NCBI GenBank assembly: GCA_963708045.1
Contig: OY970181.1
Location: 3,740-67,739, forward strand
From: an uncultured bacterium
GTDB lineage: Bacteria > Patescibacteriota > Patescibacteriia > CAIQCM01
Length of the DNA stretch: 64,000 nucleotides
Reading direction: 5' to 3'
The notes under the pieces are model-generated. The model was not told the origin of the DNA. It made no database searches and was given only the letters and a program-made list of their open reading frames with translations. The translations under genes and the position numbers were made by a program. Shown in pieces: positions 1 to 64,000 of this stretch; position 1 is the first letter of the stretch, and each line of letters begins with the position of its first letter.

Positions 1-1
1 C

Positions 2-742
2 ATTAACCGCATTTGGGATCTCTTTGCGGTGAGAATTATCGCGAACAACGTCCCCGACTGTTACGCCGCTTTAGGCGTTATTCATTCGCTTTGGAAACCG
101 GTCAAAGGGCGGATTAAAGACTACATCGCTCAGCCAAAACCCAACGGTTATCGTTCAATTCATACAACCGTCTTTGCCGATGATGGAGAATTTGTTGAAT
201 TCCAAATTCGCACCAAAGAAATGCACGACGAGGCGCAATACGGAATCGCCGCCCACTGGCGCTATGACGAACTTAAAAATATCCAAGCGCCGCTTCCTAA
301 AAAACAAATCAACTGGGTGACCGAACTTGCCGCCATTCAAAAAGAAATGGAAGGCAACAAAGAATTTATGGCGACCATGGAACACCTAAAGATTGATGTT
401 TTCCACGACCGCATTTTTGTTTACACGCCACAAGGCGATGTGGTTGATTTGCCCGAAGAGGCAACGCCGATTGACTTTGCCTATGCCATTCATACCGACA
501 TTGGAAACACGGCAACGGCGGCGGCGATTAATGGAAAAAATGTCGCCTTAGATACACCACTCCAAAATGGCGATGTTGTAAAAATTGTTATTGATAAAAA
601 CCGCAAAGGCCCTTCCGCCGACTGGGCCAAATTTGTAAAAACCAGAATGGCTCGCGAACGAATTAAAGCCTACGCCCGTTCCCCGCTTCAAGACTTTATC
701 AAATCACTCGTGCCTAAGGGGAAGAAGAAAAAATTTAAATAA
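2..742 (+). CDS. relA: (p)ppGpp synthetase/hydrolase RelA/SpoT family, C-terminal part (5' end outside window)
   Basis: Translation contains the RelA_SpoT synthetase motif region (YRSIHTTV, HWRYDE) and a TGS-like segment (VYTPQGDVVDLPEEATPIDFAYAIHTDIG). The ORF is open to the window edge. Confidence 0.75.
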   Translation: MNRIWDLFAVRIIANNVPDCYAALGVIHSLWKPVKGRIKDYIAQPKPNGYRSIHTTVFADDGEFVEFQIRTKEMHDEAQYGIAAHWRYDELKNIQAPLPKKQINWVTELAAIQKEMEGNKEFMATMEHLKIDVFHDRIFVYTPQGDVVDLPEEATPIDFAYAIHTDIGNTATAAAINGKNVALDTPLQNGDVVKIVIDKNRKGPSADWAKFVKTRMARERIKAYARSPLQDFIKSLVPKGKKKKFK

Positions 743-842
743 CTTTTAACTGTTAACTGTTAACTTTTTTATTTAAAACATCCCTCAACTGCGGGATGTT
801 TTAAATAAAACCTAAAAGTTGAAAGTTAAAAGTTAAAAGTTT
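741..842. repeat. AACTTTTAACTGTTAAC-family short tandem repeats (inverted pair) flanking the relA/parB terminator
   Basis: T-rich arm at 741-767 and A-rich arm at 813-842. Other copies lie at 10325-10355, 13008-13040, 25201-25269, 40398-40427, 40527-40553 and 43453-43535. Confidence 0.8.
775..802. terminator. Bidirectional intrinsic terminator hairpin between convergent relA and parB
   Basis: AAAACATCCC-loop-GGGATGTTTT stem with an A-run on one side and a T-run on the other. It is flanked by AACTTTTAACTGTTAAC-type repeats. Confidence 0.6.
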
Positions 843-843
843 A

Positions 844-1740
844 CTAACCCCTAATCCCCAACTTAGCCACAAGCTCCCGATACTCTTCTTCGGAAAAATA
901 AGAAATTTTTATTGAACCATTTTTTCCAGCGCCGGAAATAGTAACCTTGGTGCCAAGCTTGCGTCGGAGCGCTTCGGCGTCGGCCGACGTTTGAGCATTC
1001 GGAAGCGCCGTGATTTCTTTGCGTTCGCGCGCCGCCTCTTCCGCCACGCGCACCGTAACTCCCCCGCCCAGCATCGTATTAAACATTTTTTTCTGTGCCG
1101 CAACGTCGGCAAGGCCGGCCAAAACTTTGGCTTGCGACGCGCTAATGATTCCAGAAATAATCGCCTGGCGAATTTCTTCGGGAAGCGAAAGCAAGCGCAT
1201 CATGTTAGCGATCGTTGAACGACTTTTACCTACGCGCCGACCAATATCTTCTTGGGTAAGATTAAATTCATGGGCCAGATCGGCGTACGCCGCGGCCTCT
1301 TCAAGCGCGTTTAGGTCGTGGCGATTAATGTTTTCAATGAGCGAAAGCAAAAGCTTTTCGCGGTCGTCTTTTGTTTCGCGAAGAATAACCGGAACCGTCG
1401 TCATTCCAAGCGCCTGCGACGCGCGCAAGCGGCGTTCGCCGGCAATAAGTTCATAGGTTCCGTCGGGTAGTTTATGCGCGACAAGCGGCTGAACAATTCC
1501 GTGTTCGCGAATAGAAGCAATGAGCGATTCCAATTCGGCATGATCAAAATTATGTCGCGGCTGGCGCGAATTAGGCTTGATTTTCCCAATCAAAATATTA
1601 TGAATCCGACCAAGCTCCGGCACGTCATTACTAACCGGCGCGGCAGAAATTTCTTTTTCTTTTGGAGAAAGCGCGGGAGGATGTTTTTGCGGAATGAGCG
1701 AAGAAAGTCCACGCCCCAGAGAAAAAGGTTTTGCTGGCAT
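844..1740 (-). CDS. parB: Chromosome partitioning protein ParB/Spo0J
   Basis: N-terminal LGRGLSSLI motif and ParB box (IVQPLVAHKLPDGTYELIAGERRLRAS). Followed by a C-terminal HTH and dimerisation region. Confidence 0.85.
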   Translation of the reverse strand: MPAKPFSLGRGLSSLIPQKHPPALSPKEKEISAAPVSNDVPELGRIHNILIGKIKPNSRQPRHNFDHAELESLIASIREHGIVQPLVAHKLPDGTYELIAGERRLRASQALGMTTVPVILRETKDDREKLLLSLIENINRHDLNALEEAAAYADLAHEFNLTQEDIGRRVGKSRSTIANMMRLLSLPEEIRQAIISGIISASQAKVLAGLADVAAQKKMFNTMLGGGVTVRVAEEAARERKEITALPNAQTSADAEALRRKLGTKVTISGAGKNGSIKISYFSEEEYRELVAKLGIRG

Positions 1741-1745
1741 ATTTT

Positions 1746-2516
1746 TTAAAGAGTGGTTAAGGCGTCTATTATTTCTCGCGTCAACCGGTCGTAAGCGGCG
1801 GCGGCTTTTGATCCCGGGTCGTATGACGAAATCGCTTGGCCAAAACTTGGCGCCTCGGCGAGCCGCACCGTTCGCGGAATCACTGAACGAAAAATTTTAT
1901 TAGGGAAATATTTATACAACTCTTCCAAAATTGATTGCGAGAGACGAACGCGGCTGTCAAACATCGTAATCGCCGCGCCGAGCACTTCTAATTTTGGATT
2001 AAGATTTTCTTTGACCAAAGCGATCGTTTCCAAAAGCTGGCCAAGACCTTCAAGCGCATAGTATTCGGCCTGAACCGGAATAAGGACGACGTCGGCGGCG
2101 GTAAACGCGTTTACCGTGATGAGCCCGAGAGACGGCGGACAGTCAAGAATAACAACGTCGTAGTCGTTTCGCACTTCCAAAAGCGCGTCAAAAAGACGGT
2201 GTTCGCGGCGATCAATTTCCACAAGTTCAACCTGCGCGCCGGCGAGTGCGCCGTGCGCTGGCGCAATTTTAAGTCCGGTATAAGCAGTTGGCTGGATAAC
2301 CGATCCCAAACTGGCGCGGCCGATAATCGCGTCGTAAATACTTGCTTCAAGTGACTTATGGTCAACGCCGAGTCCCGAAGTGGCGTTAGCTTGCGAGTCC
2401 AAATCGATTAAAAGCACGAATTTGCCAGCCGCGGCAAGCGAGGCAGCAACGTTAACAGCGGTCGTGGTCTTTCCCACTCCCCCTTTTTGATTAGCAACAG
2501 CAATGACAACGGCCAT
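1746..2516 (-). CDS. parA: Chromosome partitioning ATPase ParA/Soj
   Basis: Deviant Walker A KGGVGKTT at the N-terminus, ParA/MinD family length. Immediately upstream of parB. Confidence 0.85.
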   Translation of the reverse strand: MAVVIAVANQKGGVGKTTTAVNVAASLAAAGKFVLLIDLDSQANATSGLGVDHKSLEASIYDAIIGRASLGSVIQPTAYTGLKIAPAHGALAGAQVELVEIDRREHRLFDALLEVRNDYDVVILDCPPSLGLITVNAFTAADVVLIPVQAEYYALEGLGQLLETIALVKENLNPKLEVLGAAITMFDSRVRLSQSILEELYKYFPNKIFRSVIPRTVRLAEAPSFGQAISSYDPGSKAAAAYDRLTREIIDALTTL

Positions 2517-2547
2517 AGTTAATTTAGTTTATCAGCGAAAACCGCCT

Positions 2548-2576
2548 TTGACAAGGATAACAATTGCGAGTATATT
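2548..2576 (+). promoter_or_regulatory. Sigma-70-like promoter for the tRNA cluster (TTGACA-17-TATATT)
   Basis: Consensus -35 TTGACA (2548-2553), 17-nt spacer, -10 TATATT (2571-2576), lying upstream of tRNA-Leu. Confidence 0.5.
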
Positions 2577-2616
2577 ATCCTCTATGCCGATCGCGACCGG
2601 CATAGAGTTTTTTACG

Positions 2617-2699
2617 CCGCCGTGGCGGAATGGCATACGCGAAGGACTCAAAATCCTTTGATCGCAAGGTCGTGTGGGTTCAAGTCCCACCGGCGGCAA
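2617..2699 (+). tRNA. tRNA-Leu (anticodon CAA)
   Basis: GCCGCCG acceptor stem pairing with CGGCGGC. Anticodon loop CTCAAAA and a long variable arm typical of class II Leu tRNA. T-arm GGGTTCAAGTCCC. Confidence 0.75.
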
Positions 2700-2773
2700 T
2701 TTAGTAAATAGCACGTAGCAAATGGAGTGACCCATATGCCGCGAGCCACGAGCTACAAACCACGTGCAGTATA

Positions 2774-2844
2774 GCGGGGTGGAGAAGTGGCATCTCGCAA
2801 GGCCCATAACCTTGAGATCACCGGTTCAAATCCGGTCCCCGCAA
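2774..2844 (+). tRNA. tRNA with CAT anticodon (Met-type; elongator/initiator/Ile2 not resolved)
   Basis: Cloverleaf can be drawn with GCGGGG/CCCCGC acceptor, D-stem GAGA/TCTC, anticodon loop CCCATAA, and T-arm ACCGG-TTCAAAT-CCGGT. It is slightly short, so the boundaries are approximate. Confidence 0.5.
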
Positions 2845-2968
2845 GCTTGATAATGAATCAACATTCGTTATCAGACTTGCACAAGCTATAAAAAAATAAA
2901 CAACATACAATAAACGATCTGGTAAAAATTGTTCATTGTACGTTGTCCATTGTCCATAGATAAAAAAG

Positions 2969-3045
2969 GCCTGGGTAGCTCAGTCGGTTAGAGCGAAGGA
3001 CTCATAAGCCTTAGGTCGGCAGTTTAATTCTGCCCCCAGGCACCA
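2969..3045 (+). tRNA. tRNA with CAT anticodon (Met or lysidine-modified Ile2), CCA encoded
   Basis: GCCTGGG/CCCAGGC acceptor, U8, D-arm GCTC-AGTCGGTTA-GAGC, anticodon loop CTCATAA, T-arm GGCAG-TTTAATT-CTGCC. Discriminator A plus an encoded CCA. Confidence 0.75.
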
Positions 3046-3076
3046 AAAAATCTCCAAATATTTGGAGATTTTTTGT
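3046..3076. terminator. Intrinsic terminator after the tRNA cluster
   Basis: AAAAAATCTCCAAATA / TATTTGGAGATTTTTT perfect hairpin with flanking A and T runs. Confidence 0.7.
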
Positions 3077-3137
3077 TTGTCATCTTGTCTAATTTTCTCC
3101 TTGAATTTAACGCGTATTTTTGCTACATTTAAAAACT

Positions 3138-3617
3138 ATGTTTGTCACAACCCACGTTCTCATGGGCGGACTTATCGGAGAAAATGTGCCCACACCGCTT
3201 GTCGCGGCGGCGGTTGGTATTGCCTCTCATTTTATTTTAGACACCATCCCTCACGGCGATTCGTATCTTTATTATAATTATAAAGAAGGAAAAAATGTCA
3301 CCAAATCGCTTGTCTACACCGTTGTTGATGCCGTCCTCGCGGTTATTGTTCTAGTTTATATGCTTGAGATCGCACCTTACCCAAGCCGCGGCACGATGGT
3401 CGCGGCCGTGATCGGCGCGATCCTCCCCGATTTTTTGGTTGCGCTCGCCGAAATTTTTCCAATCAAGCCGCTTGCCTGGTTTGCCAAAACGCATATGCGC
3501 ATCCACGATGCCGTCTCTATTCGCATCGGGCATATTCGCCCGCGCTACGGCATGATCATTCAAGTTACTCTTTTTTGTTTTCTTTTTTTTCTCGCAACAA
3601 TCAAACCTTTAAAATAA
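3138..3617 (+). CDS. Polytopic membrane protein, possibly a membrane-bound metal-dependent hydrolase (YdjM/DUF457-like)
   Basis: Hydrophobic segments with His/Asp-rich loops (THVLMGG, ILDTIPHGD, RIHDAVSIRIGH). Start chosen at the first ATG, where the ORF track used TTG at 3120. Confidence 0.35.
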   Translation: MFVTTHVLMGGLIGENVPTPLVAAAVGIASHFILDTIPHGDSYLYYNYKEGKNVTKSLVYTVVDAVLAVIVLVYMLEIAPYPSRGTMVAAVIGAILPDFLVALAEIFPIKPLAWFAKTHMRIHDAVSIRIGHIRPRYGMIIQVTLFCFLFFLATIKPLK

Positions 3618-3618
3618 A

Positions 3619-4614
3619 CTATTTGCTCGCGGCACTAAGTTTGGCTGGCCAGCGATAATTTTCATAAGTCCAATAAGCAAGACTTTTTGCATCTTGAAAA
3701 CGCGCGTCGTCGTTAACGCTCCCAATCACGATGACGGCAATTGTACCGGCGCCATCTTTTGAAAAAGACACGGCAATATTGTGGCCGCTTTCGTCAATAA
3801 AACCGGTTTTTGCTCCCAAAATTTTATAGGGTTTTTTGTTAACAAAAGAACTTAATAATTTATCGGTCGTTAAAATTCTTACGGTTTTTCCAAAAATCTT
3901 TTTTAACTCATATGATGAAGAAAGCGTTGAGGCGACAATTTCCTTTTTTTGAATCGCGGCCTTAAGAAGTAAATAGACGTCGTGCGCTGTCGAAACATTG
4001 TCCGGACTTAAGCCGGTTGGTTCAACAAAGTGTGTGCTTGAAAGCCCAAGTCCCGCCGCCCTAGCGTTCATTTCGGAAACAAAGACGTTTTGCGAAAGAC
4101 CAACCGACGAAGCCAGTGCCACCGCGGCGGCGTTTGATGAACCAACAAGCATTGCTTGCCAAAGATCACGAACCGTCACGATGTCGCCAGGCGCAAAAAA
4201 CGGCAACCCTCCCCCGTCAACCGGCTTTTCCAAAGTAACTTTTTTATTCCAGTCAGGATGGTTTTCCAAAACCACGAGCGCCGTCATTAGTTTGGTAATT
4301 GAAGCGATCGGCGTTCGTTCGTTCGCATTCTCAGAATATAATTCTGTTCCCGTAAGAAGATCGCAAACAAAAATTTTATCGGCAGTCGTTTTCACGCCAA
4401 CGCTTTCGCGACCATTCGCGGCAATAATTTTCTTGGGCGCAACCGACGCCGCTTTGCGCAGAGCCGCGACGGTTAAACTGTTTGCGGGTACTGTCTTTAC
4501 AGGCACCGGCGCGGCATCAACAAAAGACGTCACCAACGCCGGCGCATCATAAACAACCGGCACTGCCGAAATAATTATAACCGCGACAATCGTGCCGAGC
4601 AGTCTCTTCTTCAT
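3619..4614 (-). CDS. D-alanyl-D-alanine carboxypeptidase (serine-type, peptidase S11 family)
   Basis: Signal/TM N-terminus and SxxK (ASITKLM), SxN (GSSNAAA) and KTG (GAKTGF) active-site motifs of PBP5-type carboxypeptidases. Confidence 0.75.
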   Translation of the reverse strand: MKKRLLGTIVAVIIISAVPVVYDAPALVTSFVDAAPVPVKTVPANSLTVAALRKAASVAPKKIIAANGRESVGVKTTADKIFVCDLLTGTELYSENANERTPIASITKLMTALVVLENHPDWNKKVTLEKPVDGGGLPFFAPGDIVTVRDLWQAMLVGSSNAAAVALASSVGLSQNVFVSEMNARAAGLGLSSTHFVEPTGLSPDNVSTAHDVYLLLKAAIQKKEIVASTLSSSYELKKIFGKTVRILTTDKLLSSFVNKKPYKILGAKTGFIDESGHNIAVSFSKDGAGTIAVIVIGSVNDDARFQDAKSLAYWTYENYRWPAKLSAASK

Positions 4615-5162
4615 TGCTTTTCTTCTTTTGACGCGAATTCTAAAATGTCTTCAATGCGCTTGTCCGAACGCAGGGCTTCGTAGTCAGGCAACTCAGCAAT
4701 ACTGCCAACGCCAAGAAAACGCATAAATTCCATTGACACGCGATAAATTGATAAACCGTTTTCTATTTCTTCATCAATAAGACCGCGCATCATCAAATTA
4801 CGCAAAATAATTGTACAGTTAACGCCCCTGATTTGTTCAAGCTCGGCTTTGCCAACGGGGCCGCGATACGCGATCACTGTGAGTGTTTCCAGCTGCGGAC
4901 GGGTCAGCTCGCTTGTTGTCTCGTCTTTGACGAATTTTTCCACAAGTTCGCCGGCTTCGGCGACCGAACCAAGGCGTAATTCGTCATCAACCCGAACCAG
5001 CACCAAACCGCTTCCAGACGCCTTAAGACGCTCGGCAAGATTGGCGGCCGCGAGCCGCACGTCTTCTTTGGTGGCTTCGGTTAGTTCGGATATTTTTTTT
5101 ATGTTAAGCGGCCGCGGCGAAACCGCGAGTAGCGCTTCTATTTTCGCTTCAAGATTAAGCAT
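4611..5162 (-). CDS. scpB: Segregation and condensation protein B (ScpB)
   Basis: Winged-helix ScpB-like sequence (TRPQLETLTVIAYRGPV..., SMEFMRFLG) and a 4-nt overlap with the downstream gene. Forms a pair with scpA. Confidence 0.8.
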   Translation of the reverse strand: MLNLEAKIEALLAVSPRPLNIKKISELTEATKEDVRLAAANLAERLKASGSGLVLVRVDDELRLGSVAEAGELVEKFVKDETTSELTRPQLETLTVIAYRGPVGKAELEQIRGVNCTIILRNLMMRGLIDEEIENGLSIYRVSMEFMRFLGVGSIAELPDYEALRSDKRIEDILEFASKEEKQ

Positions 5163-5832
5163 TTTGTGTTTCCGGCCGTTTTGGCGGCCGCGTTATGATT
5201 ATTTCTCCAAATTCTTCGCTTTGTTCAGCCGATAAATCGCGAGAACGAACCAGCTCTAGCAAGGCAAGAAAATTGACCACGATTTCGGTTCTATCGGTCG
5301 CGTCTGTCATTATATCGCGAAATCGCATTGTCTCAACCTTTTCCATTAGCGACCGAATATTCCCAATTTTTTCTTGGATGGAAATTTTCCGCTTAAGACG
5401 CTCTTCGGGGTATTTAATAACCGGCGTGAGACGCGTTAAAACATCAATAAACGAAGCGCGCAATTTTTCGGTAGTAACCGAGGGTGGCGGCGAAAAACGC
5501 GGCGTAAGAAGTTGCGGCAAACGATCGCGGAAAAAAATAAGTTTATTTTGCTTGAGTTTTTCCGCGAGCTTAAGCGATGCTTCATAAAAAATCTTGTACA
5601 TCTTAAGCTGAAACTCAAGCGACGGCCCGTCTTCTTCTGGAGTAGGAGCAACCGGCAGGAGCTCGCGCGATTTGATCAGCAAAAGCTTGGCGGCAACAAC
5701 TAAAAAATCAGCGAGATCGTCAGGATTTTTTTCTTCAACCAGCTTCAGACTTTCCATATAATCTTCGGCGATTTTGGAAAGTGAAATTTCGGAAATAGAA
5801 AGTTCCTTTTCTTCAATTAGCTGAAGAAGCAA
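5155..5832 (-). CDS. scpA: Segregation and condensation protein A (ScpA)
   Basis: Kleisin-like ScpA family length and sequence. Overlaps and lies upstream of scpB. Confidence 0.75.
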   Translation of the reverse strand: MLLQLIEEKELSISEISLSKIAEDYMESLKLVEEKNPDDLADFLVVAAKLLLIKSRELLPVAPTPEEDGPSLEFQLKMYKIFYEASLKLAEKLKQNKLIFFRDRLPQLLTPRFSPPPSVTTEKLRASFIDVLTRLTPVIKYPEERLKRKISIQEKIGNIRSLMEKVETMRFRDIMTDATDRTEIVVNFLALLELVRSRDLSAEQSEEFGEIIITRPPKRPETQNA

Positions 5833-5878
5833 ATCTAACGGCCCTTCAAATTTTTCCGTTTTAAAATTAATGGAAATA

Positions 5879-6478
5879 TTATTTTCTTTTCTTCGCCGAC
5901 TTTAGCGACTTCTTAAACGCCGCTTTGGTGGCAAATTTTTTCTTCGGTTTTTTCGTAACCTTTTTGGCTTTTTCCGCTTTCGGCATTTTTACCTTGCTTC
6001 CAAACTTGGCGACTTTGGCGTCTTCGGCCTTAACCAAATCTTTAATTTTTATTCGCAAAGAATCGGTCAGGCTTTCGGCGCGGACAAGTCCCTTCGTTAC
6101 GCGCGCAAGCGAATTATCAAGCAGCAGTCCGACGTCTTTATACATGGAAACAAATGGCGTGGCCGCACCCGGAAGCATTCCCGCTTTGACCATATCTTTT
6201 TCATTGGCCAATTCAACCTTAATGGCTTTCAAATGATTTTTAACAGCTTTAAGATCAATACGGTATGAAGCCGGTACGGCGACCACATAATATCGCGTTC
6301 CTTTTTTCTCAACCTTTGGCAACTCAACTTTAATGAGCAAGGTTTTGGCGATGCTTTCCAATTTTTCGCCAAGCGTCTGTGCCAAATCATAAGCCGTGTA
6401 AACAGTTTTATGCGGCACCTCTTCAAATTTAACATTAATCTTTTTTAGATGGGCGATTATTTTTTTTGGGATGGACAT
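5879..6478 (-). CDS. YbaK/ProX-like aminoacyl-tRNA deacylase domain protein with a C-terminal Lys/Ala-rich (histone H1-like) tail
   Basis: N-terminal ~150 aa resemble the YbaK/EbsC deacylase fold. C-terminal ~50 aa are KAKK/KKPKKK low-complexity. Confidence 0.5.
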   Translation of the reverse strand: MSIPKKIIAHLKKINVKFEEVPHKTVYTAYDLAQTLGEKLESIAKTLLIKVELPKVEKKGTRYYVVAVPASYRIDLKAVKNHLKAIKVELANEKDMVKAGMLPGAATPFVSMYKDVGLLLDNSLARVTKGLVRAESLTDSLRIKIKDLVKAEDAKVAKFGSKVKMPKAEKAKKVTKKPKKKFATKAAFKKSLKSAKKRK

Positions 6479-6525
6479 AAACGTAGGGGTCAGAGATTAG
6501 GGTTTAGGGTTTAGTGAAAAAATCA

Positions 6526-7908
6526 CTAGGCAATTTTTATATGCGCTTCGCGAAGCGCTTTGGCTGGAAGTTCGGACGGGGCGCCGGTCATTGGGTCGCG
6601 GGCGTCGCCAGTTTTTGGAAAGGCAATAATCTCACGAATGTTTGGTTCGTTAAGAAGCAGGGCGATAACCCGATCCAGCCCCCAAGCAATACCGCCATGC
6701 GGCGGCGCGCCAAAAGTAAACGCTTCCAGCATGTGCCCAAATTTTTCCTTAATCGCCTCTTCGGAGTGTCCCATGATTTCAAAAACCTTTTTAAGGGCTT
6801 CGGGCTGATGATTTCTAATACTGCCGCCGCCAATCTCGCTGCCATTTAAAATAATGTCGTACTGAGCAGCTTTAATTTCGGAGATATTTTCTTTGTTCAT
6901 TAACCGCTCGCGATCGTCGGGCATGGCCGCCGAAAAAGGATTATGAGTGAATGTCCAATTTCCGTCATCGGCTTTTTCAAACATCGGGAAATCAACAACC
7001 CATTCAAAGGCAAGCAAATTAGGATCATTCTTGTCTTCGCGAAGATCCGGCTTGTCAGAATTATATTTCGCCATGGCTTCGGCATAAGGAACGCGCGGAA
7101 ACGGAATTTGTTGAATGCGTTTTTCGGGAAACAGTTCTTTAACCAGCGCAATCAGCATCGCTTCGTTAAGCGCCATCACGTCTTCGCTTTCAACAAACGA
7201 CATTTCCATATCCAACTGCGTAAACTCCGGCTGACGATCACCGCGCTGGTCTTCGTCGCGATAACAACGAGCAACTTGAAAATATTTTTCCATCCCCGCC
7301 ACCATTAAGAGTTGTTTATGCTGCTGCGGCGATTGCGGCAAGGTATAAAATGTTCCCGGGTGAAGTCTGGACGGCACCATAAATTCACGCGATCCCTCCG
7401 GTGTCCCCTTTCCCAGAGACGGCGTTTCAATTTCCCAAAAACCTTCTTTGTTCAAATAATTTCTTGAGAAATTAATTATTTTGTGGCGCATCTCCATATT
7501 TTTCCGCAACCGTTCCGAACGCAAATCAAGATAACGGTATTTAAGACGCGTTTCTTCGTTAACTTCACGTGTATCGCTCGCAATAGAAAACGGCGGCGTT
7601 TGGCATTCGTTAAGAATTTCAATATTCAAAGCTTCCATCTCCACCGTGCCGGTCGGAATATTCGGATTAACCATTTTTTCTGGACGAGCCTTTACCAAGC
7701 CGTGAATGGAAACCACCCATTCGTCGCGTAAACGCGGCACAATGTCGGTAAACTTACCAGGCAGCACAACCACCTGAATAACCCCCGTCCGGTCGCGGAC
7801 GTCCAAAAACACGATTTTGCCCATATCGCGGCGCGTGTTGATCCAGCCTTTAACGGTTATTTCTTGACCGACCTCTTTAATTGAATCAATGATATTTGTT
7901 CTTTTCAT
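6526..7908 (-). CDS. aspS: Aspartate--tRNA ligase (short form without GAD insertion)
   Basis: Class II aaRS motifs: anticodon-binding OB fold N-terminus, QSPQ, and motif 2 ARCYRDEDQRGDRQPEFTQLDME characteristic of AspRS. 460 aa. Confidence 0.8.
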   Translation of the reverse strand: MKRTNIIDSIKEVGQEITVKGWINTRRDMGKIVFLDVRDRTGVIQVVVLPGKFTDIVPRLRDEWVVSIHGLVKARPEKMVNPNIPTGTVEMEALNIEILNECQTPPFSIASDTREVNEETRLKYRYLDLRSERLRKNMEMRHKIINFSRNYLNKEGFWEIETPSLGKGTPEGSREFMVPSRLHPGTFYTLPQSPQQHKQLLMVAGMEKYFQVARCYRDEDQRGDRQPEFTQLDMEMSFVESEDVMALNEAMLIALVKELFPEKRIQQIPFPRVPYAEAMAKYNSDKPDLREDKNDPNLLAFEWVVDFPMFEKADDGNWTFTHNPFSAAMPDDRERLMNKENISEIKAAQYDIILNGSEIGGGSIRNHQPEALKKVFEIMGHSEEAIKEKFGHMLEAFTFGAPPHGGIAWGLDRVIALLLNEPNIREIIAFPKTGDARDPMTGAPSELPAKALREAHIKIA

Positions 7909-7954
7909 AGGTGTAAATTGTATATAATTTAACGTATTAATTCAAGGAATAAAT

Positions 7955-7987
7955 CAGACCAAGGAGCGTTAAACGCTCCTTGGTCTG
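7955..7987. terminator. Hairpin terminator after the MFS transporter gene
   Basis: Perfect 14-bp stem CAGACCAAGGAGCG / CGCTCCTTGGTCTG with a 5-nt loop, just beyond the MFS stop. Confidence 0.6.
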
Positions 7988-7994
7988 AAACCCG

Positions 7995-9176
7995 CTAACC
8001 AGGCTTGCGATCTGGTCTTAAGAACCATAAACCAATCGCAGCAACAATAAGTCCGACGCCGCAAAAGCCAAAGACCGTAACAATAATCTCACCACCGACC
8101 GGCTTTCCTGCTACGCCCAACGCTGTCCCGACCAAAACAAACGCATAGCCAGCGCGGCCGATAAGTGATTGCAGCGATCCATAAGTGGCGCGAAAGTGTT
8201 CGCCGACATGTTGTTGAGTAAAGGTATCAACGAGCGGCGAAAAAAATCCGCGTCCCAATTCGTGCAAAACAATCAGCCCAAGCAATGGATAGACGGACTT
8301 GGTCACAAAAACAAAGCCAAGACCAACGCCGGAAATGAGAAACGACATAGCAATCATCCCTGCTTCGCGACCAACCGGTTTTTTACTTCGTCTTATGTAA
8401 AAACCAGCCAGAGCGGCAGCGCCATAAATCGGTATCCACGACCAAGCCACTCCTACGCTTCCAACCCTTTCTTTTAGAAGCGGTGTCCAGTACAGATTGA
8501 ACGGAATAACCAACCCCATGAGCATTGAAGCGGCTGATGCCCAAATTAGACTAGGCGATTTCTTTAACGCGCCAACACTTTCCTTAAGAGCGTGAAATTC
8601 GGAGACACGGTGTACTGGTTCGCCGCTGTCATTCATCACGAAAACCGCGGTAATAAGCGCCGCCGCCGCAAAAAGTGCGCCCATTGCCCAGCCAAGGCGC
8701 GGATAACTCGGGGCAAGAAAAATACCCGAGAAAAAACCACCCACAATCATCGCTAGCGACGAAGCAATTGACCCTGTGGCAAAAGCATGACGTAATTTTT
8801 CTTGCTCATTGCGGTGACGCAAAGCATCGGTAAGCCAAGCCTGGAGTGCGCCCGAAGTAAATGCATTACCGATCGCCACCAAACATTCAGCAATAACCGC
8901 CGTCCAAAAACCACGCACGCCAGCGTAAAATGCCGACCCAAAACAAAGTGCCAAAGCACCGCAACAAATAGAAAAGCGCCTGCTTCGCCCATCGGCAATC
9001 ATCCCCGTCGGAACTTCAAAGATAACGACACAGAACCAAAAGATAACATTTACCAAGGCAATGTCGGAAAGGGTAAGCCCGTTTGCAATGAGAAGCGGTA
9101 TGTAGATAACCACCGTCATACTTGTTGAGAGTCCGACGAGCAAGTTATAAAGAACGAAAACGCGTGTTGGATGCAT
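7995..9176 (-). CDS. MFS-family transporter
   Basis: About 12 predicted TM segments and the MFS motif region (GMIADGRSRRF). 393 aa. Confidence 0.7.
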   Translation of the reverse strand: MHPTRVFVLYNLLVGLSTSMTVVIYIPLLIANGLTLSDIALVNVIFWFCVVIFEVPTGMIADGRSRRFSICCGALALCFGSAFYAGVRGFWTAVIAECLVAIGNAFTSGALQAWLTDALRHRNEQEKLRHAFATGSIASSLAMIVGGFFSGIFLAPSYPRLGWAMGALFAAAALITAVFVMNDSGEPVHRVSEFHALKESVGALKKSPSLIWASAASMLMGLVIPFNLYWTPLLKERVGSVGVAWSWIPIYGAAALAGFYIRRSKKPVGREAGMIAMSFLISGVGLGFVFVTKSVYPLLGLIVLHELGRGFFSPLVDTFTQQHVGEHFRATYGSLQSLIGRAGYAFVLVGTALGVAGKPVGGEIIVTVFGFCGVGLIVAAIGLWFLRPDRKPG

Positions 9177-9199
9177 AGTAACCTCCGGTTAATAACAAA

Positions 9200-9225
9200 C
9201 CGACTCGGGAATATTCCCGAGTCGG
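9200..9225. promoter_or_regulatory. Perfect 26-bp palindrome (candidate operator) upstream of the MFS transporter gene
   Basis: CCGACTCGGGAATATTCCCGAGTCGG is fully self-complementary and sits 24-50 bp upstream of the MFS start codon. Confidence 0.4.
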
Positions 9226-9601
9226 TATAAGTTCTGAATATTTTCTAAATATTTATTTTTCAGATCTTATGTGACTCGGCAATACGAAAGCAGTCGGGCG
9301 ATCGGCGCCGACGGTATTCGTAATGGAGTAATTCATAAGATGTTTCATATCTATTAGTAGCAGTAACACGACACATTATTTCCGTCAAGGATTTTTACTT
9401 AAAAAATATAAAATTATGAAAACTAACCTCTCAATAAATTTAGCTCTGTTAAGCCAAAAAATCTATCAAGAAAACCTTGAAAGACGGAATTTTTTCGCCG
9501 AAACGGTTAAGCCCTTAATCTCAAAAAATAAAGATAAAAAAAAATAATGATGATTATTTCTAATTTTTGAGGCGAAAAAATTCCGGCTTTCAAGGTTTAT
9601 C

Positions 9602-10318
9602 TTAAACCGCCACCGGAAACCACAGCGCCGTTTCTAGCCGATAGCGCAAAAGCGGCGCGGTAAAAACCGCAAGATCAGCACCGGCGCAAATTGGCGCAAC
9701 GGGAATTGGCAAAGCCGCGTGCGCGCGAAGCAGATTAAAAGTATTTTCTGAGGCACGAATGGCAGTTGGGTCGGTTGGATGACAATGGACACAAACCGCT
9801 CCCCCGTGCGCCGCGGAAACGGCACAAATTTTTTCCGAACGGCAAATAACACATTCATCCAGTTCCGGACGATAACCGGCGTGCGATAACAGTTTTAAAA
9901 TAAACGCATCGCGAAGCGATCCAGCGTGTTCAACAGCGATCGTTTCCGCCGCACCGAGCGATTCGGAAAGCAATTCAAAAATTTCTCGGTCAACCGCTTC
10001 TGGTCGCGTCACCAGATCGACTAAACGAATAAAACAAGCGGCGTAGCGCATCCGCCAAAGTGAAAGTGAAAGCGCCGGAAATCGTTCTGCCGTTTCTACA
10101 CCAATAAGAAGTGGTCGCGAACGCCCTTCATAAATAAGCGTTCGGACGACGGCATAGTCTGAAAGCGGCGGTTGAAGTTTGGAAAGCGTTTTTCTGGCAC
10201 CGCGCACGCGTACCTCAATTTTCCCCCGCCGTTCGGTAAGGAGCGTATACAACCGGTCGTGTTCGGCAAGGTCGCGATGCCCGAGCACGATTGCTTTTGT
10301 TTGTAAGTAATTAGCCAT
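9602..10318 (-). CDS. recO: DNA repair protein RecO
   Basis: N-terminal OB-fold region plus a C-terminal Cys-rich zinc motif (CVICRSEKICAV...CVHCH) typical of RecO. Confidence 0.75.
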   Translation of the reverse strand: MANYLQTKAIVLGHRDLAEHDRLYTLLTERRGKIEVRVRGARKTLSKLQPPLSDYAVVRTLIYEGRSRPLLIGVETAERFPALSLSLWRMRYAACFIRLVDLVTRPEAVDREIFELLSESLGAAETIAVEHAGSLRDAFILKLLSHAGYRPELDECVICRSEKICAVSAAHGGAVCVHCHPTDPTAIRASENTFNLLRAHAALPIPVAPICAGADLAVFTAPLLRYRLETALWFPVAV

Positions 10319-10381
10319 TTACTAAACTTTTAACTGTTAACTTTTAACTTTTTAGAAAACACCAATACCGAGGTCGAAATT

Positions 10382-10861
10382 TTATGGACAAGCTTGAGGA
10401 ACTGGAACTGGAACATTTTGATCAACGCCAAACCATTCAACCCGTCCGGAAGTACCCTGGAATTGTCCGGGGGCAACAACCGAGAGAGCTTGACCATCAG
10501 CCGCCGTCGGAACATTTTCAATAGAAATAGTATATCTAACCGCAGGATTAGAGAAGGCGCCAAATCCACCATATTCAAAATGATAATGCCCGCCGTAAGG
10601 AGGTTTTGGCCATTTAATGTACGGCGCCGACCACGTCGTTTCCCAGGTATCAGAAAAATCATGGTCAAAACAAGGATACCCGCCATTAGTATCAACATAC
10701 ATTTGCAAGGCGGTATTAATTTGTCGCAAATCACCCAAAACGCGCGCCGCTTTCCCTTTGGTTCTTGAAACACCCAAAGACACCACGGCGATGGTTGAAA
10801 GCAGGCCGACGATAGCGATTACGACCAGTAATTCTACTAAAGTAAAAGCGCGACGAGACAT
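10382..10861 (-). CDS. Type IV pilin / pseudopilin-like protein (prepilin-type N-terminal domain)
   Basis: MSRRA|FTLVELLVVIAIVGLL class III signal. Start chosen at the internal ATG, which has an AAGGA RBS and a TATAAT box upstream; the ORF track start is 10891. Confidence 0.65.
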   Translation of the reverse strand: MSRRAFTLVELLVVIAIVGLLSTIAVVSLGVSRTKGKAARVLGDLRQINTALQMYVDTNGGYPCFDHDFSDTWETTWSAPYIKWPKPPYGGHYHFEYGGFGAFSNPAVRYTISIENVPTAADGQALSVVAPGQFQGTSGRVEWFGVDQNVPVPVPQACP

Positions 10862-10905
10862 AAGTCCGTCCTTATTATACCACTTTGACAAGACCCTGGC
10901 GCTGA

Positions 10906-11916
10906 TTAAAATTTCTTTGCCGTTGCTTTGTAATATTTTTTTATAAACTTATGAAACCGCCGGGCGGCCTCTTTTTTTCCAGCATCGGTTCGCGAAAGCA
11001 TATACAAATACGAAACCATTATTGCCGCCGCGTAAATGACGAAAAAAGAATCAAGCTCGTGATCAATTTTTGTGCCGCTACCGTCTTCATATCCGTTTAT
11101 AAAAGCGTCAAAAAGGTCGCGATTGTCGGTTAAAACCCAAATGTCGGTGCCAATCCGGTAAAGCGGCGTAAGCTCGTGTTCCACGAGCCATTCTTCCTTT
11201 GGCGGAAAGGCGTCTATTAAACAAAGCGCGCCATTAGTAAAAACAGCGTTATGGCTGTGCGCGTCGCCGCCGTGCCGAAGGGCGTCGCTTAATTTTCCTT
11301 CAAACAATTCTCTGTTTTTGTCGCGAAAAATATCTAAAAAATCACAATACTCTTTTGACTCGGCCTCATCAATATATTCGGCAACCGACTTAATCCACGC
11401 GCGCAAATCATTAATACGTCCACCGACCGTGTGGTAAAAACTTTTTCCTTTTATCTTGTGCGTATGCACGCGCTTAAGCGTTTCTGCAAGTTGCTTACCC
11501 ATGGCATACGACTCGTCTTTGGATATTTCGCCGCGCATTAATTTTTCAAACAGCACGTCTTTGGTGTCAAAACGTTTCATCACCATTACCAACTCTTCGG
11601 CTTTATCCGTTGGCTCGCAAAAATCAATATGACCATTAATTACTTTAATACCTTTTAATTCCAAATATATTGACGGACTTAAAGAATGATTCCATTCAAA
11701 GTCGCGTTTTGTAAAATCAAAGCGCGCCGACTTGGAAGAAATGTCGCGAAAACCTTTGTTAAAAAAATCATTATCATTTTTATAAAGTTTATAAACTAGA
11801 TCGCCAAAAACAAAGACGTTGGAAATAACGGTTTCAATATGCCGTGGCGGCTTACGCTCACCCAAAACCTTTCCTTGCTTAAACAAATCAATCAATTGTT
11901 TTTGCGAAGATGACAT
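10906..11916 (-). CDS. Phosphotransferase enzyme family protein (APH/choline-kinase-like fold)
   Basis: Brenner-type catalytic motif HGDAHSHN followed by CLIDAF, resembling the HGDxHxxN...IDxE pattern of aminoglycoside/choline kinases. Substrate unknown. Confidence 0.45.
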   Translation of the reverse strand: MSSSQKQLIDLFKQGKVLGERKPPRHIETVISNVFVFGDLVYKLYKNDNDFFNKGFRDISSKSARFDFTKRDFEWNHSLSPSIYLELKGIKVINGHIDFCEPTDKAEELVMVMKRFDTKDVLFEKLMRGEISKDESYAMGKQLAETLKRVHTHKIKGKSFYHTVGGRINDLRAWIKSVAEYIDEAESKEYCDFLDIFRDKNRELFEGKLSDALRHGGDAHSHNAVFTNGALCLIDAFPPKEEWLVEHELTPLYRIGTDIWVLTDNRDLFDAFINGYEDGSGTKIDHELDSFFVIYAAAIMVSYLYMLSRTDAGKKEAARRFHKFIKKYYKATAKKF

Positions 11917-11950
11917 AGAAACAGCTTAGCAATTACCCATAAAACTGAAA

Positions 11951-11998
11951 AGCGCGAACGGTTTAGGAGGCGTTATCCTCCAAAAACCGTCCGCGCTG
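11951..11998. terminator. Long hairpin terminator after the inositol monophosphatase-family gene
   Basis: GCGCGAACGGTTTAGGAGGCGTTATCCTCCAAAAACCGTCCGCGC stem-loop followed by a T-rich run on the minus strand. Confidence 0.6.
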
Positions 11999-12004
11999 GC
12001 TTGA

Positions 12005-12817
12005 TTACTTCTGTGGCTGCGATGCAAGCACCGCCTCTACAATCAGATCGTGGATCTTGCCATTCGACATGATGTGTCCCTCTATTTCACTACTGCCGCC
12101 GTAGCTGATCGGCCGACCGAAAATATCGGTCACTTTTCCGCCCGCCTCTTCAACAATCGGATGACCCGGAGCTGTATCGTGATACTTTTTTCCAGGGAAG
12201 ATAGTAGCAGCGAGTTCGCCGGTTGCGACGGCCGCCTCAAGGTAGCCAATGCTACAGAAATTGACGGTCATCACGCCTGCCGCCTCCAGACGTTTGCACA
12301 CGTCCAGAATATTGAAGGAGCATCCTGGCCAGGAAGCATAGCCGACCACTGGCATCTCCTTACCCCTGCGTTTGGCGATTTGCGAAACGTGTATCGGAAC
12401 ACCGTTCGCAAATGCCCCCTTGCCCCGTTCGGCCGAATACATCTGATGCTGGAATGGGTCGTAGATCACGCCCATCACTGGCACACAAATGTATATGAGT
12501 CCGATCATAAACGTTGAAACCGGCATTCCCCAGGTGTAAGGAAAGGTGCCGTCAATCGGATCGCAAGTGATCTGCCACGGACTGTTTGTCCGTGCGTTTT
12601 CTTCCTCGCCGATAATGTCCACGTACGTAGAGATCTTGCGAACAGCCTCAATCACAAGGCGATTGACGCTCGTATCGGCCTCTGTAAATGGCGTGGCGTC
12701 ATCCTTCACCTGACGCGCAATACCACCGCCGGGGACGAAGAGGTTGCTAATGATCGTACCGGCGTTAGTAGCAATGTTCTGTAACTCGTGGAGCTGGATA
12801 GGAGTAGGGGTTCGCAT
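12005..12817 (-). CDS. Inositol monophosphatase / SuhB / CysQ family phosphatase
   Basis: Metal-binding motifs DPIDGT and HDTAPGHPIVEEAGG (WD-x-AAG-like). Confidence 0.75.
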   Translation of the reverse strand: MRTPTPIQLHELQNIATNAGTIISNLFVPGGGIARQVKDDATPFTEADTSVNRLVIEAVRKISTYVDIIGEEENARTNSPWQITCDPIDGTFPYTWGMPVSTFMIGLIYICVPVMGVIYDPFQHQMYSAERGKGAFANGVPIHVSQIAKRRGKEMPVVGYASWPGCSFNILDVCKRLEAAGVMTVNFCSIGYLEAAVATGELAATIFPGKKYHDTAPGHPIVEEAGGKVTDIFGRPISYGGSSEIEGHIMSNGKIHDLIVEAVLASQPQK

Positions 12818-13034
12818 CTTACACGACCCTTCTTCGGCGCCAAGCCGAAAAAATTGTTGTTGATTGGTGAACTGAAAGGAACACTTTTGCCTTTAAATAA
12901 TCAAAAACAAAAGCGCATTTTCCAGTTATTTTAACTGTAAAACATACCATAAATTATCATTTTTGTCAACATCAATACCTATTTGTAAAGGTTTCGCCTC
13001 AACAAAATAAAAGTTAAAAGTTAACAGTTAAAAG

Positions 13035-13829
13035 TTATAAATTAGGCAAGGGCGTTAAAATTTCCGCGCCATCGTCCGTTACGACAATCGTCATTTCCCA
13101 ATGCGCCGCAAGCGAATGGTCGGCGGTTTTAACCGTCCAGCCGTCGGGCATAAATTTTACACGCCAAGTGCCGGCGTTAATCATTGGTTCAATCGCAAGC
13201 ACCATCCCCTTTTTTAAAATCATATCTCGCGAATTTGCATCAACAAAATTTGGCACGGCTGGTTCTTCATGCACAGCATAACCAACGCCGTGGCCAGTCA
13301 AGTCACGGACAACGCCGTAACCATTTTTTTCGGCGTGCGTTTGAACAGCACGGCTAATGTCGGAAATTCTTGAACCGGACTTAACGGTGGAAACGCCGCG
13401 TTCCAAACATTCACGCGTCACCTTAATTAGTCGTTCGGCTGGCGGCGTTATTTTCCCAACCGCCACCGTCATTGCCATATCGGTAAAAAATCCGTCTACT
13501 GCCGGATACTGCATCCCAATGTCCAAACTAATAATATCGCCGTCTTTTAAAATTCTCCCAGGATGCGCCAACCCGTGCACCACCTCGTCGTTTATTGAAG
13601 TGCAAACGGTAGAGTTATAAGCCATTTTTACGCCGCTAATTTTATAACCCTTAAAGGCAGGCTTGCCGCCGGCTTTTAATATTTCTTTTTCCGCAAGGTC
13701 GTCTAGGTCGGAGGTAGAAACTCCGGGCGCGACCCGCGCCGCCACTTTACAAAGAACACGACTAAGCAACCGTCCGCCGCGAAGGATGGCTGCAATCTCT
13801 GCCTCGGTTTTAATGATGCCGGTCTTCAT
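13035..13829 (-). CDS. map: Methionine aminopeptidase type I
   Basis: Pita-bread fold with conserved metal ligands (ISLDIG, FTDMAMT, HGVG, VLAIEPM). Position after adk as in canonical spc/alpha operons. Confidence 0.9.
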   Translation of the reverse strand: MKTGIIKTEAEIAAILRGGRLLSRVLCKVAARVAPGVSTSDLDDLAEKEILKAGGKPAFKGYKISGVKMAYNSTVCTSINDEVVHGLAHPGRILKDGDIISLDIGMQYPAVDGFFTDMAMTVAVGKITPPAERLIKVTRECLERGVSTVKSGSRISDISRAVQTHAEKNGYGVVRDLTGHGVGYAVHEEPAVPNFVDANSRDMILKKGMVLAIEPMINAGTWRVKFMPDGWTVKTADHSLAAHWEMTIVVTDDGAEILTPLPNL

Positions 13830-14496
13830 GAATTTTCAATCCTTTATCGCAAAAATTTATCATATCAATAATCCGTTTGCGCACTTCTTCAATATTTCCC
13901 TGTCCATCAACGCGGCGCAAAGCGCGACGACGCCGATAGAAACGCAAAACCGGAATTGTATCTTCGCGGTAACTCGCAAGTCGCTCCTTAATAATCGCCG
14001 GCTTATCATCGTCGCGATGAATAATCTTACCGCCGCAACGATCGCAAATTCCTTTTTTCTTTGGCCGATCAGCCTGAAGATGATAATTATGCCCGCACCC
14101 CGAACAGATTCTTCGTCCGGAAATGCGCCCAATGACTTCGTGATCGGTAATGGAAATTAAAATGGCGTGCGTAATATGAGCGACTTTTTCCAACATGCGC
14201 GCTTGAATAATATCGCGCGGACTGCCATCAATGACGATGCCGTTTTTCGCGTCGGGCTTGCCGAGGCGACGACGCAGTAGTTCAAAAGTCATATCGTTTG
14301 AAACGAGCGCGCCGGTCGCAACTGCAGCGGCCGCTTTTTTACCGATCGTCGTTCCTTTTTTAATCTCTTCGCGAAACATTTTACCGACAGAAACAAAGGG
14401 AATGCCTAAGGCATGGGCTAATGGTTCAGCCTGCGTTCCCTTGCCCGACCCGGGTTTGCCGATAAGAACAATTACTTCGCGATGAGTTTTTTGCAT
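13810..14496 (-). CDS. adk: Adenylate kinase with zinc-binding LID
   Basis: P-loop GKPGSGKGTQ and LID with CSGCGHNY...CDRCGG. Start taken at MQKTHREV; the 20-nt overlap with map is kept. Confidence 0.85.
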   Translation of the reverse strand: MQKTHREVIVLIGKPGSGKGTQAEPLAHALGIPFVSVGKMFREEIKKGTTIGKKAAAAVATGALVSNDMTFELLRRRLGKPDAKNGIVIDGSPRDIIQARMLEKVAHITHAILISITDHEVIGRISGRRICSGCGHNYHLQADRPKKKGICDRCGGKIIHRDDDKPAIIKERLASYREDTIPVLRFYRRRRALRRVDGQGNIEEVRKRIIDMINFCDKGLKIHEDRHH

Positions 14497-14562
14497 ACAG
14501 GAGAAAGTGGTTAAAAAACAAACGACTGGCGGCAAAAGTGCCGTCAGTCATTGTATCATGAA

Positions 14563-14799
14563 TTATTCAAGTGAAAAAAATGTTTCTTTAATTTCATCAA
14601 GATCAATATTTGACAGCGCGTGGTGTTCCTTAAATTCATGAAGCAAATGCCGCAGATCCGCTTCCCACAACTTTTTTCCAATATAAGGATGCAGTTTTTC
14701 TCTAAGCATTTCCCGTTGCGACTGCTGAAGCGAATGAATACCGAAAGTAATCTTTTTAAGCGATTCGCTCGTAAGTTCAACGAAGCGAGTGTTTAGCAT
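14563..14799 (-). CDS. Small hypothetical protein between secY and adk (78 aa)
   Basis: ATG sits 1 nt after the secY stop, so it is translationally coupled. No recognisable motif. Confidence 0.35.
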   Translation of the reverse strand: MLNTRFVELTSESLKKITFGIHSLQQSQREMLREKLHPYIGKKLWEADLRHLLHEFKEHHALSNIDLDEIKETFFSLE

Positions 14800-14800
14800 A

Positions 14801-16087
14801 TTATGCCGCGTCGTACTCGCGCATTATCATTTGCGCTTCTATTTGATGAACCGTTTCAATAATTACTGAGACAACGATAAGAAGCGAGGTTCCGCCAATA
14901 ACCAAATTTTGCGTTCCAGTAAACTGAGATACAGCGAGCGGCAAAACGGCAATCGCTGCAAGAAAGACAGCGCCAACGATTAAAACGCGATTAATCACGT
15001 ATTGCAGATATTGTGCCGTTGGCAGCCCGGGACGAATACCGGGAATATAACCGCCTTGTTTTTGAAGATTTTCAGCAACTTGTTCGGGGCGAAAAATTAC
15101 CGCCGTGTAGAAATAAGTGAAGAAAACAACAAGAATAAAATAGGCAATCGCGTAGAGTAGCTGATTCTTTGAAACCTCATAAACCCAGCTCGCCGCCGAA
15201 GCCAGCCACGCCGTTTTCGCGCCCAAAAGATATTGCGCAATAAGCGGCGGGAACAAAATTATGGAGATGGCAAAAATAATCGGGATCACACCACCCATAT
15301 TAACGCGCAGCGGCAAATGTGTGGTTGATCCGCCCGTTGTGGCTTGTCCGCGAACAAAACGCGCGTAGGTAACCGGAATATTTCGCTGAGCCTCGGTAAT
15401 AAAGACAACACCCGCAATCGTGATAACGCCGATGACCAGATAAGAAACAATATTGATTATCTGTGTTGCGTCAAAAGTCGTTGCCGCTTGTTGAACCATT
15501 GCCGGAAGACGAGCAACAATGCCAGCAAAAATGATAAGGGAAATTCCATTTCCAACCTTTTTTTCAGAAATTATTTCACCAATCCACATTAGGAACATTG
15601 AACCGGCTGTCATTGCGACAATAACCGTCGCGAGCTGGTAAATAGAAAGATCACCTAAAATCGCTTGACGCGAGCTTTGGTTAATAAGTTTAATAACGCC
15701 GTATGACTGAAGCGCGGCCAAAGGCACGGCCAAAACGCGCATATACTGGTTAAGCCGACGTTGTCCCGACTCCCCTTCTTTTTGAATCTCTTCAAGGCGC
15801 GGGATAACCATTGTGAGAAGCTGAACAATGATAGAAGCGGTGATATACGGACCAACACCCATCGCCGTTACGGAGAAGTTTTGGAACGTACCGCCAGAAA
15901 AAACGTTAAGCAAGCCGAGGTATTGGTTTGACGCAAAAAATTTACGAAGCGCTTCAATGTCCACGCCCGGGATCGGAATATGCGAGGTCAAACGGAAAAG
16001 AAAAAGAATTCCCAAAACCACAAGAATACTGTTACGCACTTCTTTTATCCGCCAAATCATTGCTAATTTTTTAAGATGAGTGGTCAT
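14801..16087 (-). CDS. secY: Preprotein translocase subunit SecY
   Basis: 10-TM SecY sequence. Start set at MTTHLKK to avoid a 32-nt overlap with rplO; the ORF track's longer start is 16153. Confidence 0.85.
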   Translation of the reverse strand: MTTHLKKLAMIWRIKEVRNSILVVLGILFLFRLTSHIPIPGVDIEALRKFFASNQYLGLLNVFSGGTFQNFSVTAMGVGPYITASIIVQLLTMVIPRLEEIQKEGESGQRRLNQYMRVLAVPLAALQSYGVIKLINQSSRQAILGDLSIYQLATVIVAMTAGSMFLMWIGEIISEKKVGNGISLIIFAGIVARLPAMVQQAATTFDATQIINIVSYLVIGVITIAGVVFITEAQRNIPVTYARFVRGQATTGGSTTHLPLRVNMGGVIPIIFAISIILFPPLIAQYLLGAKTAWLASAASWVYEVSKNQLLYAIAYFILVVFFTYFYTAVIFRPEQVAENLQKQGGYIPGIRPGLPTAQYLQYVINRVLIVGAVFLAAIAVLPLAVSQFTGTQNLVIGGTSLLIVVSVIIETVHQIEAQMIMREYDAA

Positions 16088-16121
16088 TTGTTTGGTTTTT
16101 AACACGGCCGACCGTTGGCTT

Positions 16122-16562
16122 TTAGCCAACAATGGAACCGCCTGCGGCTTCAATTTTTTTCTTTGCGCCTGCTGTCACACCAAGTCCTTTGATCGTAAGT
16201 TTAACATTTACTTTTCCGCCATCAACAAACTTTGCGGAACGCGCTGTCGCAGCAAGCAAATGTTCTTTTGCAAGCGTGCCGAGAGTAATTGTCGCGCCGC
16301 TTTTAAAAACATTAAGAACGTCAACCGGCAAGGCAATTGACTTTTTGTGAATAGAAGCAAAGCCGCCGAGTTTTGGCGTGCTCCGGATTGATTGCTTCAT
16401 ACCAATTTGGCGCAAATTTTTTCGTCCACCTTGGCGAGCGCGCTGTCCCTTAGTTCCTTTGCCCGCGGTTGTACCGCGACCAGACGCGTTACCGCGACCA
16501 AGTCGCTTGGTCTTTTGTTTCGCTCCGACCGCCGGACGCAAATTGTGGAGAGAGATCGTCAT
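16122..16562 (-). CDS. rplO: 50S ribosomal protein L15
   Basis: Gly/Arg/Lys-rich N-terminus (GRGNASGRGTTAGKGTKGQ) typical of L15, in operon position. Confidence 0.85.
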   Translation of the reverse strand: MTISLHNLRPAVGAKQKTKRLGRGNASGRGTTAGKGTKGQRARQGGRKNLRQIGMKQSIRSTPKLGGFASIHKKSIALPVDVLNVFKSGATITLGTLAKEHLLAATARSAKFVDGGKVNVKLTIKGLGVTAGAKKKIEAAGGSIVG

Positions 16563-16567
16563 AATAT

Positions 16568-17062
16568 CTAGCGATTTTTGAATTTAGAGAGGGCGAGCAT
16601 TGTCGCCTTGAGCATGTTAATCTTGTTCTTTCCGTTTAGAATTTTTCCGATAACGTTCGGCACGCCGCCCAGTTCCAAAACCGTGCGTACCGCGCCGCCC
16701 GCCTTAATTCCCGAGCCTTGCGGCGCCGGCTTAAGCATAACCATTGAGGCCCCAAACTTAGCACGCGTTTCGTGCGGAATTGTCCCCTTAATGATCGTGA
16801 TCGTGATCATCCGTTTTTTGGCATCGCGAGCCGCTTTGTTAACCGAAAAAGTAACATCGTTACCTTTGCCAACACCAAAACCGACGTGACCCTTTTTATC
16901 GCCAACGACAACCGTCGCGCGAAAACGCATCCGTTTTCCGCCTTTGGTTACGCGTGTGACGCGGGCAATATCCAAAATCTTCTGTTCAAATTCTTTTTCT
17001 TCGCGGATTACTTCCCCGCGTCGTGGTCCCCGGTCTTCTTTTCCTCGCATTTGTGCAGTCAT
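16568..17062 (-). CDS. rpsE: 30S ribosomal protein S5
   Basis: S5 dsRBD and C-terminal domain (VTRVTKGGKRMRF...GSGIKAGGAVR). L30 is absent between S5 and L15. Confidence 0.9.
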   Translation of the reverse strand: MTAQMRGKEDRGPRRGEVIREEKEFEQKILDIARVTRVTKGGKRMRFRATVVVGDKKGHVGFGVGKGNDVTFSVNKAARDAKKRMITITIIKGTIPHETRAKFGASMVMLKPAPQGSGIKAGGAVRTVLELGGVPNVIGKILNGKNKINMLKATMLALSKFKNR

Positions 17063-17128
17063 AGGTCTTTTTGCTATTTGCTAAAAAATGAGTCCGCCTT
17101 CGCGCGCGGCATCGGCCAAAGCCTTAAC

Positions 17129-17452
17129 TCAACCGTGATAACGATGGGCGCGGCGATCAAAAACAACGGTGGTAACGCCGGCTTTCTTTGCCTTTTCCGC
17201 GATTAATTTTCCGACCGCGGCGGCCGTTGTTACTTTGCCTTCAAGCTTTTCTTTTATTTCGTGATCACCAGCTGCAACCAAAGTGCGTCCATTTTCATCA
17301 TTAATGATCTGCGCGCGCATATGCTTTAAGCTGCGCTCCACAACCAAACGAGGGCGTCCCGCGGTGCCAAAAACAACCGCGCGTACACGCGCGATGCGGC
17401 GAGCCTTCATAAAATTATTGCGCTTCCCTTTGTTTTTTATTTTTATTCCCAT
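17129..17452 (-). CDS. rplR: 50S ribosomal protein L18
   Basis: L18 family (GTAGRPRLVVERSLKHMRAQIIND). Start taken at the ATG (MGIKIK) rather than the upstream TTG at 17479. Confidence 0.85.
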   Translation of the reverse strand: MGIKIKNKGKRNNFMKARRIARVRAVVFGTAGRPRLVVERSLKHMRAQIINDENGRTLVAAGDHEIKEKLEGKVTTAAAVGKLIAEKAKKAGVTTVVFDRRAHRYHG

Positions 17453-17481
17453 ATTCTTTTTGCTATTTGCTACACGCAAGA

Positions 17482-18039
17482 TTACTTGGCGCCAGCGGCC
17501 TTCGCTGCCTTACCAGCCTTCTGTCTAACCACCTCGCCAACATAACGAATACCCTTACCCTTATACGGTTCCGGCTTTTTAAGTTTTCTGATTTTCGCGG
17601 CGACTTCGCCAACCTGCTGTTTGTCAGAGCCAGAAAGAGTAATGACGTTCTTTTCAACTTTCGCTTCAACCCCCTTTGGAAGTTCAAAAACAACAGGATG
17701 AGAAAAACCGAGTTCAAGATTCAACTTGTTTCCGGCAAGCGCGGCTTTAAAACCAACGCCAATAAGTTCCAACGATTTGCTAAAACCAGTCGTCACGCCA
17801 TCAAACATATTCCGGATAATCTTGTGGGTAAGCCCCCAAAGCCCGCGATCCAAAAGCGTGTCTGGAAAGGCAACGCCAACGCTCACGGTCTTTTCGGCAT
17901 CGTTAACAGTAATAATGGCGTGCGGGTGGACATGAAAAACAAGTTCGCCCTTTGGCCCTTTTACGTTAACCACACCTTCGTGATATTTAACCGTAACGGC
18001 TCCTGGTATTTTAATTGGTTTTTTTCCTAAGCGGCTCAT
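17482..18039 (-). CDS. rplF: 50S ribosomal protein L6
   Basis: MSRLGKKPIKIPGAVTVKYHEGVVNVKGPKGEL is canonical L6. Confidence 0.9.
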   Translation of the reverse strand: MSRLGKKPIKIPGAVTVKYHEGVVNVKGPKGELVFHVHPHAIITVNDAEKTVSVGVAFPDTLLDRGLWGLTHKIIRNMFDGVTTGFSKSLELIGVGFKAALAGNKLNLELGFSHPVVFELPKGVEAKVEKNVITLSGSDKQQVGEVAAKIRKLKKPEPYKGKGIRYVGEVVRQKAGKAAKAAGAK

Positions 18040-18045
18040 AAAGGT

Positions 18046-18426
18046 TTAGTAAATTTCACAGACAATCTCGCCACCAAGCGACCGCATCTTGGCTTCAACG
18101 TTAGTCATTAATCCTTGTGAAGTGGAAATAATCGCAATGCCTCGTCCCGAAAGAACCATTGGCAATTCATCATGCTTGCGATAAACGCGTCGTCCAGGCT
18201 TGGAAATACGTTTAATGTCCGTAACAGCTGCAAGTCCATTCACAAAACGAATCGTAAATGAAAGCTCTTTACCGTCATTCTTAACATCTTCTAGATAACC
18301 TTCTTTTTCCAGAATTTTCGCAATCGTGAATTTAATTTTTGAATTCGGCAAAGCAACCTCGCGCTTTTTCGCGGCGGCGGCATTCCTAATTCTTGTTAAC
18401 ATGTCGGCGATAGGATCGGTCATCAT
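18046..18426 (-). CDS. rpsH: 30S ribosomal protein S8
   Basis: MTDPIADMLTRIRNA N-terminus is diagnostic of S8. Confidence 0.9.
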   Translation of the reverse strand: MMTDPIADMLTRIRNAAAAKKREVALPNSKIKFTIAKILEKEGYLEDVKNDGKELSFTIRFVNGLAAVTDIKRISKPGRRVYRKHDELPMVLSGRGIAIISTSQGLMTNVEAKMRSLGGEIVCEIY

Positions 18427-18431
18427 ATGGT

Positions 18432-18620
18432 TTACCAGCTAGCTTTAACGACTCCAGGGATTTCTCCGCGGTTGGCCAATTCACGGAAGCAAATGCGACA
18501 AAGTTCAAAGTCGCGCATGTATCCGCGTTTTCGGCCGCAACGCCAACAACGGCGAACGATCCGGGTCGTAAATTTCGGTTTGCGTTTAAAGGTTTTATTG
18601 TATTGGGAAGTCGTTGACAT
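18432..18620 (-). CDS. rpsZ: 30S ribosomal protein S14 type Z (zinc-binding)
   Basis: 61-aa S14 with CxxC...CxxC ([20 protein letters not shown]). Confidence 0.9.
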
Positions 18621-18625
18621 AGGAT

Positions 18626-19186
18626 TTATTTCTTTGCGGCTTCTTTAGCTTGAAAGGGAAAACCAATAGCTTTCCAAAGCGCCAATCCTTCTTCGCGATC
18701 TTTGGCCTTGGCGGTAAAAACCACTTCAATACCATGAAGGCGTTCAACTTCGTCCGGCCTGACTTCAGGAAAAGCGATGTGTTCCTTAAAACCAACCGAA
18801 AGATTTCCGTTCTTGTCAATTGATTTAGTGGAAAGACCGCGGAAGTCGCGCACCCGAGGAAGGGTGATGTTTACAAACTTTTCCAAAAAGTCATACATCC
18901 GCATCCCGCGCAAAGTCACTTTCATACCAACAACCATACCAGTACGGGTTTTAAACGAAGCAATGGATTGTTTGGCAAGCGTCGGTACCGGTTTTTGTCC
19001 GGAAATACGCGCGAGCGTTGACTCAATCGTTTCATTCAATTTCGGATCTTTGTTGGAAGCAGAAATGCCGACGTTCAGCGTAATCTTTTGGATGTGCGGC
19101 GCGGCCATAAGGTTAACAATACCGCGCTCTTTCATCAGAGCTGGCAAAATTTCCTTATTGAATTTGTGGCGAAAATCAGTTTGCAT
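18626..19186 (-). CDS. rplE: 50S ribosomal protein L5
   Basis: L5 family. Start set at [20 protein letters not shown], where the ORF track extends to 19246 and overlaps rplX. Confidence 0.85.
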
Positions 19187-19190
19187 AAGT

Positions 19191-19499
19191 TTACGAGAAT
19201 TGTTCCTTGCAGAGTTTGCAGACGCGGACCTTTTTTCCATCGGCAAGCGCGACGCGCCCGACGCGGGTTGGCTTCTGACACTTCGGGCAAATAAGCATCA
19301 CATTGGCTACCGAAAGCGGAGCCGAGTATTCAACTTTTTGTCCCTTGGTCTTTCCGGTCGCGCGCAAGTGACGAGTGCGGATATTTAGTTTATCAACGAC
19401 AATTTTATTTAATTTCGGGAAAACCTGAATAATCTTGCCAGTCTTTCCACGATCGGCGCCGCTGATTGCTTTTACATTGTCCCCTGTTTTTATTTTCAT
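19191..19499 (-). CDS. rplX: 50S ribosomal protein L24 with C-terminal four-Cys extension
   Basis: KOW domain MKIKTGDNVKAISGADRGKTGKI, plus a C-terminal CPKC...CKLC. Start set at the internal ATG. Confidence 0.8.
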   Translation of the reverse strand: MKIKTGDNVKAISGADRGKTGKIIQVFPKLNKIVVDKLNIRTRHLRATGKTKGQKVEYSAPLSVANVMLICPKCQKPTRVGRVALADGKKVRVCKLCKEQFS

Positions 19500-19503
19500 A
19501 TGT

Positions 19504-19875
19504 TTATACAACCTCCGGAGCAAGGGAAATAATTTTAGAAAAACCCTTGGCGCGAAGTTCACGAGCAATCGGCCCAAAAATACGCGTACCTTTTGGTTCA
19601 AGCGATTTTTTATCAACAATAACACCGGCGTTGTCGTCAAAGCGCACATACGAACCGTCTTTGCGACGGACTTCCTTATGCGTTCGGACGATAACCACAT
19701 GGACAACATCGGACTTTTTCACCATGCCGTGCGGATTGGCAGCCTTAACCACGCCAGTAATGACGTCACCAAGACGACCATAGCGTTTCTGATAACCACC
19801 AAGCACCCGGACAACCTGAATGATGCGGGCACCGGTATTATCAGCTGAAGTTAACATTGTTCTGTGTTGAACCAT
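19504..19875 (-). CDS. rplN: 50S ribosomal protein L14
   Basis: [17 protein letters not shown]... is the canonical L14 N-terminus. Confidence 0.9.
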
Positions 19876-19885
19876 ATATGTATAT

Positions 19886-20158
19886 TTAGAAGGCGATGGC
19901 TTTTTCTACTATTTTAACAACGCGCCAGCGCTTATCGCGCGAAAGCGGGCGGCATTCTTCAATAAGAACGACATCACCGGTTTTGCATTCATCTTTTTCA
20001 TCATGCGCCTTGTATTTAGCGGAAACAGAATAGCGCTTGCCGTATTTAGGATGAAGCAACGTCCGTTCAATCTTAACTGTAACCGTTTTGTCCATTTTGT
20101 CGGAAACAACGGTTCCGGTAAACTGCCTTTTTTGTACTTTCGCTTTATTATTTTCCAT
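19886..20158 (-). CDS. rpsQ: 30S ribosomal protein S17
   Basis: S17 OB fold ([18 protein letters not shown]...HPKYGK). Confidence 0.9.
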
Positions 20159-20167
20159 AGTAATTGA

Positions 20168-20392
20168 TTAAGCCTTGGCTTTTTTGACCACAGTCGTTTT
20201 TGTGGTGAGAAGGCGCATTTTAAGTTCTGTAAGCGCCCGCGCGATCGTCTTTTTCATCTCGCGAATTTCGCGAACATTCTTTACCGCGTCAGCCGAATCT
20301 TCAAAACGAAGAACGCGAAGTTTTTCGCGAAGTTCGCGATCCAACGAAACCAATTCTTTGTCAGATTTTTGTTTTAATTCTTTGATATCCAT
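20168..20392 (-). CDS. rpmC: 50S ribosomal protein L29
   Basis: Small helical protein with ELREKL...LRFE pattern, in operon position. Confidence 0.85.
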   Translation of the reverse strand: MDIKELKQKSDKELVSLDRELREKLRVLRFEDSADAVKNVREIREMKKTIARALTELKMRLLTTKTTVVKKAKA

Positions 20393-20396
20393 ATCT

Positions 20397-20810
20397 CTAA
20401 TGTTTCGTTACAAACTTTGATCGGCAAGGAAGTTTATGCGACGCAAGGCGAAGCGCTTCGCGAGCCGTGGCCTCGTCAATTCCGTCCATTTCAAAGACAA
20501 CCGTACCAGGCTTAACAACAGCGATATAGTGGTCAACCGCGCCCTTGCCACCGCCCATGACTGATTCATTACCATGGTTGGTGCGCGATTTGTCGGGGAA
20601 AATGCGAATCCAAATTTTTCCACCGCGTTTCACAAAACGTGTCATTGCGCGACGAGCAGCTTCTATCTGACGAGCGGTGATCCAAGCTGTTCCCATAACC
20701 TTAAGGCCATAGGTTCCAAAATCAACCTCGTTCTTGTCAGTCGCAACCCGCTTACCGCGAGCGCGTCCTTTGTGCCACTTTCTATGTTTTACTTTTTTTG
20801 GCATCAACAT
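20397..20810 (-). CDS. rplP: 50S ribosomal protein L16
   Basis: [19 protein letters not shown] is the canonical L16 start. Confidence 0.9.
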
Positions 20811-20821
20811 ATCTTTGCAAT

Positions 20822-21523
20822 TTAATTCGCCGCGTTAGTAGATCCCGAGGCGGCGTTATTTTCTTTTCCAAAAACTTCACCGCGATAGATCCAAACCTTA
20901 ACACCAATGGTACCGTAAATGGTTCGGGCGAAATTATTAGCGTAGTCAATGTCGGCGCGCAAATTCTGAAGCGGAACACTGCCCGAAGAAAGCATTTCAC
21001 GACGAGCAATTTCTGCGCCGTTCAAACGACCCGAAGCCATCACCTTAACACCGAGCGCTCCGGCTTTGGTTACCCGTTCAACAGCCATTTTAAGAACGCG
21101 GCGGAAAGGCATACGTTTTTCAAGGTCGGCGATCATCCCCTGCATCACAACCTCGGCTGAAAGATTCGGCCGCGAGACTTCAACAATATTCAACTTAAGA
21201 TTTGTCTTTTCGGATTTTTTTGCATTTGGTGAAAGACGCGCGACGATCTTTTTCTTAAGATCCTCAGCACCAGCGCCAGCGCGGCCAATAATAAGACCGG
21301 GCTTAGCGGTATGAATAATCACTGAGACAGCCGATGGTGTGCGTTCAATTTCAATATTATCCACCGCCGCTTCTTTAAGCTCTTTTTTAAGCCACTCGCG
21401 CAATTCTAAATCCGTCCGCAGCTGAGTTTGATAGCTGCGATCTTTTACCGGCGCAAACCACTTGGATGACCAAGTGTAGATAATGCCGAGGCGATGTGCT
21501 TTAGGATGTACTTTCTGTCCCAT
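20822..21523 (-). CDS. rpsC: 30S ribosomal protein S3
   Basis: [14 protein letters not shown] plus KH domain. Confidence 0.9.
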
Positions 21524-21524
21524 A

Positions 21525-22007
21525 CTATTTAACTATTTCTTCTTTTGTTACAGACGTTTTATCGGCCGGTTTAACCGACTTTTTAACGATTTTCTTTTTC
21601 GGTTCTACCGCCTTAACTTCATTTTTAACCGTTTCTTTTTTAATATCCTTTTCCGAAGCAACAGGCGTCCCAGACAAACCATCAGTAACAACAATTGTGA
21701 TATGGGTCGTCCGCTTCCGAATTGGTGCCGCGCGTCCCATAGCGCGAGCGCGCCAACGTTTTAGCGTCGGTCCCTGATCAGCCGTAGCTGATTTGATCTT
21801 AAGAGATTTTTCATCAAGCTTAAAATTATTTACCGCATTCGCCACCGCCGAATTAAGCGCCTTAAGAACTGGCAAGGCGGCTGACTTGTTCAAAAAACTT
21901 AGCTGCGTACGAGCGGCATCAATCCTATTGCCGACAATAAGATTAGTAACCAATCTTACTTTACGCGGCGACATTCTGATAAATTTTGCTTTGGCAAAGG
22001 CGTCCAT
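21525..22007 (-). CDS. rplV: 50S ribosomal protein L22 with Lys-rich C-terminal extension
   Basis: L22 core (RMSPRKVRLV...) plus a ~50-aa KK-rich tail. Confidence 0.85.
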   Translation of the reverse strand: MDAFAKAKFIRMSPRKVRLVTNLIVGNRIDAARTQLSFLNKSAALPVLKALNSAVANAVNNFKLDEKSLKIKSATADQGPTLKRWRARAMGRAAPIRKRTTHITIVVTDGLSGTPVASEKDIKKETVKNEVKAVEPKKKIVKKSVKPADKTSVTKEEIVK

Positions 22008-22012
22008 AGTAA

Positions 22013-22357
22013 TTATTTTTTAGCAGCCGGCGCCGGTGTTTTTGCGGCTTCGGTTGCGGCCTTAGAGGCTTCCGCCTGTTTAACTTCAAGATCCTTTTGC
22101 ATTTTACCACCATGACGGCTGAACTTCGTTGTCGGCGAAAATTCGCCCAAGCGATGACCAACCATATTTTCAATAATATAAACTGGGACATGCGTTTTCC
22201 CATTGTGCACACCGAAAGTAAAACCAACCATTTCCGGAGTAATAGTTGAAGCGCGATCCCAAGTTTTAAGAACCGTCTTGTCGCCGGAGCGTAATTTGCT
22301 TACGCGTAGAGCCAGGCGTTCATTGATGTACGGTCCCTTTTTTGTGCTTCTGCTCAT
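22013..22357 (-). CDS. rpsS: 30S ribosomal protein S19 with Ala/Lys-rich C-terminal tail
   Basis: [11 protein letters not shown]... and GHRLGEF motifs. Confidence 0.9.
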
Positions 22358-22358
22358 A

Positions 22359-23198
22359 TTATTTATTTTTCTTGCGACGCTCCGTAATCAGAGAGTCTGT
22401 CCACTTCTTAGGGTCGCGAGTCGCGACGCCAAGAGCGTGCTTGCCCCAAGGTGTTTTTGGATACTTAAGACCAATGGAGTTTCTGCCTTCACCGCCGCCG
22501 TGTGGGTGGTCAACTGGGTTCATCACTTTACCGCGAACACGTGGGCGAATTCCTTTGTTGCGCATTCGGCCAGCTTTTCCAAGACGGATCAAGCGATGTT
22601 CAGCGTTTCCAACCATCCCAATCGTCGCCGAACAATTTTTTGAAACCAAACGAGATTCTCCCGAAGGCAACTTAATCTGCGCGTAATCCCCTTCAACACC
22701 CATAAGCTGAGCACCCATTCCTGCCGAACGAACCAACTCGCCGCCGCGACCAGGGAAAAATTCAATGCAGTGAACCAACATGCCAACCGGAATATTTTCC
22801 AAACGCATGCGGTTTCCAGGTTTAGCTTCAATTTTATTTTTTGACGACATAAGAACATCGCCAACCTTAACGCCTTCCGGGGCGAGGATATAAGCTTTCT
22901 TTCCGTCTTCGTAGGAAAGAAGGACAATAAGTGCCGAACGTCCCGGGTCATATTCAACCGCGGTAACCGTCGCTGGTTTATCAAAATCAAGACGGCGCGA
23001 ATCAATGACGCGCAAAAACCGCTTGGCGCCGCCACCACGGTGGCGAATCATTATTTTGCCTTGATTGTTGCGACCGCCATGTTTTTTCTTAATCACCAAA
23101 AGCGACTTTTCCGGTTTTTTGTTGGTAAAAGTCTTGGGGTCAAGTACCGACGCGTGACGTCGGCTATTGATCGTTGATTTGTAAAGTTTGATAGCCAT
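22359..23198 (-). CDS. rplB: 50S ribosomal protein L2
   Basis: L2 signature ([25 protein letters not shown]). Confidence 0.9.
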
Positions 23199-23202
23199 TG
23201 TA

Positions 23203-23646
23203 TTAGTAAACTAGGGTTTCGCCCTTTTTAAGGGTAACGTAAGCTTTGGTCCAATCTTTGCGCTTGCCAGTAACGTGGCCACGGGTAACGATTTTGCCGC
23301 CGACCTGAACGATATTCACTTTGGCAACATGAACGCGATAATGGCGCTCTACTGACTTTTTAACTTCAACCTTGTTTGATCCGCGAGCGATTTCAAAGAC
23401 ATATTGTCCCATCGCTTCTAAGCGCGCTGATTTTTCCGAAACCACCGGACGAACCAAAACTTTGTGCGCGTCGCTTTCGCCGTGTTCAACTTTTACTTTT
23501 GACGGAGCTTTTTCCTCGGTCTTCGGAGAGGTTTTGGCTTCCAATTTTTTGGCAACACTAACTTTGGCTGGAGCGGCCGCCTTTTTGTCGTCTTCTTTTT
23601 TTTCAGTTTTTGGTTGGCCTTTTTTAAGGCGATCAAGAATACTCAT
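23203..23646 (-). CDS. rplW: 50S ribosomal protein L23 with Lys-rich N-terminal extension
   Basis: L23 core in the C-terminal 95 aa, plus a KK/AP-rich N-terminal region. Start set 1 nt after the rplD stop; the alternative start is 23664. Confidence 0.8.
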   Translation of the reverse strand: MSILDRLKKGQPKTEKKEDDKKAAAPAKVSVAKKLEAKTSPKTEEKAPSKVKVEHGESDAHKVLVRPVVSEKSARLEAMGQYVFEIARGSNKVEVKKSVERHYRVHVAKVNIVQVGGKIVTRGHVTGKRKDWTKAYVTLKKGETLVY

Positions 23647-23647
23647 A

Positions 23648-24283
23648 TTATTTTGAGAGGGCACTGGTTAGCGCGTCAACGCCCGCGACGGTCATAACGA
23701 GAAACGGACGCTTCATCACATCAACAATATTCAAGCTGTCAATGCGCGATATTTCAACTTTCGGAATATTAGCAATTGATTTCCAAGCTGTTTCCGCGAT
23801 TAAAGGCATGCTGATAAGCGTTCCTTTGCCAGCGCAAGGAAGTTTGGAAAGAATTTTTGCGACAACTTTGGTCTTGTATTCCGGCAAGTTTAGATCCGAG
23901 ACAATGATGAGATTATTATTTTTAACCTTGTCTGTCAGAATCATTCTAAGAGCCGACGCCTTGGCTTTTTTGTTTACCTTAACCGTCCAAACGCGCGTAT
24001 TCCTTGGACCAAAAGTTACGCCGCCACCTTTCCAGATCGGTGAACGAGTTGAACCATGACGAGCGCGGCCGGTGTGCTTTTGTTTCCATGGCTTTTTTCC
24101 GCCACCTCGGACTTCGGCGCGGGTTTTGGTGTGGGCAATAGATTCGCGAGCGTTTGTTTGTTGCGCCGTGACAACTTCATGAATAAGCGAAGGGTTGATT
24201 GTGACGCCAAAAACCTTCGCGTTGAGTTCGCGCTCACCGGTTACTTTGCCTTCTGTGTCGTAGATTGAAACTTTAATAGCCAT
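23648..24283 (-). CDS. rplD: 50S ribosomal protein L4
   Basis: L4 family (GGGKKPWKQKHTGRARHGS). Confidence 0.9.
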   Translation of the reverse strand: MAIKVSIYDTEGKVTGERELNAKVFGVTINPSLIHEVVTAQQTNARESIAHTKTRAEVRGGGKKPWKQKHTGRARHGSTRSPIWKGGGVTFGPRNTRVWTVKVNKKAKASALRMILTDKVKNNNLIIVSDLNLPEYKTKVVAKILSKLPCAGKGTLISMPLIAETAWKSIANIPKVEISRIDSLNIVDVMKRPFLVMTVAGVDALTSALSK

Positions 24284-24288
24284 ATAGA

Positions 24289-24915
24289 TTAGACTGGTTT
24301 GGTCCAGCTGTCTTTGCCGGATTCTTTGATAAGAAGCAGCGTACCAAAAGCACCAGGAACGGCGCCTTTTACGGCGATTTCAGCTTTTTCAATATCAATA
24401 TTCATGATTTCCAAATTTTTTATTGTTACGCGATCGGCACCCATGTGTCCGCCCATGCGCGTTCCCTTAAGAACGTGTTGGTTTCCGCCGGCGCCAATGG
24501 AACCAGGCATACGCGCGTTGTCTTTGTGACCATGTGTGCGCGGTCCGCCTTTAAAGTGGTGACGCTTAACAACACCCTGAAAACCTTTTCCTTTGGAAGT
24601 ACCAACAACATCAACTTTCTGGCCAACGGTAAATTGCGAAGCAGTGAGCTCGGCGCCGCGTTCAAGACCAGTGATATCGCGCATTTCGCGCATCACCGCA
24701 ACTGGTTTGATATCTTTAAGATATCCAGCCATTGGCTTGTTTATTTTTTTCTTTTCGCCAGCGCCAATTTGCACCGCGACGTAACCATCTGTTTCTTTCG
24801 TGCGCAGTCCGGTAACAGTATTCGGCGGAACCGAAATAACCGTAACGGGAACAACGGTTCCGTCTTCACGGAACTTTTGGGTCATGCCGATTTTTTTTCC
24901 AAGTAGAAACTTCAT
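24289..24915 (-). CDS. rplC: 50S ribosomal protein L3
   Basis: MKFLLGKKIGMTQKF start. The ORF track's upstream extension to 25044 translates a hairpin-rich spacer and is rejected. Confidence 0.85.
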   Translation of the reverse strand: MKFLLGKKIGMTQKFREDGTVVPVTVISVPPNTVTGLRTKETDGYVAVQIGAGEKKKINKPMAGYLKDIKPVAVMREMRDITGLERGAELTASQFTVGQKVDVVGTSKGKGFQGVVKRHHFKGGPRTHGHKDNARMPGSIGAGGNQHVLKGTRMGGHMGADRVTIKNLEIMNIDIEKAEIAVKGAVPGAFGTLLLIKESGKDSWTKPV

Positions 24916-25271
24916 CTTGTTTATGACTTTATCAATTATTTGAGAAGCCTTTAACGCAAAAGGCCAGAGGAAACCCGGCACGTCGCACGTTGCTCGTCGC
25001 ATGTGGATATTTCCACGTGCGACGCACGACGCGCTATTTGCCAATTTTCCTCAGGCCTCACTCGTCTTTGTGGAGTAGGGCGATTATTATGATTAATTCA
25101 ATTAACACCTCTTTGGTTTGCTTCCACTCGCGAAGGTTTTCCCCAATATCTTCCTTTGGCTTGGGACCTTTCTTCGTTGTTTCGGCGTACCCTTTTATTG
25201 AACTTTTAACTTTTAGGTTTTAACTTTTAGTCTTTTCTAAAAGTTAACAGTTAAGAGTTAAAAGTTTTATA

Positions 25272-25616
25272 CTACATTTTAATCTCAACGTCAACCCCGG
25301 CTGGAAGTGACAAACTCATGAGTGAATCAATCGTTTTTGGAGTCGGCTCAACGATATCCACAAGCCGTTTGTGCGTGCGCATTTCAAACTGGTCGCGGCT
25401 ATCTTTGTGAACAAAAGAAGAACGGTTAACCGTGTACTTTTTCTTTTCTGTCGGAAGCGGGATTGGACCAATTACCTTGGCGCCAGAACGTTCAGCGGTT
25501 TCAATAATCATCCGTGTGGATTGATCAATGATCTTATGGTCATACGCGCGAATCTTAATGCGGATTCGCGATTTGCTTTCCTCTTCTTTGGTGGTGATTT
25601 TCTTTTCTTCAGCCAT
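25272..25616 (-). CDS. rpsJ: 30S ribosomal protein S10
   Basis: [16 protein letters not shown]... S10 core with a short acidic N-terminal extension. Confidence 0.9.
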
Positions 25617-25671
25617 GTAAGTTTCAGAATCCCCACCCCGATTGTAGTCGGGGTGGGGGTCAGTATCAAAT

Positions 25672-26868
25672 TTATTTAATAATCTTCACAACAACGCCGG
25701 CGCCGACTGTTTTGCCGCCCTCGCGGATAGCAAAGCGCTGTTTCTCTTCCAAAGCAACCGGGTTGATGAGTTTGATTTTTAGGTTAACCGTATCGCCAGG
25801 CATAACCATTTCCACGCCAGCCGGCAATTCAACTTCGCCAGTAACATCGGTAGTGCGGAGATAAAATTGCGGTTTATAGCCTTTGAAGAAAGGCTTATGG
25901 CGGCCACCTTCTTCTTTGGTAAGGGCATAGACTTCGGCATCAAATTCGGTATGTGGCGTAACCGATCCCGGCTTTGCCAAAACCATACCGCGTTCAACTT
26001 CTTCCTTTTTCAAACCACGAAGAAGCAAACCAGCGTTGTCGCCAGCCTGTCCGCGATCCAATTGCTTGTTAAACATTTCAATACCGGTTACAACCGTCTT
26101 TTTGGTTTCATGCAAACCAACGATTTCAACTTCGTCGTTCAAATTGATAACACCGCGCTCAATACGACCAGTCGCGACAGTTCCACGTCCTTCAATAGAG
26201 AAGACGTCTTCAACTGGCATAAGAAACGGCTTGTCCATATCGCGAACCGGTTCTGGAATGTATTCATCCAAAGTCTTGATAAGATCAAGAATCGGCTTGG
26301 AAGCGGCTTCATCTTTCGGATTTTCCAAAGCCTTGAGCGCTGAACCACGAATGATTGGGGTGGTGTCGCCCGGATAGTGATATTTCTTAAGCAAATCGCG
26401 AATTTCTTCTTCAACAAGGTCAATAAGTTCCTTGTCTTCAACCATGTCAACTTTGTTCAAAAAGACGACAATGTGAGGAACGCCGACTTGGTAAGCCAAA
26501 AGAATGTGTTCGCGGGTCTGAGGCATTGGGCCATCAGCGGCGGAAACAACAAGGATCGCGCCGTCCATTTGCGCGGCGCCGGTGATCATGTTTTTGACAT
26601 AATCGGCGTGGCCAGGACAATCAACGTGCGCGTAGTGGCGCTTGTCGGATTCGTATTCAACGTGAGCGGTGGCAATAGTAATACCGCGAGCCTTTTCTTC
26701 AGGAGCGGCGTCAATTTGGTCAACGCTCTTATCCTGCGCCGTCATACCATGCGCTTTGAGCACTTGGAGAATTGCGGCGGTAAGAGTGGTTTTTCCATGG
26801 TCAACGTGACCAATGGTGCCGACGTTAACGTGCGGCTTAGATCGTTCAAATTTTTTAGCGTCTGCCAT
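25672..26868 (-). CDS. tuf: Elongation factor Tu
   Basis: [27 protein letters not shown]-domain motifs. 398 aa. Confidence 0.95.
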
Positions 26869-27002
26869 ATGATTTTAAGAAAAAAAAATTGGCTTGGTTA
26901 CGAATGAATTAAGCAATAATGAGTATAACAGAGGATAAAATTTCGCGCAAGTCCCCCTCCACTTGAACCATACACCATGAACCATGTACCAAGAACTACG
27001 CA

Positions 27003-27449
27003 TTATTCAATAGGCTCTAGGTAGTACTGATCGTCACCAACTTCATCATCTAAAGCGTCAGGTGGGGCTGGATTTTCACTAATTTTTTGGCTTTCTTCAG
27101 CTAATTTTTTATTGATTACTTCTACGTCTTCTTTTTCCTTAATTTCCTTTTGAACTGGTTCGGCAACTGGTTTTTTATTTTCTTCCGCAACCAATTCATC
27201 TATCTCAGCAATTTCACGGAGGACTTTATCCTCATCATCGTCTGAGATGAACGAAAAATCTTCATCATCTTCGGGGTCACATTCGCCGTCAACTAAATCC
27301 AAAAGTGACGCCTGACCGGCGGAAATTTTTTCATAGTCGTCAAAAGGCAACACCGCGTGCGCTTTGCCGCTTTCCGGATTCACAACAATCATCCTATCCC
27401 CCGTTCGTTCGGATAATCGCATTATTCGCTGAAGTAAGTTTGCATCCAT
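27003..27449 (-). CDS. Highly acidic hypothetical protein (148 aa) inserted between pyrD and tuf
   Basis: Clean ORF with a ~45-aa N-terminal globular segment, then a D/E-rich tail. No recognisable domain. Confidence 0.45.
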   Translation of the reverse strand: MDANLLQRIMRLSERTGDRMIVVNPESGKAHAVLPFDDYEKISAGQASLLDLVDGECDPEDDEDFSFISDDDEDKVLREIAEIDELVAEENKKPVAEPVQKEIKEKEDVEVINKKLAEESQKISENPAPPDALDDEVGDDQYYLEPIE

Positions 27450-27639
27450 ATTATTTATTTACCTTAGTAAAAGTTATGCAGGGCGTCAACAGCCATTACT
27501 GAACAACCAATTAACCTGCCGTCATTCCGAGCCCGTAAGGTCGTTTTGGTCAGGGCGAGGAATCACGGAGCCAGCCTTGAGACGTTGAGTTCCCTCGTTA
27601 CCACTCGGGATGACGCCGAGATGGATTAGAAATTAGGTA

Positions 27640-28731
27640 TTAGATATTTTTATAAGCAGTTCCCACCGCCTCCGAAATATTCTTGTAACCATTTTTATCT
27701 AGAAGCGCAACCAATCCGCGATTGATTTCGCCGATAAGTTGTGGGCCTTCAAAAATCATTCCCGTGATTAATTCTACAAGCGTCGCGCCGAGTTGAATTT
27801 TTCGGAACGCATCCTCGGCGCTAAAAACACCGCCACACCCAATGATAATATATTTGCCCTGCGCCTTCTTATATATATACGCAATCTGATCGTCAGAAAG
27901 TTTCTGCACCATCTTCCCAGAAAGCCCGCCCTTCAAGCGGATATCGTTCTCTTCTTTTTTCTCTTTAGTGAGATTAGTGCAAATAAAACCATGAACGCGG
28001 TGACGCGACGAAACTTCAAGAAGTGGATCTAATTTTTGCGGGGTAAGATCGGGTGATAACTTAAGAAAGACGGGCTTTTTTGTCGGAATTGCGTCAAGCT
28101 GCGTCAATAATAAATCTAACCGCACGGGATCGGTAAATGGTTCGCCGCCGTAAGCATTAGGGCAACTGATGTTCACCGTAAAATAATCACCGATGTCTTT
28201 AAACGCGTTAAACGCTTTCGCATAATCCGCGATGCCCGTTTCCGTATCCGCACATGCGACATTGTTAGTCTTGGCAATATTAATACCAACGGGGATTTTA
28301 AATTTTTTATTCGCTAGACGGACGGAGATTTTTTCGCAACCGTCATTTTTTAATCCGTAGTGCACGACTAAAGCTTTTAATTGCGGCAAACGCCAGAGTC
28401 GCGGCTTAGAATTTCCCTCACACGGTTCGCCGGTAATTGATCCGACTTCGGTGAAACCAAAACCAACCTCCAGCATTATGTCCGTCATTTTGGCATCTTT
28501 ATCAAACCCAGCCGAAAGTCCAATTGGATTTACGAATTTTATTCCCGCGACCATTTGTTCCAAGCGCGGATTTTTATAAGAAAAAAGCCTACGCGTTATT
28601 GCGCGCGTGAATTTATATTTTCCCAAAAACACGCCGACTGCCGTAAACCAATCATGAACTTGCTCAGCATCAAAAAGAAAAAGAATGGGTTTAAGCGCTT
28701 TTCTATATACCGCCCCGATGATTTTCGCCAT
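27640..28731 (-). CDS. pyrD: Dihydroorotate dehydrogenase (quinone-dependent class 2-like)
   Basis: TIM-barrel DHOD motifs (GLSAGFDKD, FTEVGSIT, NISCPN, GCGGV). Start set at MAKIIG so the gene does not overlap the fusA terminator; the ORF track start is 28878. Confidence 0.75.
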   Translation of the reverse strand: MAKIIGAVYRKALKPILFLFDAEQVHDWFTAVGVFLGKYKFTRAITRRLFSYKNPRLEQMVAGIKFVNPIGLSAGFDKDAKMTDIMLEVGFGFTEVGSITGEPCEGNSKPRLWRLPQLKALVVHYGLKNDGCEKISVRLANKKFKIPVGINIAKTNNVACADTETGIADYAKAFNAFKDIGDYFTVNISCPNAYGGEPFTDPVRLDLLLTQLDAIPTKKPVFLKLSPDLTPQKLDPLLEVSSRHRVHGFICTNLTKEKKEENDIRLKGGLSGKMVQKLSDDQIAYIYKKAQGKYIIIGCGGVFSAEDAFRKIQLGATLVELITGMIFEGPQLIGEINRGLVALLDKNGYKNISEAVGTAYKNI

Positions 28732-28759
28732 ATGGCTATACTCTATAATGGAAGTCCAA

Positions 28760-28803
28760 AAAAAACAAAAGACCTCGCGGTTGGCGAGGTCTTTTGTTTT
28801 TTT
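28760..28803. terminator. Intrinsic terminator after fusA
   Basis: AAAAGACCTCGC-GGTTG-GCGAGGTCTTTTGTTTTTTT hairpin with a U-tract. Confidence 0.7.
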
Positions 28804-28807
28804 AAAA

Positions 28808-30886
28808 TTACTTTCTCTTCCCTTCAACAATCTGCGTCTCAACATTCTTTGGAACTTCGGCGTAGTGGGAGAATTCAATGGAGTAGCTGGCGCGGCCTTG
28901 GGTCATTGAACGCAAGGAGGTCGCGTAACCGAAGAGCTCGGAAAGTGGGACGTCGGCGTCAACGATCTTCATTCCGCTACGGTCACGCATTTCTTTAATC
29001 AGCGCGCGCTTGGAGTTAAGGTCGCCAATAACTTCACCCATATAGTTTTCCGGGGTAATAACTTCGGTCTTCATAATCGGTTCAAGAATCACAATGCCCG
29101 CCTTTTTTGCGGCATCCTGAACAGCCATAGAACCGGCAATTTTGAAAGCCATTTCGTTTGAGTCAACGTCGTGATACGAACCATCGGTCACGGTAACCTT
29201 GGTGTCAATCACGGGGTAACCGGCAAGAATACCGCGTTCAAGCGCTTCACCGGCGCCTTTTTCAATCGGCTTGATGAATTCTTTCGGAATAGATCCGCCA
29301 GTGGTTTCATCTTCAAACACATAACCAGAACCAACCACACCCGGTTCAACGTGCACATAGCAGTGACCATATTGACCGCGGCCGCCAGTTTGTTTGATGT
29401 ACTTACCTTCGCCATCGGCAGCTTTTTTAATGCGCTCTTTATAAGCAACCTGCGGCTGACCAACATTACATTCAACTTTAAATTCGCGCTTCATGCGGTC
29501 AACGATAATGTCTAGGTGCAATTCGCCCATGCCGGAAATAATAGTCTGCAAGGTTTCTTCGTCGCTTCTAACGCGGAAGGTCGGATCTTCCTCGGCGAGC
29601 TTGGAAAGGGCGATGCCCATTTTTTCTTGGTCAACTTTTGTTTTCGGTTCAATGGCGAGCGAAATAACCGGTTCAGGGAAGGTGAACTTTTCTAAGAGAA
29701 TCGGATTATTCTCGTCGCAAAGAGTGTGACCGGTATAAGTATTTTTCAAACCAACAGCGGCGGCAATGTCGCCCGAAAAAACTTCTTCAATATCTTCGCG
29801 TGTGTTGGCATGAAGTCGGACAATGCGACCAACGCGCTCGCGCTCGCCAGTTGCCGTGTTCAAGACATAAGAACCAGACTTAAGCATTCCGGAGTAGACG
29901 CGGAAAAAACAAAGTTTTCCAACGAAGGGATCGGCGGCGATCTTGAACATGATGGCCGTAAGCGGTTCGCTGTCGGTAAGTTTACGTTCAATTATTTTTT
30001 CGTGATCATCTGGGTCAGTTCCTTTAATAGAACCAATGTCGGCGGGTGATGGCAAATAGTCAACAATCGCGTCCAAGAGAAACTGCACGCCTTTGTTTTT
30101 AAGCGCCGAGCCGCAAAGCACGGGCACAAATTCAAATTTACACGTTCCTTTGCGGATCAACTTTTTCAATTCTTCTTCCGAAATTTCTTCGCCGGCCAAA
30201 AATTTATTCATTGCCGTTTCGTCCTGTTCAACAATTTTTTCAACCATCTTATTGCGCCATTCTTTGGCCAAATCAACCAAGTCGTCCGGAATTTCTTCTT
30301 CGCGAATATCCTTGCCCATTTCGTCGTAATAAACAAATGCCTTCATCTTGAGCAAGTCAACAATACCCTTAAACTTATCTTCCGTTCCAATCGGAAGCTG
30401 AAGTGGGAAAGCATTCTTGGTCAGACGATCGTGGATTGATTTAAGATCTTTATAAAAATCAGCACCGGTGCGGTCAAGCTTGTTAATAAAACAAACGCGC
30501 GGAACTTTATAGTCATCGGCATAGTGCCAGTTAGTTTCGGACTGCGGTTCTACGCCAGCAACGCCGTCAAAAATAACTGCCGCGCCGTCTAGCACACGGA
30601 GTGAGCGTTTCACTTCAACGGTAAAGTCAATGTGGCCGGGTGTATCAATCAGGTTAAGGCGGTGCCCTTTCCAAAAACAAGTGGTGGCGGCGGAAGTAAT
30701 CGTGATACCGCGTTCGCGCTCCTGTTCCATCCAGTCCATTGTTGTTTCACCTTCGTGCACCTCACCAATTTTGTGTTTCTTTCCTGTGTAATACAAAATG
30801 CGCTCGGAGCAAGTGGTTTTTCCGGCGTCAATGTGGGCAATAACTCCAAAGTTACGATATTTTTCAACTGGGTATTCGCGGGGCAT
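28808..30886 (-). CDS. fusA: Elongation factor G
   Basis: [17 protein letters not shown] and five-domain EF-G length (692 aa). Confidence 0.95.
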
Positions 30887-30979
30887 AAAAAAAATAGGGT
30901 TTAGGGTAGAGGGTTTAGGGTTTAGACGTTTTGCTAACCCCTATACCCTCTACCCTAACCCTGGATATTTATATTTTAT

Positions 30980-31450
30980 TTAAAATTTAGCAAAGTGGGC
31001 AAAGGCGCGGTTAGCGTCAGCCATACGATGAACATCGGCGCGCTTTTTAACGGCTGTGCCTTCGTTATTGGCGGCAGAAACCAATTCTTCGGCGATCTTT
31101 TGCGCCATTGGTTTTCCCTTGTGCGACTTAGCCGCTTCAATCATCCAACGGAAAGCAAGCGACAAACGGCGTTCGCCGCGAACTGGAATCGGGATCTGGT
31201 AGTTGGCGCCGCCGACACGACGAGACTTAACTTCAATCGTCGGGGAAACATTTTTAATAGCTTCTTCAAAAATTTCAACAGCTGGTTTGCCGGACTTTTC
31301 GGCCATAATATCAAAAGCGTCGTAAACAACGCGAGTTGCGACGGTTTTTTTGCCACCCTCCATTATGTAATTTATAAACTTTGACACCGTTTCGTTTGAA
31401 AACTTCGGGTCAGGTTGAATAACGCGTTTTGGAGCTTTTTTATGACGCAT
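30980..31450 (-). CDS. rpsG: 30S ribosomal protein S7
   Basis: S7 family (ANYQIPIPV, RLSLAFRW). Confidence 0.9.
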   Translation of the reverse strand: MRHKKAPKRVIQPDPKFSNETVSKFINYIMEGGKKTVATRVVYDAFDIMAEKSGKPAVEIFEEAIKNVSPTIEVKSRRVGGANYQIPIPVRGERRLSLAFRWMIEAAKSHKGKPMAQKIAEELVSAANNEGTAVKKRADVHRMADANRAFAHFAKF

Positions 31451-31461
31451 ATTTTATAAGA

Positions 31462-31881
31462 TTATCCTTTGGGGCGCTTAGCACCGTAAATTGAACGGCT
31501 GCGCTTGCGGTTGGCAACGCCTTGAGTATCGTAAATGCCACGAACAATGTGATAGCGAACACCAGGAAGATCTTTAACGCGGCCGCCGCGGATCATCACA
31601 ATGGAGTGCTCTTGAAGGTTGTGTCCTTCGCCAGGAATGTAAGCCGTAACTTCAACGCCGTTGCTCAAACGAACACGAGCAATTTTTCGGAGCGCTGAGT
31701 TTGGTTTTTTCGGCGTCGTTGTCGTTACCTTAACGCAAACGCCGCGCTTAAAAGACGCTCCCTTTTTAAGGTAGGTCTTGGTGCGAGCAATCGTGTTGTT
31801 CACAAATTGCAAAGCCGGAGTCTTTGACTTATGGGGTTCAATTTTTCGTCCTTTGCGGACAAGTTGGTTAATCGTTGGCAT
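31462..31881 (-). CDS. rpsL: 30S ribosomal protein S12
   Basis: [13 protein letters not shown]... and KKPNSALRK motif. Confidence 0.95.
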
Positions 31882-31920
31882 AGTTTAGAATAAAAATAAA
31901 CGACCGTTGCGTTTGAATGG

Positions 31921-31949
31921 AGATTATCATAGCCGCTTTTTCCCGTCAA
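31921..31949 (-). promoter_or_regulatory. Candidate promoter for the rpsL-rpsG-fusA operon
   Basis: On the minus strand: TTGACG, a 15-17 nt spacer, then GATAAT/TAATCT, about 40 nt upstream of the rpsL ATG. Confidence 0.35.
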
Positions 31950-32001
31950 TACCGCACTTATCTGAATTGGGCAATATGATTTTAAGCCAAAAAACTCTTG
32001 T

Positions 32002-34515
32002 TTATTTAACAATTATCACGCCAGACCCTTTTTCAAGTTTTTTAAAAAGCAAATACTTCTCTCCAACTTTGATCCTGACAAATTTATTGTTAATAATCTC
32101 GCTTTTAGGAATATTAATTACACCGCCATATTTTTCCTTCAGGGCGTTGCCTTGTGCGAGCATCTCCCGCTCTTCCTTTCTCACAGCACTATCAAGCGCG
32201 TTAAAATCTATTTCAAACTTTCGGCCACGAAGACCAAAGTGGTCAATGATATTGCGCTGACCTTTGAGTTTGGCTTCAGTCTTCTTAAATTTTAGACCGG
32301 CATAATCTTTAACATCGATCTTATCAAGGACACTCTCCGGTGAATTGTTAAAATCGGCGACTTTTTCCAGTGTTATTACGCGCGATCGATATTCGTCGCC
32401 CTCAGCAACCTCGCCGGAATATTCATCAACGATCTTGAAACCCAACCCCTCGGCGAATTCATGAAATTTTGAAACATCACGTAGATCGAGACTATAGATA
32501 AAACTTATCACCGCTCGACCTCCCGGCTTTAAAACGCGATTGGCTTCTTTAAGCACTTCAAGACGTTCAAGCTTGCCTCTGCTTGGAACAAAGCTTGAGT
32601 AATGCAACGCCAAGGCCAGATTAAGATAATCAAACGACTTGTCCGCGAAAGGCAGCTCGCGCCAGCTGGCAACCGCGCTCTGTACTACCTGCTCCTCTTT
32701 CGCCCTTAAATGATACTTATTCGCGTCAACGCTAATTACCCGTTTCTGCAAAGCATCGCCGATATGCTGACGCAACATTTCGGGGCCGGAAGCTACGTCA
32801 AGAATACGCGTTTCTTCGGGCTTACCGCCGCGCTCTTTTAACATTGAGCCGACTAGCGTACCAGCGACACGATTAGCGTTGGCCTGATAACTGCGATTTC
32901 CAAGATCAAGATAGCAGTCGGCATAGTCCTTGCCGTACTCTGACAAAAATTCTCTGAAGCCCTCTTCTCCAATCTCTTTCACGTGCGCAAAGATCCGCAT
33001 CAGTTTATCCCACGACGAGAAATAATACTCTGCTAACTCCCTGCCAACCTCTAAATCGGGATTAGCACTTTGTTCGTCTTCTCTTAAGAGTTGCTTTTCC
33101 AGTTCTTGAATAGGAATGCCGTGAAGTAATTTTTCAATTGCCTGGTATTTCCGTCCGATATACTCGTGGATCCCCTCTTCAAGGGTATTTTTAGTAACAA
33201 AGGTGCGAACGGCGAGGTCGTGCTTCAAGCCCGGTCGGTATACTCGCGACACTTGTTGACGACGATCATATTCCGTCCATGGCTCGTTGTATGTAAAGAC
33301 AGTTTCGGCGGAAGTAAAATCAACACCAACATCGGCTGTCTGGCCGCTCACGACCAAAAGCATCTTACCGGTCGTTTCCCTGAATTTTTTTTGAATTTCT
33401 TCACGTTCGCCGCGATTGCCGCCATGAACAACCATAACCTCGACATCTTGAGGCAGACCGAATTTTGTGATGATATTATCTTTCCCACGAATAACGCCTT
33501 CAATATAACCGTTCACGAATAAAACAGCTTTGTTGTTTTTTGCAAAGCATTCGCGTAAATCATTACCAACTCTTTCAATTTTCGCACTGCGAATTCCCGG
33601 CGTGGCGTCTAATAAGTCCGGGTTCATTAGGAACTGCCGCAACATGGACATTTTCTGTGCCGCCTCTAATTCATCGTCTTCAAGGAGAACTTCATATATA
33701 TCCGTTTCCATTGGTGACAACTCGGTTTCAACTTTCTCCTCACTTAACGCAGGCATCTCCACCCCCTCTTCCAATTTCTTCGCCTGCATACGCGGCAATA
33801 ACAATGACCGCAGATCAACAAGGTCGCCTTGGATTATTTGCCGAACCAGGTCACGATCGTCCCAAGTCGCGAATTTTTCTGGATAAAGTAATTTCAAAGA
33901 GATAGCGATATCTTCGACTTTATTTGGCGCTGGCGTACCGGAGAGCAAGGCTAAATACTTACCTTCGCCTTCAACTTTTTTAGACAGTTCAATCAACTCG
34001 TTTGTCCTTTGTCCTTCCAAATTTTTCAATTTATGAACCTCATCAACAACCAGCATGTCGTATTCCAATGATGCTAGCGCTTGGCTATACCGTTCATTCA
34101 TGCGCTCTTGAGACATAAGCACATAATCGTATTGATCAGCAGTTACTCCGACTAAATCCTCAACCGAAGATACCTCCAAAACTCTCGGTGCTTCGCCGCT
34201 CTTAAAATACCCGCCGTCTTCGCCGCGATCGGACAAATACCGCCTCCAGGTAGAAACAACGTTGCTTGGCGCAACAACCAAAGCACAACCGATGCCAAGC
34301 TGTTCTTTAGCCATGATAACGGAAGCACTTTTTCCAAGACCCATTTCATCGGCGATCAAAAGCCGCCTTTTTTCCGCCAACTCCTTCATATTGATGCGCT
34401 GATTGATATCGGGAAATTCCCTGTTCGGATCAAGCGAATTGAACGAACCGCTCGGGTTTACGGAAATCTTTAAGGACGGAATCGTAATAGCGAATAACGT
34501 CTTGAATAACATCAT
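32002..34515 (-). CDS. SNF2-family helicase fused to a C-terminal class I SAM-dependent methyltransferase domain
   Basis: Helicase motifs I (ADEMGLGKSA), II (DEVHKLKN) and III-VI regions, then a Methyltransf_11-like domain (ILDVASGPEML, VLKPGGRAVISF). 837 aa. ATGA overlap with the upstream repeat-protein gene. Confidence 0.75.
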   Translation of the reverse strand: MMLFKTLFAITIPSLKISVNPSGSFNSLDPNREFPDINQRINMKELAEKRRLLIADEMGLGKSASVIMAKEQLGIGCALVVAPSNVVSTWRRYLSDRGEDGGYFKSGEAPRVLEVSSVEDLVGVTADQYDYVLMSQERMNERYSQALASLEYDMLVVDEVHKLKNLEGQRTNELIELSKKVEGEGKYLALLSGTPAPNKVEDIAISLKLLYPEKFATWDDRDLVRQIIQGDLVDLRSLLLPRMQAKKLEEGVEMPALSEEKVETELSPMETDIYEVLLEDDELEAAQKMSMLRQFLMNPDLLDATPGIRSAKIERVGNDLRECFAKNNKAVLFVNGYIEGVIRGKDNIITKFGLPQDVEVMVVHGGNRGEREEIQKKFRETTGKMLLVVSGQTADVGVDFTSAETVFTYNEPWTEYDRRQQVSRVYRPGLKHDLAVRTFVTKNTLEEGIHEYIGRKYQAIEKLLHGIPIQELEKQLLREDEQSANPDLEVGRELAEYYFSSWDKLMRIFAHVKEIGEEGFREFLSEYGKDYADCYLDLGNRSYQANANRVAGTLVGSMLKERGGKPEETRILDVASGPEMLRQHIGDALQKRVISVDANKYHLRAKEEQVVQSAVASWRELPFADKSFDYLNLALALHYSSFVPSRGKLERLEVLKEANRVLKPGGRAVISFIYSLDLRDVSKFHEFAEGLGFKIVDEYSGEVAEGDEYRSRVITLEKVADFNNSPESVLDKIDVKDYAGLKFKKTEAKLKGQRNIIDHFGLRGRKFEIDFNALDSAVRKEEREMLAQGNALKEKYGGVINIPKSEIINNKFVRIKVGEKYLLFKKLEKGSGVIIVK

Positions 34516-36392
34516 CCAGGTCTTTGTTGTTTAGGTGATGAAATTTTTCGAACGATCTCATCCAGATAATCATAAATTATATCTTGACTCGTCCTATTTG
34601 GATCTTTGCGCCGTTGTTCAAAATAATAGCTCAAACAATGCTCCTTGAGCGCTTCAAACAATCCTTCGCGCAAAGACAGGTCGGAAAGATATTCAACAGC
34701 AACTCCGATATTATCTAAGGTAAATTTTTGCGACTTGACCAAAAAATCGCCGAGGTAATCTGCCAAAATTCCTTTGACATATTCCGGCGGTAAGCCTTTG
34801 TATTCGGGACGGAATTTATAGAGAATATCTAAGGCGTGTGAGCCGCCCAGTACACCGACGAGAACTTGAAATTTTTTTGAATCCACCGATTCACCAACCG
34901 AAAGATCAGAAACAAAAGATTCAATAGAAATACTCGCATTTTTCTTTTCACTTTTTTTATAACATTCATCTTTAATCAACTCTATCAATTCTGGACTCAA
35001 AAACTCTGTGACAAAGCCGTTCCTGCGAAATTTCTTATACCATTCCTGATGTGCGGACCGATACCTGTCAGCAATTTTTTTGATTGCATCCCTCTTGGCA
35101 AAACCGATTCTACTCAACTCGAAAATATTCATCCAATCGTCTGGTGCTACCTCAAACCGTCCGAGATCCGAACGAATCGCCTCAATCAAATCGGGATGAA
35201 AATATTCAACCTTTCCACCAGCGGCTGGCCAATACTTCCTGAACCATTCCGGATGGGCCGCGCGATATTTTTCAGCTGCTTTCCATATGGATCCACGCGA
35301 CCCAATACCGGTTTTGCTTAAAGCAAATACATGCATCCACCCCTCCGGCGGCCTCTCCTTCCCCTCCAATTCATCACTGATAATTTTAACTAAATCTGGG
35401 TGAAAATATTCCAATTCAGGACTGCCAGGTGCCCAATATTTCTTGAGCCATTCCGGATTAGACACACGATACCTTTCTGCTATTGGCGTAATCACATTCT
35501 GCCCGCCGACACCAGTCTTTACGACGTCAAAAACCGTTTTCCACCCTGTGGGCGGTTTTTTCCTGCTTCGTAGTATCGCAATAATTATAGCGACTAATTC
35601 AGGGTGAAAATGTTCAATTTTTAATCCTGTTACGGTCTTGTATTCCTTGAACCATTCCGGATGACTTGTCCTATATGGCCCAACGATCCTATTTATTATT
35701 TTGTCGCCCCCTGTTTCTAAAACACTAATTTGACTCCTATTCATCCAGCCATCGGGTGCAAATTCGAATTTATTTAACTCTTGCCTAATGATTTCGACCA
35801 GATTCGGGTGCAAATATTCGCCGCTCGGGCCCTTTATAGGCCAAAACTCCTTGAACCATTCCGGATGCTCTGCACGATGCTGTTCGGCGTGTTTATTAAT
35901 CGTATCCCTGGATCCAATGCCAGTTTTACTTAAAGCAAATGCATTCATCCATCCCTCCGGTGCCCTTTCCCGTCCCTCTAACTCAGAACGAATTATCGCT
36001 ATCAGATCGGGGTGTAGATATTCGGTAGCAGAACCGGTTTCGGGATAAAAAAATTTAAACCATTCAGGGTGATCGTCCCGATATCTCGCCGCGATACTGT
36101 CAATCGTATCCCTGGATCCAATGCCAGTTTTACTTAAAGCAAATGCATTCATCCATCCCTCCGGTGCCCTTTCCCGTCCCTCTAACTCAGAACGAATTAT
36201 CGCTATCAGATCGGGGTGTAGATATTCCAAAAACCTACCTTCCTCGGTCCGAAAAAGCTTTAACCATTCTGGATGCTCTTTTTTGTATTTTTCAGCTATG
36301 TGCCTAATAACATAATCCTCTACTTTCAAGAGGCTCACCAGATCAATAAGTTTAACCCAGTCTTTGGGAACCTTGTTTGTTTCGAAAATCAT
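34512..36392 (-). CDS. Tandem-repeat protein (about seven 63-aa repeats with HPEWF...EYLHPDLIAIIRSELEGRERAPEGWMN consensus)
   Basis: Protein-level periodicity and a 189-bp DNA periodicity including two identical copies. Probably the downstream part of a longer gene interrupted by a frameshift near 36352-36392. Confidence 0.6.
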   Translation of the reverse strand: MIFETNKVPKDWVKLIDLVSLLKVEDYVIRHIAEKYKKEHPEWLKLFRTEEGRFLEYLHPDLIAIIRSELEGRERAPEGWMNAFALSKTGIGSRDTIDSIAARYRDDHPEWFKFFYPETGSATEYLHPDLIAIIRSELEGRERAPEGWMNAFALSKTGIGSRDTINKHAEQHRAEHPEWFKEFWPIKGPSGEYLHPNLVEIIRQELNKFEFAPDGWMNRSQISVLETGGDKIINRIVGPYRTSHPEWFKEYKTVTGLKIEHFHPELVAIIIAILRSRKKPPTGWKTVFDVVKTGVGGQNVITPIAERYRVSNPEWLKKYWAPGSPELEYFHPDLVKIISDELEGKERPPEGWMHVFALSKTGIGSRGSIWKAAEKYRAAHPEWFRKYWPAAGGKVEYFHPDLIEAIRSDLGRFEVAPDDWMNIFELSRIGFAKRDAIKKIADRYRSAHQEWYKKFRRNGFVTEFLSPELIELIKDECYKKSEKKNASISIESFVSDLSVGESVDSKKFQVLVGVLGGSHALDILYKFRPEYKGLPPEYVKGILADYLGDFLVKSQKFTLDNIGVAVEYLSDLSLREGLFEALKEHCLSYYFEQRRKDPNRTSQDIIYDYLDEIVRKISSPKQQRPG

Positions 36393-36480
36393 TTTTAATC
36401 AATAAAACCAGTTCAGGACTATACTCAATTCTAATCCCCCGCCCTGTTTCAATTTTACGGAACCATTCCGGATGTCCAGC
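34990..36480. repeat. 189-bp-period coding tandem repeat array; two adjacent copies share an identical ~120-bp block
   Basis: The block TCCCTGGATCCAATGCCAGTTTTACTTAAAGCAAATGCATTCATCC...GGGGTGTAGATATTC occurs at ~35909 and ~36098, offset by 189 bp. Older copies are diverged. Confidence 0.8.
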
Positions 36481-36711
36481 TCCGAGTTTATTGGCCAATT
36501 TTCCGATCGTGTAGAAATCAGAATTAAAAAACAGAGAGAGATGATAGGTCGTTTCCCATTTTTCGTTTTCACCAACTTCAACATTATTTTCTGTATTTGA
36601 AAAACCTGATTTGCCGATCTTAAAAACCGATTCATCACTCTTTTGTGGCTGCCCCGTATCGGATCCGTCGTTTTCCACGTCCGGCCGCCATTTTCCCTCA
36701 CCTTCAGACAT
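36352..36711 (-). CDS. N-terminal fragment of the same tandem-repeat protein (contains one HPEWF repeat), out of frame with 34512..36392
   Basis: Ends ...LIKNDFRNKQG while the next ORF begins ...NKVPKDWVKL. Together these restore one repeat unit across a +/-1 shift. Confidence 0.5.
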   Translation of the reverse strand: MSEGEGKWRPDVENDGSDTGQPQKSDESVFKIGKSGFSNTENNVEVGENEKWETTYHLSLFFNSDFYTIGKLANKLGAGHPEWFRKIETGRGIRIEYSPELVLLIKNDFRNKQGSQRLG

Positions 36712-36869
36712 AAAAAATATCTCATTCTTTAAGGTATATTTTTATCACGAAACCCAAAAAAACACTAGCGATTACATAAAATTTTTCCTTGCGAAGATTT
36801 GCCGGACCAGATAATCGTCAATATTTTTGTTTCTAAACCGAGCCTGGTTTTTGCCAAACAAAATTAAAT

Positions 36870-37500
36870 GAAAACCGCCAGCTAAACGCTGGCGGTTTCG
36901 TGCTTACCGGCTTAACGCCGGATTTTACTGAAGAGGCTTGGTTGCTCAAGTGTTATTTGGTGATGACTTTGATTCTGAACATATTTTTTAACCGCCTCCT
37001 CATTCACCCCAACGGTGGATACGAAGTAGCCTCTGGCCCAAAGAACACCTTTGGGAAACTTTTTGGTTTTCTTTTTTATCCAACCTGATGTTTTCGCTTT
37101 CAGAATTTGGATGACATACGCGATGGAGTATTTGGGCGGGATGCCGATGTGGAGATGGATGTGCTCATCACCAATGTGCCAAGCATAGATCTTCAAGCCT
37201 TTCCATTGGGCTATTTGGTTGAACATTCGCTTCAGCTCTTGTTTAATGAAGTTGTCCGCCAATACCTTGCCACGGTACTTTGGAGCCCAGACTATATGAT
37301 AGCTGCAGTGATATGTGCAGTGATCTAATTGGCATAGTTGATGGTTTCTGGACATAAAATCACCTCCTTTCTCGGGAGGTTATTTTATCTTATGGACAAG
37401 AGCTACGCTTTTAAACGCACTCGCCAGCTAAACGCTGGCGGTTTATCGTTTATAATGAAAAACCCCACGACTCTCTCCGCAGAGAGTCGTGGGGTTGTTG
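36870..37500 (-). mobile_element. IS200/IS605-family insertion sequence (tnpA only)
   Basis: Y1 HUH transposase ORF flanked by the same hairpin CGCCAGCTAAACGCTGGCGGTTT at ~36876-36898 and ~37422-37444. A strong hairpin (CCCCACGACTCTCTCCGCAGAGAGTCGTGGGG) at 37458-37497 forms the distal end. Confidence 0.7.
36912..37355 (-). CDS. tnpA: IS200/IS605 family transposase TnpA (Y1 HUH)
   Basis: YHIVWAPKYR, HUH motif HIHLHIGIP, and catalytic Tyr region RGYFVSTVG. Confidence 0.8.
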   Translation of the reverse strand: MSRNHQLCQLDHCTYHCSYHIVWAPKYRGKVLADNFIKQELKRMFNQIAQWKGLKIYAWHIGDEHIHLHIGIPPKYSIAYVIQILKAKTSGWIKKKTKKFPKGVLWARGYFVSTVGVNEEAVKKYVQNQSHHQITLEQPSLFSKIRR

Positions 37501-37509
37501 CGATCTTGG

Positions 37510-38598
37510 CTAGGCTATTTTTGATTTTTTCTTAAGCCCAATACACGCACGCTCGGCGTCGGCGAGACGATAGTAAAACTGCGATCTTCCTCCTTTTTCT
37601 TTTGCTCTAAACGGAACAAGGTTATGTTTATTAGCCCTGAACCGTAGCGTTATATAGCAAACACCCATTTTCCGTGAAAGAGCTTTCAACGTACCTACAA
37701 CTTCATCCTGAAAAGTGAAACAGCCGTCTTTGTCAGCTAAGTCAGTAAGCGCTATTTCCAGAACAGGAGTTGCGGCGTTTTGATTTCTCTTTCTTGACCC
37801 CACCAGATCCAAAGATGTATCAACCTCTTCCTTATCACTGTCGTCATCCCGCTCTTCGTCATCATCCACCGTTGTTTCAGTGGCCGAAAGACTTGATTTC
37901 ACTTCGGGAACAACAGCAATCATTTCCCAAGGCTCCCTCCCAACAATCAACCCCTGTTGTCTAAGCTCGTTCAAAATTACCCTACCATCCGAATGAGCAA
38001 GTCTCGCACGCGCGGAAAGAACTGTGAGTGGTGCACTAATACTTCTAAGTCTGTTCGGTAAAACAACAACATGCTCACAGAGTAGTGCAAACGACTGTTC
38101 AACGGACAACGGCTTGGGTTTGATTTCATCTTCCGGTGAAGCCGAGTGTCTCCACTTGCCTTGGTCAGGATCGATTTTCAACTGTCTGCTCCCCGCCTTT
38201 CGCATTCGCGAAGATAGCCTTTCAAGCGCAGTACCAACACTCTCAGCCGTTCTGTTTGTCTTTCTAACCGATCGTTCGTCCGGTGAACACTTGCCACACA
38301 GACACCCTTTGGTGTCTGTTATATGACCAACAACGGAGCATTTTTTACAGCGACGGGTCGCGGCGCAACAACCTGAGCATGCCCGCGGCCTCTGTTCTTT
38401 TTCGCAATCGTTAACTCCGATTAAAGCTCCCGCCAATAAACAATAGACCGTGACCAGTTCTTGATTTCCTTCCACAGGAGCCTCCTTTCTTTGGTTTGAA
38501 GTTGAACCCGGGCGCAATCGTTCTGCGCCCAGGCAAATAGGATCAACGTGCGTAAACAGACGCAACAACTTTCCCAAGACGATCAATCCTATCAACAA
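37510..38598 (-). CDS. Cys-rich hypothetical protein immediately downstream of a sigma factor (candidate anti-sigma/zinc-binding regulator)
   Basis: Long ORF with a CSGCCAATRRCKKC...GCLCGKC cluster and an acidic stretch. The true start is probably internal, because the first 56 nt overlap the sigma gene. Confidence 0.3.
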   Translation of the reverse strand: MLIGLIVLGKLLRLFTHVDPICLGAERLRPGSTSNQRKEAPVEGNQELVTVYCLLAGALIGVNDCEKEQRPRACSGCCAATRRCKKCSVVGHITDTKGCLCGKCSPDERSVRKTNRTAESVGTALERLSSRMRKAGSRQLKIDPDQGKWRHSASPEDEIKPKPLSVEQSFALLCEHVVVLPNRLRSISAPLTVLSARARLAHSDGRVILNELRQQGLIVGREPWEMIAVVPEVKSSLSATETTVDDDEERDDDSDKEEVDTSLDLVGSRKRNQNAATPVLEIALTDLADKDGCFTFQDEVVGTLKALSRKMGVCYITLRFRANKHNLVPFRAKEKGGRSQFYYRLADAERACIGLKKKSKIA

Positions 38599-39628
38599 TT
38601 CCGTCTATGTCGTCATATGTCAATCCCAACTCTTTGGACGCCACATGGATTGCTTGGAGTTCAATTTGGCGAACCCGTTCGCGAGTTATTTTAAAACGAT
38701 GCCCGATTTCTTCCAACGTTAATTGCTCGCATTCACCCAGACCGAAACGCAAATACATAATCGCTTGGGTTCGCCGACCCAACCGCCCAAACACCGCCTC
38801 AATGCGATCTAGCGCCAAAAGATTTTCCCGAAGCAAGCGACTGGCTTCAACAATTGTTTCCGGATCAGCTGACGGATCGCCCAAAACATCGCCGTAAGTA
38901 TCGCCACCCTCACCCTCATCGCCCTGCAGCCGCCGATTGAGCGACCAGTACTGTTGGATTATGTAACGCATACAGCTTGCTACCTGGCGCAGGGTTATCT
39001 GCTCATTCATCTTTCCGCCAGAGCCTCTGATTCTCGTGCATATCTGCATTGGATCAGGAAGCACTCCGCACGCTTTGTAATAATCCTCCATCGCTTTTCC
39101 AATCGTAAAAAGCGTATCTTGCAGATGGACAGGAAAACGCATCGGACGAAGTTGGCTCGTGTTTCTTATGGCTCTCGTAATCCCTTGTCTGACCCACCAA
39201 ACTGCGTAGGTGGCAAACTTGAATCCGCGTTCACACTCGTACTTTTCTGTCGCCCTCATTAGTCCAATGAATCCAGCCTGAAGCAAATCAGAAAACGAAA
39301 CGCCGCAATTTGGATACTTTTTAGCGATGTATACAACCAGCTTCATTGACCGAAGCAAGATAGTGTCGCGGATTCTTCTCTTCTCCACTTCGGACGAAGC
39401 CGCGTGCATTCGCGTAAACAATTGAACTTGTTCTTCGCGATCATCCAAAGTTGGGAGACCGCGCGCCGATGACAAAAATGCCGTCACCTCGCTTCTATCT
39501 GGGCCGCAAATTTGCGCTACCGCACTTTCAACATCACTAAAATCTATTTCTTCATTACCAACCTCAAGCTCGCTAGGCACCAAGTCGTCTAAAACAAGAT
39601 CGGTAAGTTCAGCAAGATTGTTTCCCAT
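38543..39628 (-). CDS. RNA polymerase sigma factor, sigma-70 family (RpoD-like regions 2, 3, 4)
   Basis: Region 2.x FSDLLQAGFIGLMRATEKY and YAVWWVRQGITRAI, and region 4.2 TLEEIGHRFKITRERVRQIELQAIH. Acidic N-terminal region. 361 aa. Confidence 0.75.
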   Translation of the reverse strand: MGNNLAELTDLVLDDLVPSELEVGNEEIDFSDVESAVAQICGPDRSEVTAFLSSARGLPTLDDREEQVQLFTRMHAASSEVEKRRIRDTILLRSMKLVVYIAKKYPNCGVSFSDLLQAGFIGLMRATEKYECERGFKFATYAVWWVRQGITRAIRNTSQLRPMRFPVHLQDTLFTIGKAMEDYYKACGVLPDPMQICTRIRGSGGKMNEQITLRQVASCMRYIIQQYWSLNRRLQGDEGEGGDTYGDVLGDPSADPETIVEASRLLRENLLALDRIEAVFGRLGRRTQAIMYLRFGLGECEQLTLEEIGHRFKITRERVRQIELQAIHVASKELGLTYDDIDGIVDRIDRLGKVVASVYAR

Positions 39629-39751
39629 TGTTTCCCCCTCCGCCCAAATGGACGGTTAAGACGTTTAAATTACTGCAAATTGTAAACGAACTATCGCAAA
39701 AATATACTTGTGAAAAGTATTTTTGTCAATAAGCGCTCTCACGCGGTTTGT

Positions 39752-40387
39752 TTATGAAAAAAACTTTAGGGTAAAACTAATGGCCGAAGAAAAAAGTGTC
39801 CCGAAGATATTTATACCCATAAGCCCATCTAAAACTATAATTAAAAGCAAAATAAGCGGGCCGCGCGTTTCTAGGTTGTAGCGGAATTTTTGATAACGCG
39901 GATTCGCAAGGGCGGAAAGAAGAAACTTTGACCCATCAAGCGGCGGGATTGGAATCAAATTAAAAAGACAAAGAATAAGGTTAATGACGACCAGTAACAT
40001 TAGAAATTCAGTCAGCATATTTCCAAGGGGGAAATTTGGCGCGACTAATTTAAGAACCGTTCCAAAAACAACCACCGATAAAATATTTGAAACCGGTCCG
40101 GCCGCGGCAACAATCGTGCTCCCCCACCTTGGGAAACGAAGGTTGTACGGATTGTACGGCACCGGCTTTCCCCAACCAAAACCAACAAGAACTAGCGCCA
40201 TAAAACCAAAAGGATCTAAATGTGCAAGCGGGTTTAATGTGAGCCGACCCATTCGCTTGGCCGTTTGGTCGCCAAGCAAATGCGAAGCCAAGGCATGCGA
40301 AAATTCGTGTACCGTAAGCGCAATTAAAATCGCCGCCACCCAGGCGACAAAATAGATTGGATTGGTGAAGAGAAGGTTTATTGGCAT
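39752..40387 (-). CDS. Site-2 protease family (peptidase M50) zinc metalloprotease
   Basis: HEFSHA (HExxH) in a TM helix and the downstream NLIPIPPLDG motif. Polytopic membrane protein. Confidence 0.75.
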   Translation of the reverse strand: MPINLLFTNPIYFVAWVAAILIALTVHEFSHALASHLLGDQTAKRMGRLTLNPLAHLDPFGFMALVLVGFGWGKPVPYNPYNLRFPRWGSTIVAAAGPVSNILSVVVFGTVLKLVAPNFPLGNMLTEFLMLLVVINLILCLFNLIPIPPLDGSKFLLSALANPRYQKFRYNLETRGPLILLLIIVLDGLMGINIFGTLFSSAISFTLKFFS

Positions 40388-40471
40388 TTGTTTATTGAAC
40401 TTTTAGCTGTTAACTTTTAACTTTTAATTGACTGATTAAAACCCAATCTTTAGATTACCATAGGCGGACAC

Positions 40472-40500
40472 TTGCACAAAGTTACAAAATATGATATATT
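40472..40500 (+). promoter_or_regulatory. Candidate promoter for rpmB (TTGCAC-17-TATATT), between inverted AACTTTTAAC repeat arms
   Basis: -35 TTGCAC at 40472-40477 and -10 TATATT at 40495-40500. Confidence 0.4.
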
Positions 40501-40562
40501 TGGCTCTACTTAAAACAGTCGTCAAACCTAAAAGTTAAAAGTTAAAAGTTAACACCTAATCT

Positions 40563-40775
40563 ATGTCCAGAAAATGCTCAAATTGCGATCGCCGCTATCT
40601 CGCGAGCGTGAGCCGCAGCCACTCCAACATTGCCACCAAGCGCCGCCAAAATGTTAATCTTCAAGCGCGCCGCGTGGATGGCAAATCAGTCTTGGTCTGT
40701 GCCGCTTGTATCAAAGCCGGAAAAAAGATCAAGAAAGTAAAAGTTGCCAAGGTCGCAAAAGTTTCAAAAAAATAA
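40563..40775 (+). CDS. rpmB: 50S ribosomal protein L28 with KVAK-repeat C-terminal tail
   Basis: MSRKCSNCDRRYLASVSRSHSNIATKRRQNVNLQ matches the L28 N-terminal consensus. Confidence 0.85.
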   Translation: MSRKCSNCDRRYLASVSRSHSNIATKRRQNVNLQARRVDGKSVLVCAACIKAGKKIKKVKVAKVAKVSKK

Positions 40776-40782
40776 ACGTTTA

Positions 40783-40819
40783 AAAAATACCGCCCTTTCA
40801 TCGGGGTGGTATTTTTTTA
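40783..40819 (+). terminator. Intrinsic terminator after rpmB
   Basis: AAAAAATACCGCCC-TTTCATC-GGGGTGGTATTTTTTT. Confidence 0.65.
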
Positions 40820-40833
40820 ATTGTAGAATAATT

Positions 40834-41085
40834 TTAATTCAGACCAGCAATGCCCAAATCTTTTCGTGCTTCCGCCACCGCTTGAAAAGCCTCCTCTTCG
40901 GAAGTAAACGAAATTTCGCCATATACCGTTGCCGCGCTTTCGCCTTTGGTATTTTTGGTTCCCGCGATAGGAAGGCAGGCAACAAACACGCCGTCAATCT
41001 GTTTTATCTCGTAAGGTTCAAGACCGTGGACTGACACAGGTTCTTTTTCTAATTGTTCGCTATACGCAATTTGTTCGCCGCGCAT
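40834..41085 (-). CDS. Small hypothetical protein (83 aa)
   Basis: Clean ORF with non-repetitive composition. No motif recognised. Confidence 0.3.
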   Translation of the reverse strand: MRGEQIAYSEQLEKEPVSVHGLEPYEIKQIDGVFVACLPIAGTKNTKGESAATVYGEISFTSEEEAFQAVAEARKDLGIAGLN

Positions 41086-41136
41086 ATAAATAAATTTTAA
41101 AAATTATTTATTATTAACGATATAATCAATTTTTTA

Positions 41137-41208
41137 TCGGGGCGACAGGAATTGAACCTGCTGTTTCTTGCACCCCATGCAAGCGTGATACCGGTTCACC
41201 ACGCCCCG
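41137..41208 (-). tRNA. tRNA-Pro (anticodon GGG)
   Basis: Minus-strand cloverleaf with CGGGGCG/CGCCCCG acceptor, D-stem GTGA/TCAC, anticodon loop ATGGGGT, T-arm GCAGG-TTCAATT-CCTGT. Confidence 0.75.
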
Positions 41209-41265
41209 ATAAAAAATTGGTTTTTGGTCTGTTAATTTTGTAACTCCAGATTATCCATAAAAATG

Positions 41266-41303
41266 AAAAGAGGCAAGGGTGCGAAACCACCCTTGCCTCT
41301 TTG
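41266..41303. terminator. Strong hairpin terminator (after minus-strand ORF 41318..41878, before tRNA-Pro)
   Basis: AGAGGCAAGGGTG-CGAAAC-CACCCTTGCCTCT, followed by a T-run on the minus strand. Confidence 0.65.
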
Positions 41304-41317
41304 AAAACGGCAGCCGC

Positions 41318-41878
41318 TCACACTGATGCGACAGACTCGCGAACCGGTTCGGAGGAAACAACGCGCTGAAACAGTGCGGGCAAGCCGGTTATGTTGGGCC
41401 GATCACTAGCACAGGCCTCGCTCAATCTATAAGCGACGTAGCCACCCGTAAGATTGACGAATCCCGGCATAGCCAGATACTCGGCAACGCCCGTGATCAA
41501 AATGATTCTCTGAAAACCGAGAACAGCCTCATCAACCGATAGATATGTCGGCGACCTCTCATTTAGATCTGAGAAATTGCGCGGACGAACAACGCTCTGA
41601 TCACGTGAAACGATCAAAATCCGATCGTCACGTCCACACCCCTCCCGATCACCCAAACTCGCCAAATCAGTTAGTTCACCTCCAAGGACAAAAACCGGAG
41701 ACTGGTTCGGCGCTTCGGTTTCAATGCGAGCAATTTTGCAGGTTGCTTCATTATGGCGCCACCGATACTCTTGCCCCGCTTTCTTGGCAAAAACCTCCGC
41801 CATCCGGTGAACGATACTGACTGCCCAGACATCAGACTCGAGACACGCGATCATTAGTTTTTTTGCAGCGTTTTTCAC
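41318..41878 (-). CDS. Hypothetical protein (186 aa), GC-richer than neighbours
   Basis: ORF with a 4-nt overlap with the upstream ORF. No confident domain assignment. Confidence 0.4.
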   Translation of the reverse strand: MKNAAKKLMIACLESDVWAVSIVHRMAEVFAKKAGQEYRWRHNEATCKIARIETEAPNQSPVFVLGGELTDLASLGDREGCGRDDRILIVSRDQSVVRPRNFSDLNERSPTYLSVDEAVLGFQRIILITGVAEYLAMPGFVNLTGGYVAYRLSEACASDRPNITGLPALFQRVVSSEPVRESVASV

Positions 41879-42513
41879 AACGAACCTCCTTGTTGTTCAA
41901 GTGGAGCAGGAATAACTTTTTCAAACGGTTTTCTTGGTTGCGGCCAATTCTTTGCCTTTGCCAAACCACCCAAAAGCGCGATCGCGATTTGTGTGTGGTA
42001 AAGCGAACGGTTTTCAGGACGATCAATATATCCTCGCGATATGTCGTTCACGAGAAAAATATAAGGAAAGTCGTTCAGCCGAAACCCATTACTTTGCGGT
42101 GGAATAAAGAAGTGGGTTAATTCCCCCCTCGCACCTCTCACGTCCGCAACTTCCAACCACTGCCTATGACCGGACGCCAGCGTCAAGTAGAGTACTTCGT
42201 CTCTTGTTAAATCAATATCAAGCGAGCTAAGCGCTGCTCGTTTTTTAACTCCAGTTGCGACTTCAATCAAACGCCCATTCCACACTTCTTTTGAACTACT
42301 AGAATCAATCACCGAAAAACCAGAAACTCTGCCGCCAGCACACCCGTCGCTCGCAATAAACGGCGACCATCTGATTCTTCTAATCCGATGTCTTTCGTGT
42401 CTAGTGTCATCTTCTAGCGCGGCGATTGTCTCGGCGATCAAACGGTCGCCCCAGTGATAAACTAATGCCTTAACCATGTTGCACCCCCAAAACTTTGAAT
42501 TGTTCACGAACAA
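41875..42513 (-). CDS. Hypothetical protein (212 aa), GC-richer than neighbours
   Basis: ORF forming a two-gene unit with 41318..41878. Confidence 0.4.
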   Translation of the reverse strand: MFVNNSKFWGCNMVKALVYHWGDRLIAETIAALEDDTRHERHRIRRIRWSPFIASDGCAGGRVSGFSVIDSSSSKEVWNGRLIEVATGVKKRAALSSLDIDLTRDEVLYLTLASGHRQWLEVADVRGARGELTHFFIPPQSNGFRLNDFPYIFLVNDISRGYIDRPENRSLYHTQIAIALLGGLAKAKNWPQPRKPFEKVIPAPLEQQGGSL

Positions 42514-42736
42514 AAAATCCTCGGCGATCCGAGGAGTTTTGGCACGAAAATTAATTCACGCTAAAACTCCTACGGCCCGAAGATGGTAAAGCAATATTGC
42601 CAAACAAAGTTGGCGCCGGTCGTTCCGTTAGTTTTAATGTGGCAAGTAAGCATATTTTATATATACGCCCTAAATGCTTTTTTGTAAAGACAGTAGGCGG
42701 CGCCCCCCACATCCCATGCTTCTTTATACTTAATAC

Positions 42737-42838
42737 CCCCTCCCATCTTTACGCGACCGCGTAAAGATGGGAGGGGTAAAATATTTTTAAAATAAACTAC
42801 CCCTAAGCAGAGCTCACGGGGTAGTTTATTTAATACTA
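42737..42838. terminator. Two consecutive long perfect hairpins downstream of ndk
   Basis: A 19-bp stem CCCCTCCCATCTTTACGCG/CGCGTAAAGATGGGAGGGG at 42737-42776. A 14-bp stem AAATAAACTACCCC/GGGGTAGTTTATTT at 42797-42838, with the first followed by T-runs on the minus strand. Confidence 0.6.
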
Positions 42839-42853
42839 CAACCTACAAACTGG

Positions 42854-43447
42854 TTATTGTTTCGGCAAAAACCACGTTGGGTCGTACTGCACGCGATCGT
42901 TAACGTGTTCGTACTCATAAAGCTCAACGTCGGAAAACCAGATCGGAATTTCGTATTCAGCTTCTTTGGCATTACCCGAAGCGTGAATCAAATTGCGAAT
43001 CGGACGATTCTGAGTATTAGAAAGCGCATAGCTATCATGCGAAAAGTCGCCGCGGATCGTCCCTGGAGCCGAACCAGCTGGTTCGGTCGCGCCGACAAGT
43101 TTCCTAATGAGCGAAACCGCCGCTTCCCCTTCCCAAACCATCGCGACGATCGGCGCCGACTTTAAAAAATTAACCAATTGGTCTTTAATTGACTTGCCGT
43201 ATGACAAGTGATCAGCAAAAGGAAATTTTTCGCCAAGCGAATCATATTTGGTCTTGGCTTTGGTATAGACACCCATCATCCACTCTTCGGTAAGAGCATA
43301 ATGCTTGTCCACGTCTTCGTGTGATGCGTGAACCATTTTAATCGCCGTGAGCTTAAGACCAACGCGCTCAAAGCGGCCGATGATTTCGCCGATGAGTCCG
43401 CGCTGAACACCATCCGGTTTAATTAAGACGAGAGATTTTTCCATCAT
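42854..43447 (-). CDS. ndk: Nucleoside diphosphate kinase (long form with insertions)
   Basis: LVLIKPDGVQRGLIGEIIGRFE and the active-site His region NLIHASGN. Confidence 0.75.
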   Translation of the reverse strand: MMEKSLVLIKPDGVQRGLIGEIIGRFERVGLKLTAIKMVHASHEDVDKHYALTEEWMMGVYTKAKTKYDSLGEKFPFADHLSYGKSIKDQLVNFLKSAPIVAMVWEGEAAVSLIRKLVGATEPAGSAPGTIRGDFSHDSYALSNTQNRPIRNLIHASGNAKEAEYEIPIWFSDVELYEYEHVNDRVQYDPTWFLPKQ

Positions 43448-43535
43448 ATTCGTTTAACTTTTAACTGTTAACTGTTAACTTTTAGGATCCTTGTCAAACT
43501 AAAAGTTAAAAGTTAAAACTTAAAAGTTAATTAAA

Positions 43536-44450
43536 CTACTTTACCTTCTCGCCCCTAACTTGTAAAGAATAACCATCAGTTATGACAGACACATCGCCAT
43601 CAAGATCGGTTCGGAAATATTTGACACTGGTTTTCTTTAAAAGTTCAAGCACGCGCCAAGTAGGAAAGCCATACATATTTCTCACGCCCAAAGACATTGC
43701 CGCATAAGCAGGCGCAACCGCCGCCAAAAAATTTTCACCGGTAGAATACGCGCTTCCGTGGTGTCCAATTTTTATAAAATCAGCCTTGGGGTTAATGCTG
43801 GACGCGAGTATCTCGTCTTCAACAACCGTTGTCGCGTCACCCATTAAAAGAAAATTTAAATTTTTATATGACAGCATTCCAACAATGGACGAATCGTTTA
43901 ACCCGTCGTTGCTTCCCTTGTGCTTTTTGTCCACGTCAATTTGATTTTCGTAATGCAAAACCTTAAACGACATTTCGCCAACCGCTTCCAGTGAAGCATT
44001 TGAGGGGTTAACAATCAAAATATTTTTTTCTTTGATCGTTGCGTCAAAATCGCGTTGAATCATACTTCCTGAAATCGCATCAGTTTTAAGAATTTTACCG
44101 ACGGAATATTTTTTAATTACCGCATCAAGCCCGGTAATGTGGTCTGAATGCGGGTGGGTTAAAATAATTAGATCAATCGTATTGTCCCCCGCTGGCATTA
44201 CTTCGCCGAGTTTGGCAAGAATAGATGCGTCCGGGCCGCCGTCTATTAAAATTTGCCTGTCGCCGACTTCGGCAAGAATTGAATCACCTTGTCCAACGTC
44301 AAAAACATAAAGACTCATTTCGTCGGGTTTAGGCGGCACTGGCGCGCGCGAACTTATTCTTTCAAGATACGGAACACCAAAAAGGAGCACCCCGCCCATC
44401 GCGGCTGTTAAAAAATAATGACGAAAATTTTTTCTAAAGCGTCGCAACAT
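43536..44450 (-). CDS. ComEC/Rec2-family metallo-beta-lactamase domain protein
   Basis: MBL motif HPHSDHITG and downstream Asp/His ligands. N-terminal TM anchor. Confidence 0.75.
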   Translation of the reverse strand: MLRRFRKNFRHYFLTAAMGGVLLFGVPYLERISSRAPVPPKPDEMSLYVFDVGQGDSILAEVGDRQILIDGGPDASILAKLGEVMPAGDNTIDLIILTHPHSDHITGLDAVIKKYSVGKILKTDAISGSMIQRDFDATIKEKNILIVNPSNASLEAVGEMSFKVLHYENQIDVDKKHKGSNDGLNDSSIVGMLSYKNLNFLLMGDATTVVEDEILASSINPKADFIKIGHHGSAYSTGENFLAAVAPAYAAMSLGVRNMYGFPTWRVLELLKKTSVKYFRTDLDGDVSVITDGYSLQVRGEKVK

Positions 44451-45618
44451 CTTTTTCTTTTATTTTTATATAAACGGCGACTGCAATTAAGCCAGTGGTC
44501 ATTATTATTGCCGCGGCAAAACCGGAAAATAATTGGTTTACGCCAGCAAACGGTAAGCGAGAAAACAATTTAACAAGCGAGAGGTCGTAATTGGTAAAAA
44601 TTTGTGCGACTAAACCAACCAACCTGCCCGCGGGAACAAAAATTAACGACGCTATTGCCGTTAAAAATCCAAAAAACATCGTTACCCCAATAAAAGGCAA
44701 AAGCAAAATATTAGTCGGCAAAGCGACAAACGAAAACCGGCCAAAAACAAAAAGCATTATCGGCAAAGTGGCAAAAGTGGCGGCGGTGGTCGCGACGGCC
44801 ATTTCGCGCAATTTCCATCTTTTAGTTATAAACGAAAACAGCGGCGTTAACGCGGGGCTAAAATATATAAGACCAAACGTGGCGGCAAACGACAAAAGAA
44901 AACCGACATCCGTTCCAATTAAGCGCGGTGAAATTAAAAGCATTGCCGCGGCGGCGACAAATACAGCGCGGCCGGCCTGCGACTCGCGACCAACCGCAAT
45001 GGCAATCATCATTACCATTACCATCACTCCAGCGCGGACAAGCGACGACGGCGCGCCAGTAAGAATTATAAAGATAAGGAGCGTCGCGGCAACTAAAATT
45101 TTTCTTAAAATTTTTCCAAACGGCAGTGACAAAAATATATTGTCCAAAAATTCAGAAATAACCGTCAGGTTCCAACCGGAAAGCGCCATCACGTGAACCG
45201 TCCCCGTCGCGACAAACGCTGCCTTAAGATCGGCGGGCAATTTTCCTTCGCCAACAAGCAGACCATTAATGAACGAGGCATGCGGTTCGGGAAGCGCCAA
45301 AGCAACCGCGTTCATAAAAGTTATTTTAATTTGCGGAAAAAGAACGAAATCTACAGGCACGCCGGACGACAAAAAACGACAAAAACCGCAAGCAAAAAAA
45401 GACGCCATCGCAAAAATAAATCGCCACGTTTTTCCAATCGGCAAAAAGAAAATTACTATTCCCGTTCCAAATGCGCCAATCCAGAAAGGTACGAGACTTG
45501 GAAATGTTTTTTCGGGAAAAAACAACGCACCAAAACAAATGCCAGCCACAAACGAACCAACGGCGAAAATAAAATTAGCCGAGGGCGAGGCGATAATTTT
45601 TAAAAATCCCCCTTTCAT
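44434..45618 (-). CDS. ComEC/Rec2-family competence membrane channel domain protein
   Basis: Polytopic membrane protein with competence-domain-like region. 17-nt overlap with the MBL-domain ORF, so the two together equal a split ComEC. Confidence 0.65.
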   Translation of the reverse strand: MKGGFLKIIASPSANFIFAVGSFVAGICFGALFFPEKTFPSLVPFWIGAFGTGIVIFFLPIGKTWRFIFAMASFFACGFCRFLSSGVPVDFVLFPQIKITFMNAVALALPEPHASFINGLLVGEGKLPADLKAAFVATGTVHVMALSGWNLTVISEFLDNIFLSLPFGKILRKILVAATLLIFIILTGAPSSLVRAGVMVMVMMIAIAVGRESQAGRAVFVAAAAMLLISPRLIGTDVGFLLSFAATFGLIYFSPALTPLFSFITKRWKLREMAVATTAATFATLPIMLFVFGRFSFVALPTNILLLPFIGVTMFFGFLTAIASLIFVPAGRLVGLVAQIFTNYDLSLVKLFSRLPFAGVNQLFSGFAAAIIMTTGLIAVAVYIKIKEKDVATL

Positions 45619-45679
45619 CTTTAAAAGCTAACGGGGACAGACCCCTTATTTAATGCCGATTATGGGGTCTGTCCCCTTG

Positions 45680-48088
45680 TTATTCAACAACAATATTAAC
45701 CAGCTTACCGCCGGCGACGATAATTTTAATTACTTTTTTTCCAGCTAGCCAATCAACAATCTTTGGGAGTTCAAGCGCGCGCTTTTCAAGATCAGCATCG
45801 GGAAGTCCAGCCGGCACAACAAGCCGGTCGCGCATCTTGCCGTTTATCTGAACAATAAGCGTGACTTCGTCTTCGGCCGTGAGCGACTCTTTATAGCTCG
45901 GCCAAGCGGAAAACGACAAAACTTCTTTTTGTTTTAATTTTTCCCACATTTCTTCGCCAAGGTGCGGCGCAAACGGACAAACTAATTTTACCAAACTAAC
46001 AACCGTTTCGGGACTTAGTGTTTCTCGTTTTTCCAACTCGTTTAACAAAATCATTAGCGACGAAATCGCCGTGTTAAACTTAAAAGCTTCAACGTCGGCA
46101 GACACTTTTTTAATCGTCTGGTGGAGTAGCCGCGTCAGCTTATTGTCGGTTGCAGCTTTATCATCAATCTTTTCCAAAAGCCCGTAAACGCGATCAAGAA
46201 ACCGGCGTACGCCGACAATGGAATCGGTTGACCACGGTTTGGCGTCTTCAAACGGCCCCATAAACATAAGGTAGGTGCGTAAAGCATCGGCGCCAAAACG
46301 ATCCACCATTTCGTCTGGATTCACAACATTGCCTTTTGACTTGGACATCTTTTCATTATTCTCGCCAAGAATCATTCCTTGCGAACGGAAACAAATCGCC
46401 GGTTCGTTAAAATTTACATAGCCCAAATCGCGCAAGGCTTTGGCAAAAAAGCGGACATAAAGAAGGTGCAACACGGCATGCTCAGCGCCACCGACATAAA
46501 GATCAACCGGACACCATTTTTTTAACGCCTCGGCTGAAGCAAATTGCTTTTCGTTTTTTGAATCAGCATAGCGCAAGTAATACCACGACGAGTCAACAAA
46601 AGTATCCATTGTGTCGGATTCGCGCCGTGCCGGCTTGTCGCAACGCGGGCATTTTACTTTATGAAAAGTTTTTGAATGAACGAGCGGACTTTCACCGGTC
46701 GGCTTAAAATCAACATCATGCGGCAACACCACCGGCAAATCTTTTTCCGGCACCGGAACTTCGCCGCACTCATCGCAATAAATTATTGGAATCGGCGCGC
46801 CCCAATAGCGCTGGCGAGAAATAAGCCAGTCGCGCAAATGCCAATTAACAGTTTTGTTGCCTTTTTTTATCGCAGCAAGCGCGTCAACAATTTTTTGCTT
46901 GGCATCAACCGAGGTCAGCCCATTCCATTCGCCCGAATTTACCATTATGCCAGCGTCGGTCCAAGCGCGCGTGTCGTCGTGTGGAATACCAACGGGCGGC
47001 GCAACAACAAATTTAATTTGGCAATCGTATTTTTTCGCAAAAGCAAAATCGCGATCATCATGCGCTGGAACGCCCATTACTGCGCCCGTGCCATAGCGCG
47101 GCAAAACATAATCAGCAATCCAGACGGGAATTTTCTCCCCGGAAAATGGATGAATGACATAAGCACCAATGAAGACGCCTGTCTTGTCGCCCTTTTCTCC
47201 AGTGCGTTCTAATTCATTTTTTGTCGCCGTCGCTTTTTGATACGCCGCAACTTCGGCGCGCATTTCTGGCGCTGTGATTTCGGCGACCAGCGGATGCTCG
47301 GGTGCGAGCACGACATAAGTGACGCCCATAAGCGTATCCGGCCGCGTCGTAAATACCGGCAAATTAAATTCTTTGTCGCCAAAGGTTCCACTAAAAATAA
47401 TTTCTGCACCCTCGGAGCGGCCGATCCAATTGCGCTGAGAAATAATAATCTTTTCCGGCCAATCCAAACCAACAAGCTCGTCCAATAATTCTTGTGCGTA
47501 TTCGGTTATTCTAAAAAACCATTGGCTTAACTCTTTTTGCACGACATCATTGCCACAGCGGTCGCATTTTCCACCAACTACCTGCTCGTTTGCGAGCACT
47601 GTCTGACAAGAGTTGCACCAGTTAGCTGGCGCAAAAGTTTTATAAGCCAAGCCTTTTTTATAAAGCTGCAAAAAAATCCACTGCGTCCAACGATAATATT
47701 CTGGCGACGACGTGTTCACTTCGCGCGACCAGTCATAAGAAAGGCCGATTGACTTAATCTGCTTCCGAAAATTTTCAATGGCTTTTTTTGTCGTTTCCTC
47801 GGGATGAACCTTTGTCTTAATGGCATAATTTTCCGCGGGCAGTCCAAAAGCATCCCAACCCATTGGTTGGAGTACGTTTTTTCCTTCCATCCGCCGCTTA
47901 CGAGCGATAATATCAACGGCTGTATATGAAAGCGGATGCCCAACGTGCAACCCTTGCGCCGACGGGTACGGAAACATTACGAGCGTGTAGTATTTTTCCT
48001 TATCGCTTTTCTCGTCAGCACGAAACCAACCTTCCTTTTCCCAACGCTTTTGCCACTTTGGCTCAATTTTCCGGTGGTCAAAATTCAT
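45680..48088 (-). CDS. leuS: Leucine--tRNA ligase
   Basis: Class I HIGH (HVGHPLSY), KMSKS, and CP1 editing domain. 802 aa. Confidence 0.95.
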   Translation of the reverse strand: MNFDHRKIEPKWQKRWEKEGWFRADEKSDKEKYYTLVMFPYPSAQGLHVGHPLSYTAVDIIARKRRMEGKNVLQPMGWDAFGLPAENYAIKTKVHPEETTKKAIENFRKQIKSIGLSYDWSREVNTSSPEYYRWTQWIFLQLYKKGLAYKTFAPANWCNSCQTVLANEQVVGGKCDRCGNDVVQKELSQWFFRITEYAQELLDELVGLDWPEKIIISQRNWIGRSEGAEIIFSGTFGDKEFNLPVFTTRPDTLMGVTYVVLAPEHPLVAEITAPEMRAEVAAYQKATATKNELERTGEKGDKTGVFIGAYVIHPFSGEKIPVWIADYVLPRYGTGAVMGVPAHDDRDFAFAKKYDCQIKFVVAPPVGIPHDDTRAWTDAGIMVNSGEWNGLTSVDAKQKIVDALAAIKKGNKTVNWHLRDWLISRQRYWGAPIPIIYCDECGEVPVPEKDLPVVLPHDVDFKPTGESPLVHSKTFHKVKCPRCDKPARRESDTMDTFVDSSWYYLRYADSKNEKQFASAEALKKWCPVDLYVGGAEHAVLHLLYVRFFAKALRDLGYVNFNEPAICFRSQGMILGENNEKMSKSKGNVVNPDEMVDRFGADALRTYLMFMGPFEDAKPWSTDSIVGVRRFLDRVYGLLEKIDDKAATDNKLTRLLHQTIKKVSADVEAFKFNTAISSLMILLNELEKRETLSPETVVSLVKLVCPFAPHLGEEMWEKLKQKEVLSFSAWPSYKESLTAEDEVTLIVQINGKMRDRLVVPAGLPDADLEKRALELPKIVDWLAGKKVIKIIVAGGKLVNIVVE

Positions 48089-48202
48089 AAATTATGGACG
48101 GCGAACAATTCAATATTGAAATATTCCCACAAAATCAAAGTTTTCGCAATACGCCTCGTAACAAAAAACGAGGGGTTCCACCCCTCGTTTTTTATATACA
48201 AT

Positions 48203-49285
48203 TTAAATTTTTTTAATAATCTTGATGACCCCTTGTTCCGCATCAACTTCTATTTCATCTCCATCTTTAAGAACTTTGGTGGCAATTTTGGTACCAATGA
48301 TACAGGGTTTGCCAAGTTCGCGCGCAACAATCGCCGCATGACAAGTAACCCCACCTTCGTCAGTAACGATTGCTGAGGCCGTTTTCATTGCGGGCACGAA
48401 ATCGGGTGAGGTCATCGCCGTAACAAGAATCGCATCTTTCGGAAACAACTTAATATCATCATGTGTAAATACCAGACGCACCGATCCAGTCACAGCCGGC
48501 GCTTTAAAAGCGATTGACCCCTTAAACGATTGTACTTCCTCCGTTTCCAGAAATGAATATCGGTATCCTCGTTTTCCCAACAATTCCGAAAAAGACTTAC
48601 CAATAACTAGTTCATCTCCAAACAAAACATAGCCGCTAGTCCTAGTATCAAGAATATCCTGTTTTGGCGCGACGCCGCGAACAAACATTTCCCTAAGTTC
48701 AGAAACAGTAAGGAGGTGTGCAAAACGGCGCGCGATACCAAGAGTCTCCAGTCTGGAACAGGCCATATCTCGCACAAAGGCGTCAACCTGCTCAAACAAA
48801 CCTTCCAAAAATACACGATTATCATATTGCGCCTTAAGGTATTTCTCGGCCGCTTCGCCTTTTGCTTCCTTAAACGCTTCGGCAAACGGTCCGGGAAGAA
48901 AAACCGAAAACATATAGCCGGGGTACATTGTTGCCCAAAGTTCAAGGCAGCGTTCGTACACCATAGTATATTCCGAAGACTCTACTGAGTGTTGCTTAAT
49001 AAGCTCGCGCAATTGAACTGCTGCTTTGCGGGTCTTTTCCCGAAACTCGTCAGAAAATAATTGATGATCAAAGGGGAGTTGGGCAATGTGTGCGCGCAAT
49101 GCCTCAACTTCATCGCGAACGCGATACGCTTCAAGTGCGCGTCCGTTAAAATTGCAGATTTGAATTGAAAAACTTTTGCCCCACACCTGCTTTACTTCCT
49201 GATCAAGTAACGATTTCCACCAAAACTGGGCGGTAAAAAGAGAAAAGTCCCTGGTAAATATCAAATCTAATAATTTCTTTTCCAT
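48203..49285 (-). CDS. PEP-utilizing enzyme mobile (phosphohistidine swivel) domain protein with an N-terminal helical domain of unknown function
   Basis: C-terminal GGVTCHAAIVARELGKPCIIG motif of PEP synthase/PPDK swivel domains. There is no ATP-grasp or PEP-binding domain. Confidence 0.65.
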   Translation of the reverse strand: MEKKLLDLIFTRDFSLFTAQFWWKSLLDQEVKQVWGKSFSIQICNFNGRALEAYRVRDEVEALRAHIAQLPFDHQLFSDEFREKTRKAAVQLRELIKQHSVESSEYTMVYERCLELWATMYPGYMFSVFLPGPFAEAFKEAKGEAAEKYLKAQYDNRVFLEGLFEQVDAFVRDMACSRLETLGIARRFAHLLTVSELREMFVRGVAPKQDILDTRTSGYVLFGDELVIGKSFSELLGKRGYRYSFLETEEVQSFKGSIAFKAPAVTGSVRLVFTHDDIKLFPKDAILVTAMTSPDFVPAMKTASAIVTDEGGVTCHAAIVARELGKPCIIGTKIATKVLKDGDEIEVDAEQGVIKIIKKI

Positions 49286-49316
49286 GGGTTTGTTTTGGTT
49301 ATTTTTTTATTCATTT

Positions 49317-50549
49317 TCAAACTCCTCGTGCCAACATCGTCTTCTCCAACCGACCGAGGGCAAGAATGTAAGCGGCGGTGCGCAGATTAACTTTGTATTC
49401 GTCTTTAATTTTCCAAATCGCGGCAAAATTTTCTACAATAATTGGTTCAAGTTTGGCAAGCACTTCAGCTTCTTTCCAAGAGACCCGCGCCAAGTTTTGC
49501 ACCCATTCAAAATACGAAACCGTAACCCCGCCGGCATTCGCTAAAACGTCGGGAACGACCGGAATGCCGCGCGTTTCAAAAATATTTTCCGCTTCGGTCG
49601 TTGTTGGACCGTTCGCTAGCTCAACAACCGCCTTGGTTTTTATTTTTGCCGCGTTCTCAACGGTCAAAACATTTTCCAGCGCCGCTGGCACAAGAATGTC
49701 ACAGTCAATTTCCAAAAGCTCGGCATTGGTAATTTGTTTGGCGCCAGGAAAATCAACAAGCGATCCGTGTTTCTCTTTCCACGCATGAACACTGATCGGC
49801 TCCAGGCCAGACTCGCTAAAAATTCCGCCTTTGGAATCAGAAAGAGCGACGATTTTGTATCCAGATGCGTGCGCAAGGCGGGCAAAGTGGTAGCCGACGT
49901 TCCCGATTCCCTGAACCGCCAGCCGCGTTTCGCTTGGTAATAAATTTAATTTTGTCGCGAGTTCGCGTAGGGCATAAAAACCACCTTGACCAGTCGCAGC
50001 TTCGCGGCCTTCCGAGCCATAGAGCGCGAGTGGTTTCCCCGTAAAGGCACCGAAAACATTTTCTTTAGTGATTTTGGAAAGTTCGTCCACCATCCACGCC
50101 ATTTCGCGCGGACCAGTGCCAACGTCCGGCGCCGGCACATCACGCCTTTCACCAATCACAGAACTTAACTCACGGACAAAGCCGCGCGAAAGCGCTTCTA
50201 ATTCGGTCGCCGAAAGTTTTTTCGGATCAACGGCAATACCGCCCTTGCCGCCGCCAAAAGGAATTCCCGAGACTGCGGTTTTCATTGTCATCCAAAGCGC
50301 GAGTGCCTTAACTTCATCCAAATCAGCCTGCGGATGAAAACGAATGCCGCCCTTATACGGTCCGCGTGAATTGTTCCATTGCACGCGGTAGGCGTCAAAA
50401 TCGCGCATTTCCCCGCTATCCATCACGACCGAAATTTTAAATTGAAAAATCTCGTTCGGCCGGCTTAATTTTTCTAAAACGCGGGGATCTAATTTAATCA
50501 CCGCCGCCGCGCGCGTTAATTGATCAATGGCATTTTTAAAGGTATTCAT
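49317..50549 (-). CDS. gdh: Glutamate dehydrogenase (NAD(P)+)
   Basis: GDH signature KGGIRFHP, GGGKGG, and Rossmann GxGNVG. Start set at MNTFKNAI; the ORF track start is 50630. Confidence 0.85.
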   Translation of the reverse strand: MNTFKNAIDQLTRAAAVIKLDPRVLEKLSRPNEIFQFKISVVMDSGEMRDFDAYRVQWNNSRGPYKGGIRFHPQADLDEVKALALWMTMKTAVSGIPFGGGKGGIAVDPKKLSATELEALSRGFVRELSSVIGERRDVPAPDVGTGPREMAWMVDELSKITKENVFGAFTGKPLALYGSEGREAATGQGGFYALRELATKLNLLPSETRLAVQGIGNVGYHFARLAHASGYKIVALSDSKGGIFSESGLEPISVHAWKEKHGSLVDFPGAKQITNAELLEIDCDILVPAALENVLTVENAAKIKTKAVVELANGPTTTEAENIFETRGIPVVPDVLANAGGVTVSYFEWVQNLARVSWKEAEVLAKLEPIIVENFAAIWKIKDEYKVNLRTAAYILALGRLEKTMLARGV

Positions 50550-50662
50550 AGAAGTCCAGATTATCCCACCCGCCCGGAAACTGCAATACGAAACACATGT
50601 ACCATGTACCACATACCACACACCATCCATTAATGAGTGGTTTATGGTTCATGGTACATGGT

Positions 50663-52345
50663 TCATCGCGGTGCTTTTTCCAAAATCCTAACCGTCCCGT
50701 GCAAAGCGCGGACTTCTACGAGGTCGCCGTCGTGAAGAAGTTCGGTCGCATTTTTGGTGCCGATAATACAGGGTTTACCTAGCTCGCGGGAAACAATCGC
50801 CGCGTGCGAGGTTATCCCGCCCTCGTTCGTCACAATGCCGGCGGCTTTTTTCATAAGCGGCACAAATTCCGGCCGCGTCATTCCCGTTACCAAAATTTGC
50901 CCTTCTTTAAATTTAGAAAATTCATTAACCGTTCGCACAACGCAAACGATTCCTTTAGCAAACCCCTGCGACGCGACTTTGCCCGCGATTACCGAATCAT
51001 GTTCCTTGCCGCCAATCTTATTCTCTAACTCTTTGCGAAGAGACAACGCCTCGTCGCCATAAAGCACCCGATAGTCAACCCCTTCGGCAATGTAGATGGC
51101 ACCATTGTTACGACGATCCTCTAGTGTCGCCTTGGTAAGCACACCTTTTAAAACACTGGCAACCTCATTATGATTTAGATACGATAAGCAATTTACAGGA
51201 ATACCTGTGCGCCGTTCTATTTCTTGCAAGACTCGCAAAAAAGCGACAATGCCCATTAAATTATATTTCTTTCGCGATTCGCGCCAAGCGGTTAATTTTT
51301 GAAAAAACGCCAACGGATTAACCTTAAGCCCGCGCTGTCGCAATATTTTTGTGATTATTGCTTCGCGCGTTTCGCTAAACGTTTCCAGTTCGTGAATTTC
51401 CATTTTTATAGCTTCGGGGTTGGATAAATATTTATCAAGCTCAGCCACGATTTCTTCGTTAGAGATTGAACGATAAACCGCGTAGTTTGATTGATAATAA
51501 TCAAAATGTCTGACGTAATTTTTTATATCAGTACTTTTTTCCACAAAATCTTTAATCATTTTAAGACGAGCACTACCACTCCAGCGTTTATGTAAAAGCG
51601 TTCGCGCGATTTTTAACAAAGCCAGTTTCCGCTCGCGATCAATAGAAAGCTCGTTGGTTGTCGTGAGTGCGACTGTGTCCTCAACTGAAAGATTATTTTT
51701 TTGCGCAATTCTTTTTATTTCCTCTTGATCAAAACCGGCGTCAAAAGAATCTATAAATAAACTTGCGTCCCAGAACGGATCATACGCAACTAAAATGCTG
51801 GCGGAAAATTCCGCAAGCTCGTGATCGTTTAAAGACGCGAGAATCTCACCACTGTTTTCCAAATAAATATTTTCAATTTTTGATGCCGCCCGCTCGTATT
51901 CAGCATAAAGCAAATCAAAATCCGCCATTTTTGAATATTGGCGATAAACTTGATTGGACCATTTGTTCATTTCGTCAAAATCCCAATATGCCCAAAAGTA
52001 ACCTTTCTGCGCGTAATAGATAAAATGTTTTTCAAATTTATTTCCTAGACCACAATTAATACGGACAAAAGGTGAAAAAAGCGTAAACGGCACACCTTCC
52101 CCTTCTTGACGATAGGGTTTAATTTCGTTTGATTTTTTACTCGGCTCAATTTTCATTTCAATCAACTGCGCAAGCGGAATATCGTAGGTCGTGCAAATTT
52201 TTTCTATCGTTTCAAACTTAATCCCATCCACTTTATTGTGAAAGAGAGCGGTCACCGTATTGCGATTCAAACCCGTGTCTTCAGCAATTTCCAAAATTGT
52301 CTTCCCTAATTTTTCGCTTAATTCCTTAATTTTTATTGTAATCAT
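50663..52345 (-). CDS. XRE-type HTH DNA-binding domain fused to a C-terminal PEP-utilizing swivel (phosphohistidine) domain
   Basis: N-terminal HTH (ELSEKLGKTILEIAEDTGLNRNTVTALFHN) and C-terminal GGITSHAAIVSRELGKPCIIG. Start set at MITIKIK, because the ORF track's extension to 52981 runs through the promoter and overlaps the opposite-strand gene. Confidence 0.65.
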   Translation of the reverse strand: MITIKIKELSEKLGKTILEIAEDTGLNRNTVTALFHNKVDGIKFETIEKICTTYDIPLAQLIEMKIEPSKKSNEIKPYRQEGEGVPFTLFSPFVRINCGLGNKFEKHFIYYAQKGYFWAYWDFDEMNKWSNQVYRQYSKMADFDLLYAEYERAASKIENIYLENSGEILASLNDHELAEFSASILVAYDPFWDASLFIDSFDAGFDQEEIKRIAQKNNLSVEDTVALTTTNELSIDRERKLALLKIARTLLHKRWSGSARLKMIKDFVEKSTDIKNYVRHFDYYQSNYAVYRSISNEEIVAELDKYLSNPEAIKMEIHELETFSETREAIITKILRQRGLKVNPLAFFQKLTAWRESRKKYNLMGIVAFLRVLQEIERRTGIPVNCLSYLNHNEVASVLKGVLTKATLEDRRNNGAIYIAEGVDYRVLYGDEALSLRKELENKIGGKEHDSVIAGKVASQGFAKGIVCVVRTVNEFSKFKEGQILVTGMTRPEFVPLMKKAAGIVTNEGGITSHAAIVSRELGKPCIIGTKNATELLHDGDLVEVRALHGTVRILEKAPR

Positions 52346-52360
52346 AAAATTATATGAATA

Positions 52361-52461
52361 GTGTACTAGGCACACTATATAATATCTATTCACCTTTGTC
52401 AAGATTGTGCCTAGTACACTAACCAACCACCCTTGACAAATCATTAAAAACGTGTTAGCAT
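52361..52461. promoter_or_regulatory. Divergent promoter region with a pair of 14-bp inverted repeats (candidate operator for the HTH-swivel protein)
   Basis: GTGTACTAGGCACA (52361-52374) and its reverse complement TGTGCCTAGTACAC (52406-52419). Minus-strand promoter TTGACA-17-TATAGT (52374-52402). Plus-strand promoter TTGACA-17-TAGCAT (52433-52461). Confidence 0.5.
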
Positions 52462-52519
52462 AACCTATTCCTGATGAACTTCTGAACTGGATCCAAAACC
52501 TGATACGGAGGAATGAACG

Positions 52520-53101
52520 ATGAACGACCTTTCTATTCTGTTTCTGCGCCACGGCGCGACCACCCCGCTCGACAAGACCGTTCCTGTGAGCCAAGGCGAC
52601 CCAGCTCGCGTCCTTACGAGCGAAGGCATTGCCCGCGCCGAAGAGGTCGCCACTGACCTCGCATCGCAGAGCTTCGGGCTCATGATCACGTCCGGGGTAT
52701 CTCGGACGGTTCAAACCGGCGCCATCGTCGCGGCCAAGCAGCAGAAGCTGGTTGACATCATGAGCATACGTAGCCTGTACATGCCACTCGACCAAAACGA
52801 GGTCAACAGGTTGTTCGCGCTTTTCGATAAAGCGACAACCCCACGGCTTGCCCAGGAAGTCATGGAGATCCGAAGTATGTGCGAGGCACAGGCAGAAATC
52901 ATTCTCGCCGAGTGTAAACTCCGCAGCAACCCATATACGCTGGCCGTGAACCATATGGTTCTGATTCAACTCATCGCCCACGCAATGGGCGCCTCGGAAA
53001 ACGTCCTCGACGCGAAACTGGAGCCTTGCGACGGACTCTGGGTCAATATCACAGCCGAGGGGACAACCTGGCTCCGCTACTCAGCCCCCAAGGCGGCCTA
53101 G
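52520..53101 (+). CDS. Histidine phosphatase family protein (phosphoglycerate mutase-like)
   Basis: RHG motif (LFLRHGAT) at the N-terminus. Strong GGAGG RBS and noticeably higher GC than the surroundings. Confidence 0.65.
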   Translation: MNDLSILFLRHGATTPLDKTVPVSQGDPARVLTSEGIARAEEVATDLASQSFGLMITSGVSRTVQTGAIVAAKQQKLVDIMSIRSLYMPLDQNEVNRLFALFDKATTPRLAQEVMEIRSMCEAQAEIILAECKLRSNPYTLAVNHMVLIQLIAHAMGASENVLDAKLEPCDGLWVNITAEGTTWLRYSAPKAA

Positions 53102-53212
53102 TCCAACAACCCTAACATCCAACCCCGGATCTGCACGAAGCAGTCCGGACGCGAAATACCCGACGTGTACGTTTGGCCGAAACCAGACAACAAACGCCGG
53201 GTATTCTTGTAT

Positions 53213-53890
53213 CTACTCATTTTTGTCGAGGCGAAACCTCGGCCAATCAGAATCTATGCGCTTTTTCCCAATCAACCCTAACACAAAATCGCGGTATTTC
53301 TTTTTATTTTTAAATTGATTTAATACTATTTCTGAATTATCTACAATACTCTCTCCTTGTCTAATACCGATGTAATCAAAGTAACTAGACCATTTAAATT
53401 TATTGAGTAAACGATTTAATAGTTGCATATCGTGGCAATTGGGCGTAATTGCTTCCACTGGATTTAAGTGAATATAGCGCGTTAAATGAAGTAAGTATGA
53501 ATTATCTTTGATATGTTTGCTTTTAAAAACTCCTTGGAACAATACTCCCGATCTTTCATAACGCTTATTAAAATACATAGTGTACCCAGTTAATAATTTT
53601 TGAATATATTTTGATATCCCGTTTTCTTGTACCTGCTCCAGTATCAAATGAAAATGATTTGGCATTAAACAATATGCGACAATTTTAACCAAAGCCTCTG
53701 GCCGATTTGGTCGAGGCGAAACCTCGGCCAAAAGACGATTAAAATGATTAATTGGTTCAAGCGAGTTAAATAATTTCATACCAAGAATGAACCGCTCATA
53801 ATCTTTGTTTTGTAAAAAGACACGCCTTTTATCTGTCCCCCTATTATAAATGTGATAAAATTCACCATTAGTAAAAACCAGGTTACGCAT
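53213..53890 (-). CDS. REP-associated tyrosine transposase (RAYT, IS200-like Y1 transposase)
   Basis: YHIYNRG, HUH motif NHFHLIL, and conserved Tyr region. Flanked by REP hairpins. Confidence 0.7.
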   Translation of the reverse strand: MRNLVFTNGEFYHIYNRGTDKRRVFLQNKDYERFILGMKLFNSLEPINHFNRLLAEVSPRPNRPEALVKIVAYCLMPNHFHLILEQVQENGISKYIQKLLTGYTMYFNKRYERSGVLFQGVFKSKHIKDNSYLLHLTRYIHLNPVEAITPNCHDMQLLNRLLNKFKWSSYFDYIGIRQGESIVDNSEIVLNQFKNKKKYRDFVLGLIGKKRIDSDWPRFRLDKNE

Positions 53891-54113
53891 AATTTTTTTA
53901 AAAACTTAAGACTTATGATCCAACCTAGGCTCGACATAATTAATTCTCAATAAATGTGTCCGTTGTGGATAACACCCCTATTTTGTTGAGGCGAAACCTC
54001 GACAAAATAGGGATTTCCAAGAGTCTCAAGTGTTAGTCATCACCAACACCCGCTTTAACAAAACATCAAATGAATTAGAAATTGGTCTTTGGCCGAGGTT
54101 TCGCCTCGGCCAA
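53222..54113. repeat. REP-like palindromes (GGCCGAGG-TTTCG-CCTCGGCC type) around and inside the RAYT gene
   Basis: Four copies at ~53222-53243, 53708-53740 (inside the RAYT CDS), 53979-54010 and 54089-54113, in both orientations. Confidence 0.7.
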
Positions 54114-54187
54114 TCGCCTTGGTCAATTATTTTAAATAGCCGCCCCGATAGTAATCGGGGCGGCTATAATGCTTCATGTTCGATGTT

Positions 54188-55093
54188 TCACTTCGAGAGG
54201 TATTTCTCGGCTTCCAGTGCGGCCATACAGCCGGTGCCGGCGGCGGAAATTGCTTGGCGATAACGCCAGTCGGCAACGTCGCCGCAAACAAAAACACCGG
54301 GAAGTGCCGTTCGCACAAAACCCTCGGGGACGATGTAACCTTTTTCCATTGTTAACTGCCCTTCAAAAATTTTCGTATTTGGACTGTGGCCGATTGCTAC
54401 AAAAACTCCGTCAATCGGCATTTCCTCTTCAGCACCAGTTACGTTATTTTTTACGCGAACGCCGGTAATTTTTTCCTCACCAAGATAACCGACAACGCTA
54501 GCACTAAAAACAAATTTTATTTTCGGGTTAGCTTCGGCGCGCTCCTGCATTATTTTTGAGGCGCGCATCGCTTCGGAGCGAACCAGAATAATTACTTCAC
54601 TCGCGAATTTAGTCAAAAAATTTGCTTCTTCAAGCGCCGCGTCCCCCGCGCCGACGACGATTACTTTTTTGTTCTTAAAGAAGAACCCATCGCAGGTGGC
54701 GCAAGCAGAAAGTCCTTTGCCGTAATATTTATTTTCACCCGGAAGATCCAACCGTCGCGCCGAAGCGCCGGTCGCAATAATTACTGATTCGGCTTCAAAA
54801 ATTTCGTCGCCAATAAAAACTTTTTTCGGTTCCGACTTAAGATCAACAGCCGTCACCGTTTTTTCAACCACCCGCGTGCCAAATTTTTCCGCTTGTTTGC
54901 GCATCGCGGACATCAAATCCGAACCGAGTATTCCTTCGGGGAAACCGGGAAAATTTTCAATTTCGGTCGTGGTGATTAATTGTCCGCCAATTTGCTCGCC
55001 GCAAAAAACCAATGGTGCCAGTTCCGCGCGCGCCGCATATATTGCCGCCGTGTATCCAGCCGGACCCGAGCCGATGATGATGACTTTTTCCAT
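54188..55093 (-). CDS. trxB: Thioredoxin reductase
   Basis: FAD motif GSGPAGYTAA, redox CATCDGFF, and NADPH motif GAGDAALEEA. Confidence 0.9.
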   Translation of the reverse strand: MEKVIIIGSGPAGYTAAIYAARAELAPLVFCGEQIGGQLITTTEIENFPGFPEGILGSDLMSAMRKQAEKFGTRVVEKTVTAVDLKSEPKKVFIGDEIFEAESVIIATGASARRLDLPGENKYYGKGLSACATCDGFFFKNKKVIVVGAGDAALEEANFLTKFASEVIILVRSEAMRASKIMQERAEANPKIKFVFSASVVGYLGEEKITGVRVKNNVTGAEEEMPIDGVFVAIGHSPNTKIFEGQLTMEKGYIVPEGFVRTALPGVFVCGDVADWRYRQAISAAGTGCMAALEAEKYLSK

Positions 55094-55158
55094 AGTTTTA
55101 GGTGTTAGGTGTTAGATGTTAGGTATTAGGTTCCAACGAAACCTAATACCTTGAACCT

Positions 55159-55488
55159 TTAACCTAAAACCTTTTCTAATTTCTTAGCCACTTCTTCTTT
55201 TCCAAGCGCGCCGACCCATTTGTCAACGACAACGCCGTTTTTAAAAATGAAAAAAGCAGGAATGGATTGCACGCCCATTTTTTCAGCAACAGAAGTTCCC
55301 TCTTCAACATTATATTTTCCAACAATCGCTTTGCCGTCGTACTCATGTGCCAATTCTTCAACAATCGGACCCATTAAGCGACAGGGCGGACACCACGACG
55401 CCCAAAAGTCGGTAAGAACGGGCATTGTCTTGGACGCCTCAATCACTTCGTTATTAAAATTATTATCATTTAATACAACCTCGGACAT
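55159..55488 (-). CDS. trxA: Thioredoxin
   Basis: WCPPC active site in a thioredoxin fold. 109 aa. Confidence 0.85.
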   Translation of the reverse strand: MSEVVLNDNNFNNEVIEASKTMPVLTDFWASWCPPCRLMGPIVEELAHEYDGKAIVGKYNVEEGTSVAEKMGVQSIPAFFIFKNGVVVDKWVGALGKEEVAKKLEKVLG

Positions 55489-55579
55489 ATTGTTCGTTGT
55501 TTAAATATCTAATTTCTAATGTCTAATATCTAATCCGACGACGACCGTCATTAGACATTAGGTATTAGATATTAGGTAT

Positions 55580-57574
55580 TTACGTAAACTGTATCTTCCT
55601 CTCCTTCTTTTCAATATTCAAGAAAACCAGTTCGTCGCCAACTGCGAGAACGGGGCGAATTTTTATTTTACAACCAAACTCGGTGCCAGCGCGAACTTCT
55701 TTGACGGCCGCTTTCATTGATTGCAATTCCACAATTTCTCCAGTTTCCAATTCCGCACCCTCGCGATAAACGCGCACCGAGGCGGTCTTGGTTACTTTTC
55801 CATCTTTGACCACACCACCCACGATCATTGAACTTTTTTCCGTGCGGAAAATTGCCAAAATCTGACCGCGACCAAGTTCGGTTATAATAACCTCTTCAGG
55901 AAGCAATTCTTGAAGCGCGGCTTTGACATCGTCTAAAATATCGTAAATGACTTTGGCTTTTTTAACAACCACCTTTTTGTCACGCGCCAAATTTTCTACC
56001 GGCGTCGGCACCAAAACGTTAAAACCATAAACAACGGCGCCCGATGCTTCGGCGCGGATAATATCGGATTCGTTAACGTTCCCGAGTCCGCGCGAAACAA
56101 TTTCTACGCCCACCTCGGGGTTGCGGAATTTTTCTAGTGATGAAGAAAGCGCTTCAAGTGAACCAAGCACGTCAGTCTTAAGAACCACCTTAACCATTTT
56201 CTTGGTTTCTTTTTCTTCGCTTGTCGCGGCCACGGCTGAAACTTTGGTCATTGTTGCGCGACCAGCTTCTTTCACGTCCTTTTCTAATCCTTTAATGGTT
56301 TCCGGAACAATAATAACATCGCCGACCGACGGTGCCGCTTTTAATCCCAATATTTTAACCGGCATTCCCGGCAACGACTCTTTAAGCGCGCGATTGTTCC
56401 AATCGCGCATTGCGCGCACTCGTCCGTAAAGCATATTGCCGATCGCGAGATAGTCATTTACCTTAAGCGTGCCACCAGCAATGAGTACCGTCGCGACCAC
56501 GCCTTCGTTTTTGTCTATGTGCGACTCAACAACCGTTGCCACAGCGCGACGAGCCGGATTGGCCAGCAATTTTTCTTTATTAAGATCAGCGACGAGCAAA
56601 ACCATTTCCAAAAGCGCGTCAATGTTTTTTCCTTCTTTGGCCGAAACTGGAACAAAGGGAATTTTTCCGCCCCAATCTTCAGCTTGAACGTTATGCTCGG
56701 CAAGCTGGCGTTTTACTTTTTCTGGATCAGCGTCCGGCTTGTCAATTTTATTCATCGCCACCACAAAAGGGATTTTGGCCGCTTCAATAATTCCCAAGGC
56801 TTCCAAGGTTTGTGGTTGAACGCCGTCGTCGGCCGCAACAACCAAAATTGCAACGTCGGCAATTCGCGCGCCGCGCGAGCGCATTGTCATAAAAGCTTCG
56901 TGGCCGGGCGTATCAATAAAAGTAATTTTACGATCCCGTTTTTCCACCTGATAAGCGCCAATGTGCTGGGTAATACCGCCGGCTTCGCCGCCCATTACGT
57001 TTGTCGCGCGAATCGCGTCCAAAAGTTTTGTCTTGCCGTGGTCAACGTGACCCATCACAACGACAACCGGCGGACGCGGGGTGGTTGCGTTCGCGTCATT
57101 TCCCAAAATTCCTGCCAATTTTTCTTCCATTGAAGCACTGCCGCTTTCAACTGTTTCCGACTCAACTTCCGGTTCGGTCTTAAAACCAAGATCTTCGGCG
57201 ACGATCGTTGCTGTTTCAAAATCAATCCGTTCATTCATTGAAGCCAGAATTCCATTTTTCATCAATTCCGAAATAACCCGCGTGACCGGCAAATTTAAGC
57301 GTCCGGAAAAATCTTTAACTGTCACGAGTTTGGGAAGCTTAATTGAACCGCCCGAAACAGCCATAGCTTTTTCAACTTCAATCTTTTCTTTGGAAAGCTT
57401 GGTCATTCGCTCGCGCTCTTGGCGCCAGCGCGGCCATTCGCGAACAACGCGAGCAGCGAGCTGATCGTCAATTTTGATCGCCCGTTTGCCAATATCAAGT
57501 CCATGCTCTGGGAGCACAACAAAAAGTTCAGCCGTGGTGGTGCGTAATTTTCGCGCAAGTTCGGTTATATTCAT
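55580..57574 (-). CDS. infB: Translation initiation factor IF-2
   Basis: G-domain [21 protein letters not shown]. 664 aa. Confidence 0.9.
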
Positions 57575-57581
57575 GTTTCCT

Positions 57582-57610
57582 TACTTTATGCGGAATTTGC
57601 CTTTGTGTCA
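57582..57610 (-). promoter_or_regulatory. Candidate infB promoter (TTGACA-17-TAAAGT) with AAGGA RBS
   Basis: Minus-strand TTGACA at 57605-57610 and TAAAGT at 57582-57587, about 8 nt before the infB ATG. Confidence 0.45.
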
Positions 57611-57644
57611 ATTATTTTGACCGAAAATTAAGAAAGAATTTATA

Positions 57645-57682
57645 AAATAAAAAACACCCCTAAGGGTGTTTTTTATTTTAAT
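57645..57682. terminator. Intrinsic terminator after the pilin gene / before infB
   Basis: AAAAAACACCCCTAAGGGTGTTTTTTATTTT. Confidence 0.7.
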
Positions 57683-57685
57683 TGA

Positions 57686-58135
57686 CTAGCGAGTCATGCT
57701 GATCGCTTCGGAAAGTTCAGCACCAGGAGCGGCTATTGTAATGCGGCCAGAGGTTTCATCGCGCATAATTGTGTAACCGCTATTGTATTCGGTCGTGCTT
57801 GTCCAACCAGCACCAGCGGCCGATGGGTCAAACGGCAAGGAGGCGGCGTAAGTCGGAACCAAACAAGGACCAATATCATAACCAGTATCGGAATCCATAT
57901 TGGTAGCGGTTGTCGGAATAACGCCAGCGACACAAGTAAAGGTTCCGCGGTTATCGGTTGTGTTGGCAATAACCGAACTCATTATCGTGTCCATATTATT
58001 CCAGCGCTGGGCGTTTCTGGCTTGCGAGAATTGGCGCGCCGGGTTAAGAGCAACAATGAGGACGCCAGCCAAAACGGCGATAAGACCGATAACGATCAAG
58101 ATTTCAATGAGTGTAAAAGCTTTATTTTGTTTCAT
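57686..58135 (-). CDS. Type IV pilin (major pilin candidate), copy 1
   Basis: MKQNKAFTLIEILIVIGLIAVLAGVLIV prepilin signal. Start set at the internal ATG. Near-identical N-terminus and C-terminus to copy 2. Confidence 0.75.
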   Translation of the reverse strand: MKQNKAFTLIEILIVIGLIAVLAGVLIVALNPARQFSQARNAQRWNNMDTIMSSVIANTTDNRGTFTCVAGVIPTTATNMDSDTGYDIGPCLVPTYAASLPFDPSAAGAGWTSTTEYNSGYTIMRDETSGRITIAAPGAELSEAISMTR

Positions 58136-58295
58136 ATTGATTAATGAACTTAATTTTTTTAATACATTTATCACCACATCTTTGCCCATTAACTTATTAA
58201 AGTTGCAGGGACATCCGCTGTTTCGACCTTTATGCGGCAGAGGAAACAATGAAAAATGTTTTTTAGATAATCAATGGATGATTATCTTTTTTTAT

Positions 58296-58751
58296 TTAGC
58301 GAATCATATTAATTGACTCCGAAAGTTCGGCGCCAGGAGCGGCAATTGTGATACGACCAGTTGTTGCGTCGCGCATAATGGTGTAGTTCAGATCGTAATC
58401 GGCCGAAGTCGTCCAGTGTGCGCCAGAAGCAGAAGGATCAAACGGCAAAGAGACGGCATAGGTTGGAGACAAACAAGGACCAATGTCGTAGTTCCCAACA
58501 CCATTTGCCATTTTGGTAGCAGTGGCAGGAATGGCGCCGGCACCCGTGCAAGTGAAGGTTCCGCGATTATCAGTCAGGTTAGCGATGGTCGCACTCATAA
58601 TCGTGTCAATATTATTCCAGCGTTGTGCGTTCCGAGCTTGCGAGAACTGACGTGCCGGATTAAGAGCGACAATGAGGACGCCAGCCAAAACGGCGATAAG
58701 ACCGATGACGATTAAAATTTCAATGAGTGTAAAAGCTTTATTTTGTTTCAT
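58296..58751 (-). CDS. Type IV pilin (major pilin candidate), copy 2
   Basis: Same prepilin signal and same C-terminal RITIAAPGAELSE motif as copy 1. A tandem paralogue. Confidence 0.75.
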   Translation of the reverse strand: MKQNKAFTLIEILIVIGLIAVLAGVLIVALNPARQFSQARNAQRWNNIDTIMSATIANLTDNRGTFTCTGAGAIPATATKMANGVGNYDIGPCLSPTYAVSLPFDPSASGAHWTTSADYDLNYTIMRDATTGRITIAAPGAELSESINMIR

Positions 58752-58855
58752 ATTAATTAATGAACTATTTTAATAATTTTTTATGTAGGTGGAATTTCCG
58801 TCCACGAATTGAGGTAAAACTGACTCGTGTTGATTCCGGTGAAATCAACCTTTAT

Positions 58856-59281
58856 TCAACTAGTAAAGCCGTTAACTGTTGCTTGGGCGTAAAGAGTGCG
58901 CGCGTTTCCATTAATAACGGTGGCACCAATTGAACACACTACCTTGTCCACAGAGATATTCTCATTACCAGTATAACTGGTATTCTTCTTTAGACGCAAT
59001 ACGGCAATATTGGCGCACGAAAAAGCTGAGGATCGCGCTTGCACAGCAGAGGCGCGATTATTTATTTCTCGGCTTTCAATTAAATAATCAGCAGCCAAGC
59101 TAAGGCTGGAAATAAGAGCGATGCCGCTAATTAAAACAACGCTAGTAATCGCGGCAAAGCCGGAACGAACGTTGAGACCCCTCGTTGCGCTCGGGGTGAT
59201 TTTTGCGGTTTTGCCGCAAAAATCAATTTTGTCGGGGGACGGTGGCTGTACCATATAATGTAATTGACGACGAATAATCAT
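58856..59281 (-). CDS. Hypothetical pilus-associated protein with N-terminal hydrophobic segment
   Basis: Sits in the pilus gene cluster. Divergent prepilin-like N-terminus (GFAAITSVVLISGIAL). 24-codon overlap with the upstream ORF. Confidence 0.4.
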   Translation of the reverse strand: MIIRRQLHYMVQPPSPDKIDFCGKTAKITPSATRGLNVRSGFAAITSVVLISGIALISSLSLAADYLIESREINNRASAVQARSSAFSCANIAVLRLKKNTSYTGNENISVDKVVCSIGATVINGNARTLYAQATVNGFTS

Positions 59282-59942
59282 TCATCACGGTTCCCGTTGG
59301 AGGCGCCGAAACAGTTAGAACAATTCTGATAACTGACTTCGCGGCCGTGGACTGCAAACACGATCCAAGCTTGGCTTGACCCAGCAAAAGATCAAGAAGT
59401 AATCTTAGCCACCCCCCGCTAAGGTAGCCGGGGTATTTATCCCAACAATAATCCGTCTGATTGCTCTTTTTGCAAATGATGCAGTACCAGCTGCCACTAT
59501 GTTCACTCTCATTACATGGAACCCAGCCCGGCGATGTCCGCGCGTGAGCGACCGGATCAACCAAATTGGTAAAAGTCAAACTAGCTACTTTTACGCCAGC
59601 TGAAGTCAGCGGCACAGCCGCGCCAGCCCCCTGCTTCATTGTTAACACGCCGTTTGTTACCTGAAAAACCGTCGGCGACACCGCGGCACTCGGCATCGTT
59701 AGCGTTAGCGAACTTCCGCTCGTTCCATCGCTTGGCGAGGTCGCGTCTTTTGAATTTCTTATTGTTGAAACCATTTTTTCAACGGCAAAACGGGCGTTCT
59801 GATTAACTTCAAGCACGGTTGCAACTTTAGCTTCGCGACGCACGAGATTTACCATAAAACTCATAAGCGTTGCCATAATTATTACAAGAATGGCAACGTA
59901 AAGCATCGTTTCCAACATTGTTGAGCTGCGGCGAATCATCAT
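59223..59942 (-). CDS. Minor pilin-like protein (PilW/PilX-like candidate)
   Basis: N-terminal TMLETMLYVAILVIIMA hydrophobic helix preceded by a short leader, in cluster context. Confidence 0.45.
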   Translation of the reverse strand: MMIRRSSTMLETMLYVAILVIIMATLMSFMVNLVRREAKVATVLEVNQNARFAVEKMVSTIRNSKDATSPSDGTSGSSLTLTMPSAAVSPTVFQVTNGVLTMKQGAGAAVPLTSAGVKVASLTFTNLVDPVAHARTSPGWVPCNESEHSGSWYCIICKKSNQTDYCWDKYPGYLSGGWLRLLLDLLLGQAKLGSCLQSTAAKSVIRIVLTVSAPPTGTVMNDYSSSITLYGTATVPRQN

Positions 59943-60361
59943 ATAAATGGCCAGTCAGTGATAAGGAGTTGTTCGTTAACCGTTGCCGTCCGATTTGGCG
60001 CCGGATTCCAACTCACCGTAACGTCAATCTTTTTTGTGTCAGCGTCAACTGTGCTCACCGTTACAACTCGCGTCATCCCGTTTAACGTGTCCGAAGTGCC
60101 GCTAAAAATCCACATCAAAGGTGACGCTTGCGTTCCAAGACCATGCGTTCCAACGGCAAGCGCCGTCCATGAACGATCGCTTATAGAAATTGAGGCTTGA
60201 ATCCCCTCCTCGGCAAAGAAAACTGCCTCCATTTCCCTAGACGTCTGTGACACACCCGATTCAACAACTGTTAATATGGAAATAGAGGCGGTGATGCCAA
60301 TAGTCATTACGCCGATGGCGATAAGTATTTCTACCATTGATTGTCCGCAGCGTTTTTTCAT
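59939..60361 (-). CDS. Prepilin-type N-terminal domain protein (minor pilin)
   Basis: GQSMVEILIAIGVMTIGI class III signal-like N-terminus. Confidence 0.55.
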   Translation of the reverse strand: MKKRCGQSMVEILIAIGVMTIGITASISILTVVESGVSQTSREMEAVFFAEEGIQASISISDRSWTALAVGTHGLGTQASPLMWIFSGTSDTLNGMTRVVTVSTVDADTKKIDVTVSWNPAPNRTATVNEQLLITDWPFI

Positions 60362-60795
60362 TGTTTTGAAATTCTCCCAACTGAATTAATAACAATCGTC
60401 ACGGTTTTTATTCCATTTGTGACGGTTATTGTCCCGGTTACCGAAGGCGTACCGGTTTGTTTGGCAAAAACCACTTCGGAAATTCCAGAAAATTGAAAAT
60501 AATTTCCATAAGGACGAGTCAGATCGTAAACAGTTTGTTTTAGGGCGTAAGAATTTCCACTAAAGAGAGTTATTTTTCCATCCACCGTAGAAACGCCGTG
60601 ACTTATGTTCCTCTCGCTTTGAAGCGAACGGGTTTCGGCCGCGCGTAAATATGTCATGAGCGCCCCCGACACCGCCTCAAGCTCGCGATTTTTCATAAAA
60701 TTTACCGTGGTGTAAACAGCGAAACCAAGAACGATCAAACCGACGCAGGTCGCAACAACGGTTTCAATAATCGTAAACCCGTTTCTTTGGCGCAT
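60358..60795 (-). CDS. Prepilin-type N-terminal domain protein (PilV/GspH-like minor pilin)
   Basis: NGFTIIETVVATCVGLIVLG prepilin motif. Confidence 0.65.
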   Translation of the reverse strand: MRQRNGFTIIETVVATCVGLIVLGFAVYTTVNFMKNRELEAVSGALMTYLRAAETRSLQSERNISHGVSTVDGKITLFSGNSYALKQTVYDLTRPYGNYFQFSGISEVVFAKQTGTPSVTGTITVTNGIKTVTIVINSVGRISKQ

Positions 60796-60798
60796 AAA

Positions 60799-61956
60799 TT
60801 AACGGTGAATACCTTCCGTTATTTTATAGATCGGAGTAATAACCGAAACCGCGACAAAACCAACAACCAAACCCATAATGAGTAGGAGCACCGGCTCAAT
60901 AATTGTTGTCATATTATTAACCGTGTCGTCAATTTCCTTGGTTAAGAAATCGGAAATATACCGAAACGAATCATCAAGCTTGCCGGTTTTTTCGCCAACG
61001 CGAATCATCTGAATAACAATCGGCGGAAAATATTTTGTGTTTAAACAATCGGCAATGTTCACCCCCTGGCGACTTACTTCGTTTGCGATTGCCAAAAGTT
61101 CGCGTTGAAAAACAAGGTTGCTTAAACTTTGCGAGGTAATATTTAACGCCCGAACGACGTCTACCCCAGCATCAAGCAGTGTCGCCAAAACCTGTGCCAA
61201 ACGAGTAATTTGCGCGTCGCGAAGCAATGGTCCAAAAACGGGAATCATCAGTTCGGTTTTGTGCAAAAAATATCTAAATTTTTTGTTAAGGAGCAATAGA
61301 CGAATAGAAATAATTAAAGCGGCAATTATTAACCCGATATAAACAACATTGGAAGAAACAAAGTGTGAAAAATCAAACAGGAATTGCGTGGTCGGCGGCA
61401 AAGAAACCTTTAGCGAAATAAAGATCGGCAAAAGCTGGGGCAAGGTAACAAAGCAAAGAAAGCCGGTGATACCAAAAACGCCAGCCAAAATAATCGCCGG
61501 ATAAATTAGAGCGCCGCGAACTTTTTTCCTGAGCGTATCGGCGCGTTCTATTTGCACAGAAATATAATTTAGATTTTCCGAAAGCTGGCCGCTTTCTTCA
61601 CCAACTCTGACCAAATTTACAAAAAGGTTATCAAAGATTTTTGGAAATTTACTGAGCGCGAGTGAAAGATATTGTCCATTCTCAACTTCACAAATTACGT
61701 AATCAAGAATTTTAGCAAAGCGCTTAATTTTGGTTTGCCCCCTGATCACGTCCAACGATTCCCGAAGTGGAATCCCCGCATTGGTCATAATAGAAAGATG
61801 TTTGGCAAAAAATATCTTTTGTTTGGTGGGAATATTGCCGTAGACTTTTATTTCTGGACATTGTTCCGTTATCTTGGCCGGCTTTTTTTCTATTTTTTTT
61901 ATGGACGCTGGAGGCATAAAATATTTATTCTTGAATAACACGCAAGACCTCGGCAA
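60799..61956 (-). CDS. pilC: Type IV pilus assembly platform protein PilC / GspF family
   Basis: Two GspF-like repeats with three TM helices. 385 aa. Confidence 0.8.
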   Translation of the reverse strand: MPRSCVLFKNKYFMPPASIKKIEKKPAKITEQCPEIKVYGNIPTKQKIFFAKHLSIMTNAGIPLRESLDVIRGQTKIKRFAKILDYVICEVENGQYLSLALSKFPKIFDNLFVNLVRVGEESGQLSENLNYISVQIERADTLRKKVRGALIYPAIILAGVFGITGFLCFVTLPQLLPIFISLKVSLPPTTQFLFDFSHFVSSNVVYIGLIIAALIISIRLLLLNKKFRYFLHKTELMIPVFGPLLRDAQITRLAQVLATLLDAGVDVVRALNITSQSLSNLVFQRELLAIANEVSRQGVNIADCLNTKYFPPIVIQMIRVGEKTGKLDDSFRYISDFLTKEIDDTVNNMTTIIEPVLLLIMGLVVGFVAVSVITPIYKITEGIHR

Positions 61957-63076
61957 TGGAGGTCATTCCTGAACCAGCTTTGGCAAAACCGTCTTCAAGC
62001 ATTGTCGTCATCCCGTTTTTTACAGCTGCGTCCAAAATATTTTCGGACGATGCTTTGCTGACAATGAGATCACGGATGTTTCCAAAAACTTCTAATACTT
62101 CATAAATACCAATCCGACCCTTGTAACCGGTTCCGCCGCAAGTTTTACAACCGCCGCCGATCCAAAAATTTTTATACATCCCGATGAGACGTTCAGAGAT
62201 AACGGATTTGAGGCGTTCGGTTTCGGCAGCAGTCGGAAGATATTCTTTTTTGCAATCCGGACAAATTTTTCTAACCAAACGCTGGCCAATAGCAATGTTA
62301 ACCGTTGAAGCGATGAGAAACGGCTCAATACCCATATCAATAAGCCGTGGCAGAGTCGTTGCCGCATCGTTTGTGTGGATTGTGGACAAAAGAAGGTGGC
62401 CTGTGAGCGCGGCATTAACGGCGATGGAAGCAGTTTCGTCGTCGCGAATTTCGCCGACCATTATCACGTTTGGATCCTGACGAACGATTGAGCGGAGGCC
62501 TTTGGCAAAAGTTAGATTGGTCGCGGTGTTAACTTGAATTTGCGTCACGCCATCCATTGAGTATTCTATCGGATCTTCAATGGTGGTGATAGAGACTTCG
62601 GGCGTATTCAACATTTGAATGAGCGTATAAAGTGTTGTTGTCTTGCCTGATCCGGTCGGTCCGGTCGCGAGAATCATTCCATGCGGACGATGAATATATT
62701 TTTCAATTAATTCTTTGTCACGCTTAGCAAAACCAAGTTCAGTAAGCGTAAACGCTTTAACCTGCGAAACCAAAAGACGAAGCACGGCGTCTTCGCCATG
62801 ATAAGACGGAATAATTGAAACGCGCAGGTCAACCGGCGTTTCGTTAAACGTAACCCGAAAGCGCCCGTCCTGAGCGGCCTGGTGTTCGTCGGTTCGGAGG
62901 CCGCAATTTACTTTTATCGTCGTGATGATTTGGTTAAGCAATACTTTGGGCAAAGAAAAAACTTTATTCATTACCCCGTCAATGCGAAAACGAATATCCA
63001 CTTGTTTTTCCGCCGGGTCAATATGCACGTCGGAGGCATGCATCAAATACGCCTGCTCAATCATATAGTCAACCAA
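61925..63076 (-). CDS. pilB: Type IV pilus assembly ATPase, PilB/GspE family
   Basis: Walker A GPTGSGKTT, Asp and His boxes, and a tetracysteine CPDCKK...CKTCGG motif. The N-terminal domain may continue upstream in another frame. Confidence 0.8.
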   Translation of the reverse strand: MVDYMIEQAYLMHASDVHIDPAEKQVDIRFRIDGVMNKVFSLPKVLLNQIITTIKVNCGLRTDEHQAAQDGRFRVTFNETPVDLRVSIIPSYHGEDAVLRLLVSQVKAFTLTELGFAKRDKELIEKYIHRPHGMILATGPTGSGKTTTLYTLIQMLNTPEVSITTIEDPIEYSMDGVTQIQVNTATNLTFAKGLRSIVRQDPNVIMVGEIRDDETASIAVNAALTGHLLLSTIHTNDAATTLPRLIDMGIEPFLIASTVNIAIGQRLVRKICPDCKKEYLPTAAETERLKSVISERLIGMYKNFWIGGGCKTCGGTGYKGRIGIYEVLEVFGNIRDLIVSKASSENILDAAVKNGMTTMLEDGFAKAGSGMTSIAEVLRVIQE

Positions 63077-63349
63077 TTTGTTGATGGAGACGTCTTTTTC
63101 GGTAAATTTTTCAAGTTCACTTTGTTTAAGCCCAACCTCTTTGGCAAAATCAGTTTTTTCTTTTTTTCTTCTTTAACTTCGGCAACTTCGGTTTTTTCTT
63201 CTTTAATGTCAACCACAGCCTCTTCTTTTGCGGGCTTAGAAACTTCTTTAATTTCTTTTTTAACGCGAGGAGGCATATAGTGTCTAAAGCATACCATTTT
63301 TTTATTCATTTTATAAGCGCTGGAACCAAATCGCCGCGCTTTCAAAGCT

Positions 63350-64000
63350 ATGAACGGTTTTTTACTGATAAATAAACCTATTGGCCCAACCTCGCATGAT
63401 ATTGTTGACCGCGTGAGAAGGGCGACCGGCGTAAAAACGGTTGGCCATGCCGGAACGCTTGACCCTTTTGCCGAAGGATTGCTTATTGTCGGCGTTGGCC
63501 GCGAAGCAACGCGCGAATTTCCACGCCTGGTTGGTTTAGACAAACACTATGTCGCGACTTTGCGCCTTGGAGCGACTTCGGACACCGATGACAGGACTGG
63601 CGTTATTAGCGCGGGGCAAATGGCAAATGGCAAATGGCCGACGCTTGAAAACATGAGTGCCGTATTAAAAAAATTCACTGGCAAAATAATGCAGCTTCCG
63701 CCGGTGTATTCGGCAAAAAAAATTCATGGCAAAAAAATGTATGAATTGGCGCGCGCGGGTTTGCAAGTGGCACGTAGCCCGTCGCCCGTGGAGGTCTATG
63801 GTCTGCGCATTCTAGACGACGTGCCACGCGCTACGTGCTACGAGCTAAGGCTAGATGTCCACTGTTCCTCTGGCACATATATTAGAGCCCTAGCTCGCGA
63901 CATTGGGGAGGAATTAAAAACCGGCGCTTACCTTGAAGAGCTTAAACGCACCGCCATCGGCCCGTTTACTCTTGAAGAGTCGGTTAGGCTTGATGATCTG
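63350..64000 (+). CDS. truB: tRNA pseudouridine(55) synthase TruB (3' end outside window)
   Basis: MNGFLLINKPIGPTSHDIV...GHAGTLDPFAEGLLIVGVG...QLPPVYSAKK translated by hand. It is not in the ORF track because there is no stop before the window edge. Confidence 0.8.
   Translation, partial: MNGFLLINKPIGPTSHDIVDRVRRATGVKTVGHAGTLDPFAEGLLIVGVGREATREFPRLVGLDKHYVATLRLGATSDTDDRTGVISAGQMANGKWPTLENMSAVLKKFTGKIMQLPPVYSAKKIHGKKMYELARAGLQVARSPSPVEVYGLRILDDVPRATCYELRLDVHCSSGTYIRALARDIGEELKTGAYLEELKRTAIGPFTLEESVRLDDL

Follow-up and report, generated by a model that had tools for sequence, protein, structure and literature searches.

The repeat motif originally flagged between genes in this DNA is one family of heptanucleotide repeats resembling the STRRs (short tandemly repeated repetitive heptanucleotide sequences) of filamentous cyanobacteria, here in a hairpin-forming, MITE/REPIN-like form. 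Bacteria have been known to carry heptanucleotide repeats since around 1990; no paper linking them with Patescibacteria was found in the literature searched. The window, i.e., the whole 64-kb stretch of DNA that was analysed, belongs to an Uhrbacteria-like bacterium of the candidate phyla radiation (CPR), with its nearest NDK homologues labelled Candidatus Uhrbacteria or Patescibacteria. We consider it probable that these STRR-type arrays form hairpins at the junctions between stop and start codons, having spread between spacers and then undergone slippage, and that they probably serve as generic stem-loops at gene boundaries.

A period scan of the window recovered 24 arrays at period 7, compared with none in shuffled sequence and none at periods 8–15. 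Tandem Repeats Finder (TRF) likewise assigned period 7 to all arrays (3.4–5 copies, 71–100% matches), which replaces the ~8–9-nt unit initially proposed. The copies run head-to-tail, at least three to an array and with minor unit variants, as expected of a heptanucleotide simple sequence repeat, and arrays are typically short at 3–5 units. The sequence-only reading noticed only one of at least seven heptamer families that populate the intergenic spacers of the window and share the same layout. The TTAGGGT family is the only one in the window with quadruplex potential. In a window that is ~90% coding, 18 of the 20 merged arrays lie outside ORFs. The array loci number 17, and array density is approximately one per 3 kb; ten of the 15 intergenic loci are inverted pairs and the remaining five are single arrays.

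The flagged motif, hereafter family A (AACT[T/G]TT), is strongly over-represented. Across the 64-kb window, AACTTTTAACTGTTAAC with up to two mismatches was matched 17 times where shuffles gave an expectation of 0.02, and the two-unit pattern AACTKTTAACTKTT with up to one mismatch 27 times against 0.27 expected. The initial description of a dispersed intergenic repeat, usually in inverted pairs, stands in that the repeat is real, dispersed, intergenic and paired, although its details of unit and locus were wrong: rather than at least eight loci, family A has six with ten arrays (four inverted pairs and two singles). Pairing of T-rich and A-rich orientations was seen as described, at 741–841, 25201–25266, 40398–40550 and 43456–43528. 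The arms of a pair do not mirror one another's unit variants, and the four pairs have four different cores. Two of the cores agree with what had been suggested for them, a terminator-like sequence (the 769–813 hairpin ACATCCC..GGGATGT with a T run) and promoter-like sites (within 40428–40528). The neighbouring genes had been named correctly (RelA/SpoT, RecO, IMPase, S10/L3, L28, ComEC/NDK), but the array said to follow recO, at 10325, precedes the recO start codon by 6 nt, and the placing of pairs at operon boundaries needs correction, as several loci lie inside operons (S10→L3; the ComEC metallo-beta-lactamase (MBL)→ndk). The features of the window are as follows.

741–768, + strand: family A array (AACT[T/G]TT)x4, beginning with the relA/spoT stop codon (TAA 740–742).
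769–813, no strand assigned: core of pair 1, lying between relA and parB, which converge on it; its hairpin AAAACATCCC..GGGATGTTTT is terminator-like in both directions.
814–841, − strand: family A array, inverted partner of 741–768, just past the parB stop codon.
2905–2957, + strand: weak ATTGT[TC]C / ACAAT.A-family inverted pair with a tRNA-Met gene on either side (−13.7 kcal/mol, z −2.8).
6497–6514, + strand: single (TTAGGGT) array in a 47-nt spacer, with no hairpin.
10325–10352, + strand: single family A array, (AAAAGTT)n on the sense (−) strand, ending 6 nt before the recO ATG.
13009–13036, − strand: single family A array whose first unit is the stop codon of the methionine aminopeptidase gene.
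24978–25032, − strand: inverted pair of the GCACGT[CT] family in the 356-nt S10→L3 spacer (−40.3 kcal/mol, z −5.1).
25201–25266, − strand: family A inverted pair (arms 25201–25228 and 25239–25266) immediately past the S10 stop (−21 to −29 kcal/mol, z −6 to −6.7).
26964–26996, + strand: single TGAACCA-family array just past a stop codon, upstream of tuf.
27625–27648, + strand: single ATTAGAT-family array that includes the stop codon of the dihydroorotate dehydrogenase gene.
30895–30962, − strand: TTAGGGT / ACCCTAA inverted pair in the S7–fusA spacer, followed on the sense strand by U8 and then AUG (−44 kcal/mol, z −6.9).
40398–40425, + strand: family A array, (AAAAGTT)n on the sense (−) strand, ending 10 nt before the M50 peptidase ATG.
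40428–40528, no strand assigned: divergent promoter core flanked by the M50 peptidase gene and rpmB, kept in relatives with different flanking arrays.
40530–40550, − strand: family A array, (AAAAGTT)n on the + strand, with the rpmB (L28) ATG downstream of it at 40563.
43456–43528, − strand: family A inverted pair filling the 88-nt MBL→ndk spacer (−25 kcal/mol, z −5.2).
50596–50666, − strand: CATGTAC/TGAACCA inverted pair whose first unit is the upstream TGA stop (−42 kcal/mol, z −6.3).
55098–55173, − strand: TTAGGT[GA] inverted pair filling the trx→trxB spacer and starting within the last three trx codons.
55504–55580, − strand: ATTAGA[TC] inverted pair filling the infB→trx spacer.
63615–63638, + strand: (GGCAAAT)x3, 21 nt, in frame inside truB.
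63819–63847, + strand: run of four ACGTGC[CT]-like units inside truB.

The inverted pairs are predicted to fold into long hairpins, in line with the initial suggestion that long AT hairpins could form. The six long paired spacers that were folded gave −21 to −45 kcal/mol (z −5 to −10), with the stretch 735–850 as a whole (pair 1) at −42.6 kcal/mol (z −10). Paired loci take the form of an imperfect 25–35-bp hairpin, interrupted about every 7 nt, that usually spans from the upstream stop codon to 3–13 nt ahead of the next ATG. Both strands fold equally well in the four hairpins compared, and there is thus no sign of selection acting through G-U pairs on the sense RNA. Because its two arms are in different transcripts, the divergent M50/L28 spacer is unlikely to form an RNA hairpin. 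Array-free spacers of the window carry unique, GC-rich hairpins, and only 5 of 34 genes have a Shine-Dalgarno (SD)-like motif, even of 4 nt.

One alternative is that such stems mark operon ends as intrinsic transcription terminators or insulators. In its favour, the arrays lengthen the stem of the relA/parB core, a classic bidirectional terminator, and a U8 run follows the S7→fusA hairpin. These are, however, the only two places with a terminator-like U run, and the general terminator/insulator role first put forward is not supported. Most stems are AT-rich, interrupted and without a U run, with an ATG within 3–13 nt. Hairpins also occupy junctions where the genes are 2–7 nt apart in one relative (infB-trx-trxB in L123) and lie inside strings of ribosomal protein genes, while the five single-array loci have no predicted hairpin (four of them were folded). 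Most heptamer hairpins are not intrinsic terminators, and as an explanation for the arrays as a whole, termination or insulation is quite improbable.

Given that arrays end 3–13 nt before start codons, where an SD site would be expected, in a genome with almost no SD sites, they might alternatively be bound by a protein recognising single-stranded RNA or DNA, which would set downstream translation. MacGregor proposed this for the TAACTGA repeats of Beggiatoaceae, with S1, Csp and CsrA-like proteins as candidates (PMC4679880). However, many unrelated heptamers occupy the one position in either orientation, no orientation preference of family A relative to genes was found in other phyla, and no candidate protein was identified in this analysis, making such binding exceedingly improbable as the reason for the arrays.

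Comparison of orthologous junctions indicates that the repeats are gained, lost and swapped between close relatives, where the same junctions are either empty (2–36-nt spacers) or hold a hairpin made from a different heptamer. The infB→trx spacer is 91 nt in the window, 7 nt in L123 and >100 nt in L135, the trx→trxB spacer is 65 nt, 2 nt and >100 nt, respectively, and the upstream proteins at the infB/trx junctions end at an identical residue across the compared genomes. The MBL→ndk junction is an empty 36-nt spacer in L120 and carries arrays of at least five different heptamers across the window, L126, L130, L131, L135, L137 and L138. A hairpin is predicted there in the window and four array-bearing relatives and is absent in three relatives, hence it is dispensable at this junction.

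Copies of the same sequence also recur at different sites. In L135/L126, a ~95-nt element with the unique core GATTCCATCGGATAAATGCGAAGCTTTAATTG is present as five near-identical copies, differing by one 7-nt unit, at three different junctions, with three sites on one contig. The 34 nt at 55501–55534 are identical to L130 2352–2385, a non-orthologous site upstream of ndk. Within the window, the 741–768 array is identical over 29 nt to 43455–43483, and the 10325–10352 array is the exact reverse complement of 13009–13036. Copying of whole elements is therefore seen in relatives, whereas in the window only arrays, not entire family A elements, are seen to be copied. In each genome, one heptamer family dominates and is common to many of the spacers. 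The empty and filled sites, along with the whole-element copies, fit the initial description of the repeats as MITE-like.

These observations also bear on whether the arrays are simple sequence repeats that arose independently in each spacer by replication slippage, with pairs formed by local palindromic duplication and with neither mobility nor function. Copy number does change in 7-nt steps, the ndk site ranges from two imperfect heptamers in L120 (ATTATCC ATTCGCC) to four ATTAGAN units in L130, and the same AACTKTT array in many unrelated phyla and viruses fits a convergent origin. A 7-nt slippage unit of DNA polymerase has also been proposed (Mrazek 2007, as cited in PMC4679880 and PMC4692102). 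Independent slippage is, however, at odds with a ~95-nt element whose unique core is non-repetitive appearing at three junctions, with a 34-nt array keeping the same order of unit variants and 3 flanking bases at non-orthologous sites in two genomes, and with one dominant family per genome across many spacers. We regard it as unlikely.

The window does encode a RAYT-like Y1 transposase, and the ten inverted doublets form hairpins as REPINs do (PMC3116915), raising the question of whether they are REP/REPIN elements mobilised by this enzyme. The gene concerned (53213–53890) matches Pfam Y1_Tnp at 1.4e-8, but scores 45 bits with NCBIfam REP_Tyr_transpos, below the cut-off of 80. A different palindrome, GAGGCGAAACCTCG, lies on both sides of the gene and also interrupts it, and no heptamer arrays were found in the gene's flanks, contrary to the REP label first given to the repeats. 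The second Y1 gene (IS200-like, 36912–37355; element ~36870–37445) has its own CCGCCAGC..GCTGGCGG hairpins, which differ from the heptamer arrays. REPs are 20–40-nt palindromes ending on one side in a conserved GTAG or CGTC tag (PMC3733652); on inspection this tag is absent from all arrays, the units being of TTAAC-, TGAAC- or TTAGG-type. Furthermore, at least seven arm families would require several cognate enzymes. The heptamer hairpins are not RAYT-type REPs, and their mobilisation by the RAYT-like enzyme is very improbable.

As in a MITE, terminal inverted repeats are present, the arms being mutually inverted arrays. TAAA flanks both sides at three of four junctions in sequence that is AT-rich and palindromic, with no clear target-site duplication. 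No parent insertion sequence or autonomous element with matching ends was found in the window, nor any transposase beyond the two Y1 genes, and an enzyme that mobilises the heptamer hairpins was not identified. It is possible, if doubtful, that heptamer-arm hairpins constitute a separate class of minute, strand-symmetric mobile elements that colonise the stop/start junctions of CPR operons, carry stops in all three frames and are independent of the Y1 transposases present. If so, the same copying process might account for the STRR-type heptamer repeats of Cyanobacteria and Bacteroidota, and compact CPR genomes with and without arrays would offer a tractable route to the machinery behind the 7-nt period.

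Under our preferred reading of STRR-type arrays as spreading junction hairpins, they would be non-autonomous, strand-symmetric elements copied between spacers, whose arrays may then lengthen or shorten by slippage. Several properties could make them tolerable at stop/start junctions: most units carry a stop codon, such that three copies would cover all three frames; the hairpin would hold stop and start physically adjacent; and the genome hardly uses SD sites. Most likely they would act as generic stem-loops at gene boundaries, protecting or processing mRNA 3′ ends, perhaps pausing or ending transcription at hairpins with a trailing U run, and linking initiation downstream to termination upstream. 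The same niche may be filled by the unique GC-rich hairpins found in array-free spacers of the window.

Heptamer repeats occur at high density in this CPR bacterium, whose gene set is small and whose operons are tightly packed, and close relatives with none or with other heptamers at the same junctions provide a compact comparative system for the origin of such repeats and their effect on operon expression. Annotation is affected as well, in that repeat arrays of such genomes contain many of the stop codons and 5′ leaders.

The motif is not lineage-specific, as had been supposed, because AACTKTT x4 is present in many Cyanobacteria, in Bacteroidota, Ignavibacteria and other phyla, and in viral contigs. 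Of 135 family A arrays from other phyla, 134 fall outside long ORFs, and array length in the other-phyla loci has a median of 39 nt, reaching 227 nt. At least half of the arrays here have an inverted partner, compared with 8% elsewhere.

Among known systems, REPINs and REP-RAYT elements are likewise short, extragenic, hairpin-forming inverted doublets that are dispersed and vary between strains (PMC3116915; PMC3733652), but the arms here are tandem heptamers rather than a tagged 20–40-nt REP and show no association with the window's RAYT-like gene. MITEs share the inverted arms round a core, the presence or absence at orthologous sites and, in relatives, near-identical copies at several sites; as differences, no parent insertion sequence with matching ends was found here, there is no clear target-site duplication, and the window's family copies share arms, not cores.

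The closer resemblances are to heptamers. Heptanucleotides were shown to be the over-represented class of long simple sequence repeats (Mrazek 2007, as cited in PMC4679880). GGGAATC in Xanthomonas and GGGGA(C/T)T in Nostoc are 89–93% intergenic, nearest the upstream ORF and sometimes inverted (PMC4692102), and, as here, length and sequence vary at the same junction between close relatives; those repeats are G-rich and quadruplex-forming, whereas here only the TTAGGGT family has that potential. The TAACTGA repeats known from marine Beggiatoaceae, Cyanobacteria and Bacteroidetes are one base from TAACTGT/TAACTTT, intergenic, near start codons, present in genomes with few SD sites, and patchy across phyla (PMC4679880), although almost all are direct, with a preferred forward orientation upstream of starts, where ours are mostly inverted pairs. 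With the cyanobacterial STRRs, the repeats share the 7-nt tandem unit, several unit families per genome, a strongly intergenic location, AACTKTT x4 itself and, in loci such as L069 and L023, inverted pairs. What sets the present case apart is the compact CPR genome, the short arrays of 3–5 units, and the pairing of at least half of them, usually across the whole stop-to-start spacer.

The dispersed repeat reported in the sequence-only reading is real: a window scan for AACTTTTAACTGTTAAC with up to two mismatches returned 17 matches against 0.02 expected. The gene names assigned there were also correct. Tandem Repeats Finder (TRF) placed the period at 7, with 3.4–4.6 copies, and the unit is thus AACT[T/G]TT (family A) rather than the 8–9 nt originally claimed. 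The count of at least eight loci likewise needed revision, as the pattern of two units, AACTKTTAACTKTT, gave 27 matches when at most one mismatch was allowed (0.27 expected), all within six loci.

Family A loci in the window
741-768/814-841, inverted pair
10325-10352, single array
13009-13036, single array
25201-25228/25239-25266, inverted pair
40398-40425/40530-40550, inverted pair
43456-43483/43501-43528, inverted pair

The cores of the pairs had been said to hold promoter-like or terminator-like sequence at times, which agrees with the terminator-like hairpin of the relA/parB core and the promoter-like sites of the M50 peptidase/rpmB core.

The proposal of one repeat family was right as to AACT[T/G]TT, but this is one among several heptamer families. 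TRF also detected period-7 arrays of TTAGGGT, TTAGGTG, ATTAGAT, TGAACCA/CATGTAC, ATTGTCC, GCACGTC and GGCAAAT. A period scan (at least three copies, at least 85% self-match) gave 24 arrays at period 7 and five at period 6, with none at periods 8–15 and none in shuffled sequence. Merging left 20 arrays, 18 of them outside ORFs, with ~90% of the window coding (binomial estimate ~1e-16, by hand arithmetic), and inverted pairs made up 10 of the 15 intergenic loci. Two period-7 runs lie within coding sequence:

63615-63638, (GGCAAAT)x3, 21 nt, in frame, inside truB
63819-63847, inside the truB coding region

Both fall in parts of TruB that are variable relative to L123, a contig from a relative, and the comparison with L123 revealed no insertion at either run.

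Longer repetition was seen at 35898-36269, where a 204-nt unit is tandemly repeated (1.8 copies, 88% identity) in a 626-aa ORF (34512-36392) without a Pfam match. An SNF2-type helicase fused to a SAM-dependent methyltransferase (837 aa) is encoded at 32002-34515.

STRR sequences are known repeats that resemble these heptamer arrays, and they suggested a cyanobacterial origin for the window; small dispersed repeats of Nostoc were reportedly described by Elhai in 2008. This origin was rejected, since the gene content (type IV pilins, a split ComEC, small genes on one strand) is like that of the candidate phyla radiation (CPR), and the closest NDK homologues (75–92% identity) are metagenomic, those with names being Candidatus Uhrbacteria or Patescibacteria. 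The window is therefore of CPR origin.

Almost all genes in the window lie on the - strand, and the sense-strand array typically starts at or with the upstream gene's stop codon:

TAA-CTTTTAAC, array opening at the stop, after the aminopeptidase gene and relA
TGA-ACCATG, array opening at the stop, after the PEP-utilising enzyme gene
ATC-TAA-TAC, array over the stop, in the dihydroorotate dehydrogenase gene
last three trx codons, array overlapping the coding end

The next ATG follows 3–13 nt beyond the 3' arm at ndk, fusA, trxB, trx, recO, the M50 peptidase gene and rpmB. As read from the sequence, most heptamer units contain TAA, TAG or TGA, and because 7 = 1 mod 3, three successive units supply a stop in each reading frame. 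A Shine-Dalgarno-like motif, even of 4 nt, precedes just 5 of the 34 genes checked; the sole canonical one in the window, AAGGAGGTG, belongs to the IS200-like transposase gene. Nearly all array-free spacers carry a unique GC-rich hairpin instead (e.g., 25614-25675, 45616-45683, 48086-48206 and 57572-57689). All 10 family A arrays in the window fit an orientation rule, T-rich after a stop and A-rich before a start. We do not claim this rule, as it follows from strand symmetry in the four pairs, and an orientation preference relative to genes was absent from the family A arrays of other phyla among the matches listed.

Comparison with syntenic contigs of relatives showed that the same junction can be empty or filled by unrelated units. 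Between the ComEC metallo-beta-lactamase gene (MBL) and ndk, the spacers were as follows:

Window, AACTTTT/AAAAGTT hairpin
L120/L121 (NDK 87% identical), 36-nt spacer without an array
L126/L127 and L135, ATGAACN/TCGTTCA
L137, ATGAACC/GTGGTAC
L138, ATGGACC/GTGGTAC
L131, ATGAAAC/ATGCTTC
L130, ATTAGAT, single array

At this junction a significant hairpin is predicted for L126, L135, L137 and L138, and none for L120, L123 or L130. The infB-trx spacer measures 7 nt in L123, 91 nt in the window and >100 nt in L135, and the trx-trxB spacer 2, 65 and >100 nt, respectively. Where filled, these spacers are nearly all hairpin, of a heptamer family that differs case by case, and the proteins upstream end at the same final residue whether the junction is empty or filled. 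Relatives share the promoter core of the divergent L28/M50 spacer, while the flanking arrays depend on lineage:

Window and L123, AACTTTT
L126, ATGAGTT/AACTCAT
L120, TTAGGGA

In relatives, a heptamer array (1330-1361 in L126) also directly precedes the start of a bAvd/23S-rRNA-intervening-sequence-protein gene (L126:1402-1713, L127:1887-2255).

Paired spacers fold into long imperfect hairpins, whose stems are broken about once per 7 nt, at positions where a unit variant in one arm has no counterpart in the other. Folding gave -21 to -45 kcal/mol (z -5.2 to -10) for six long paired spacers and -40 kcal/mol (z -5.1) for the GCACGTC pair; tRNAs were the sole RNA families found by the Rfam search. 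From the position of the arrays and the unique hairpins in other spacers, we infer that the hairpins act as RNA stem-loops at gene boundaries, where they may protect 3' ends or direct their processing, occasionally terminate transcription, or couple initiation of the downstream gene to termination of the upstream one. A strong RNA-level constraint is argued against by the roughly equal stability of four hairpins on either strand, the only partly mirrored arms, the dispensability of the ndk-junction hairpin in three relatives, and the divergent spacer, whose arms lie in different transcripts.

Near-copies at different sites were also found. A ~95-nt element including the unique core GATTCCATCGGATAAATGCGAAGCTTTAATTG is present at three separate junctions of L135 and at two of L126, in both orientations and in copies that differ by one 7-nt unit. 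A targeted comparison identified identical arrays as well: 55501-55534 of the window (34 nt, upstream of trx) matches L130 2352-2385, which lies upstream of ndk, at every base. Two such identities are internal to the window, 740-768 with 43455-43483 and 10325-10352 with the reverse complement of 13009-13036. These data show that arrays are gained, lost and replaced, and that blocks are copied between non-orthologous spacers; given the junction variation, element copies and identical arrays, growth in place alone is insufficient. Transposases that might mobilise the arrays are encoded in the window:

53213-53890, - strand, RAYT-like Y1 transposase gene
~36870-37445, IS200-like insertion sequence with hairpin AAACCGCCAGCGTTTAGCTGGCGG on both sides
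36912-37355, - strand, IS200-like tnpA (Pfam Y1_Tnp, 1.6e-33)

Both were rejected as mobilisers, as the hairpins they carry bear no relation to the heptamer arrays. The palindrome GAGGCGAAACCTCG flanks the RAYT-like gene at 53228, 53988 and, as its reverse complement, 54094; a further copy at 53713 lies in frame within the ORF, and a degenerate one at 12987-13000 adjoins a family A array. These palindromes seem to be a small REP-like family of their own. The sequence-only reading had proposed a REP/MITE-like or terminator/insulator family, a proposal that is supported in part. The inverted pairs do behave like very small non-autonomous elements, but a RAYT-type REP identity fails because the palindrome flanking the RAYT-like gene differs from the arrays, and a general identity as intrinsic terminators was also rejected.

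Beyond the CPR, (AACTKTT)x4 was found at 119 or more loci (a minimum) in one-genome-per-species contigs. Among the matches listed, the majority were from Cyanobacteria (including Microcoleus, Kamptonema, Okeania, Calothrix and Fischerella), Bacteroidota and Ignavibacteria, with a few from Poribacteria, Calditrichia, Acidobacteriota and Proteobacteria. Among IMG/VR viral contigs, 25 carry it, with giant-virus MAGs and phage-size contigs >100 kb among them. The other-phyla loci listed contain 335 heptamer arrays from many families, and 134 of their 135 family A arrays lie outside ORFs. One metagenome contig (GC 42%), whose NDK is 40% identical to the query, has ~34 tandem copies of TAACTGA/TTACTGA (L200:1096-1332), the heptamer described from Beggiatoaceae and cyanobacteria in PMC4679880.

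Our literature search found no paper connecting heptamer repeats with Patescibacteria. Among the long simple repeats of bacterial genomes, heptamers are the over-represented class (Mrazek 2007, as cited in PMC4679880 and PMC4692102). TAACTGA is a heptamer of Beggiatoaceae, Cyanobacteria and Bacteroidetes, found beside start codons without SD sites (PMC4679880), while GGGAATC of Xanthomonas and GGGGAYT of Nostoc are 89–93% intergenic, nearest the upstream ORF, variable between close relatives and sometimes inverted (PMC4692102). The arrays described here are a CPR instance of this known heptanucleotide-repeat phenomenon, in which hairpin-forming inverted pairs dominate: although such pairs exist in other phyla (e.g., Fischerella), an inverted partner lies within 150 nt of 8% of other-phyla arrays among the matches listed, compared with at least 51% in CPR loci.

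What the first reader, a model, noticed from the sequence alone, without database searches (positions are those of the whole stretch)
32002..36711. Operon of a tandem-repeat protein and an SNF2 helicase-methyltransferase fusion, inserted directly upstream of rpsL
**What the sequence shows.** Two overlapping minus-strand genes (ATGA junction) form this operon. The upstream gene encodes at least eight ~63-aa repeats (HPEWFK...EYLHPDLIAIIRSELEGRERAPEGWMN) that match no family I know. The downstream gene encodes a single polypeptide that joins SNF2/SF2 helicase motifs (DEMGLGKS, DEVH) to a C-terminal class I SAM-methyltransferase domain (LDVASGPE, VLKPGGRAVI). The pair sits between an IS200 element and the str operon.

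**Why it matters.** Helicase-methyltransferase combinations are hallmarks of defence and anti-restriction modules, such as DISARM DrmD+DrmMI and Type ISP enzymes. Two things differ here. The MTase is Methyltransf_11-like rather than a DPPY/NPPY DNA MTase. The partner is a recently expanding repeat protein. I know of no described system with this combination, which makes it a candidate novel defence or epigenetic module.
Basis: partly seen in the sequence, partly recalled or inferred. Interest (0 to 1): 0.8.

Follow-up and report, generated by a model that had tools for sequence, protein, structure and literature searches.

The report
Frameshifted repeat–helicase–methyltransferase gene of CPR bacteria
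The "two-gene operon" is one very large gene broken into three pieces by three single-base insertions; intact copies elsewhere in candidate-phyla-radiation (CPR) bacteria encode an uncharacterised protein that joins an array of DNA-binding repeats, a SNF2 motor and an Rrp8-like methyltransferase.

Summary
The repeat period is exactly 68 aa, not about 63. The gene model is wrong. Single-polypeptide homologues align collinearly across three reading frames: 36711-36376, 36383-34542, 34552-34439 and 34455-32005. The ATGA "junction" lies inside a conserved 37-codon segment that neither ORF translates. This is therefore one gene of about 1,570 codons carrying three +1 frameshifts. It is most likely a recent pseudogene, because ten other window genes checked are intact.

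Likely mechanism (inferred): a DNA-anchored translocase that delivers a base methyltransferase. The target is unknown. The family appears undescribed and moderately interesting; this copy is broken.

The parts
36355..36711 (-). Fragment 1 of the broken gene: N-terminal leader plus repeat 1 (repeat at 36376-36564).
   Evidence: ORF. The repeat HMM hit has E 3.5e-10. tblastn HSPs of P0002, P0006, P0025 and P0035 fall in frame -2.
36375..36392 (-). Frameshift A (+1). It lies within ATTAAAAATGATTTTCG (A5/T4 runs). The reading ...SPELVLLIKNDF continues as ETNKVPKDWVKL in the next frame, which completes repeat 1.
   Evidence: Three-frame translation, repeat register and the frame change -2 to -3 in tblastn.
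34941..36368 (-). Repeats 2-8: seven units of exactly 68 aa with the conserved signature PEGW..T...LA....HPEWF...EHYSPELV. The predicted fold is a MerR-like winged helix-turn-helix.
35898..36269 (-). The only recent duplication or conversion tract within the array: period 204 nt, 1.8 copies, 88% identical.
   Evidence: Tandem Repeats Finder and the pairwise unit identities.
34515..34940 (-). All-helical linker domain (DILY..RPEY.GLP...VK..LADYLGDFL...). In every intact homologue it is contiguous with the SNF2 domain.
34439..34552 (-). Conserved segment readable only in the third frame: HHLNNKDLDDVIQDVIRYYDSVLKDFRKPERFVQ. Neither annotated ORF translates it. The ATGA 'junction' (34512-34515) lies inside it.
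   Evidence: tblastn frame -1 HSPs are 58-67% identical to P0002 and P0006. The segment matches the family consensus L..V......YY.S......KP...V, with YY at least 90% conserved.
34542..34552 (-). Frameshift B (+1), in CGAAAAATTT. Removing one A restores ...IVRKFHHLNNKDLDD...
34434..34442 (-). Frameshift C (+1), in GTTCAATTCGCTT. Removing one T restores ...KPERFVQSLDPNREFPDINQ...
33106..34404 (-). SNF2-type ATPase core with intact motifs: GLGKS aa 59, DEVH 158, SGTP 192, QQVSRVYRPG 420.
   Evidence: Pfam and motifs. The closest solved sequence is Sulfolobus SSO1653 Rad54-like, 1z63, at 2.2e-18, followed by ISWI, CHD and Snf2.
32356..33042 (-). Class I SAM methyltransferase domain, Rrp8/nucleomethylin-like. 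It has motif I LDVASGPE and no DPPY or PC motif.
32005..32355 (-). Conserved C-terminal alpha/beta domain of unknown fold class, specific to the family.
   Evidence: Conserved columns and confident AF2 secondary structure. The C-terminal half finds only 280 representatives among 1.84 billion.
36860..37450 (-). IS200-type element immediately upstream. It is not part of the gene. TnpA is at 36912-37355, with matching subterminal hairpins at 36871-36899 and 37421-37441.
   Evidence: Pfam Y1_Tnp 1.6e-33 over profile positions 2-121/121, and the hairpins.

Best explanation
Window 32002-36711 holds a single ancestral gene of about 1,570 codons, not an operon. Three single-nucleotide (+1) insertions cut it into ORFs of 119, 626 and 837 aa. 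Most probably this is a recently inactivated copy, a pseudogene.

The intact family is specific to CPR/Patescibacteria. Its architecture is:
- a variable array of HTH-type DNA-binding repeats, here eight 68-aa MerR-like winged-HTH units;
- a helical linker;
- a SNF2 dsDNA-translocase ATPase;
- an Rrp8/nucleomethylin-like class I SAM methyltransferase;
- a conserved C-terminal domain.

Inferred mechanism for intact copies: the HTH array anchors or targets the enzyme on DNA, and the SNF2 motor tracks along or remodels the duplex. The tethered methyltransferase modifies a substrate met there. Because Rrp8 methylates N1 of adenine in RNA, I favour a nucleic-acid base as the target (nascent RNA or transiently unpaired DNA) over canonical N6A/N4C/5mC DNA methylation.

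What is shown: the gene model, the domain identities, the distribution and the lack of conserved partners. What is inferred: DNA binding, translocation, the substrate and the biological role (an accessory, dispensable function).
For: Gene model:
- tblastn of single-polypeptide homologues P0002 and P0006 gives collinear HSPs in frames -2, -3, -1 and -2 across 36564-32005.
- Residue-level alignment places each junction at one extra base.
- The 37-aa segment lost to both ORFs contains family-conserved YY and KP residues.
- In 73 genome loci the linker is always in the same ORF as the helicase, in ORFs of 1,000-1,937 aa.

Real lesions rather than sequencing error:
- Ten neighbouring genes, plus sigma-70 and TnpA, show full-length Pfam profile coverage.
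- fusA, tuf and secY-sized ORFs are intact.
- Two of the three shifts lie in unique, non-repeat sequence.
- Other members are also broken: L034 has an in-frame TGA and L070 reads in three frames.

Domains:
- Pfam.
- AF2 models with pLDDT 92 and 91.
- Methyltransf_8 scores above its Pfam cut-off in homologues.
- The ATPase motifs are intact.

N-terminal module as a swappable DNA-binding array:
- 0-14 HPEW units per protein.
- The closest intact relative, P0240, carries an unrelated repeat of about 80 aa.
- Others carry HNH_repeat, HTH_23/24/17 or HTH_62.

Accessory status:
- 85 confirmed stretches in 185,579 species genomes, with search patterns present in 180 of 190 known members.
- The hits are scattered over all major CPR lineages.
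- Neighbourhoods are variable.
Against: - No independent assembly of this strain exists, so sequencing error cannot be excluded. Metagenome scans for both junctions found nothing, and the best non-self homologue is 66% identical.
- All three lesions are +1 insertions and two lie in A5/T4 runs. Such uniformity could reflect a systematic assembly error.
- Both large ORFs are free of stop codons and keep every catalytic motif, and the ATGA overlap could permit translational coupling. The pieces might still be made and work in trans.
- Nothing here tests DNA binding, translocation or the methyl acceptor.
- Class I methyltransferases of this fold also act on proteins, lipids and small molecules.
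Confidence: 0.6

Rival explanations
1. The gene is intact in the organism, and the three frameshifts are assembly or sequencing errors. The true product would be one protein of about 1,570 aa, and everything else in the main explanation stands.
For: All three lesions are single-base insertions of the same sign, and two sit in short homopolymers. The rest of the gene shows no stop codons or lost motifs. The contig is a single 1.19-Mb sequence, which would be compatible with a long-read assembly; that is my inference.
Against: Twelve other genes checked in the window are full length. If errors were uniform, the chance that all three fall in one 4.7-kb gene of a 64-kb window is about 0.5% (my arithmetic). 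The runs are short (A5, T4, TT), not the long homopolymers that cause systematic errors. Other family members are independently broken.
Confidence: 0.2
2. One reading: a true two-gene operon (repeat protein plus SNF2-methyltransferase) that forms a novel anti-phage or epigenetic defence module.
For: The ATGA overlap and two long open frames are present. Four species have separate repeat-only genes directly upstream of a short-form helicase-methyltransferase. The distribution is sporadic, the N-terminal arrays are hypervariable, and a serine recombinase lies within 8 kb in 8 of 74 loci. SNF2 domains are common in defence systems.
Against: The junction here is created by two frameshifts and discards a conserved segment. 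Natural splits fall upstream of the linker, not here. No defence family cut-off is reached. There is no nuclease or other effector domain. Flanking genes are mostly housekeeping, and only 1-2 of 148 match PADLOC models. There are no viral or phage copies. The methyltransferase lacks DNA-methyltransferase motifs.
Confidence: 0.1
3. A housekeeping role in ribosome or transcription biology. One version is an Rrp8-like rRNA methyltransferase driven by an SF2 motor. Another is a RapA-like RNA-polymerase-associated SNF2 that methylates nascent rRNA.
For: The methyltransferase is closest to the rRNA m1A methyltransferase Rrp8/nucleomethylin. The gene lies next to ribosomal-protein operons here (rpsL), in L005 (after rpsM-rpsK-rpsD-rpoA-rplQ-rplM-rpsI) and near rpsL in L034. 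There is weak RapA similarity.
Against: The gene is present in only about 85 of 185,579 species genomes, although the search patterns are about 95% sensitive. It is broken in at least three genomes. Ribosomal adjacency occurs in 3 of about 74 loci. The RapA score is 34 bits against a cut-off of 576. A variable HTH array fits poorly with a fixed rRNA target.
Confidence: 0.1

Closest known systems
DarB-like 'DNA methylase-helicase dyad' of phage and conjugative-element polyvalent proteins (Iyer et al. 2017, PMC5512222)
   Same: One polypeptide couples a SWI2/SNF2 ATPase to a SAM methyltransferase. The proposed logic is a DNA-tracking motor that lets the methyltransferase act processively.
   Different: In those proteins the methyltransferase is an N6-adenine DNA methyltransferase placed N-terminal to the ATPase, in virion- or plasmid-borne proteins. 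Here the methyltransferase is C-terminal and of the Rrp8/Methyltransf_11 type without DPPY. The gene is chromosomal and absent from viral collections. It also carries an HTH repeat array.
DISARM (DrmD SNF2 helicase + DrmMI/MII methyltransferase)
   Same: A SNF2-family ATPase is combined with a methyltransferase activity.
   Different: The DrmD models score 40-43 bits against cut-offs of 610-950. There are no DrmA, DrmB or DrmC neighbours. The methyltransferase is not a DNA N6A or 5mC enzyme. Here it is one polypeptide rather than a multigene cassette.
Rrp8 / nucleomethylin (Pfam Methyltransf_8; PDB 2zfu)
   Different: Sequence identity is only 17-19%. The window protein scores 22 bits, below the Pfam cut-off of 27. 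Rrp8 is a eukaryotic nucleolar protein with no motor or HTH array. Activity and target were not tested here.
Fungal DNMT5 (a SNF2 ATPase fused to a cytosine-5 DNA methyltransferase). This comparison rests on my own knowledge, not a tool result.
   Same: A single protein in which a SNF2 ATPase is coupled to a methyltransferase that acts on chromatin or DNA.
   Different: DNMT5 has a C5 DNA methyltransferase domain with a PC motif and is eukaryotic. No PC or C5 motif is present here.
MerR-like winged-HTH DNA-binding domains (pSK1 Par, RacA, ParA N-terminal domain, MerR family)
   Different: No Pfam or NCBIfam model recognises the repeat above threshold. Here the domain occurs as head-to-tail arrays of up to 14 copies with its own signature (PEGW...HPEWF...EHYSPELV). 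The known domains are single and act as dimers.

Membership tests
DISARM | A DrmD-type SNF2 helicase that passes the curated model | tested here: not met
   NCBIfam DISARM_DrmD_b scores 43.1 bits against a cut-off of 950, and DISARM_DrmD 39.5 against 610. PADLOC DrmD hits are partial, at 1e-13 or weaker.
DISARM | Neighbouring drmA, drmB (DUF1998) and drmC (PLD) genes | tested here: not met
   The window neighbours are IS200 TnpA, an unknown 362-aa ORF, sigma-70 and rpsL. None of these families appears among the 25 most frequent Pfam families in the 148 genes flanking homologues, and no family recurs in more than 2 of them.
DISARM / Type ISP / Type I-III R-M / DarB dyad | A DNA amino-methyltransferase catalytic motif (D/N/S)PP(Y/F/W/H), or a C5-methyltransferase PC motif | tested here: not met
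   The regex finds no match in the window protein and in 0 of 120 homologues. There is no PC dipeptide. Pfam gives Methyltransf_11/25/8, not N6_Mtase, N6_N4_Mtase or DNA_methylase.
Type ISP restriction-modification | An N-terminal Mrr/PD-(D/E)xK nuclease domain and a target-recognition domain | tested here: not met
   No nuclease domain appears in Pfam scans of the window proteins or of nine homologues.
Zorya ZorD / Dpd DpdE / BREX BrxH | A score above the curated family threshold | tested here: not met
   DpdE scores 50.1 bits against 500. ZorD scores 22 against 1500 for homologue P0006. The PADLOC ZorD hit at 2e-26 covers only the generic SNF2 core, profile positions 455-894 of 908.
RapA/HepA (RNA-polymerase-associated SNF2) | A score above the equivalog threshold | tested here: not met
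   NF003426 scores 34 bits against 576 and covers aa 49-219 only.
SNF2 (SWI2/SNF2) ATPase superfamily | A SNF2-related N-lobe plus a Helicase_C lobe with motifs I, II, III and VI | tested here: met
   PF00176 scores 61.9 bits (cut-off 24.9) and PF00271 scores 41.9 (cut-off 23.5). GLGKS, DEVH, SGTP and QxxxRxxRxG are present. The best PDB relatives are SSO1653, ISWI and CHD.
Rrp8/nucleomethylin (Pfam PF05148 Methyltransf_8) | A Pfam gathering score of at least 27 bits | tested here: inconclusive
   The window protein scores 22.2 bits (fails). Homologues P0035 and P0038 score 31.4 and 33.3 bits (pass), and P0104 scores 26.9.
Rrp8/nucleomethylin | The fold is closest to 2zfu among all solved methyltransferases | tested here: met
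Rrp8/nucleomethylin | N1-adenine RNA methyltransferase activity | not testable with these tools
   This needs an enzyme assay.
MerR-like winged HTH | A helix-turn-helix followed by a beta-hairpin wing and a C-terminal helix, superposable on known members | tested here: met
MerR-like winged HTH | A sequence-family match (Pfam MerR, HTH_17 and similar) above threshold | tested here: not met
   There is no hit for the window repeat protein. Homologues give only sub-threshold HTH_29/28/23/MerR hits.

The most novel reading that the evidence does not exclude
Intact members are a CPR-specific class of programmable, ATP-driven nucleic-acid modifiers. On this reading, a swappable array of HTH modules selects DNA loci or foreign DNA, the SNF2 motor tracks along it, and an Rrp8-like methyltransferase places a non-canonical base methylation on DNA or on nascent transcripts. 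An example would be a mark on the Watson-Crick face such as m1A. That would be an epigenetic or defence chemistry not represented among known R-M, BREX or DISARM systems.
Probability: 0.15. Interest if true: 0.8.

Novelty: new variant of a known kind. Interest (0 to 1): 0.45.

Why it matters
For this window, the result corrects a gene model. What looks like a novel two-gene module is one broken gene, so it should not be cloned or interpreted as an operon.

For the family, helicase-methyltransferase fusions are known from restriction, DISARM/BREX-like systems, phage DarB-type proteins and fungal DNMT5. All of those use bona fide DNA methyltransferases. Here a SNF2 motor is welded to an Rrp8/nucleomethylin-like methyltransferase and to interchangeable arrays of DNA-binding repeats. 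The family is confined to CPR bacteria, whose accessory biology is almost unexplored.

Identifying the methyl acceptor would show whether CPR bacteria have a motor-coupled RNA or DNA modification system of a new chemical type. The modular HTH arrays (0-14 copies, several unrelated repeat types on a conserved core) might also serve as a natural example of array-based DNA targeting.

Tried and rejected
- I looked for an independent assembly of the same strain to test the frameshifts. Two metagenome scans with indel-tolerant patterns across junctions B and C found nothing. The nearest homologue is only 66% identical.
- A sequence search of PDB with the methyltransferase half gave only generic class I methyltransferases.
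- A conserved operon partner was sought by clustering ORFs from 74 loci. Only a small protein of about 105 aa recurs (13 loci). It is absent from the window and has no Pfam match.
- Virus or plasmid association was rejected. IMG/VR hits are generic SNF2 at 22-30% identity over the helicase only, and the phage collection gave an irrelevant 99-aa hit.
- Conserved rpsL synteny was rejected; it occurs only in L034.
- Phase variation or programmed frameshifting was considered and judged unlikely. The tracts are short (A5, T4, TT), and three separate shifts would be needed.
- Literature searches for the architecture returned no description. The one CPR methyltransferase preprint mentions SNF2 only generically.
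Full report
**1. What is in the sequence**

Three minus-strand ORFs tile 32002-36711: 36352-36711 (119 aa, "p3"), 34512-36392 (626 aa, "p2") and 32002-34515 (837 aa, "p1").
- p1 carries SNF2-rel_dom (aa 49-290), Helicase_C (322-429) and Methyltransf_11 (572-670).
- p1 has intact ATPase motifs GLGKS, DEVH, SGTP and QxxxRxxRxG, and methyltransferase motif I LDVASGPE.
- p2 holds seven head-to-tail repeats of exactly 68 aa, with H-P-E-W anchors at aa 40, 108, ... 448. About 140 non-repeat residues follow.
- p3 holds an eighth repeat.
- The repeat region matches nothing in Pfam, NCBIfam or PADLOC.

Two points are off. The period is 68 aa rather than about 63. Only one tract of about 370 nt (35898-36269, 88% identity) looks recently duplicated, and the other units share 24-66% protein identity.

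**2. The gene model is wrong: one gene, three +1 frameshifts**

More than 400 homologues exist, and almost all are single polypeptides of 1,000-1,465 aa. P0002 matches both p1 and p2.

In the family alignment, the conserved region extends upstream of p1's start into what is the C-terminus of p2 here (DILY..RPEY.GLP..VK..LADYLGDFL...). tblastn of single-polypeptide homologues against the window gives collinear HSPs in four blocks:
- frame -2, 36564-36376
- frame -3, 36383-34542
- frame -1, 34552-34439 (58-64% identity)
- frame -2, 34455-32005

At residue level, P0002 reads ...YAYLDHVVDRLGHLESEELDDVIADVISYYDSVLRDFHKPEQFVEALAPDREFPDINQ... The window matches it as ...IYDYLDEIVRKI | HHLNNKDLDDVIQDVIRYYDSVLKDFRKPERFVQ | SLDPNREFPDINQ..., in three different frames.

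Each junction is explained by one extra base:
- an A in CGAAAAATTT
- a T in CAATTCG
- a base in ATTAAAAATGATTTTCG

The ATGA "overlap" lies inside the middle segment. That segment carries the family's nearly invariant YY and KP residues and is translated by neither ORF. In 73 genome loci the linker domain is always in the same ORF as the helicase, in ORFs of 1,000-1,937 aa.

**3. Pseudogene or sequencing error?**

Twelve other genes in the window show full-length profile coverage: T2SS E and F, L5, L24, Map, Adk, EF-Tu, DHO_dh, an MBL hydrolase, sigma-70 and IS200 TnpA. EF-G is a full 692-aa ORF. The assembly is therefore not riddled with indels.

If errors were uniform, three out of three falling in one 4.7-kb gene of a 64-kb window would have a probability of about 0.5% (my arithmetic). 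Two of the shifts lie outside the repeats. Other family members are independently broken: L034 has an in-frame TGA, and the L070 core reads in three frames.

I therefore favour real, recent inactivation at about 0.7, against error at about 0.2. I could not confirm this, because no second assembly of the strain exists. The uniform +1 sign of all three lesions is a caveat.

**4. What the intact protein is**

- **N-terminal array.** The array is modular. My HMM finds 0-14 HPEW units per protein. The closest intact relative, P0240/L006, is 63-67% identical in the core but carries an unrelated repeat of about 80 aa. Other members carry Pfam HNH_repeat, HTH_23/24/17 or HTH_62. The HPEW repeat is also fused to a different SF2 helicase (ResIII/DEAD/PF18766) and occurs in repeat-only proteins.
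- **Natural splits.** In four species, repeat-only genes lie directly upstream of a short-form helicase-methyltransferase. This is a natural split, but it falls upstream of the linker, not where the window is broken.
- **Motor.** It is a bona fide SNF2 ATPase. The closest solved sequences are Sulfolobus SSO1653, ISWI, CHD and Snf2.
- **No DNA-methyltransferase motif.** No DPPY-type or PC motif occurs in any of 120 homologues.
- **C-terminal module.** The methyltransferase plus C-terminal module is highly family-specific. It finds only 280 representatives (135 at E below 1e-30) among 1.84 billion, almost all at the C-terminus of proteins of 1,000-2,600 aa.

**5. Distribution and context**

The family is found across Microgenomates, Parcubacteria, Saccharibacteria, Doudnabacteria, Peribacteria, Gracilibacteria and Absconditabacteria. 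Only 85 stretches were confirmed in 185,579 species-representative genomes. The search patterns are present in 180 of 190 known members. The family is therefore sporadic and accessory, not core.

Neighbourhoods differ from locus to locus:
- Among 148 flanking genes, no Pfam family recurs in more than two. Most are housekeeping (EF-Tu-type GTPase, CoA ligase, PfkB, DNA ligase, aldolase, SAM synthetase and others). Only one or two match PADLOC models.
- A small unknown protein of about 105 aa is adjacent in 13 of 74 loci but is absent here.
- A serine recombinase lies within 8 kb in 8 loci.
- Ribosomal-operon adjacency is seen here, in L005 and near L034 only.
- No member is found in IMG/VR or phage genomes.

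**6. Mechanism (inferred)**

The parts suggest a DNA-anchored translocase that carries a methyltransferase. The HTH array binds DNA, the SNF2 motor tracks or remodels it, and the Rrp8-like domain methylates something encountered there.

Rrp8's chemistry is N1-adenine methylation of RNA (my knowledge), and canonical DNA-methyltransferase motifs are absent. I therefore favour a nucleic-acid base target other than classical N6A, N4C or 5mC, such as nascent RNA or transiently unpaired DNA. This is unproven, and class I methyltransferases of this fold also act on proteins and small molecules.

The swappable arrays, the sporadic distribution and the recurrent decay fit an accessory or conflict-related role. 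No positive defence evidence was found.

**7. Comparison with known systems**

The nearest concept is the SWI2/SNF2-adenine-methylase dyad of DarB-like polyvalent proteins (PMC5512222). DISARM and, from my knowledge, fungal DNMT5 are also comparable. All of these differ in methyltransferase class, domain order and context. All curated SNF2 families (DrmD, DpdE, ZorD, RapA) are failed by wide margins. I found no paper describing this architecture.

**8. Verdict**

The locus is a frameshifted copy of an undescribed CPR-specific protein with the architecture HTH array, SNF2 ATPase and Rrp8-like methyltransferase. It is a new variant of the helicase-methyltransferase theme. Interest is moderate (0.45), because the local copy is broken while the family's substrate remains a real open question.

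Noticed in passing
window 27640-28878 (-): A dihydroorotate-dehydrogenase-type gene (Pfam DHO_dh, 1e-59, full profile) sits between fusA and tuf inside the str operon. This is an unusual insertion for that operon, and an unusual gene for a CPR-like genome.
   Followed up: no
window about 36860-37450: A compact IS200-type element. TnpA is at 36912-37355, with two matching subterminal hairpins (36871-36899 and 37421-37441, CGCCAGC..GCTGGCG). It is wedged between the strong terminator of the upstream ORF (37461-37496) and the start of the broken gene. IS200-type TnpA also flanks the homologous gene in two other loci.
   Followed up: partly
window 37510-38598 (-): A 362-aa cysteine-rich ORF directly downstream of a sigma-70 gene (38543-39628). 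It has no Pfam, NCBIfam or PADLOC match.
   Followed up: no
L051:6580-6912, L023:5243-5578, L047:5293-5625 and 10 other loci: A small conserved protein of about 105 aa (motif F.VL....P...VS..Y..IL....G.LV.V......IPNIT...GVVRL) lies immediately beside the helicase-methyltransferase gene in 13 of 74 loci. It has no Pfam match and is absent from the window. It is a possible accessory partner.
   Followed up: partly
P0240 / L006:2690-7228; L040:5433-7490; L029:5922-7523; L041:5742-7526: The N-terminal repeat arrays are exchanged between close relatives. P0240 (63-67% identical core) has six or seven repeats of about 80 aa of a different type (WL..NG..GLY.W..KNGG..KFV.LAGE). L040 has Pfam HNH_repeat (6e-18). 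L029 and L041 have other HTH families.
   Followed up: partly
P0134-P0136, P0148, P0156, P0160, P0164-P0166 and others: The same 68-aa HPEW winged-HTH repeat is fused C-terminally to a different SF2 helicase family (ResIII/DEAD/PF18766 SWI2_SNF2). It also occurs in repeat-only proteins of 400-1,087 aa in CPR genomes.
   Followed up: no
L034:4419-10490; L070:7519-10555: Other copies of the family are also disrupted. L034 has an in-frame TGA at 8874-8876, and this locus is the only other one near rpsL-rpsG-fusA. The L070 core reads in three frames.
   Followed up: partly
L003:3901-9951 (= L028), L011:3817-7041, L045:3624-7335, L075:3183-4865: Natural operons of one to three repeat-only genes (262-909 aa, 3-7 HPEW units each) lie directly upstream of a short-form (983-1,132 aa) helicase-methyltransferase that keeps the linker.
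   Followed up: partly
window 60799-63543 (-): Type IV pilus / T2SS genes are present: a T2SSE ATPase at 61925-63076 and a T2SSF platform protein at 60799-61956.
   Followed up: no

Follow-up and report, generated by a model that had tools for sequence, protein, structure and literature searches.

The closest solved counterparts of the motor protein encoded at this locus are the Snf2/Rad54-like ATPases (e.g., Sulfolobus solfataricus SSO1653, PDB: 1z63), in which an SNF2-related N-lobe is combined with a Helicase_C domain. The same arrangement is present in ORF C, an 837-aa reading frame in the window (i.e., the whole 64-kb stretch of DNA that we analyzed). Pfam reports SNF2-related (PF00176: 61.9 bits against a cut-off of 24.9, 6.9e-17) and Helicase_C (PF00271: 41.9 bits, cut-off 23.5, 1.3e-10) matches; residues 32–443 align to 1z63 (4.4e-18), and the Walker A motif, GLGKS, lies within a segment, ADEMGLGKSAS, that is conserved in all relatives. 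By these matches ORF C belongs to the Snf2 family of ATPases (SF2 translocases), with both predicted lobes present. Residues 572–670 also match PF08241 (Methyltransf_11; 46.3 bits, cut-off 21.2), and we assign this part to the predicted class I SAM-dependent methyltransferases of that type. The gene differs in two respects from the bacterial families RapA/HepA and the defense proteins ZorD, DrmD and DpdE, which have neither a Methyltransf_11-type (UbiE/BioC-like) fusion nor an N-terminal array of 68-aa repeats. Indeed, assignment to ZorD, DrmD, DpdE, BrxH or RapA fails on score: NCBIfam profiles for bacterial Snf2 proteins gave 34–57 bits against cut-offs of 500–1500 (57 vs 1200, 50 vs 500, 34 vs 576), and the PADLOC matches are confined to the generic helicase core. 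No partner genes of Zorya, DISARM, Dpd or BREX were found among the scanned neighbors (rpsL, rpsG, fusA, a sigma factor and an IS200 element), and a literature search on the repeat–Snf2–methyltransferase architecture returned nothing specific.

The repeats that precede the motor can be compared with excisionase/MerR-like helix-turn-helix (HTH) proteins, including tandem pairs (TraN of pIP501, 4pm3; 2kvv; TubR; the ArsR/MarR/PadR wings), with which they share a helix-helix-wing-helix order in prediction. AlphaFold models of two units (pLDDT 93.9) and of one unit (pLDDT 90.7) have the topology helix, helix, β-hairpin (the wing), helix. The best PDB matches to the unit model are weak and below significance (E 0.05–0.08, TM 0.26–0.54), and each of the leading fold matches is a DNA-binding protein of winged-helix or HTH type; in BFVD, one match at E 9e-5 is to an uncharacterized phage protein, and HTH and Excise proteins come next. 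We infer from these models that the unit is a small winged-helix-like domain and a putative nucleic-acid binder. On the other hand, unlike known HTH families, its signature (GW...YR..HPEWF...EY.PELV) matches no Pfam HTH family in the copy searched. Pfam HTH matches to units and homologues are sub-threshold, a PDB profile search with the repeat unit gave nothing significant, and no Pfam, NCBIfam or PADLOC family scored above threshold for the repeat protein ORF B; PF26109 is precomputed for some of its homologues. Unlike the tandem-pair HTH proteins, this module occurs as 2–12 units head to tail per chain among the 120 homologues listed. In the same 120, it stands N-terminal to an Snf2-methyltransferase, C-terminal to DEAD/SWI2-type helicases, or with a ~240-aa unknown domain. 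Named homologues are almost all from Patescibacteria, with a few MAG labels otherwise (e.g., Bacteroidetes, Gammaproteobacteria). The locus thereby draws attention to an uncharacterized 68-aa winged-helix-like repeat module, which on the predicted fold may serve to target motor proteins to DNA in the reduced genomes of Patescibacteria.

At this locus the architecture is distributed over four pieces of one 4.7-kb gene (32002–36711; this gene and all of its parts lie on the minus strand). From N- to C-terminus, its layout is an acidic leader, eight repeats of 68 aa, a conserved linker of ~150 aa, a double-stranded-DNA translocase core of the Snf2 family (Snf2 ATPase and Helicase_C) and the class I SAM methyltransferase, with a tail at the C-terminus. 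Fragment 1 (ORF A, 119 aa; 36352–36711) contains the acidic leader and repeat unit 1. Fragment 2 (ORF B, 626 aa; 34512–36392), which is identical to a database protein (P0001), contains units 2–8 and most of the linker domain. Fragment 3 (34439–34546) is a conserved 36-aa linker segment, KFHHLNNKDLDDVIQDVIRYYDSVLKDFRKPERFVQ, that can be read in the third frame only, where it sits within a 47-aa mini-ORF (34573–34430); it aligns without gaps to 22 relatives and is 64% identical to P0044 in a separate frame (tblastn). Fragment 4 (ORF C; 32002–34515) supplies the Snf2-related domain, Helicase_C and Methyltransf_11. The ATG of ORF C overlaps the stop of ORF B (ATGA) and derives from the conserved codons GAT GAT GTT, which encode the DDV of LDDVI.

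When three bases are deleted, these pieces become a single ORF of 1,568 codons with zero internal stops; over its 4.7 kb the repaired frame has accumulated no nonsense substitutions. The concatenated ORFs produce one BLASTP HSP across the ORF B/ORF C junction to fused homologues: residues 463–1536 of the concatenate are 58.6% identical to P0044, and the concatenate is 41–45% identical to P0042, P0070, P0093, P0101 and P0116. In the converse search, tblastn of P0044 recovers the locus as four segments, read in frames 2, 3, 1 and 2 in turn. To judge from these alignments, ORF A, ORF B, the 36-aa piece and ORF C are fragments of one gene. The deposited annotation instead lists three proteins (119, 626 and 837 aa) and misses the conserved 36-aa piece, so counts of gene content or of 'small novel proteins' in this genome are misled by three unrelated-looking annotated proteins.

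The three bases to be removed mark three +1 frame changes. ORF A ends in ...NDFRNKQGSQRLG followed by a stop, ORF B begins with MIFETNKVPKDW, and the two overlap by 41 nt, ORF B being +1 relative to ORF A. Frame change 1 (36381–36396) has the sequence AAAAATGATTTTCGAAAC and is best placed at TTT-C-GAA (36388–36384). Deletion of one base here restores ...IKNDF/ETNKVPKDW, a normal unit boundary, and this placement yields N-D-F/E, matching the S-E-L-E of other units. A TTCGAAA heptamer, with its TCGA, coincides with this site, and the units on either side of it are diverged (30% identical in protein). Frame change 2 (34541–34553; GTTCGAAAAATTT) is best placed at GTT-C-GAA, giving I-V-E-K-F, with the Glu at a position where relatives mostly have E or D; it lies on a second TTCGAAA heptamer and TCGA site. 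Frame change 3 (34435–34443; GTTCAATTCG) adds one base ahead of CTT, the codon for a conserved Leu, and has neither TCGA nor a homopolymer. The sequence at sites 2 and 3, 390–500 nt beyond the array, is unique. The original prediction of a frame change at 36352–36392, and of a perfect unit when the two frames are joined, is borne out; its view that a frameshift splits the gene captured only part of the damage, which comprises three +1 shifts and four pieces and takes in the neighboring Snf2/methyltransferase ORF.

Comparison of orthologous loci, a check suggested with the original prediction, bears directly on how this arrangement arose. In all 22 relatives from genome and metagenome collections, the gene is a single, uninterrupted frame (1,033–1,768 codons) that runs through all three positions; there is no length difference at sites 2 and 3, the same leader and first unit run in frame into unit 2, and no split orthologue was found in any relative. 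The closest genome in the genome-contig scan is at most 65% identical at the amino-acid level, and a second homologue search with the linker as target found nothing above 62% identity. The nearest relative (L028, from the metagenome scan) is 88% identical in amino acids and 79% in nucleotides over the last 383 codons; its contig begins mid-gene, lacks all three sites, and has no flanking DNA in common with the window. Against this relative dN/dS is ~0.02, with dS saturated, and such long-term purifying selection implies that any decay must be recent.

Judged from sequence, the reading frame is broken relative to intact orthologues, which is the mark of a pseudogene. Furthermore, the damage is confined to 32002–36711 among the window genes checked, bar a possible split of ComEC: by full-length profile match, EF-G, EF-Tu, SecY, S7, S12, adenylate kinase, MetAP, ScpA, ScpB, D-Ala-D-Ala carboxypeptidase, T2SS E and F and the sigma factor are all intact. 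Our preferred reading, to which we give a probability of roughly one half, is that the +1 insertions are real and that this is a young pseudogene, i.e., a horizontally acquired and recently inactivated gene with a gene-conversion tract in its array. Of the three options in the original prediction, the pseudogene is the best supported, by the 22 intact relatives and by the local nature of the damage. On this reading, the repeats would serve to hold or place the Snf2 motor and the methyltransferase on DNA; three separate one-base insertions, lying, we infer, in the organism's own DNA and not just in the assembly, would interrupt the gene, with the 119-, 626-, 36- and 837-aa fragments remaining translatable. 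The gene, probably gained horizontally, would have lost its function and would now be in the course of being lost itself. Several features sit awkwardly with this reading. ORF C keeps its complete Snf2 and methyltransferase parts and an ATG, and some function could survive. Bacterial pseudogenes usually gather deletions, and for that reason three events that are all single-base insertions are a poor fit to random decay. The placement of two of the three shifts on TTCGAAA/TCGA and the lack of nonsense substitutions also speak against this reading.

Alternatively, the insertions would be a local sequencing or consensus error and the organism would carry an intact 1,568-codon gene, which we consider possible but doubtful. 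Each of the three +1 insertions adjoins short A or T runs, their repair generates a perfect ORF with no further defect, and the source contig, a single 1.19-Mb piece, is compatible with long-read assembly. Error could have arisen in a strain-variable, low-coverage island built from few long reads, with which the gene's atypical TCGA content is compatible; or a methylated TCGA/TTCGAA motif could have provoked systematic miscalls, two of the events being on TTCGAAA/TCGA, a motif avoided by the genome and so maybe methylated. However, the other 36 background ORFs (12,193 codons) are without a frame break where checked, and A/T runs are retained across the window (231 with ≥6 bases, 58 with ≥7 and 12 with ≥8), so that homopolymer resolution looks good. 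In addition, 27 of the 29 TCGA sites are in unbroken frames or outside genes, including those flanked by homopolymers at 35119, 52824 and 3990, and site 3 is neither a TCGA nor a homopolymer. The particular form in which error had been proposed, as a fault of assembly within a repeat, does not fit: site 1 is between diverged units, and the sequence around sites 2 and 3, beyond the array, is unique.

The positions of the breaks relative to the domains invite another explanation, namely a tolerated gene fission, after which ORF B would still function as a protein of repeats and linker, and ORF C as an Snf2-methyltransferase in its own right whose translation is coupled through the ATGA overlap. 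Whole domains are kept, because site 1 coincides exactly with a unit boundary and the other two sites fall within the linker, just ahead of the Snf2 core; there is an ATG near the start of each fragment, the 4.7 kb has no stops or other lesions, and in many homologues the repeat module occurs alone or with other partners. We nevertheless regard fission as unlikely. The conserved 36 aa encoded between sites 2 and 3 would either be lost or be made as an orphan peptide, the orthologues are a single chain in 22 of 22 cases with no split example among them, and the ATG of ORF C is a by-product of the conserved GAT GAT GTT codons. Shine-Dalgarno (SD) motifs are uninformative here on whether ORF B and ORF C have starts of their own, because few of the 36 start regions listed contain an SD-like motif.

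Another key observation is that sites 1 and 2 contain the sole two TTCGAAA heptamers on the coding strand of the window, in the same codon phase (xTT CGA AAx). This raises the question of programmed +1 recoding at xUU-CGA-AA (sites 1 and 2), together with a third site, giving nested products of up to 1,568 aa. The described precedent is prfB-type +1 frameshifting, which takes place at CUU UGA C with an upstream SD-like stimulator. Sites 1 and 2 resemble it in the +1 direction, in having a rare or slow zero-frame codon after a U-rich P-site codon, and in the nearby zero-frame stop: each of the three shifts is +1, CGA is little used for Arg here (4.5 per thousand), a zero-frame stop follows each site by 2–11 codons, and at site 1 (TTT CGA AAC) Phe-tRNA could, we surmise, move from UUU to pair with UUC; apart from the shifts, the ORF has no flaw. 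Unlike the prfB type, however, the sites are not conserved, the sequence read upstream of them shows no SD-like stimulator, the third site is a misfit, and there are three sites in series, from which very little full-length product would result. A shift at any of the three positions occurs in 0 of 22 orthologues, which read in-frame xTT-CGA normally 28 times (including CTT CGA AAA and ATT CGA AAG). At site 2 (GTT CGA AAA), GUU-to-UUC re-pairing is poor; at site 3, TTCG is in another codon phase or without CGA, and the Leu demands a shift before CTT, where there is no tRNA re-pairing. Scans of tRNA and Rfam models for a quadruplet-reading tRNA or a frameshift element found four ordinary tRNAs only. 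We therefore hold recoding to be highly improbable.

Phase variation by slipped-strand mispairing at the frameshift site, the remaining option of the original prediction, is scarcely credible. Short runs (A5, T4) do adjoin the frame change and the gene contains recombinogenic repeats, but runs at the three sites are A5, T4 or TT at most, Tandem Repeats Finder reports no simple repeat there, and there is thus no long simple repeat of the sort that this option needs. Runs of 4–5 bases are far below useful switching tract lengths (the window has 592 A/T runs of at least 5), all three independent shifts would need to revert, and the 204-bp units are a multiple of three, so that unit number cannot switch the frame.

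A broader proposal is that the three +1 events are non-random and reflect a sequence-specific process at TTCGAAA/TCGA, either xUU-CGA-AA decoding or a TCGA-linked one-base insertion. If three sites were placed in the gene at random, two or more of them would come within 3 nt of a TCGA with a probability of ~0.002, a post hoc figure; the chance that two of three random sites in this repeat-rich gene share some 7-mer within 3 nt is 4.7%. The shared-7-mer statistic is weaker than it appears, and the TCGA coincidence is the stronger of the two figures. Were +1 decoding true, the products would form a regulated series, from repeats alone up to the full-length Snf2-methyltransferase; were site-directed insertion true, a TaqI-like (TCGA) restriction-modification system would be acting on newly acquired DNA. 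We judge a sequence-specific process to be distinctly improbable. The frameshifts are most likely ordinary gene decay, and their overlap with a strongly avoided restriction-type motif is the sole potentially unusual element.

The distribution of that motif is also a main pointer to the origin of the gene. The window contains 29 TCGA sites where a Markov model expects ~246 (~88% purged), and 11 of the 29 are in this one gene, against 0.65 expected at the background density of 0.14 per kb (Poisson P ~1e-10). Such a concentration in a TCGA-depleted genome suggests a foreign origin. In relatives L004, L006 and L010, TCGA is depleted both from the flanks and from the orthologues. The gene's codon usage is in the lower tail but is no extreme outlier, and no synteny with rpsL, rpsG or fusA was found in relatives. 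Horizontal acquisition is probable, resting mainly on the TCGA density and the absent synteny. Elsewhere in the window the xTT-CGA pair does not occur. We considered this as a sign of a shifty motif but rejected it, since general TCGA avoidance accounts for it.

We also characterized the repeat array itself, which would be a separate matter from the frameshifts. It comprises eight tandem coding repeats of 204 bp (34941–36570), unit 1 having 66 codons and the others 68, with units 2–8 in exact register from 36368 down to 34941. In the repaired protein, HPEW anchor motifs occur at residues 80, 146, 214, 282, 350, 418, 486 and 554, i.e., with a spacing of 66 aa once and 68 aa six times thereafter, and a profile made from the units picks up all eight. 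Tandem Repeats Finder calls the period of 204 just for the two most similar units (35898–36269). Both the HPEW spacing and this call replace the 189-bp period first proposed with one of 204 bp (68 codons); the coding array placed at 34990–36480 is genuine but wider, at ~36570–34941 on the minus strand.

Two copies of an exact 126-bp block, encoding EYLHPDLIAIIRSELEGRERAPEGWMNAFALSKTGIGSRDTI, are offset by 204: the upstream copy (36102–36227) spans the end of unit 2 and the start of unit 3, and the downstream copy (35898–36023) the end of unit 3 and the start of unit 4. An exact block had been anticipated, at ~120 bp and at 35909 and 36098; its existence is confirmed, with its size and positions corrected as above. 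Identity at offset 204 is 100% within the block and declines to 0.6–0.7 within ~40 nt on each side; the units that carry the perfect tract are otherwise 50–69% identical. DNA identity among the other units is 40–69%, mostly 40–55%, in agreement with the earlier description of them as diverged, and they appear old. Since the tract is shorter than one unit, it points to gene conversion or unequal recombination and not to a fresh whole-unit duplication: it would be a conversion or unequal-recombination tract between adjacent units, normal for such arrays. Units 3, 4 and 7 are 61–70% identical to each other in protein and at most 48% identical to any of 627 units from other proteins; on these identities they are a lineage-specific subgroup. 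The recombination originally envisaged among units is upheld as recent homogenization (by the 126-bp tract, the unit 3/4/7 subgroup and the 2–12 units in homologues). Exact intragenic repeats at unit-multiple offsets are likewise found in relatives L007, L023, L025 and L029. The array is similar to those of surface proteins and TAL effectors in having a unit length that is a multiple of three, a copy number that varies among homologues, and a conversion tract. In contrast to those arrays, its units are mostly old (40–55% nucleotide identity) and not near-identical, and, unlike surface antigens, the module would be cytoplasmic and helicase-associated.

Upstream of the gene, 160 bp from its start codon, is an IS200/IS605-family element (36871–37441, minus strand) with the hairpin CCGCCAGCGTTTAGCTGGCG at both ends; its tnpA (37355–36912) matches Pfam Y1_Tnp (1.6e-33) and NCBIfam transpos_IS200. 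This element may be relevant to the inactivation or the acquisition of the gene. A promoter scan gave no more matches than in shuffled sequences. Separately, we noted that the order sigma factor, ORF, IS200 is shared with a 6.5-kb contig of a relative that has a near-identical sigma factor; that contig breaks off at the IS200 element and so stops shortly before reaching the gene.

Coding sequence in the repeat region lies on the minus strand, where the ORF listing gives two frames, ORF A (36711..36352, 119 aa) and ORF B (36392..34512, 626 aa), that overlap by 41 nt and differ in frame, ORF B being +1 relative to ORF A. Translation across this junction reproduced both readings that the original prediction had placed at 36352-36392: one frame ends in IKNDFRNKQGSQRLG followed by a stop, and the other runs on as MIFETNKVPKDW. 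That frame change is real, though it is not the only one: two further +1 changes lie downstream, giving three in all. When the repaired repeat protein (translated after removal of the extra bases) is concatenated with the downstream 837-aa ORF C, the product aligns with fused homologues in one HSP that spans the ORF boundary, with 58.6% of residues identical in the homologue P0044 and 41-45% in five further fusions. With P0044 as tblastn query, four minus-strand segments are required, in frames 2, 3, 1 and 2; the third, of 36 aa (34546-34439, minus strand; 64% identity to P0044), falls outside both ORF B and ORF C. Three-frame inspection of the minus strand sets the extra bases at GAT TTT C GAA (site 1, ~36381-36396), ATC GTT C GAA AAA TTT (site 2, 34541-34553) and GTT CAA TTCG CTT (site 3, 34435-34443); removing one base per site yields 1,568 codons with no internal stop.

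We compared orthologous loci, as had been proposed with the original prediction, using 21 loci from a genome-collection scan, eight from a metagenome scan and the contig of P0044. Twenty-two loci have the orthologue in one uninterrupted open frame (1,033-1,768 codons, several cut by contig ends), whereas the gene is disrupted here. We left one Gracilibacteria locus (L015) out of the 22, as translation with table 11 gave an open frame of just 229 codons; this lineage reads UGA as a sense codon. Relatives align to the repaired window sequence through sites 2 and 3 without gaps; the alignment favours Glu at site 2 (E or D in most relatives) and needs a conserved Leu directly after site 3, and in N-terminal alignments the leader and unit 1 of relatives continue in frame into unit 2. 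In the collections searched, no relative exceeded 65% identity over the full length, or 88% over the C-terminal 383 codons (reached by L028, the nearest, a metagenomic locus), and no flanking DNA common to L028 and the window was found. Against L028, dN/dS is ~0.02 (dS is saturated), from which it follows that the gene was under strong constraint for nearly its whole history. A tolerated fission, with the gene divided into separate frames, we consider improbable.

Is the damage local? Thirty other open frames of the window were scanned against Pfam and NCBIfam, and full-length matches were obtained for EF-G, EF-Tu, SecY, S7, S12, L29, adenylate kinase, methionine aminopeptidase, ScpA, ScpB, D-Ala-D-Ala carboxypeptidase, T2SS E and F, dihydroorotate dehydrogenase and a sigma-70 factor. 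The sole other candidate split among the frames scanned is in ComEC/Rec2 (43536-45618, minus strand), where two overlapping ORFs cover TIGR00361 positions 125-362 and 406-663 (Competence domain, 394 aa; metallo-beta-lactamase domain, 304 aa); at their junction (44434-44459) the second is +1 relative to the first and an A5 run lies within the overlap; either a fourth frameshift or a natural division of the gene is conceivable here. Long A/T homopolymers are kept in the window (58 of at least 7 and 12 of at least 8). Three breaks in the 4.7 kb of this gene, compared with none or one in ~37 kb of other coding sequence, disfavour a uniformly error-prone assembly and point to a gene-specific cause. 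An assembly error confined to this locus is a less favoured but realistic possibility.

Sites 1 and 2 share a motif. All three copies of the palindrome TTCGAA in the 64 kb lie within the disrupted gene. The coding strand has just two copies of TTCGAAA, which coincide exactly with sites 1 and 2 and share a codon phase (TTT CGA AAC and GTT CGA AAA). Simulations placing three sites at random in the gene gave a probability of ~0.002 that two or more lie within 3 nt of a TCGA and of ~0.05 that two share some 7-mer, both being post hoc figures. A basecalling error specific to methylated TCGA is possible, but 27 of the window's 29 TCGA sites are unaffected. Programmed +1 recoding at the motif we rate as very unlikely, given that orthologues read 28 xTT-CGA pairs in frame, that the lack of in-frame pairs elsewhere in the window is accounted for by avoidance of TCGA, and that site 3 is without the TTCGAAA motif. 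This one odd coincidence aside, the case is ordinary in kind.

TCGA, a TaqI-type site, is ~8.5-fold depleted in the window (29 sites, from 2404 to 58223, against ~246 expected from a Markov model). Eleven sites are in the disrupted gene (0.65 expected from background density, P ~1e-10) and ten at 52.5-54.2 kb, a stretch where REP-like hairpins abound, leaving just eight in the remaining ~57.6 kb. Depletion is common to some relatives (L004, L006, L010), and in depleted relatives the orthologues are depleted too, so the copy studied here appears un-ameliorated and of recent acquisition; in codon usage it falls within the lower tail without being extreme. The most likely explanation, at a probability of roughly one half, is that a horizontally acquired wHTH-repeat/Snf2/methyltransferase gene has recently become a pseudogene. 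The interpretation first offered for the gene was partly right. Other palindromes are also scarce in the window (GTCGAC 0, CTCGAG 1, CTATAG 1), and together these scarcities suggest restriction-modification pressure. A REP-like hairpin, ~26-31 nt long (TTGGCCGAGGTTTCGCCTCGGCCAA and its variants; four copies in both orientations, 53217-54114), supplies much of the second TCGA cluster, and its core has five matches against 0.08 expected by chance; two copies lie within a 225-aa ORF (53213..53890).

An IS200/IS605-family element (36871-37441, minus strand; tnpA 37355..36912), with the hairpin CCGCCAGCGTTTAGCTGGCG near each end, sits 160 bp upstream of the repeat gene, in the interval separating that gene's start from a strong terminator hairpin (37496-37461). 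Between it and the sigma-70 gene is a 362-aa ORF (37510-38598, minus strand) that has a Cys-rich stretch and the most atypical codon usage of the window; Pfam, NCBIfam and PADLOC assigned it to no family. The sigma-ORF-IS200 order is repeated in a relative's contig (Logan sample ERR12035931), which ends at the IS and in which the ORF's counterpart has 321 aa. Genes of the window are almost all on the minus strand; a Shine-Dalgarno motif is recognisable at few starts of the 36 minus-strand ORFs, the exceptions including the IS200 tnpA and sigma factor genes, which have GGAGG-like motifs.

As to the repeats themselves, the original prediction was mostly right in what it observed, and apart from the frame-change count the corrections concern the period and the block coordinates. 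A profile built from the units detects eight in the joined protein, with HP(E/Q)W anchors at residues 80, 146, 214, 282, 350, 418, 486 and 554; anchor spacing and TRF (for the two units most alike) give a period of 204 bp, not 189 bp. Units 2 to 8 keep an exact 204-nt register from 36368 to 34941, at 40-69% DNA identity. The exact duplicate is genuine; its length is 126 bp instead of ~120 bp, and its copies lie at 35898-36023 and 36102-36227 (minus-strand coding) instead of ~35909 and ~36098. It takes in the final 20 codons of a unit plus the opening 22 of the one after. At offset 204, identity is 100% throughout these 126 bp, falling to 0.6-0.7 on either side. A tandem duplication that had just occurred should have left 204 identical bases, so the simpler reading is a conversion tract, or unequal exchange, among units that were already alike (2, 3 and 4). 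Units 3, 4 and 7 share 61-70% of residues with one another, compared with at most 48% with any of 627 external units, and four relatives also contain exact intragenic repeats at unit-multiple offsets. Units have a length divisible by three, so such exchanges alter unit number or sequence, never frame, and they are unrelated to the frameshifts; phase variation, also raised at the outset, is exceedingly unlikely.

ORF C contains SNF2-related, Helicase_C and Methyltransf_11 domains and is homologous to solved Snf2/Rad54-like ATPases, scoring far under the cut-offs of RapA, ZorD, DrmD and DpdE. No curated family in Pfam, NCBIfam or PADLOC matched the repeat protein. AlphaFold models (pLDDT 93.9 for two units, 90.7 for one) have a helix, helix, beta-hairpin, helix fold; the best Foldseek matches are TraN, an excisionase, TubR, ArsR/MarR/PadR regulators and phage HTH/Excise proteins, and no match to a solved structure reached significance (E ≥0.05, TM ≤0.54). 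The predicted nucleic-acid-binding array would position the motor and methyltransferase. Homologues carry the same repeats fused to helicases, and those with a named source are mostly labelled Patescibacteria. The module occurs in 2-12 copies and three architectures, as the C-terminal part behind either a DEAD/SWI2-type (SWI2_SNF2-type) helicase (~515 aa) or an unknown domain (~240 aa), or as the N-terminal part ahead of Snf2-methyltransferase. Some orthologous Snf2-methyltransferase genes have 350-560-aa N-terminal regions missed by the unit profile (at L017 it recognises one short fragment only), and their N-terminal module may differ from the 68-aa units. The 68-aa module, uncharacterised and noteworthy, is promiscuous; the observations on its partners and on these N-terminal regions concern homologues P0002-P0120 and loci L002, L006, L009 and L017.
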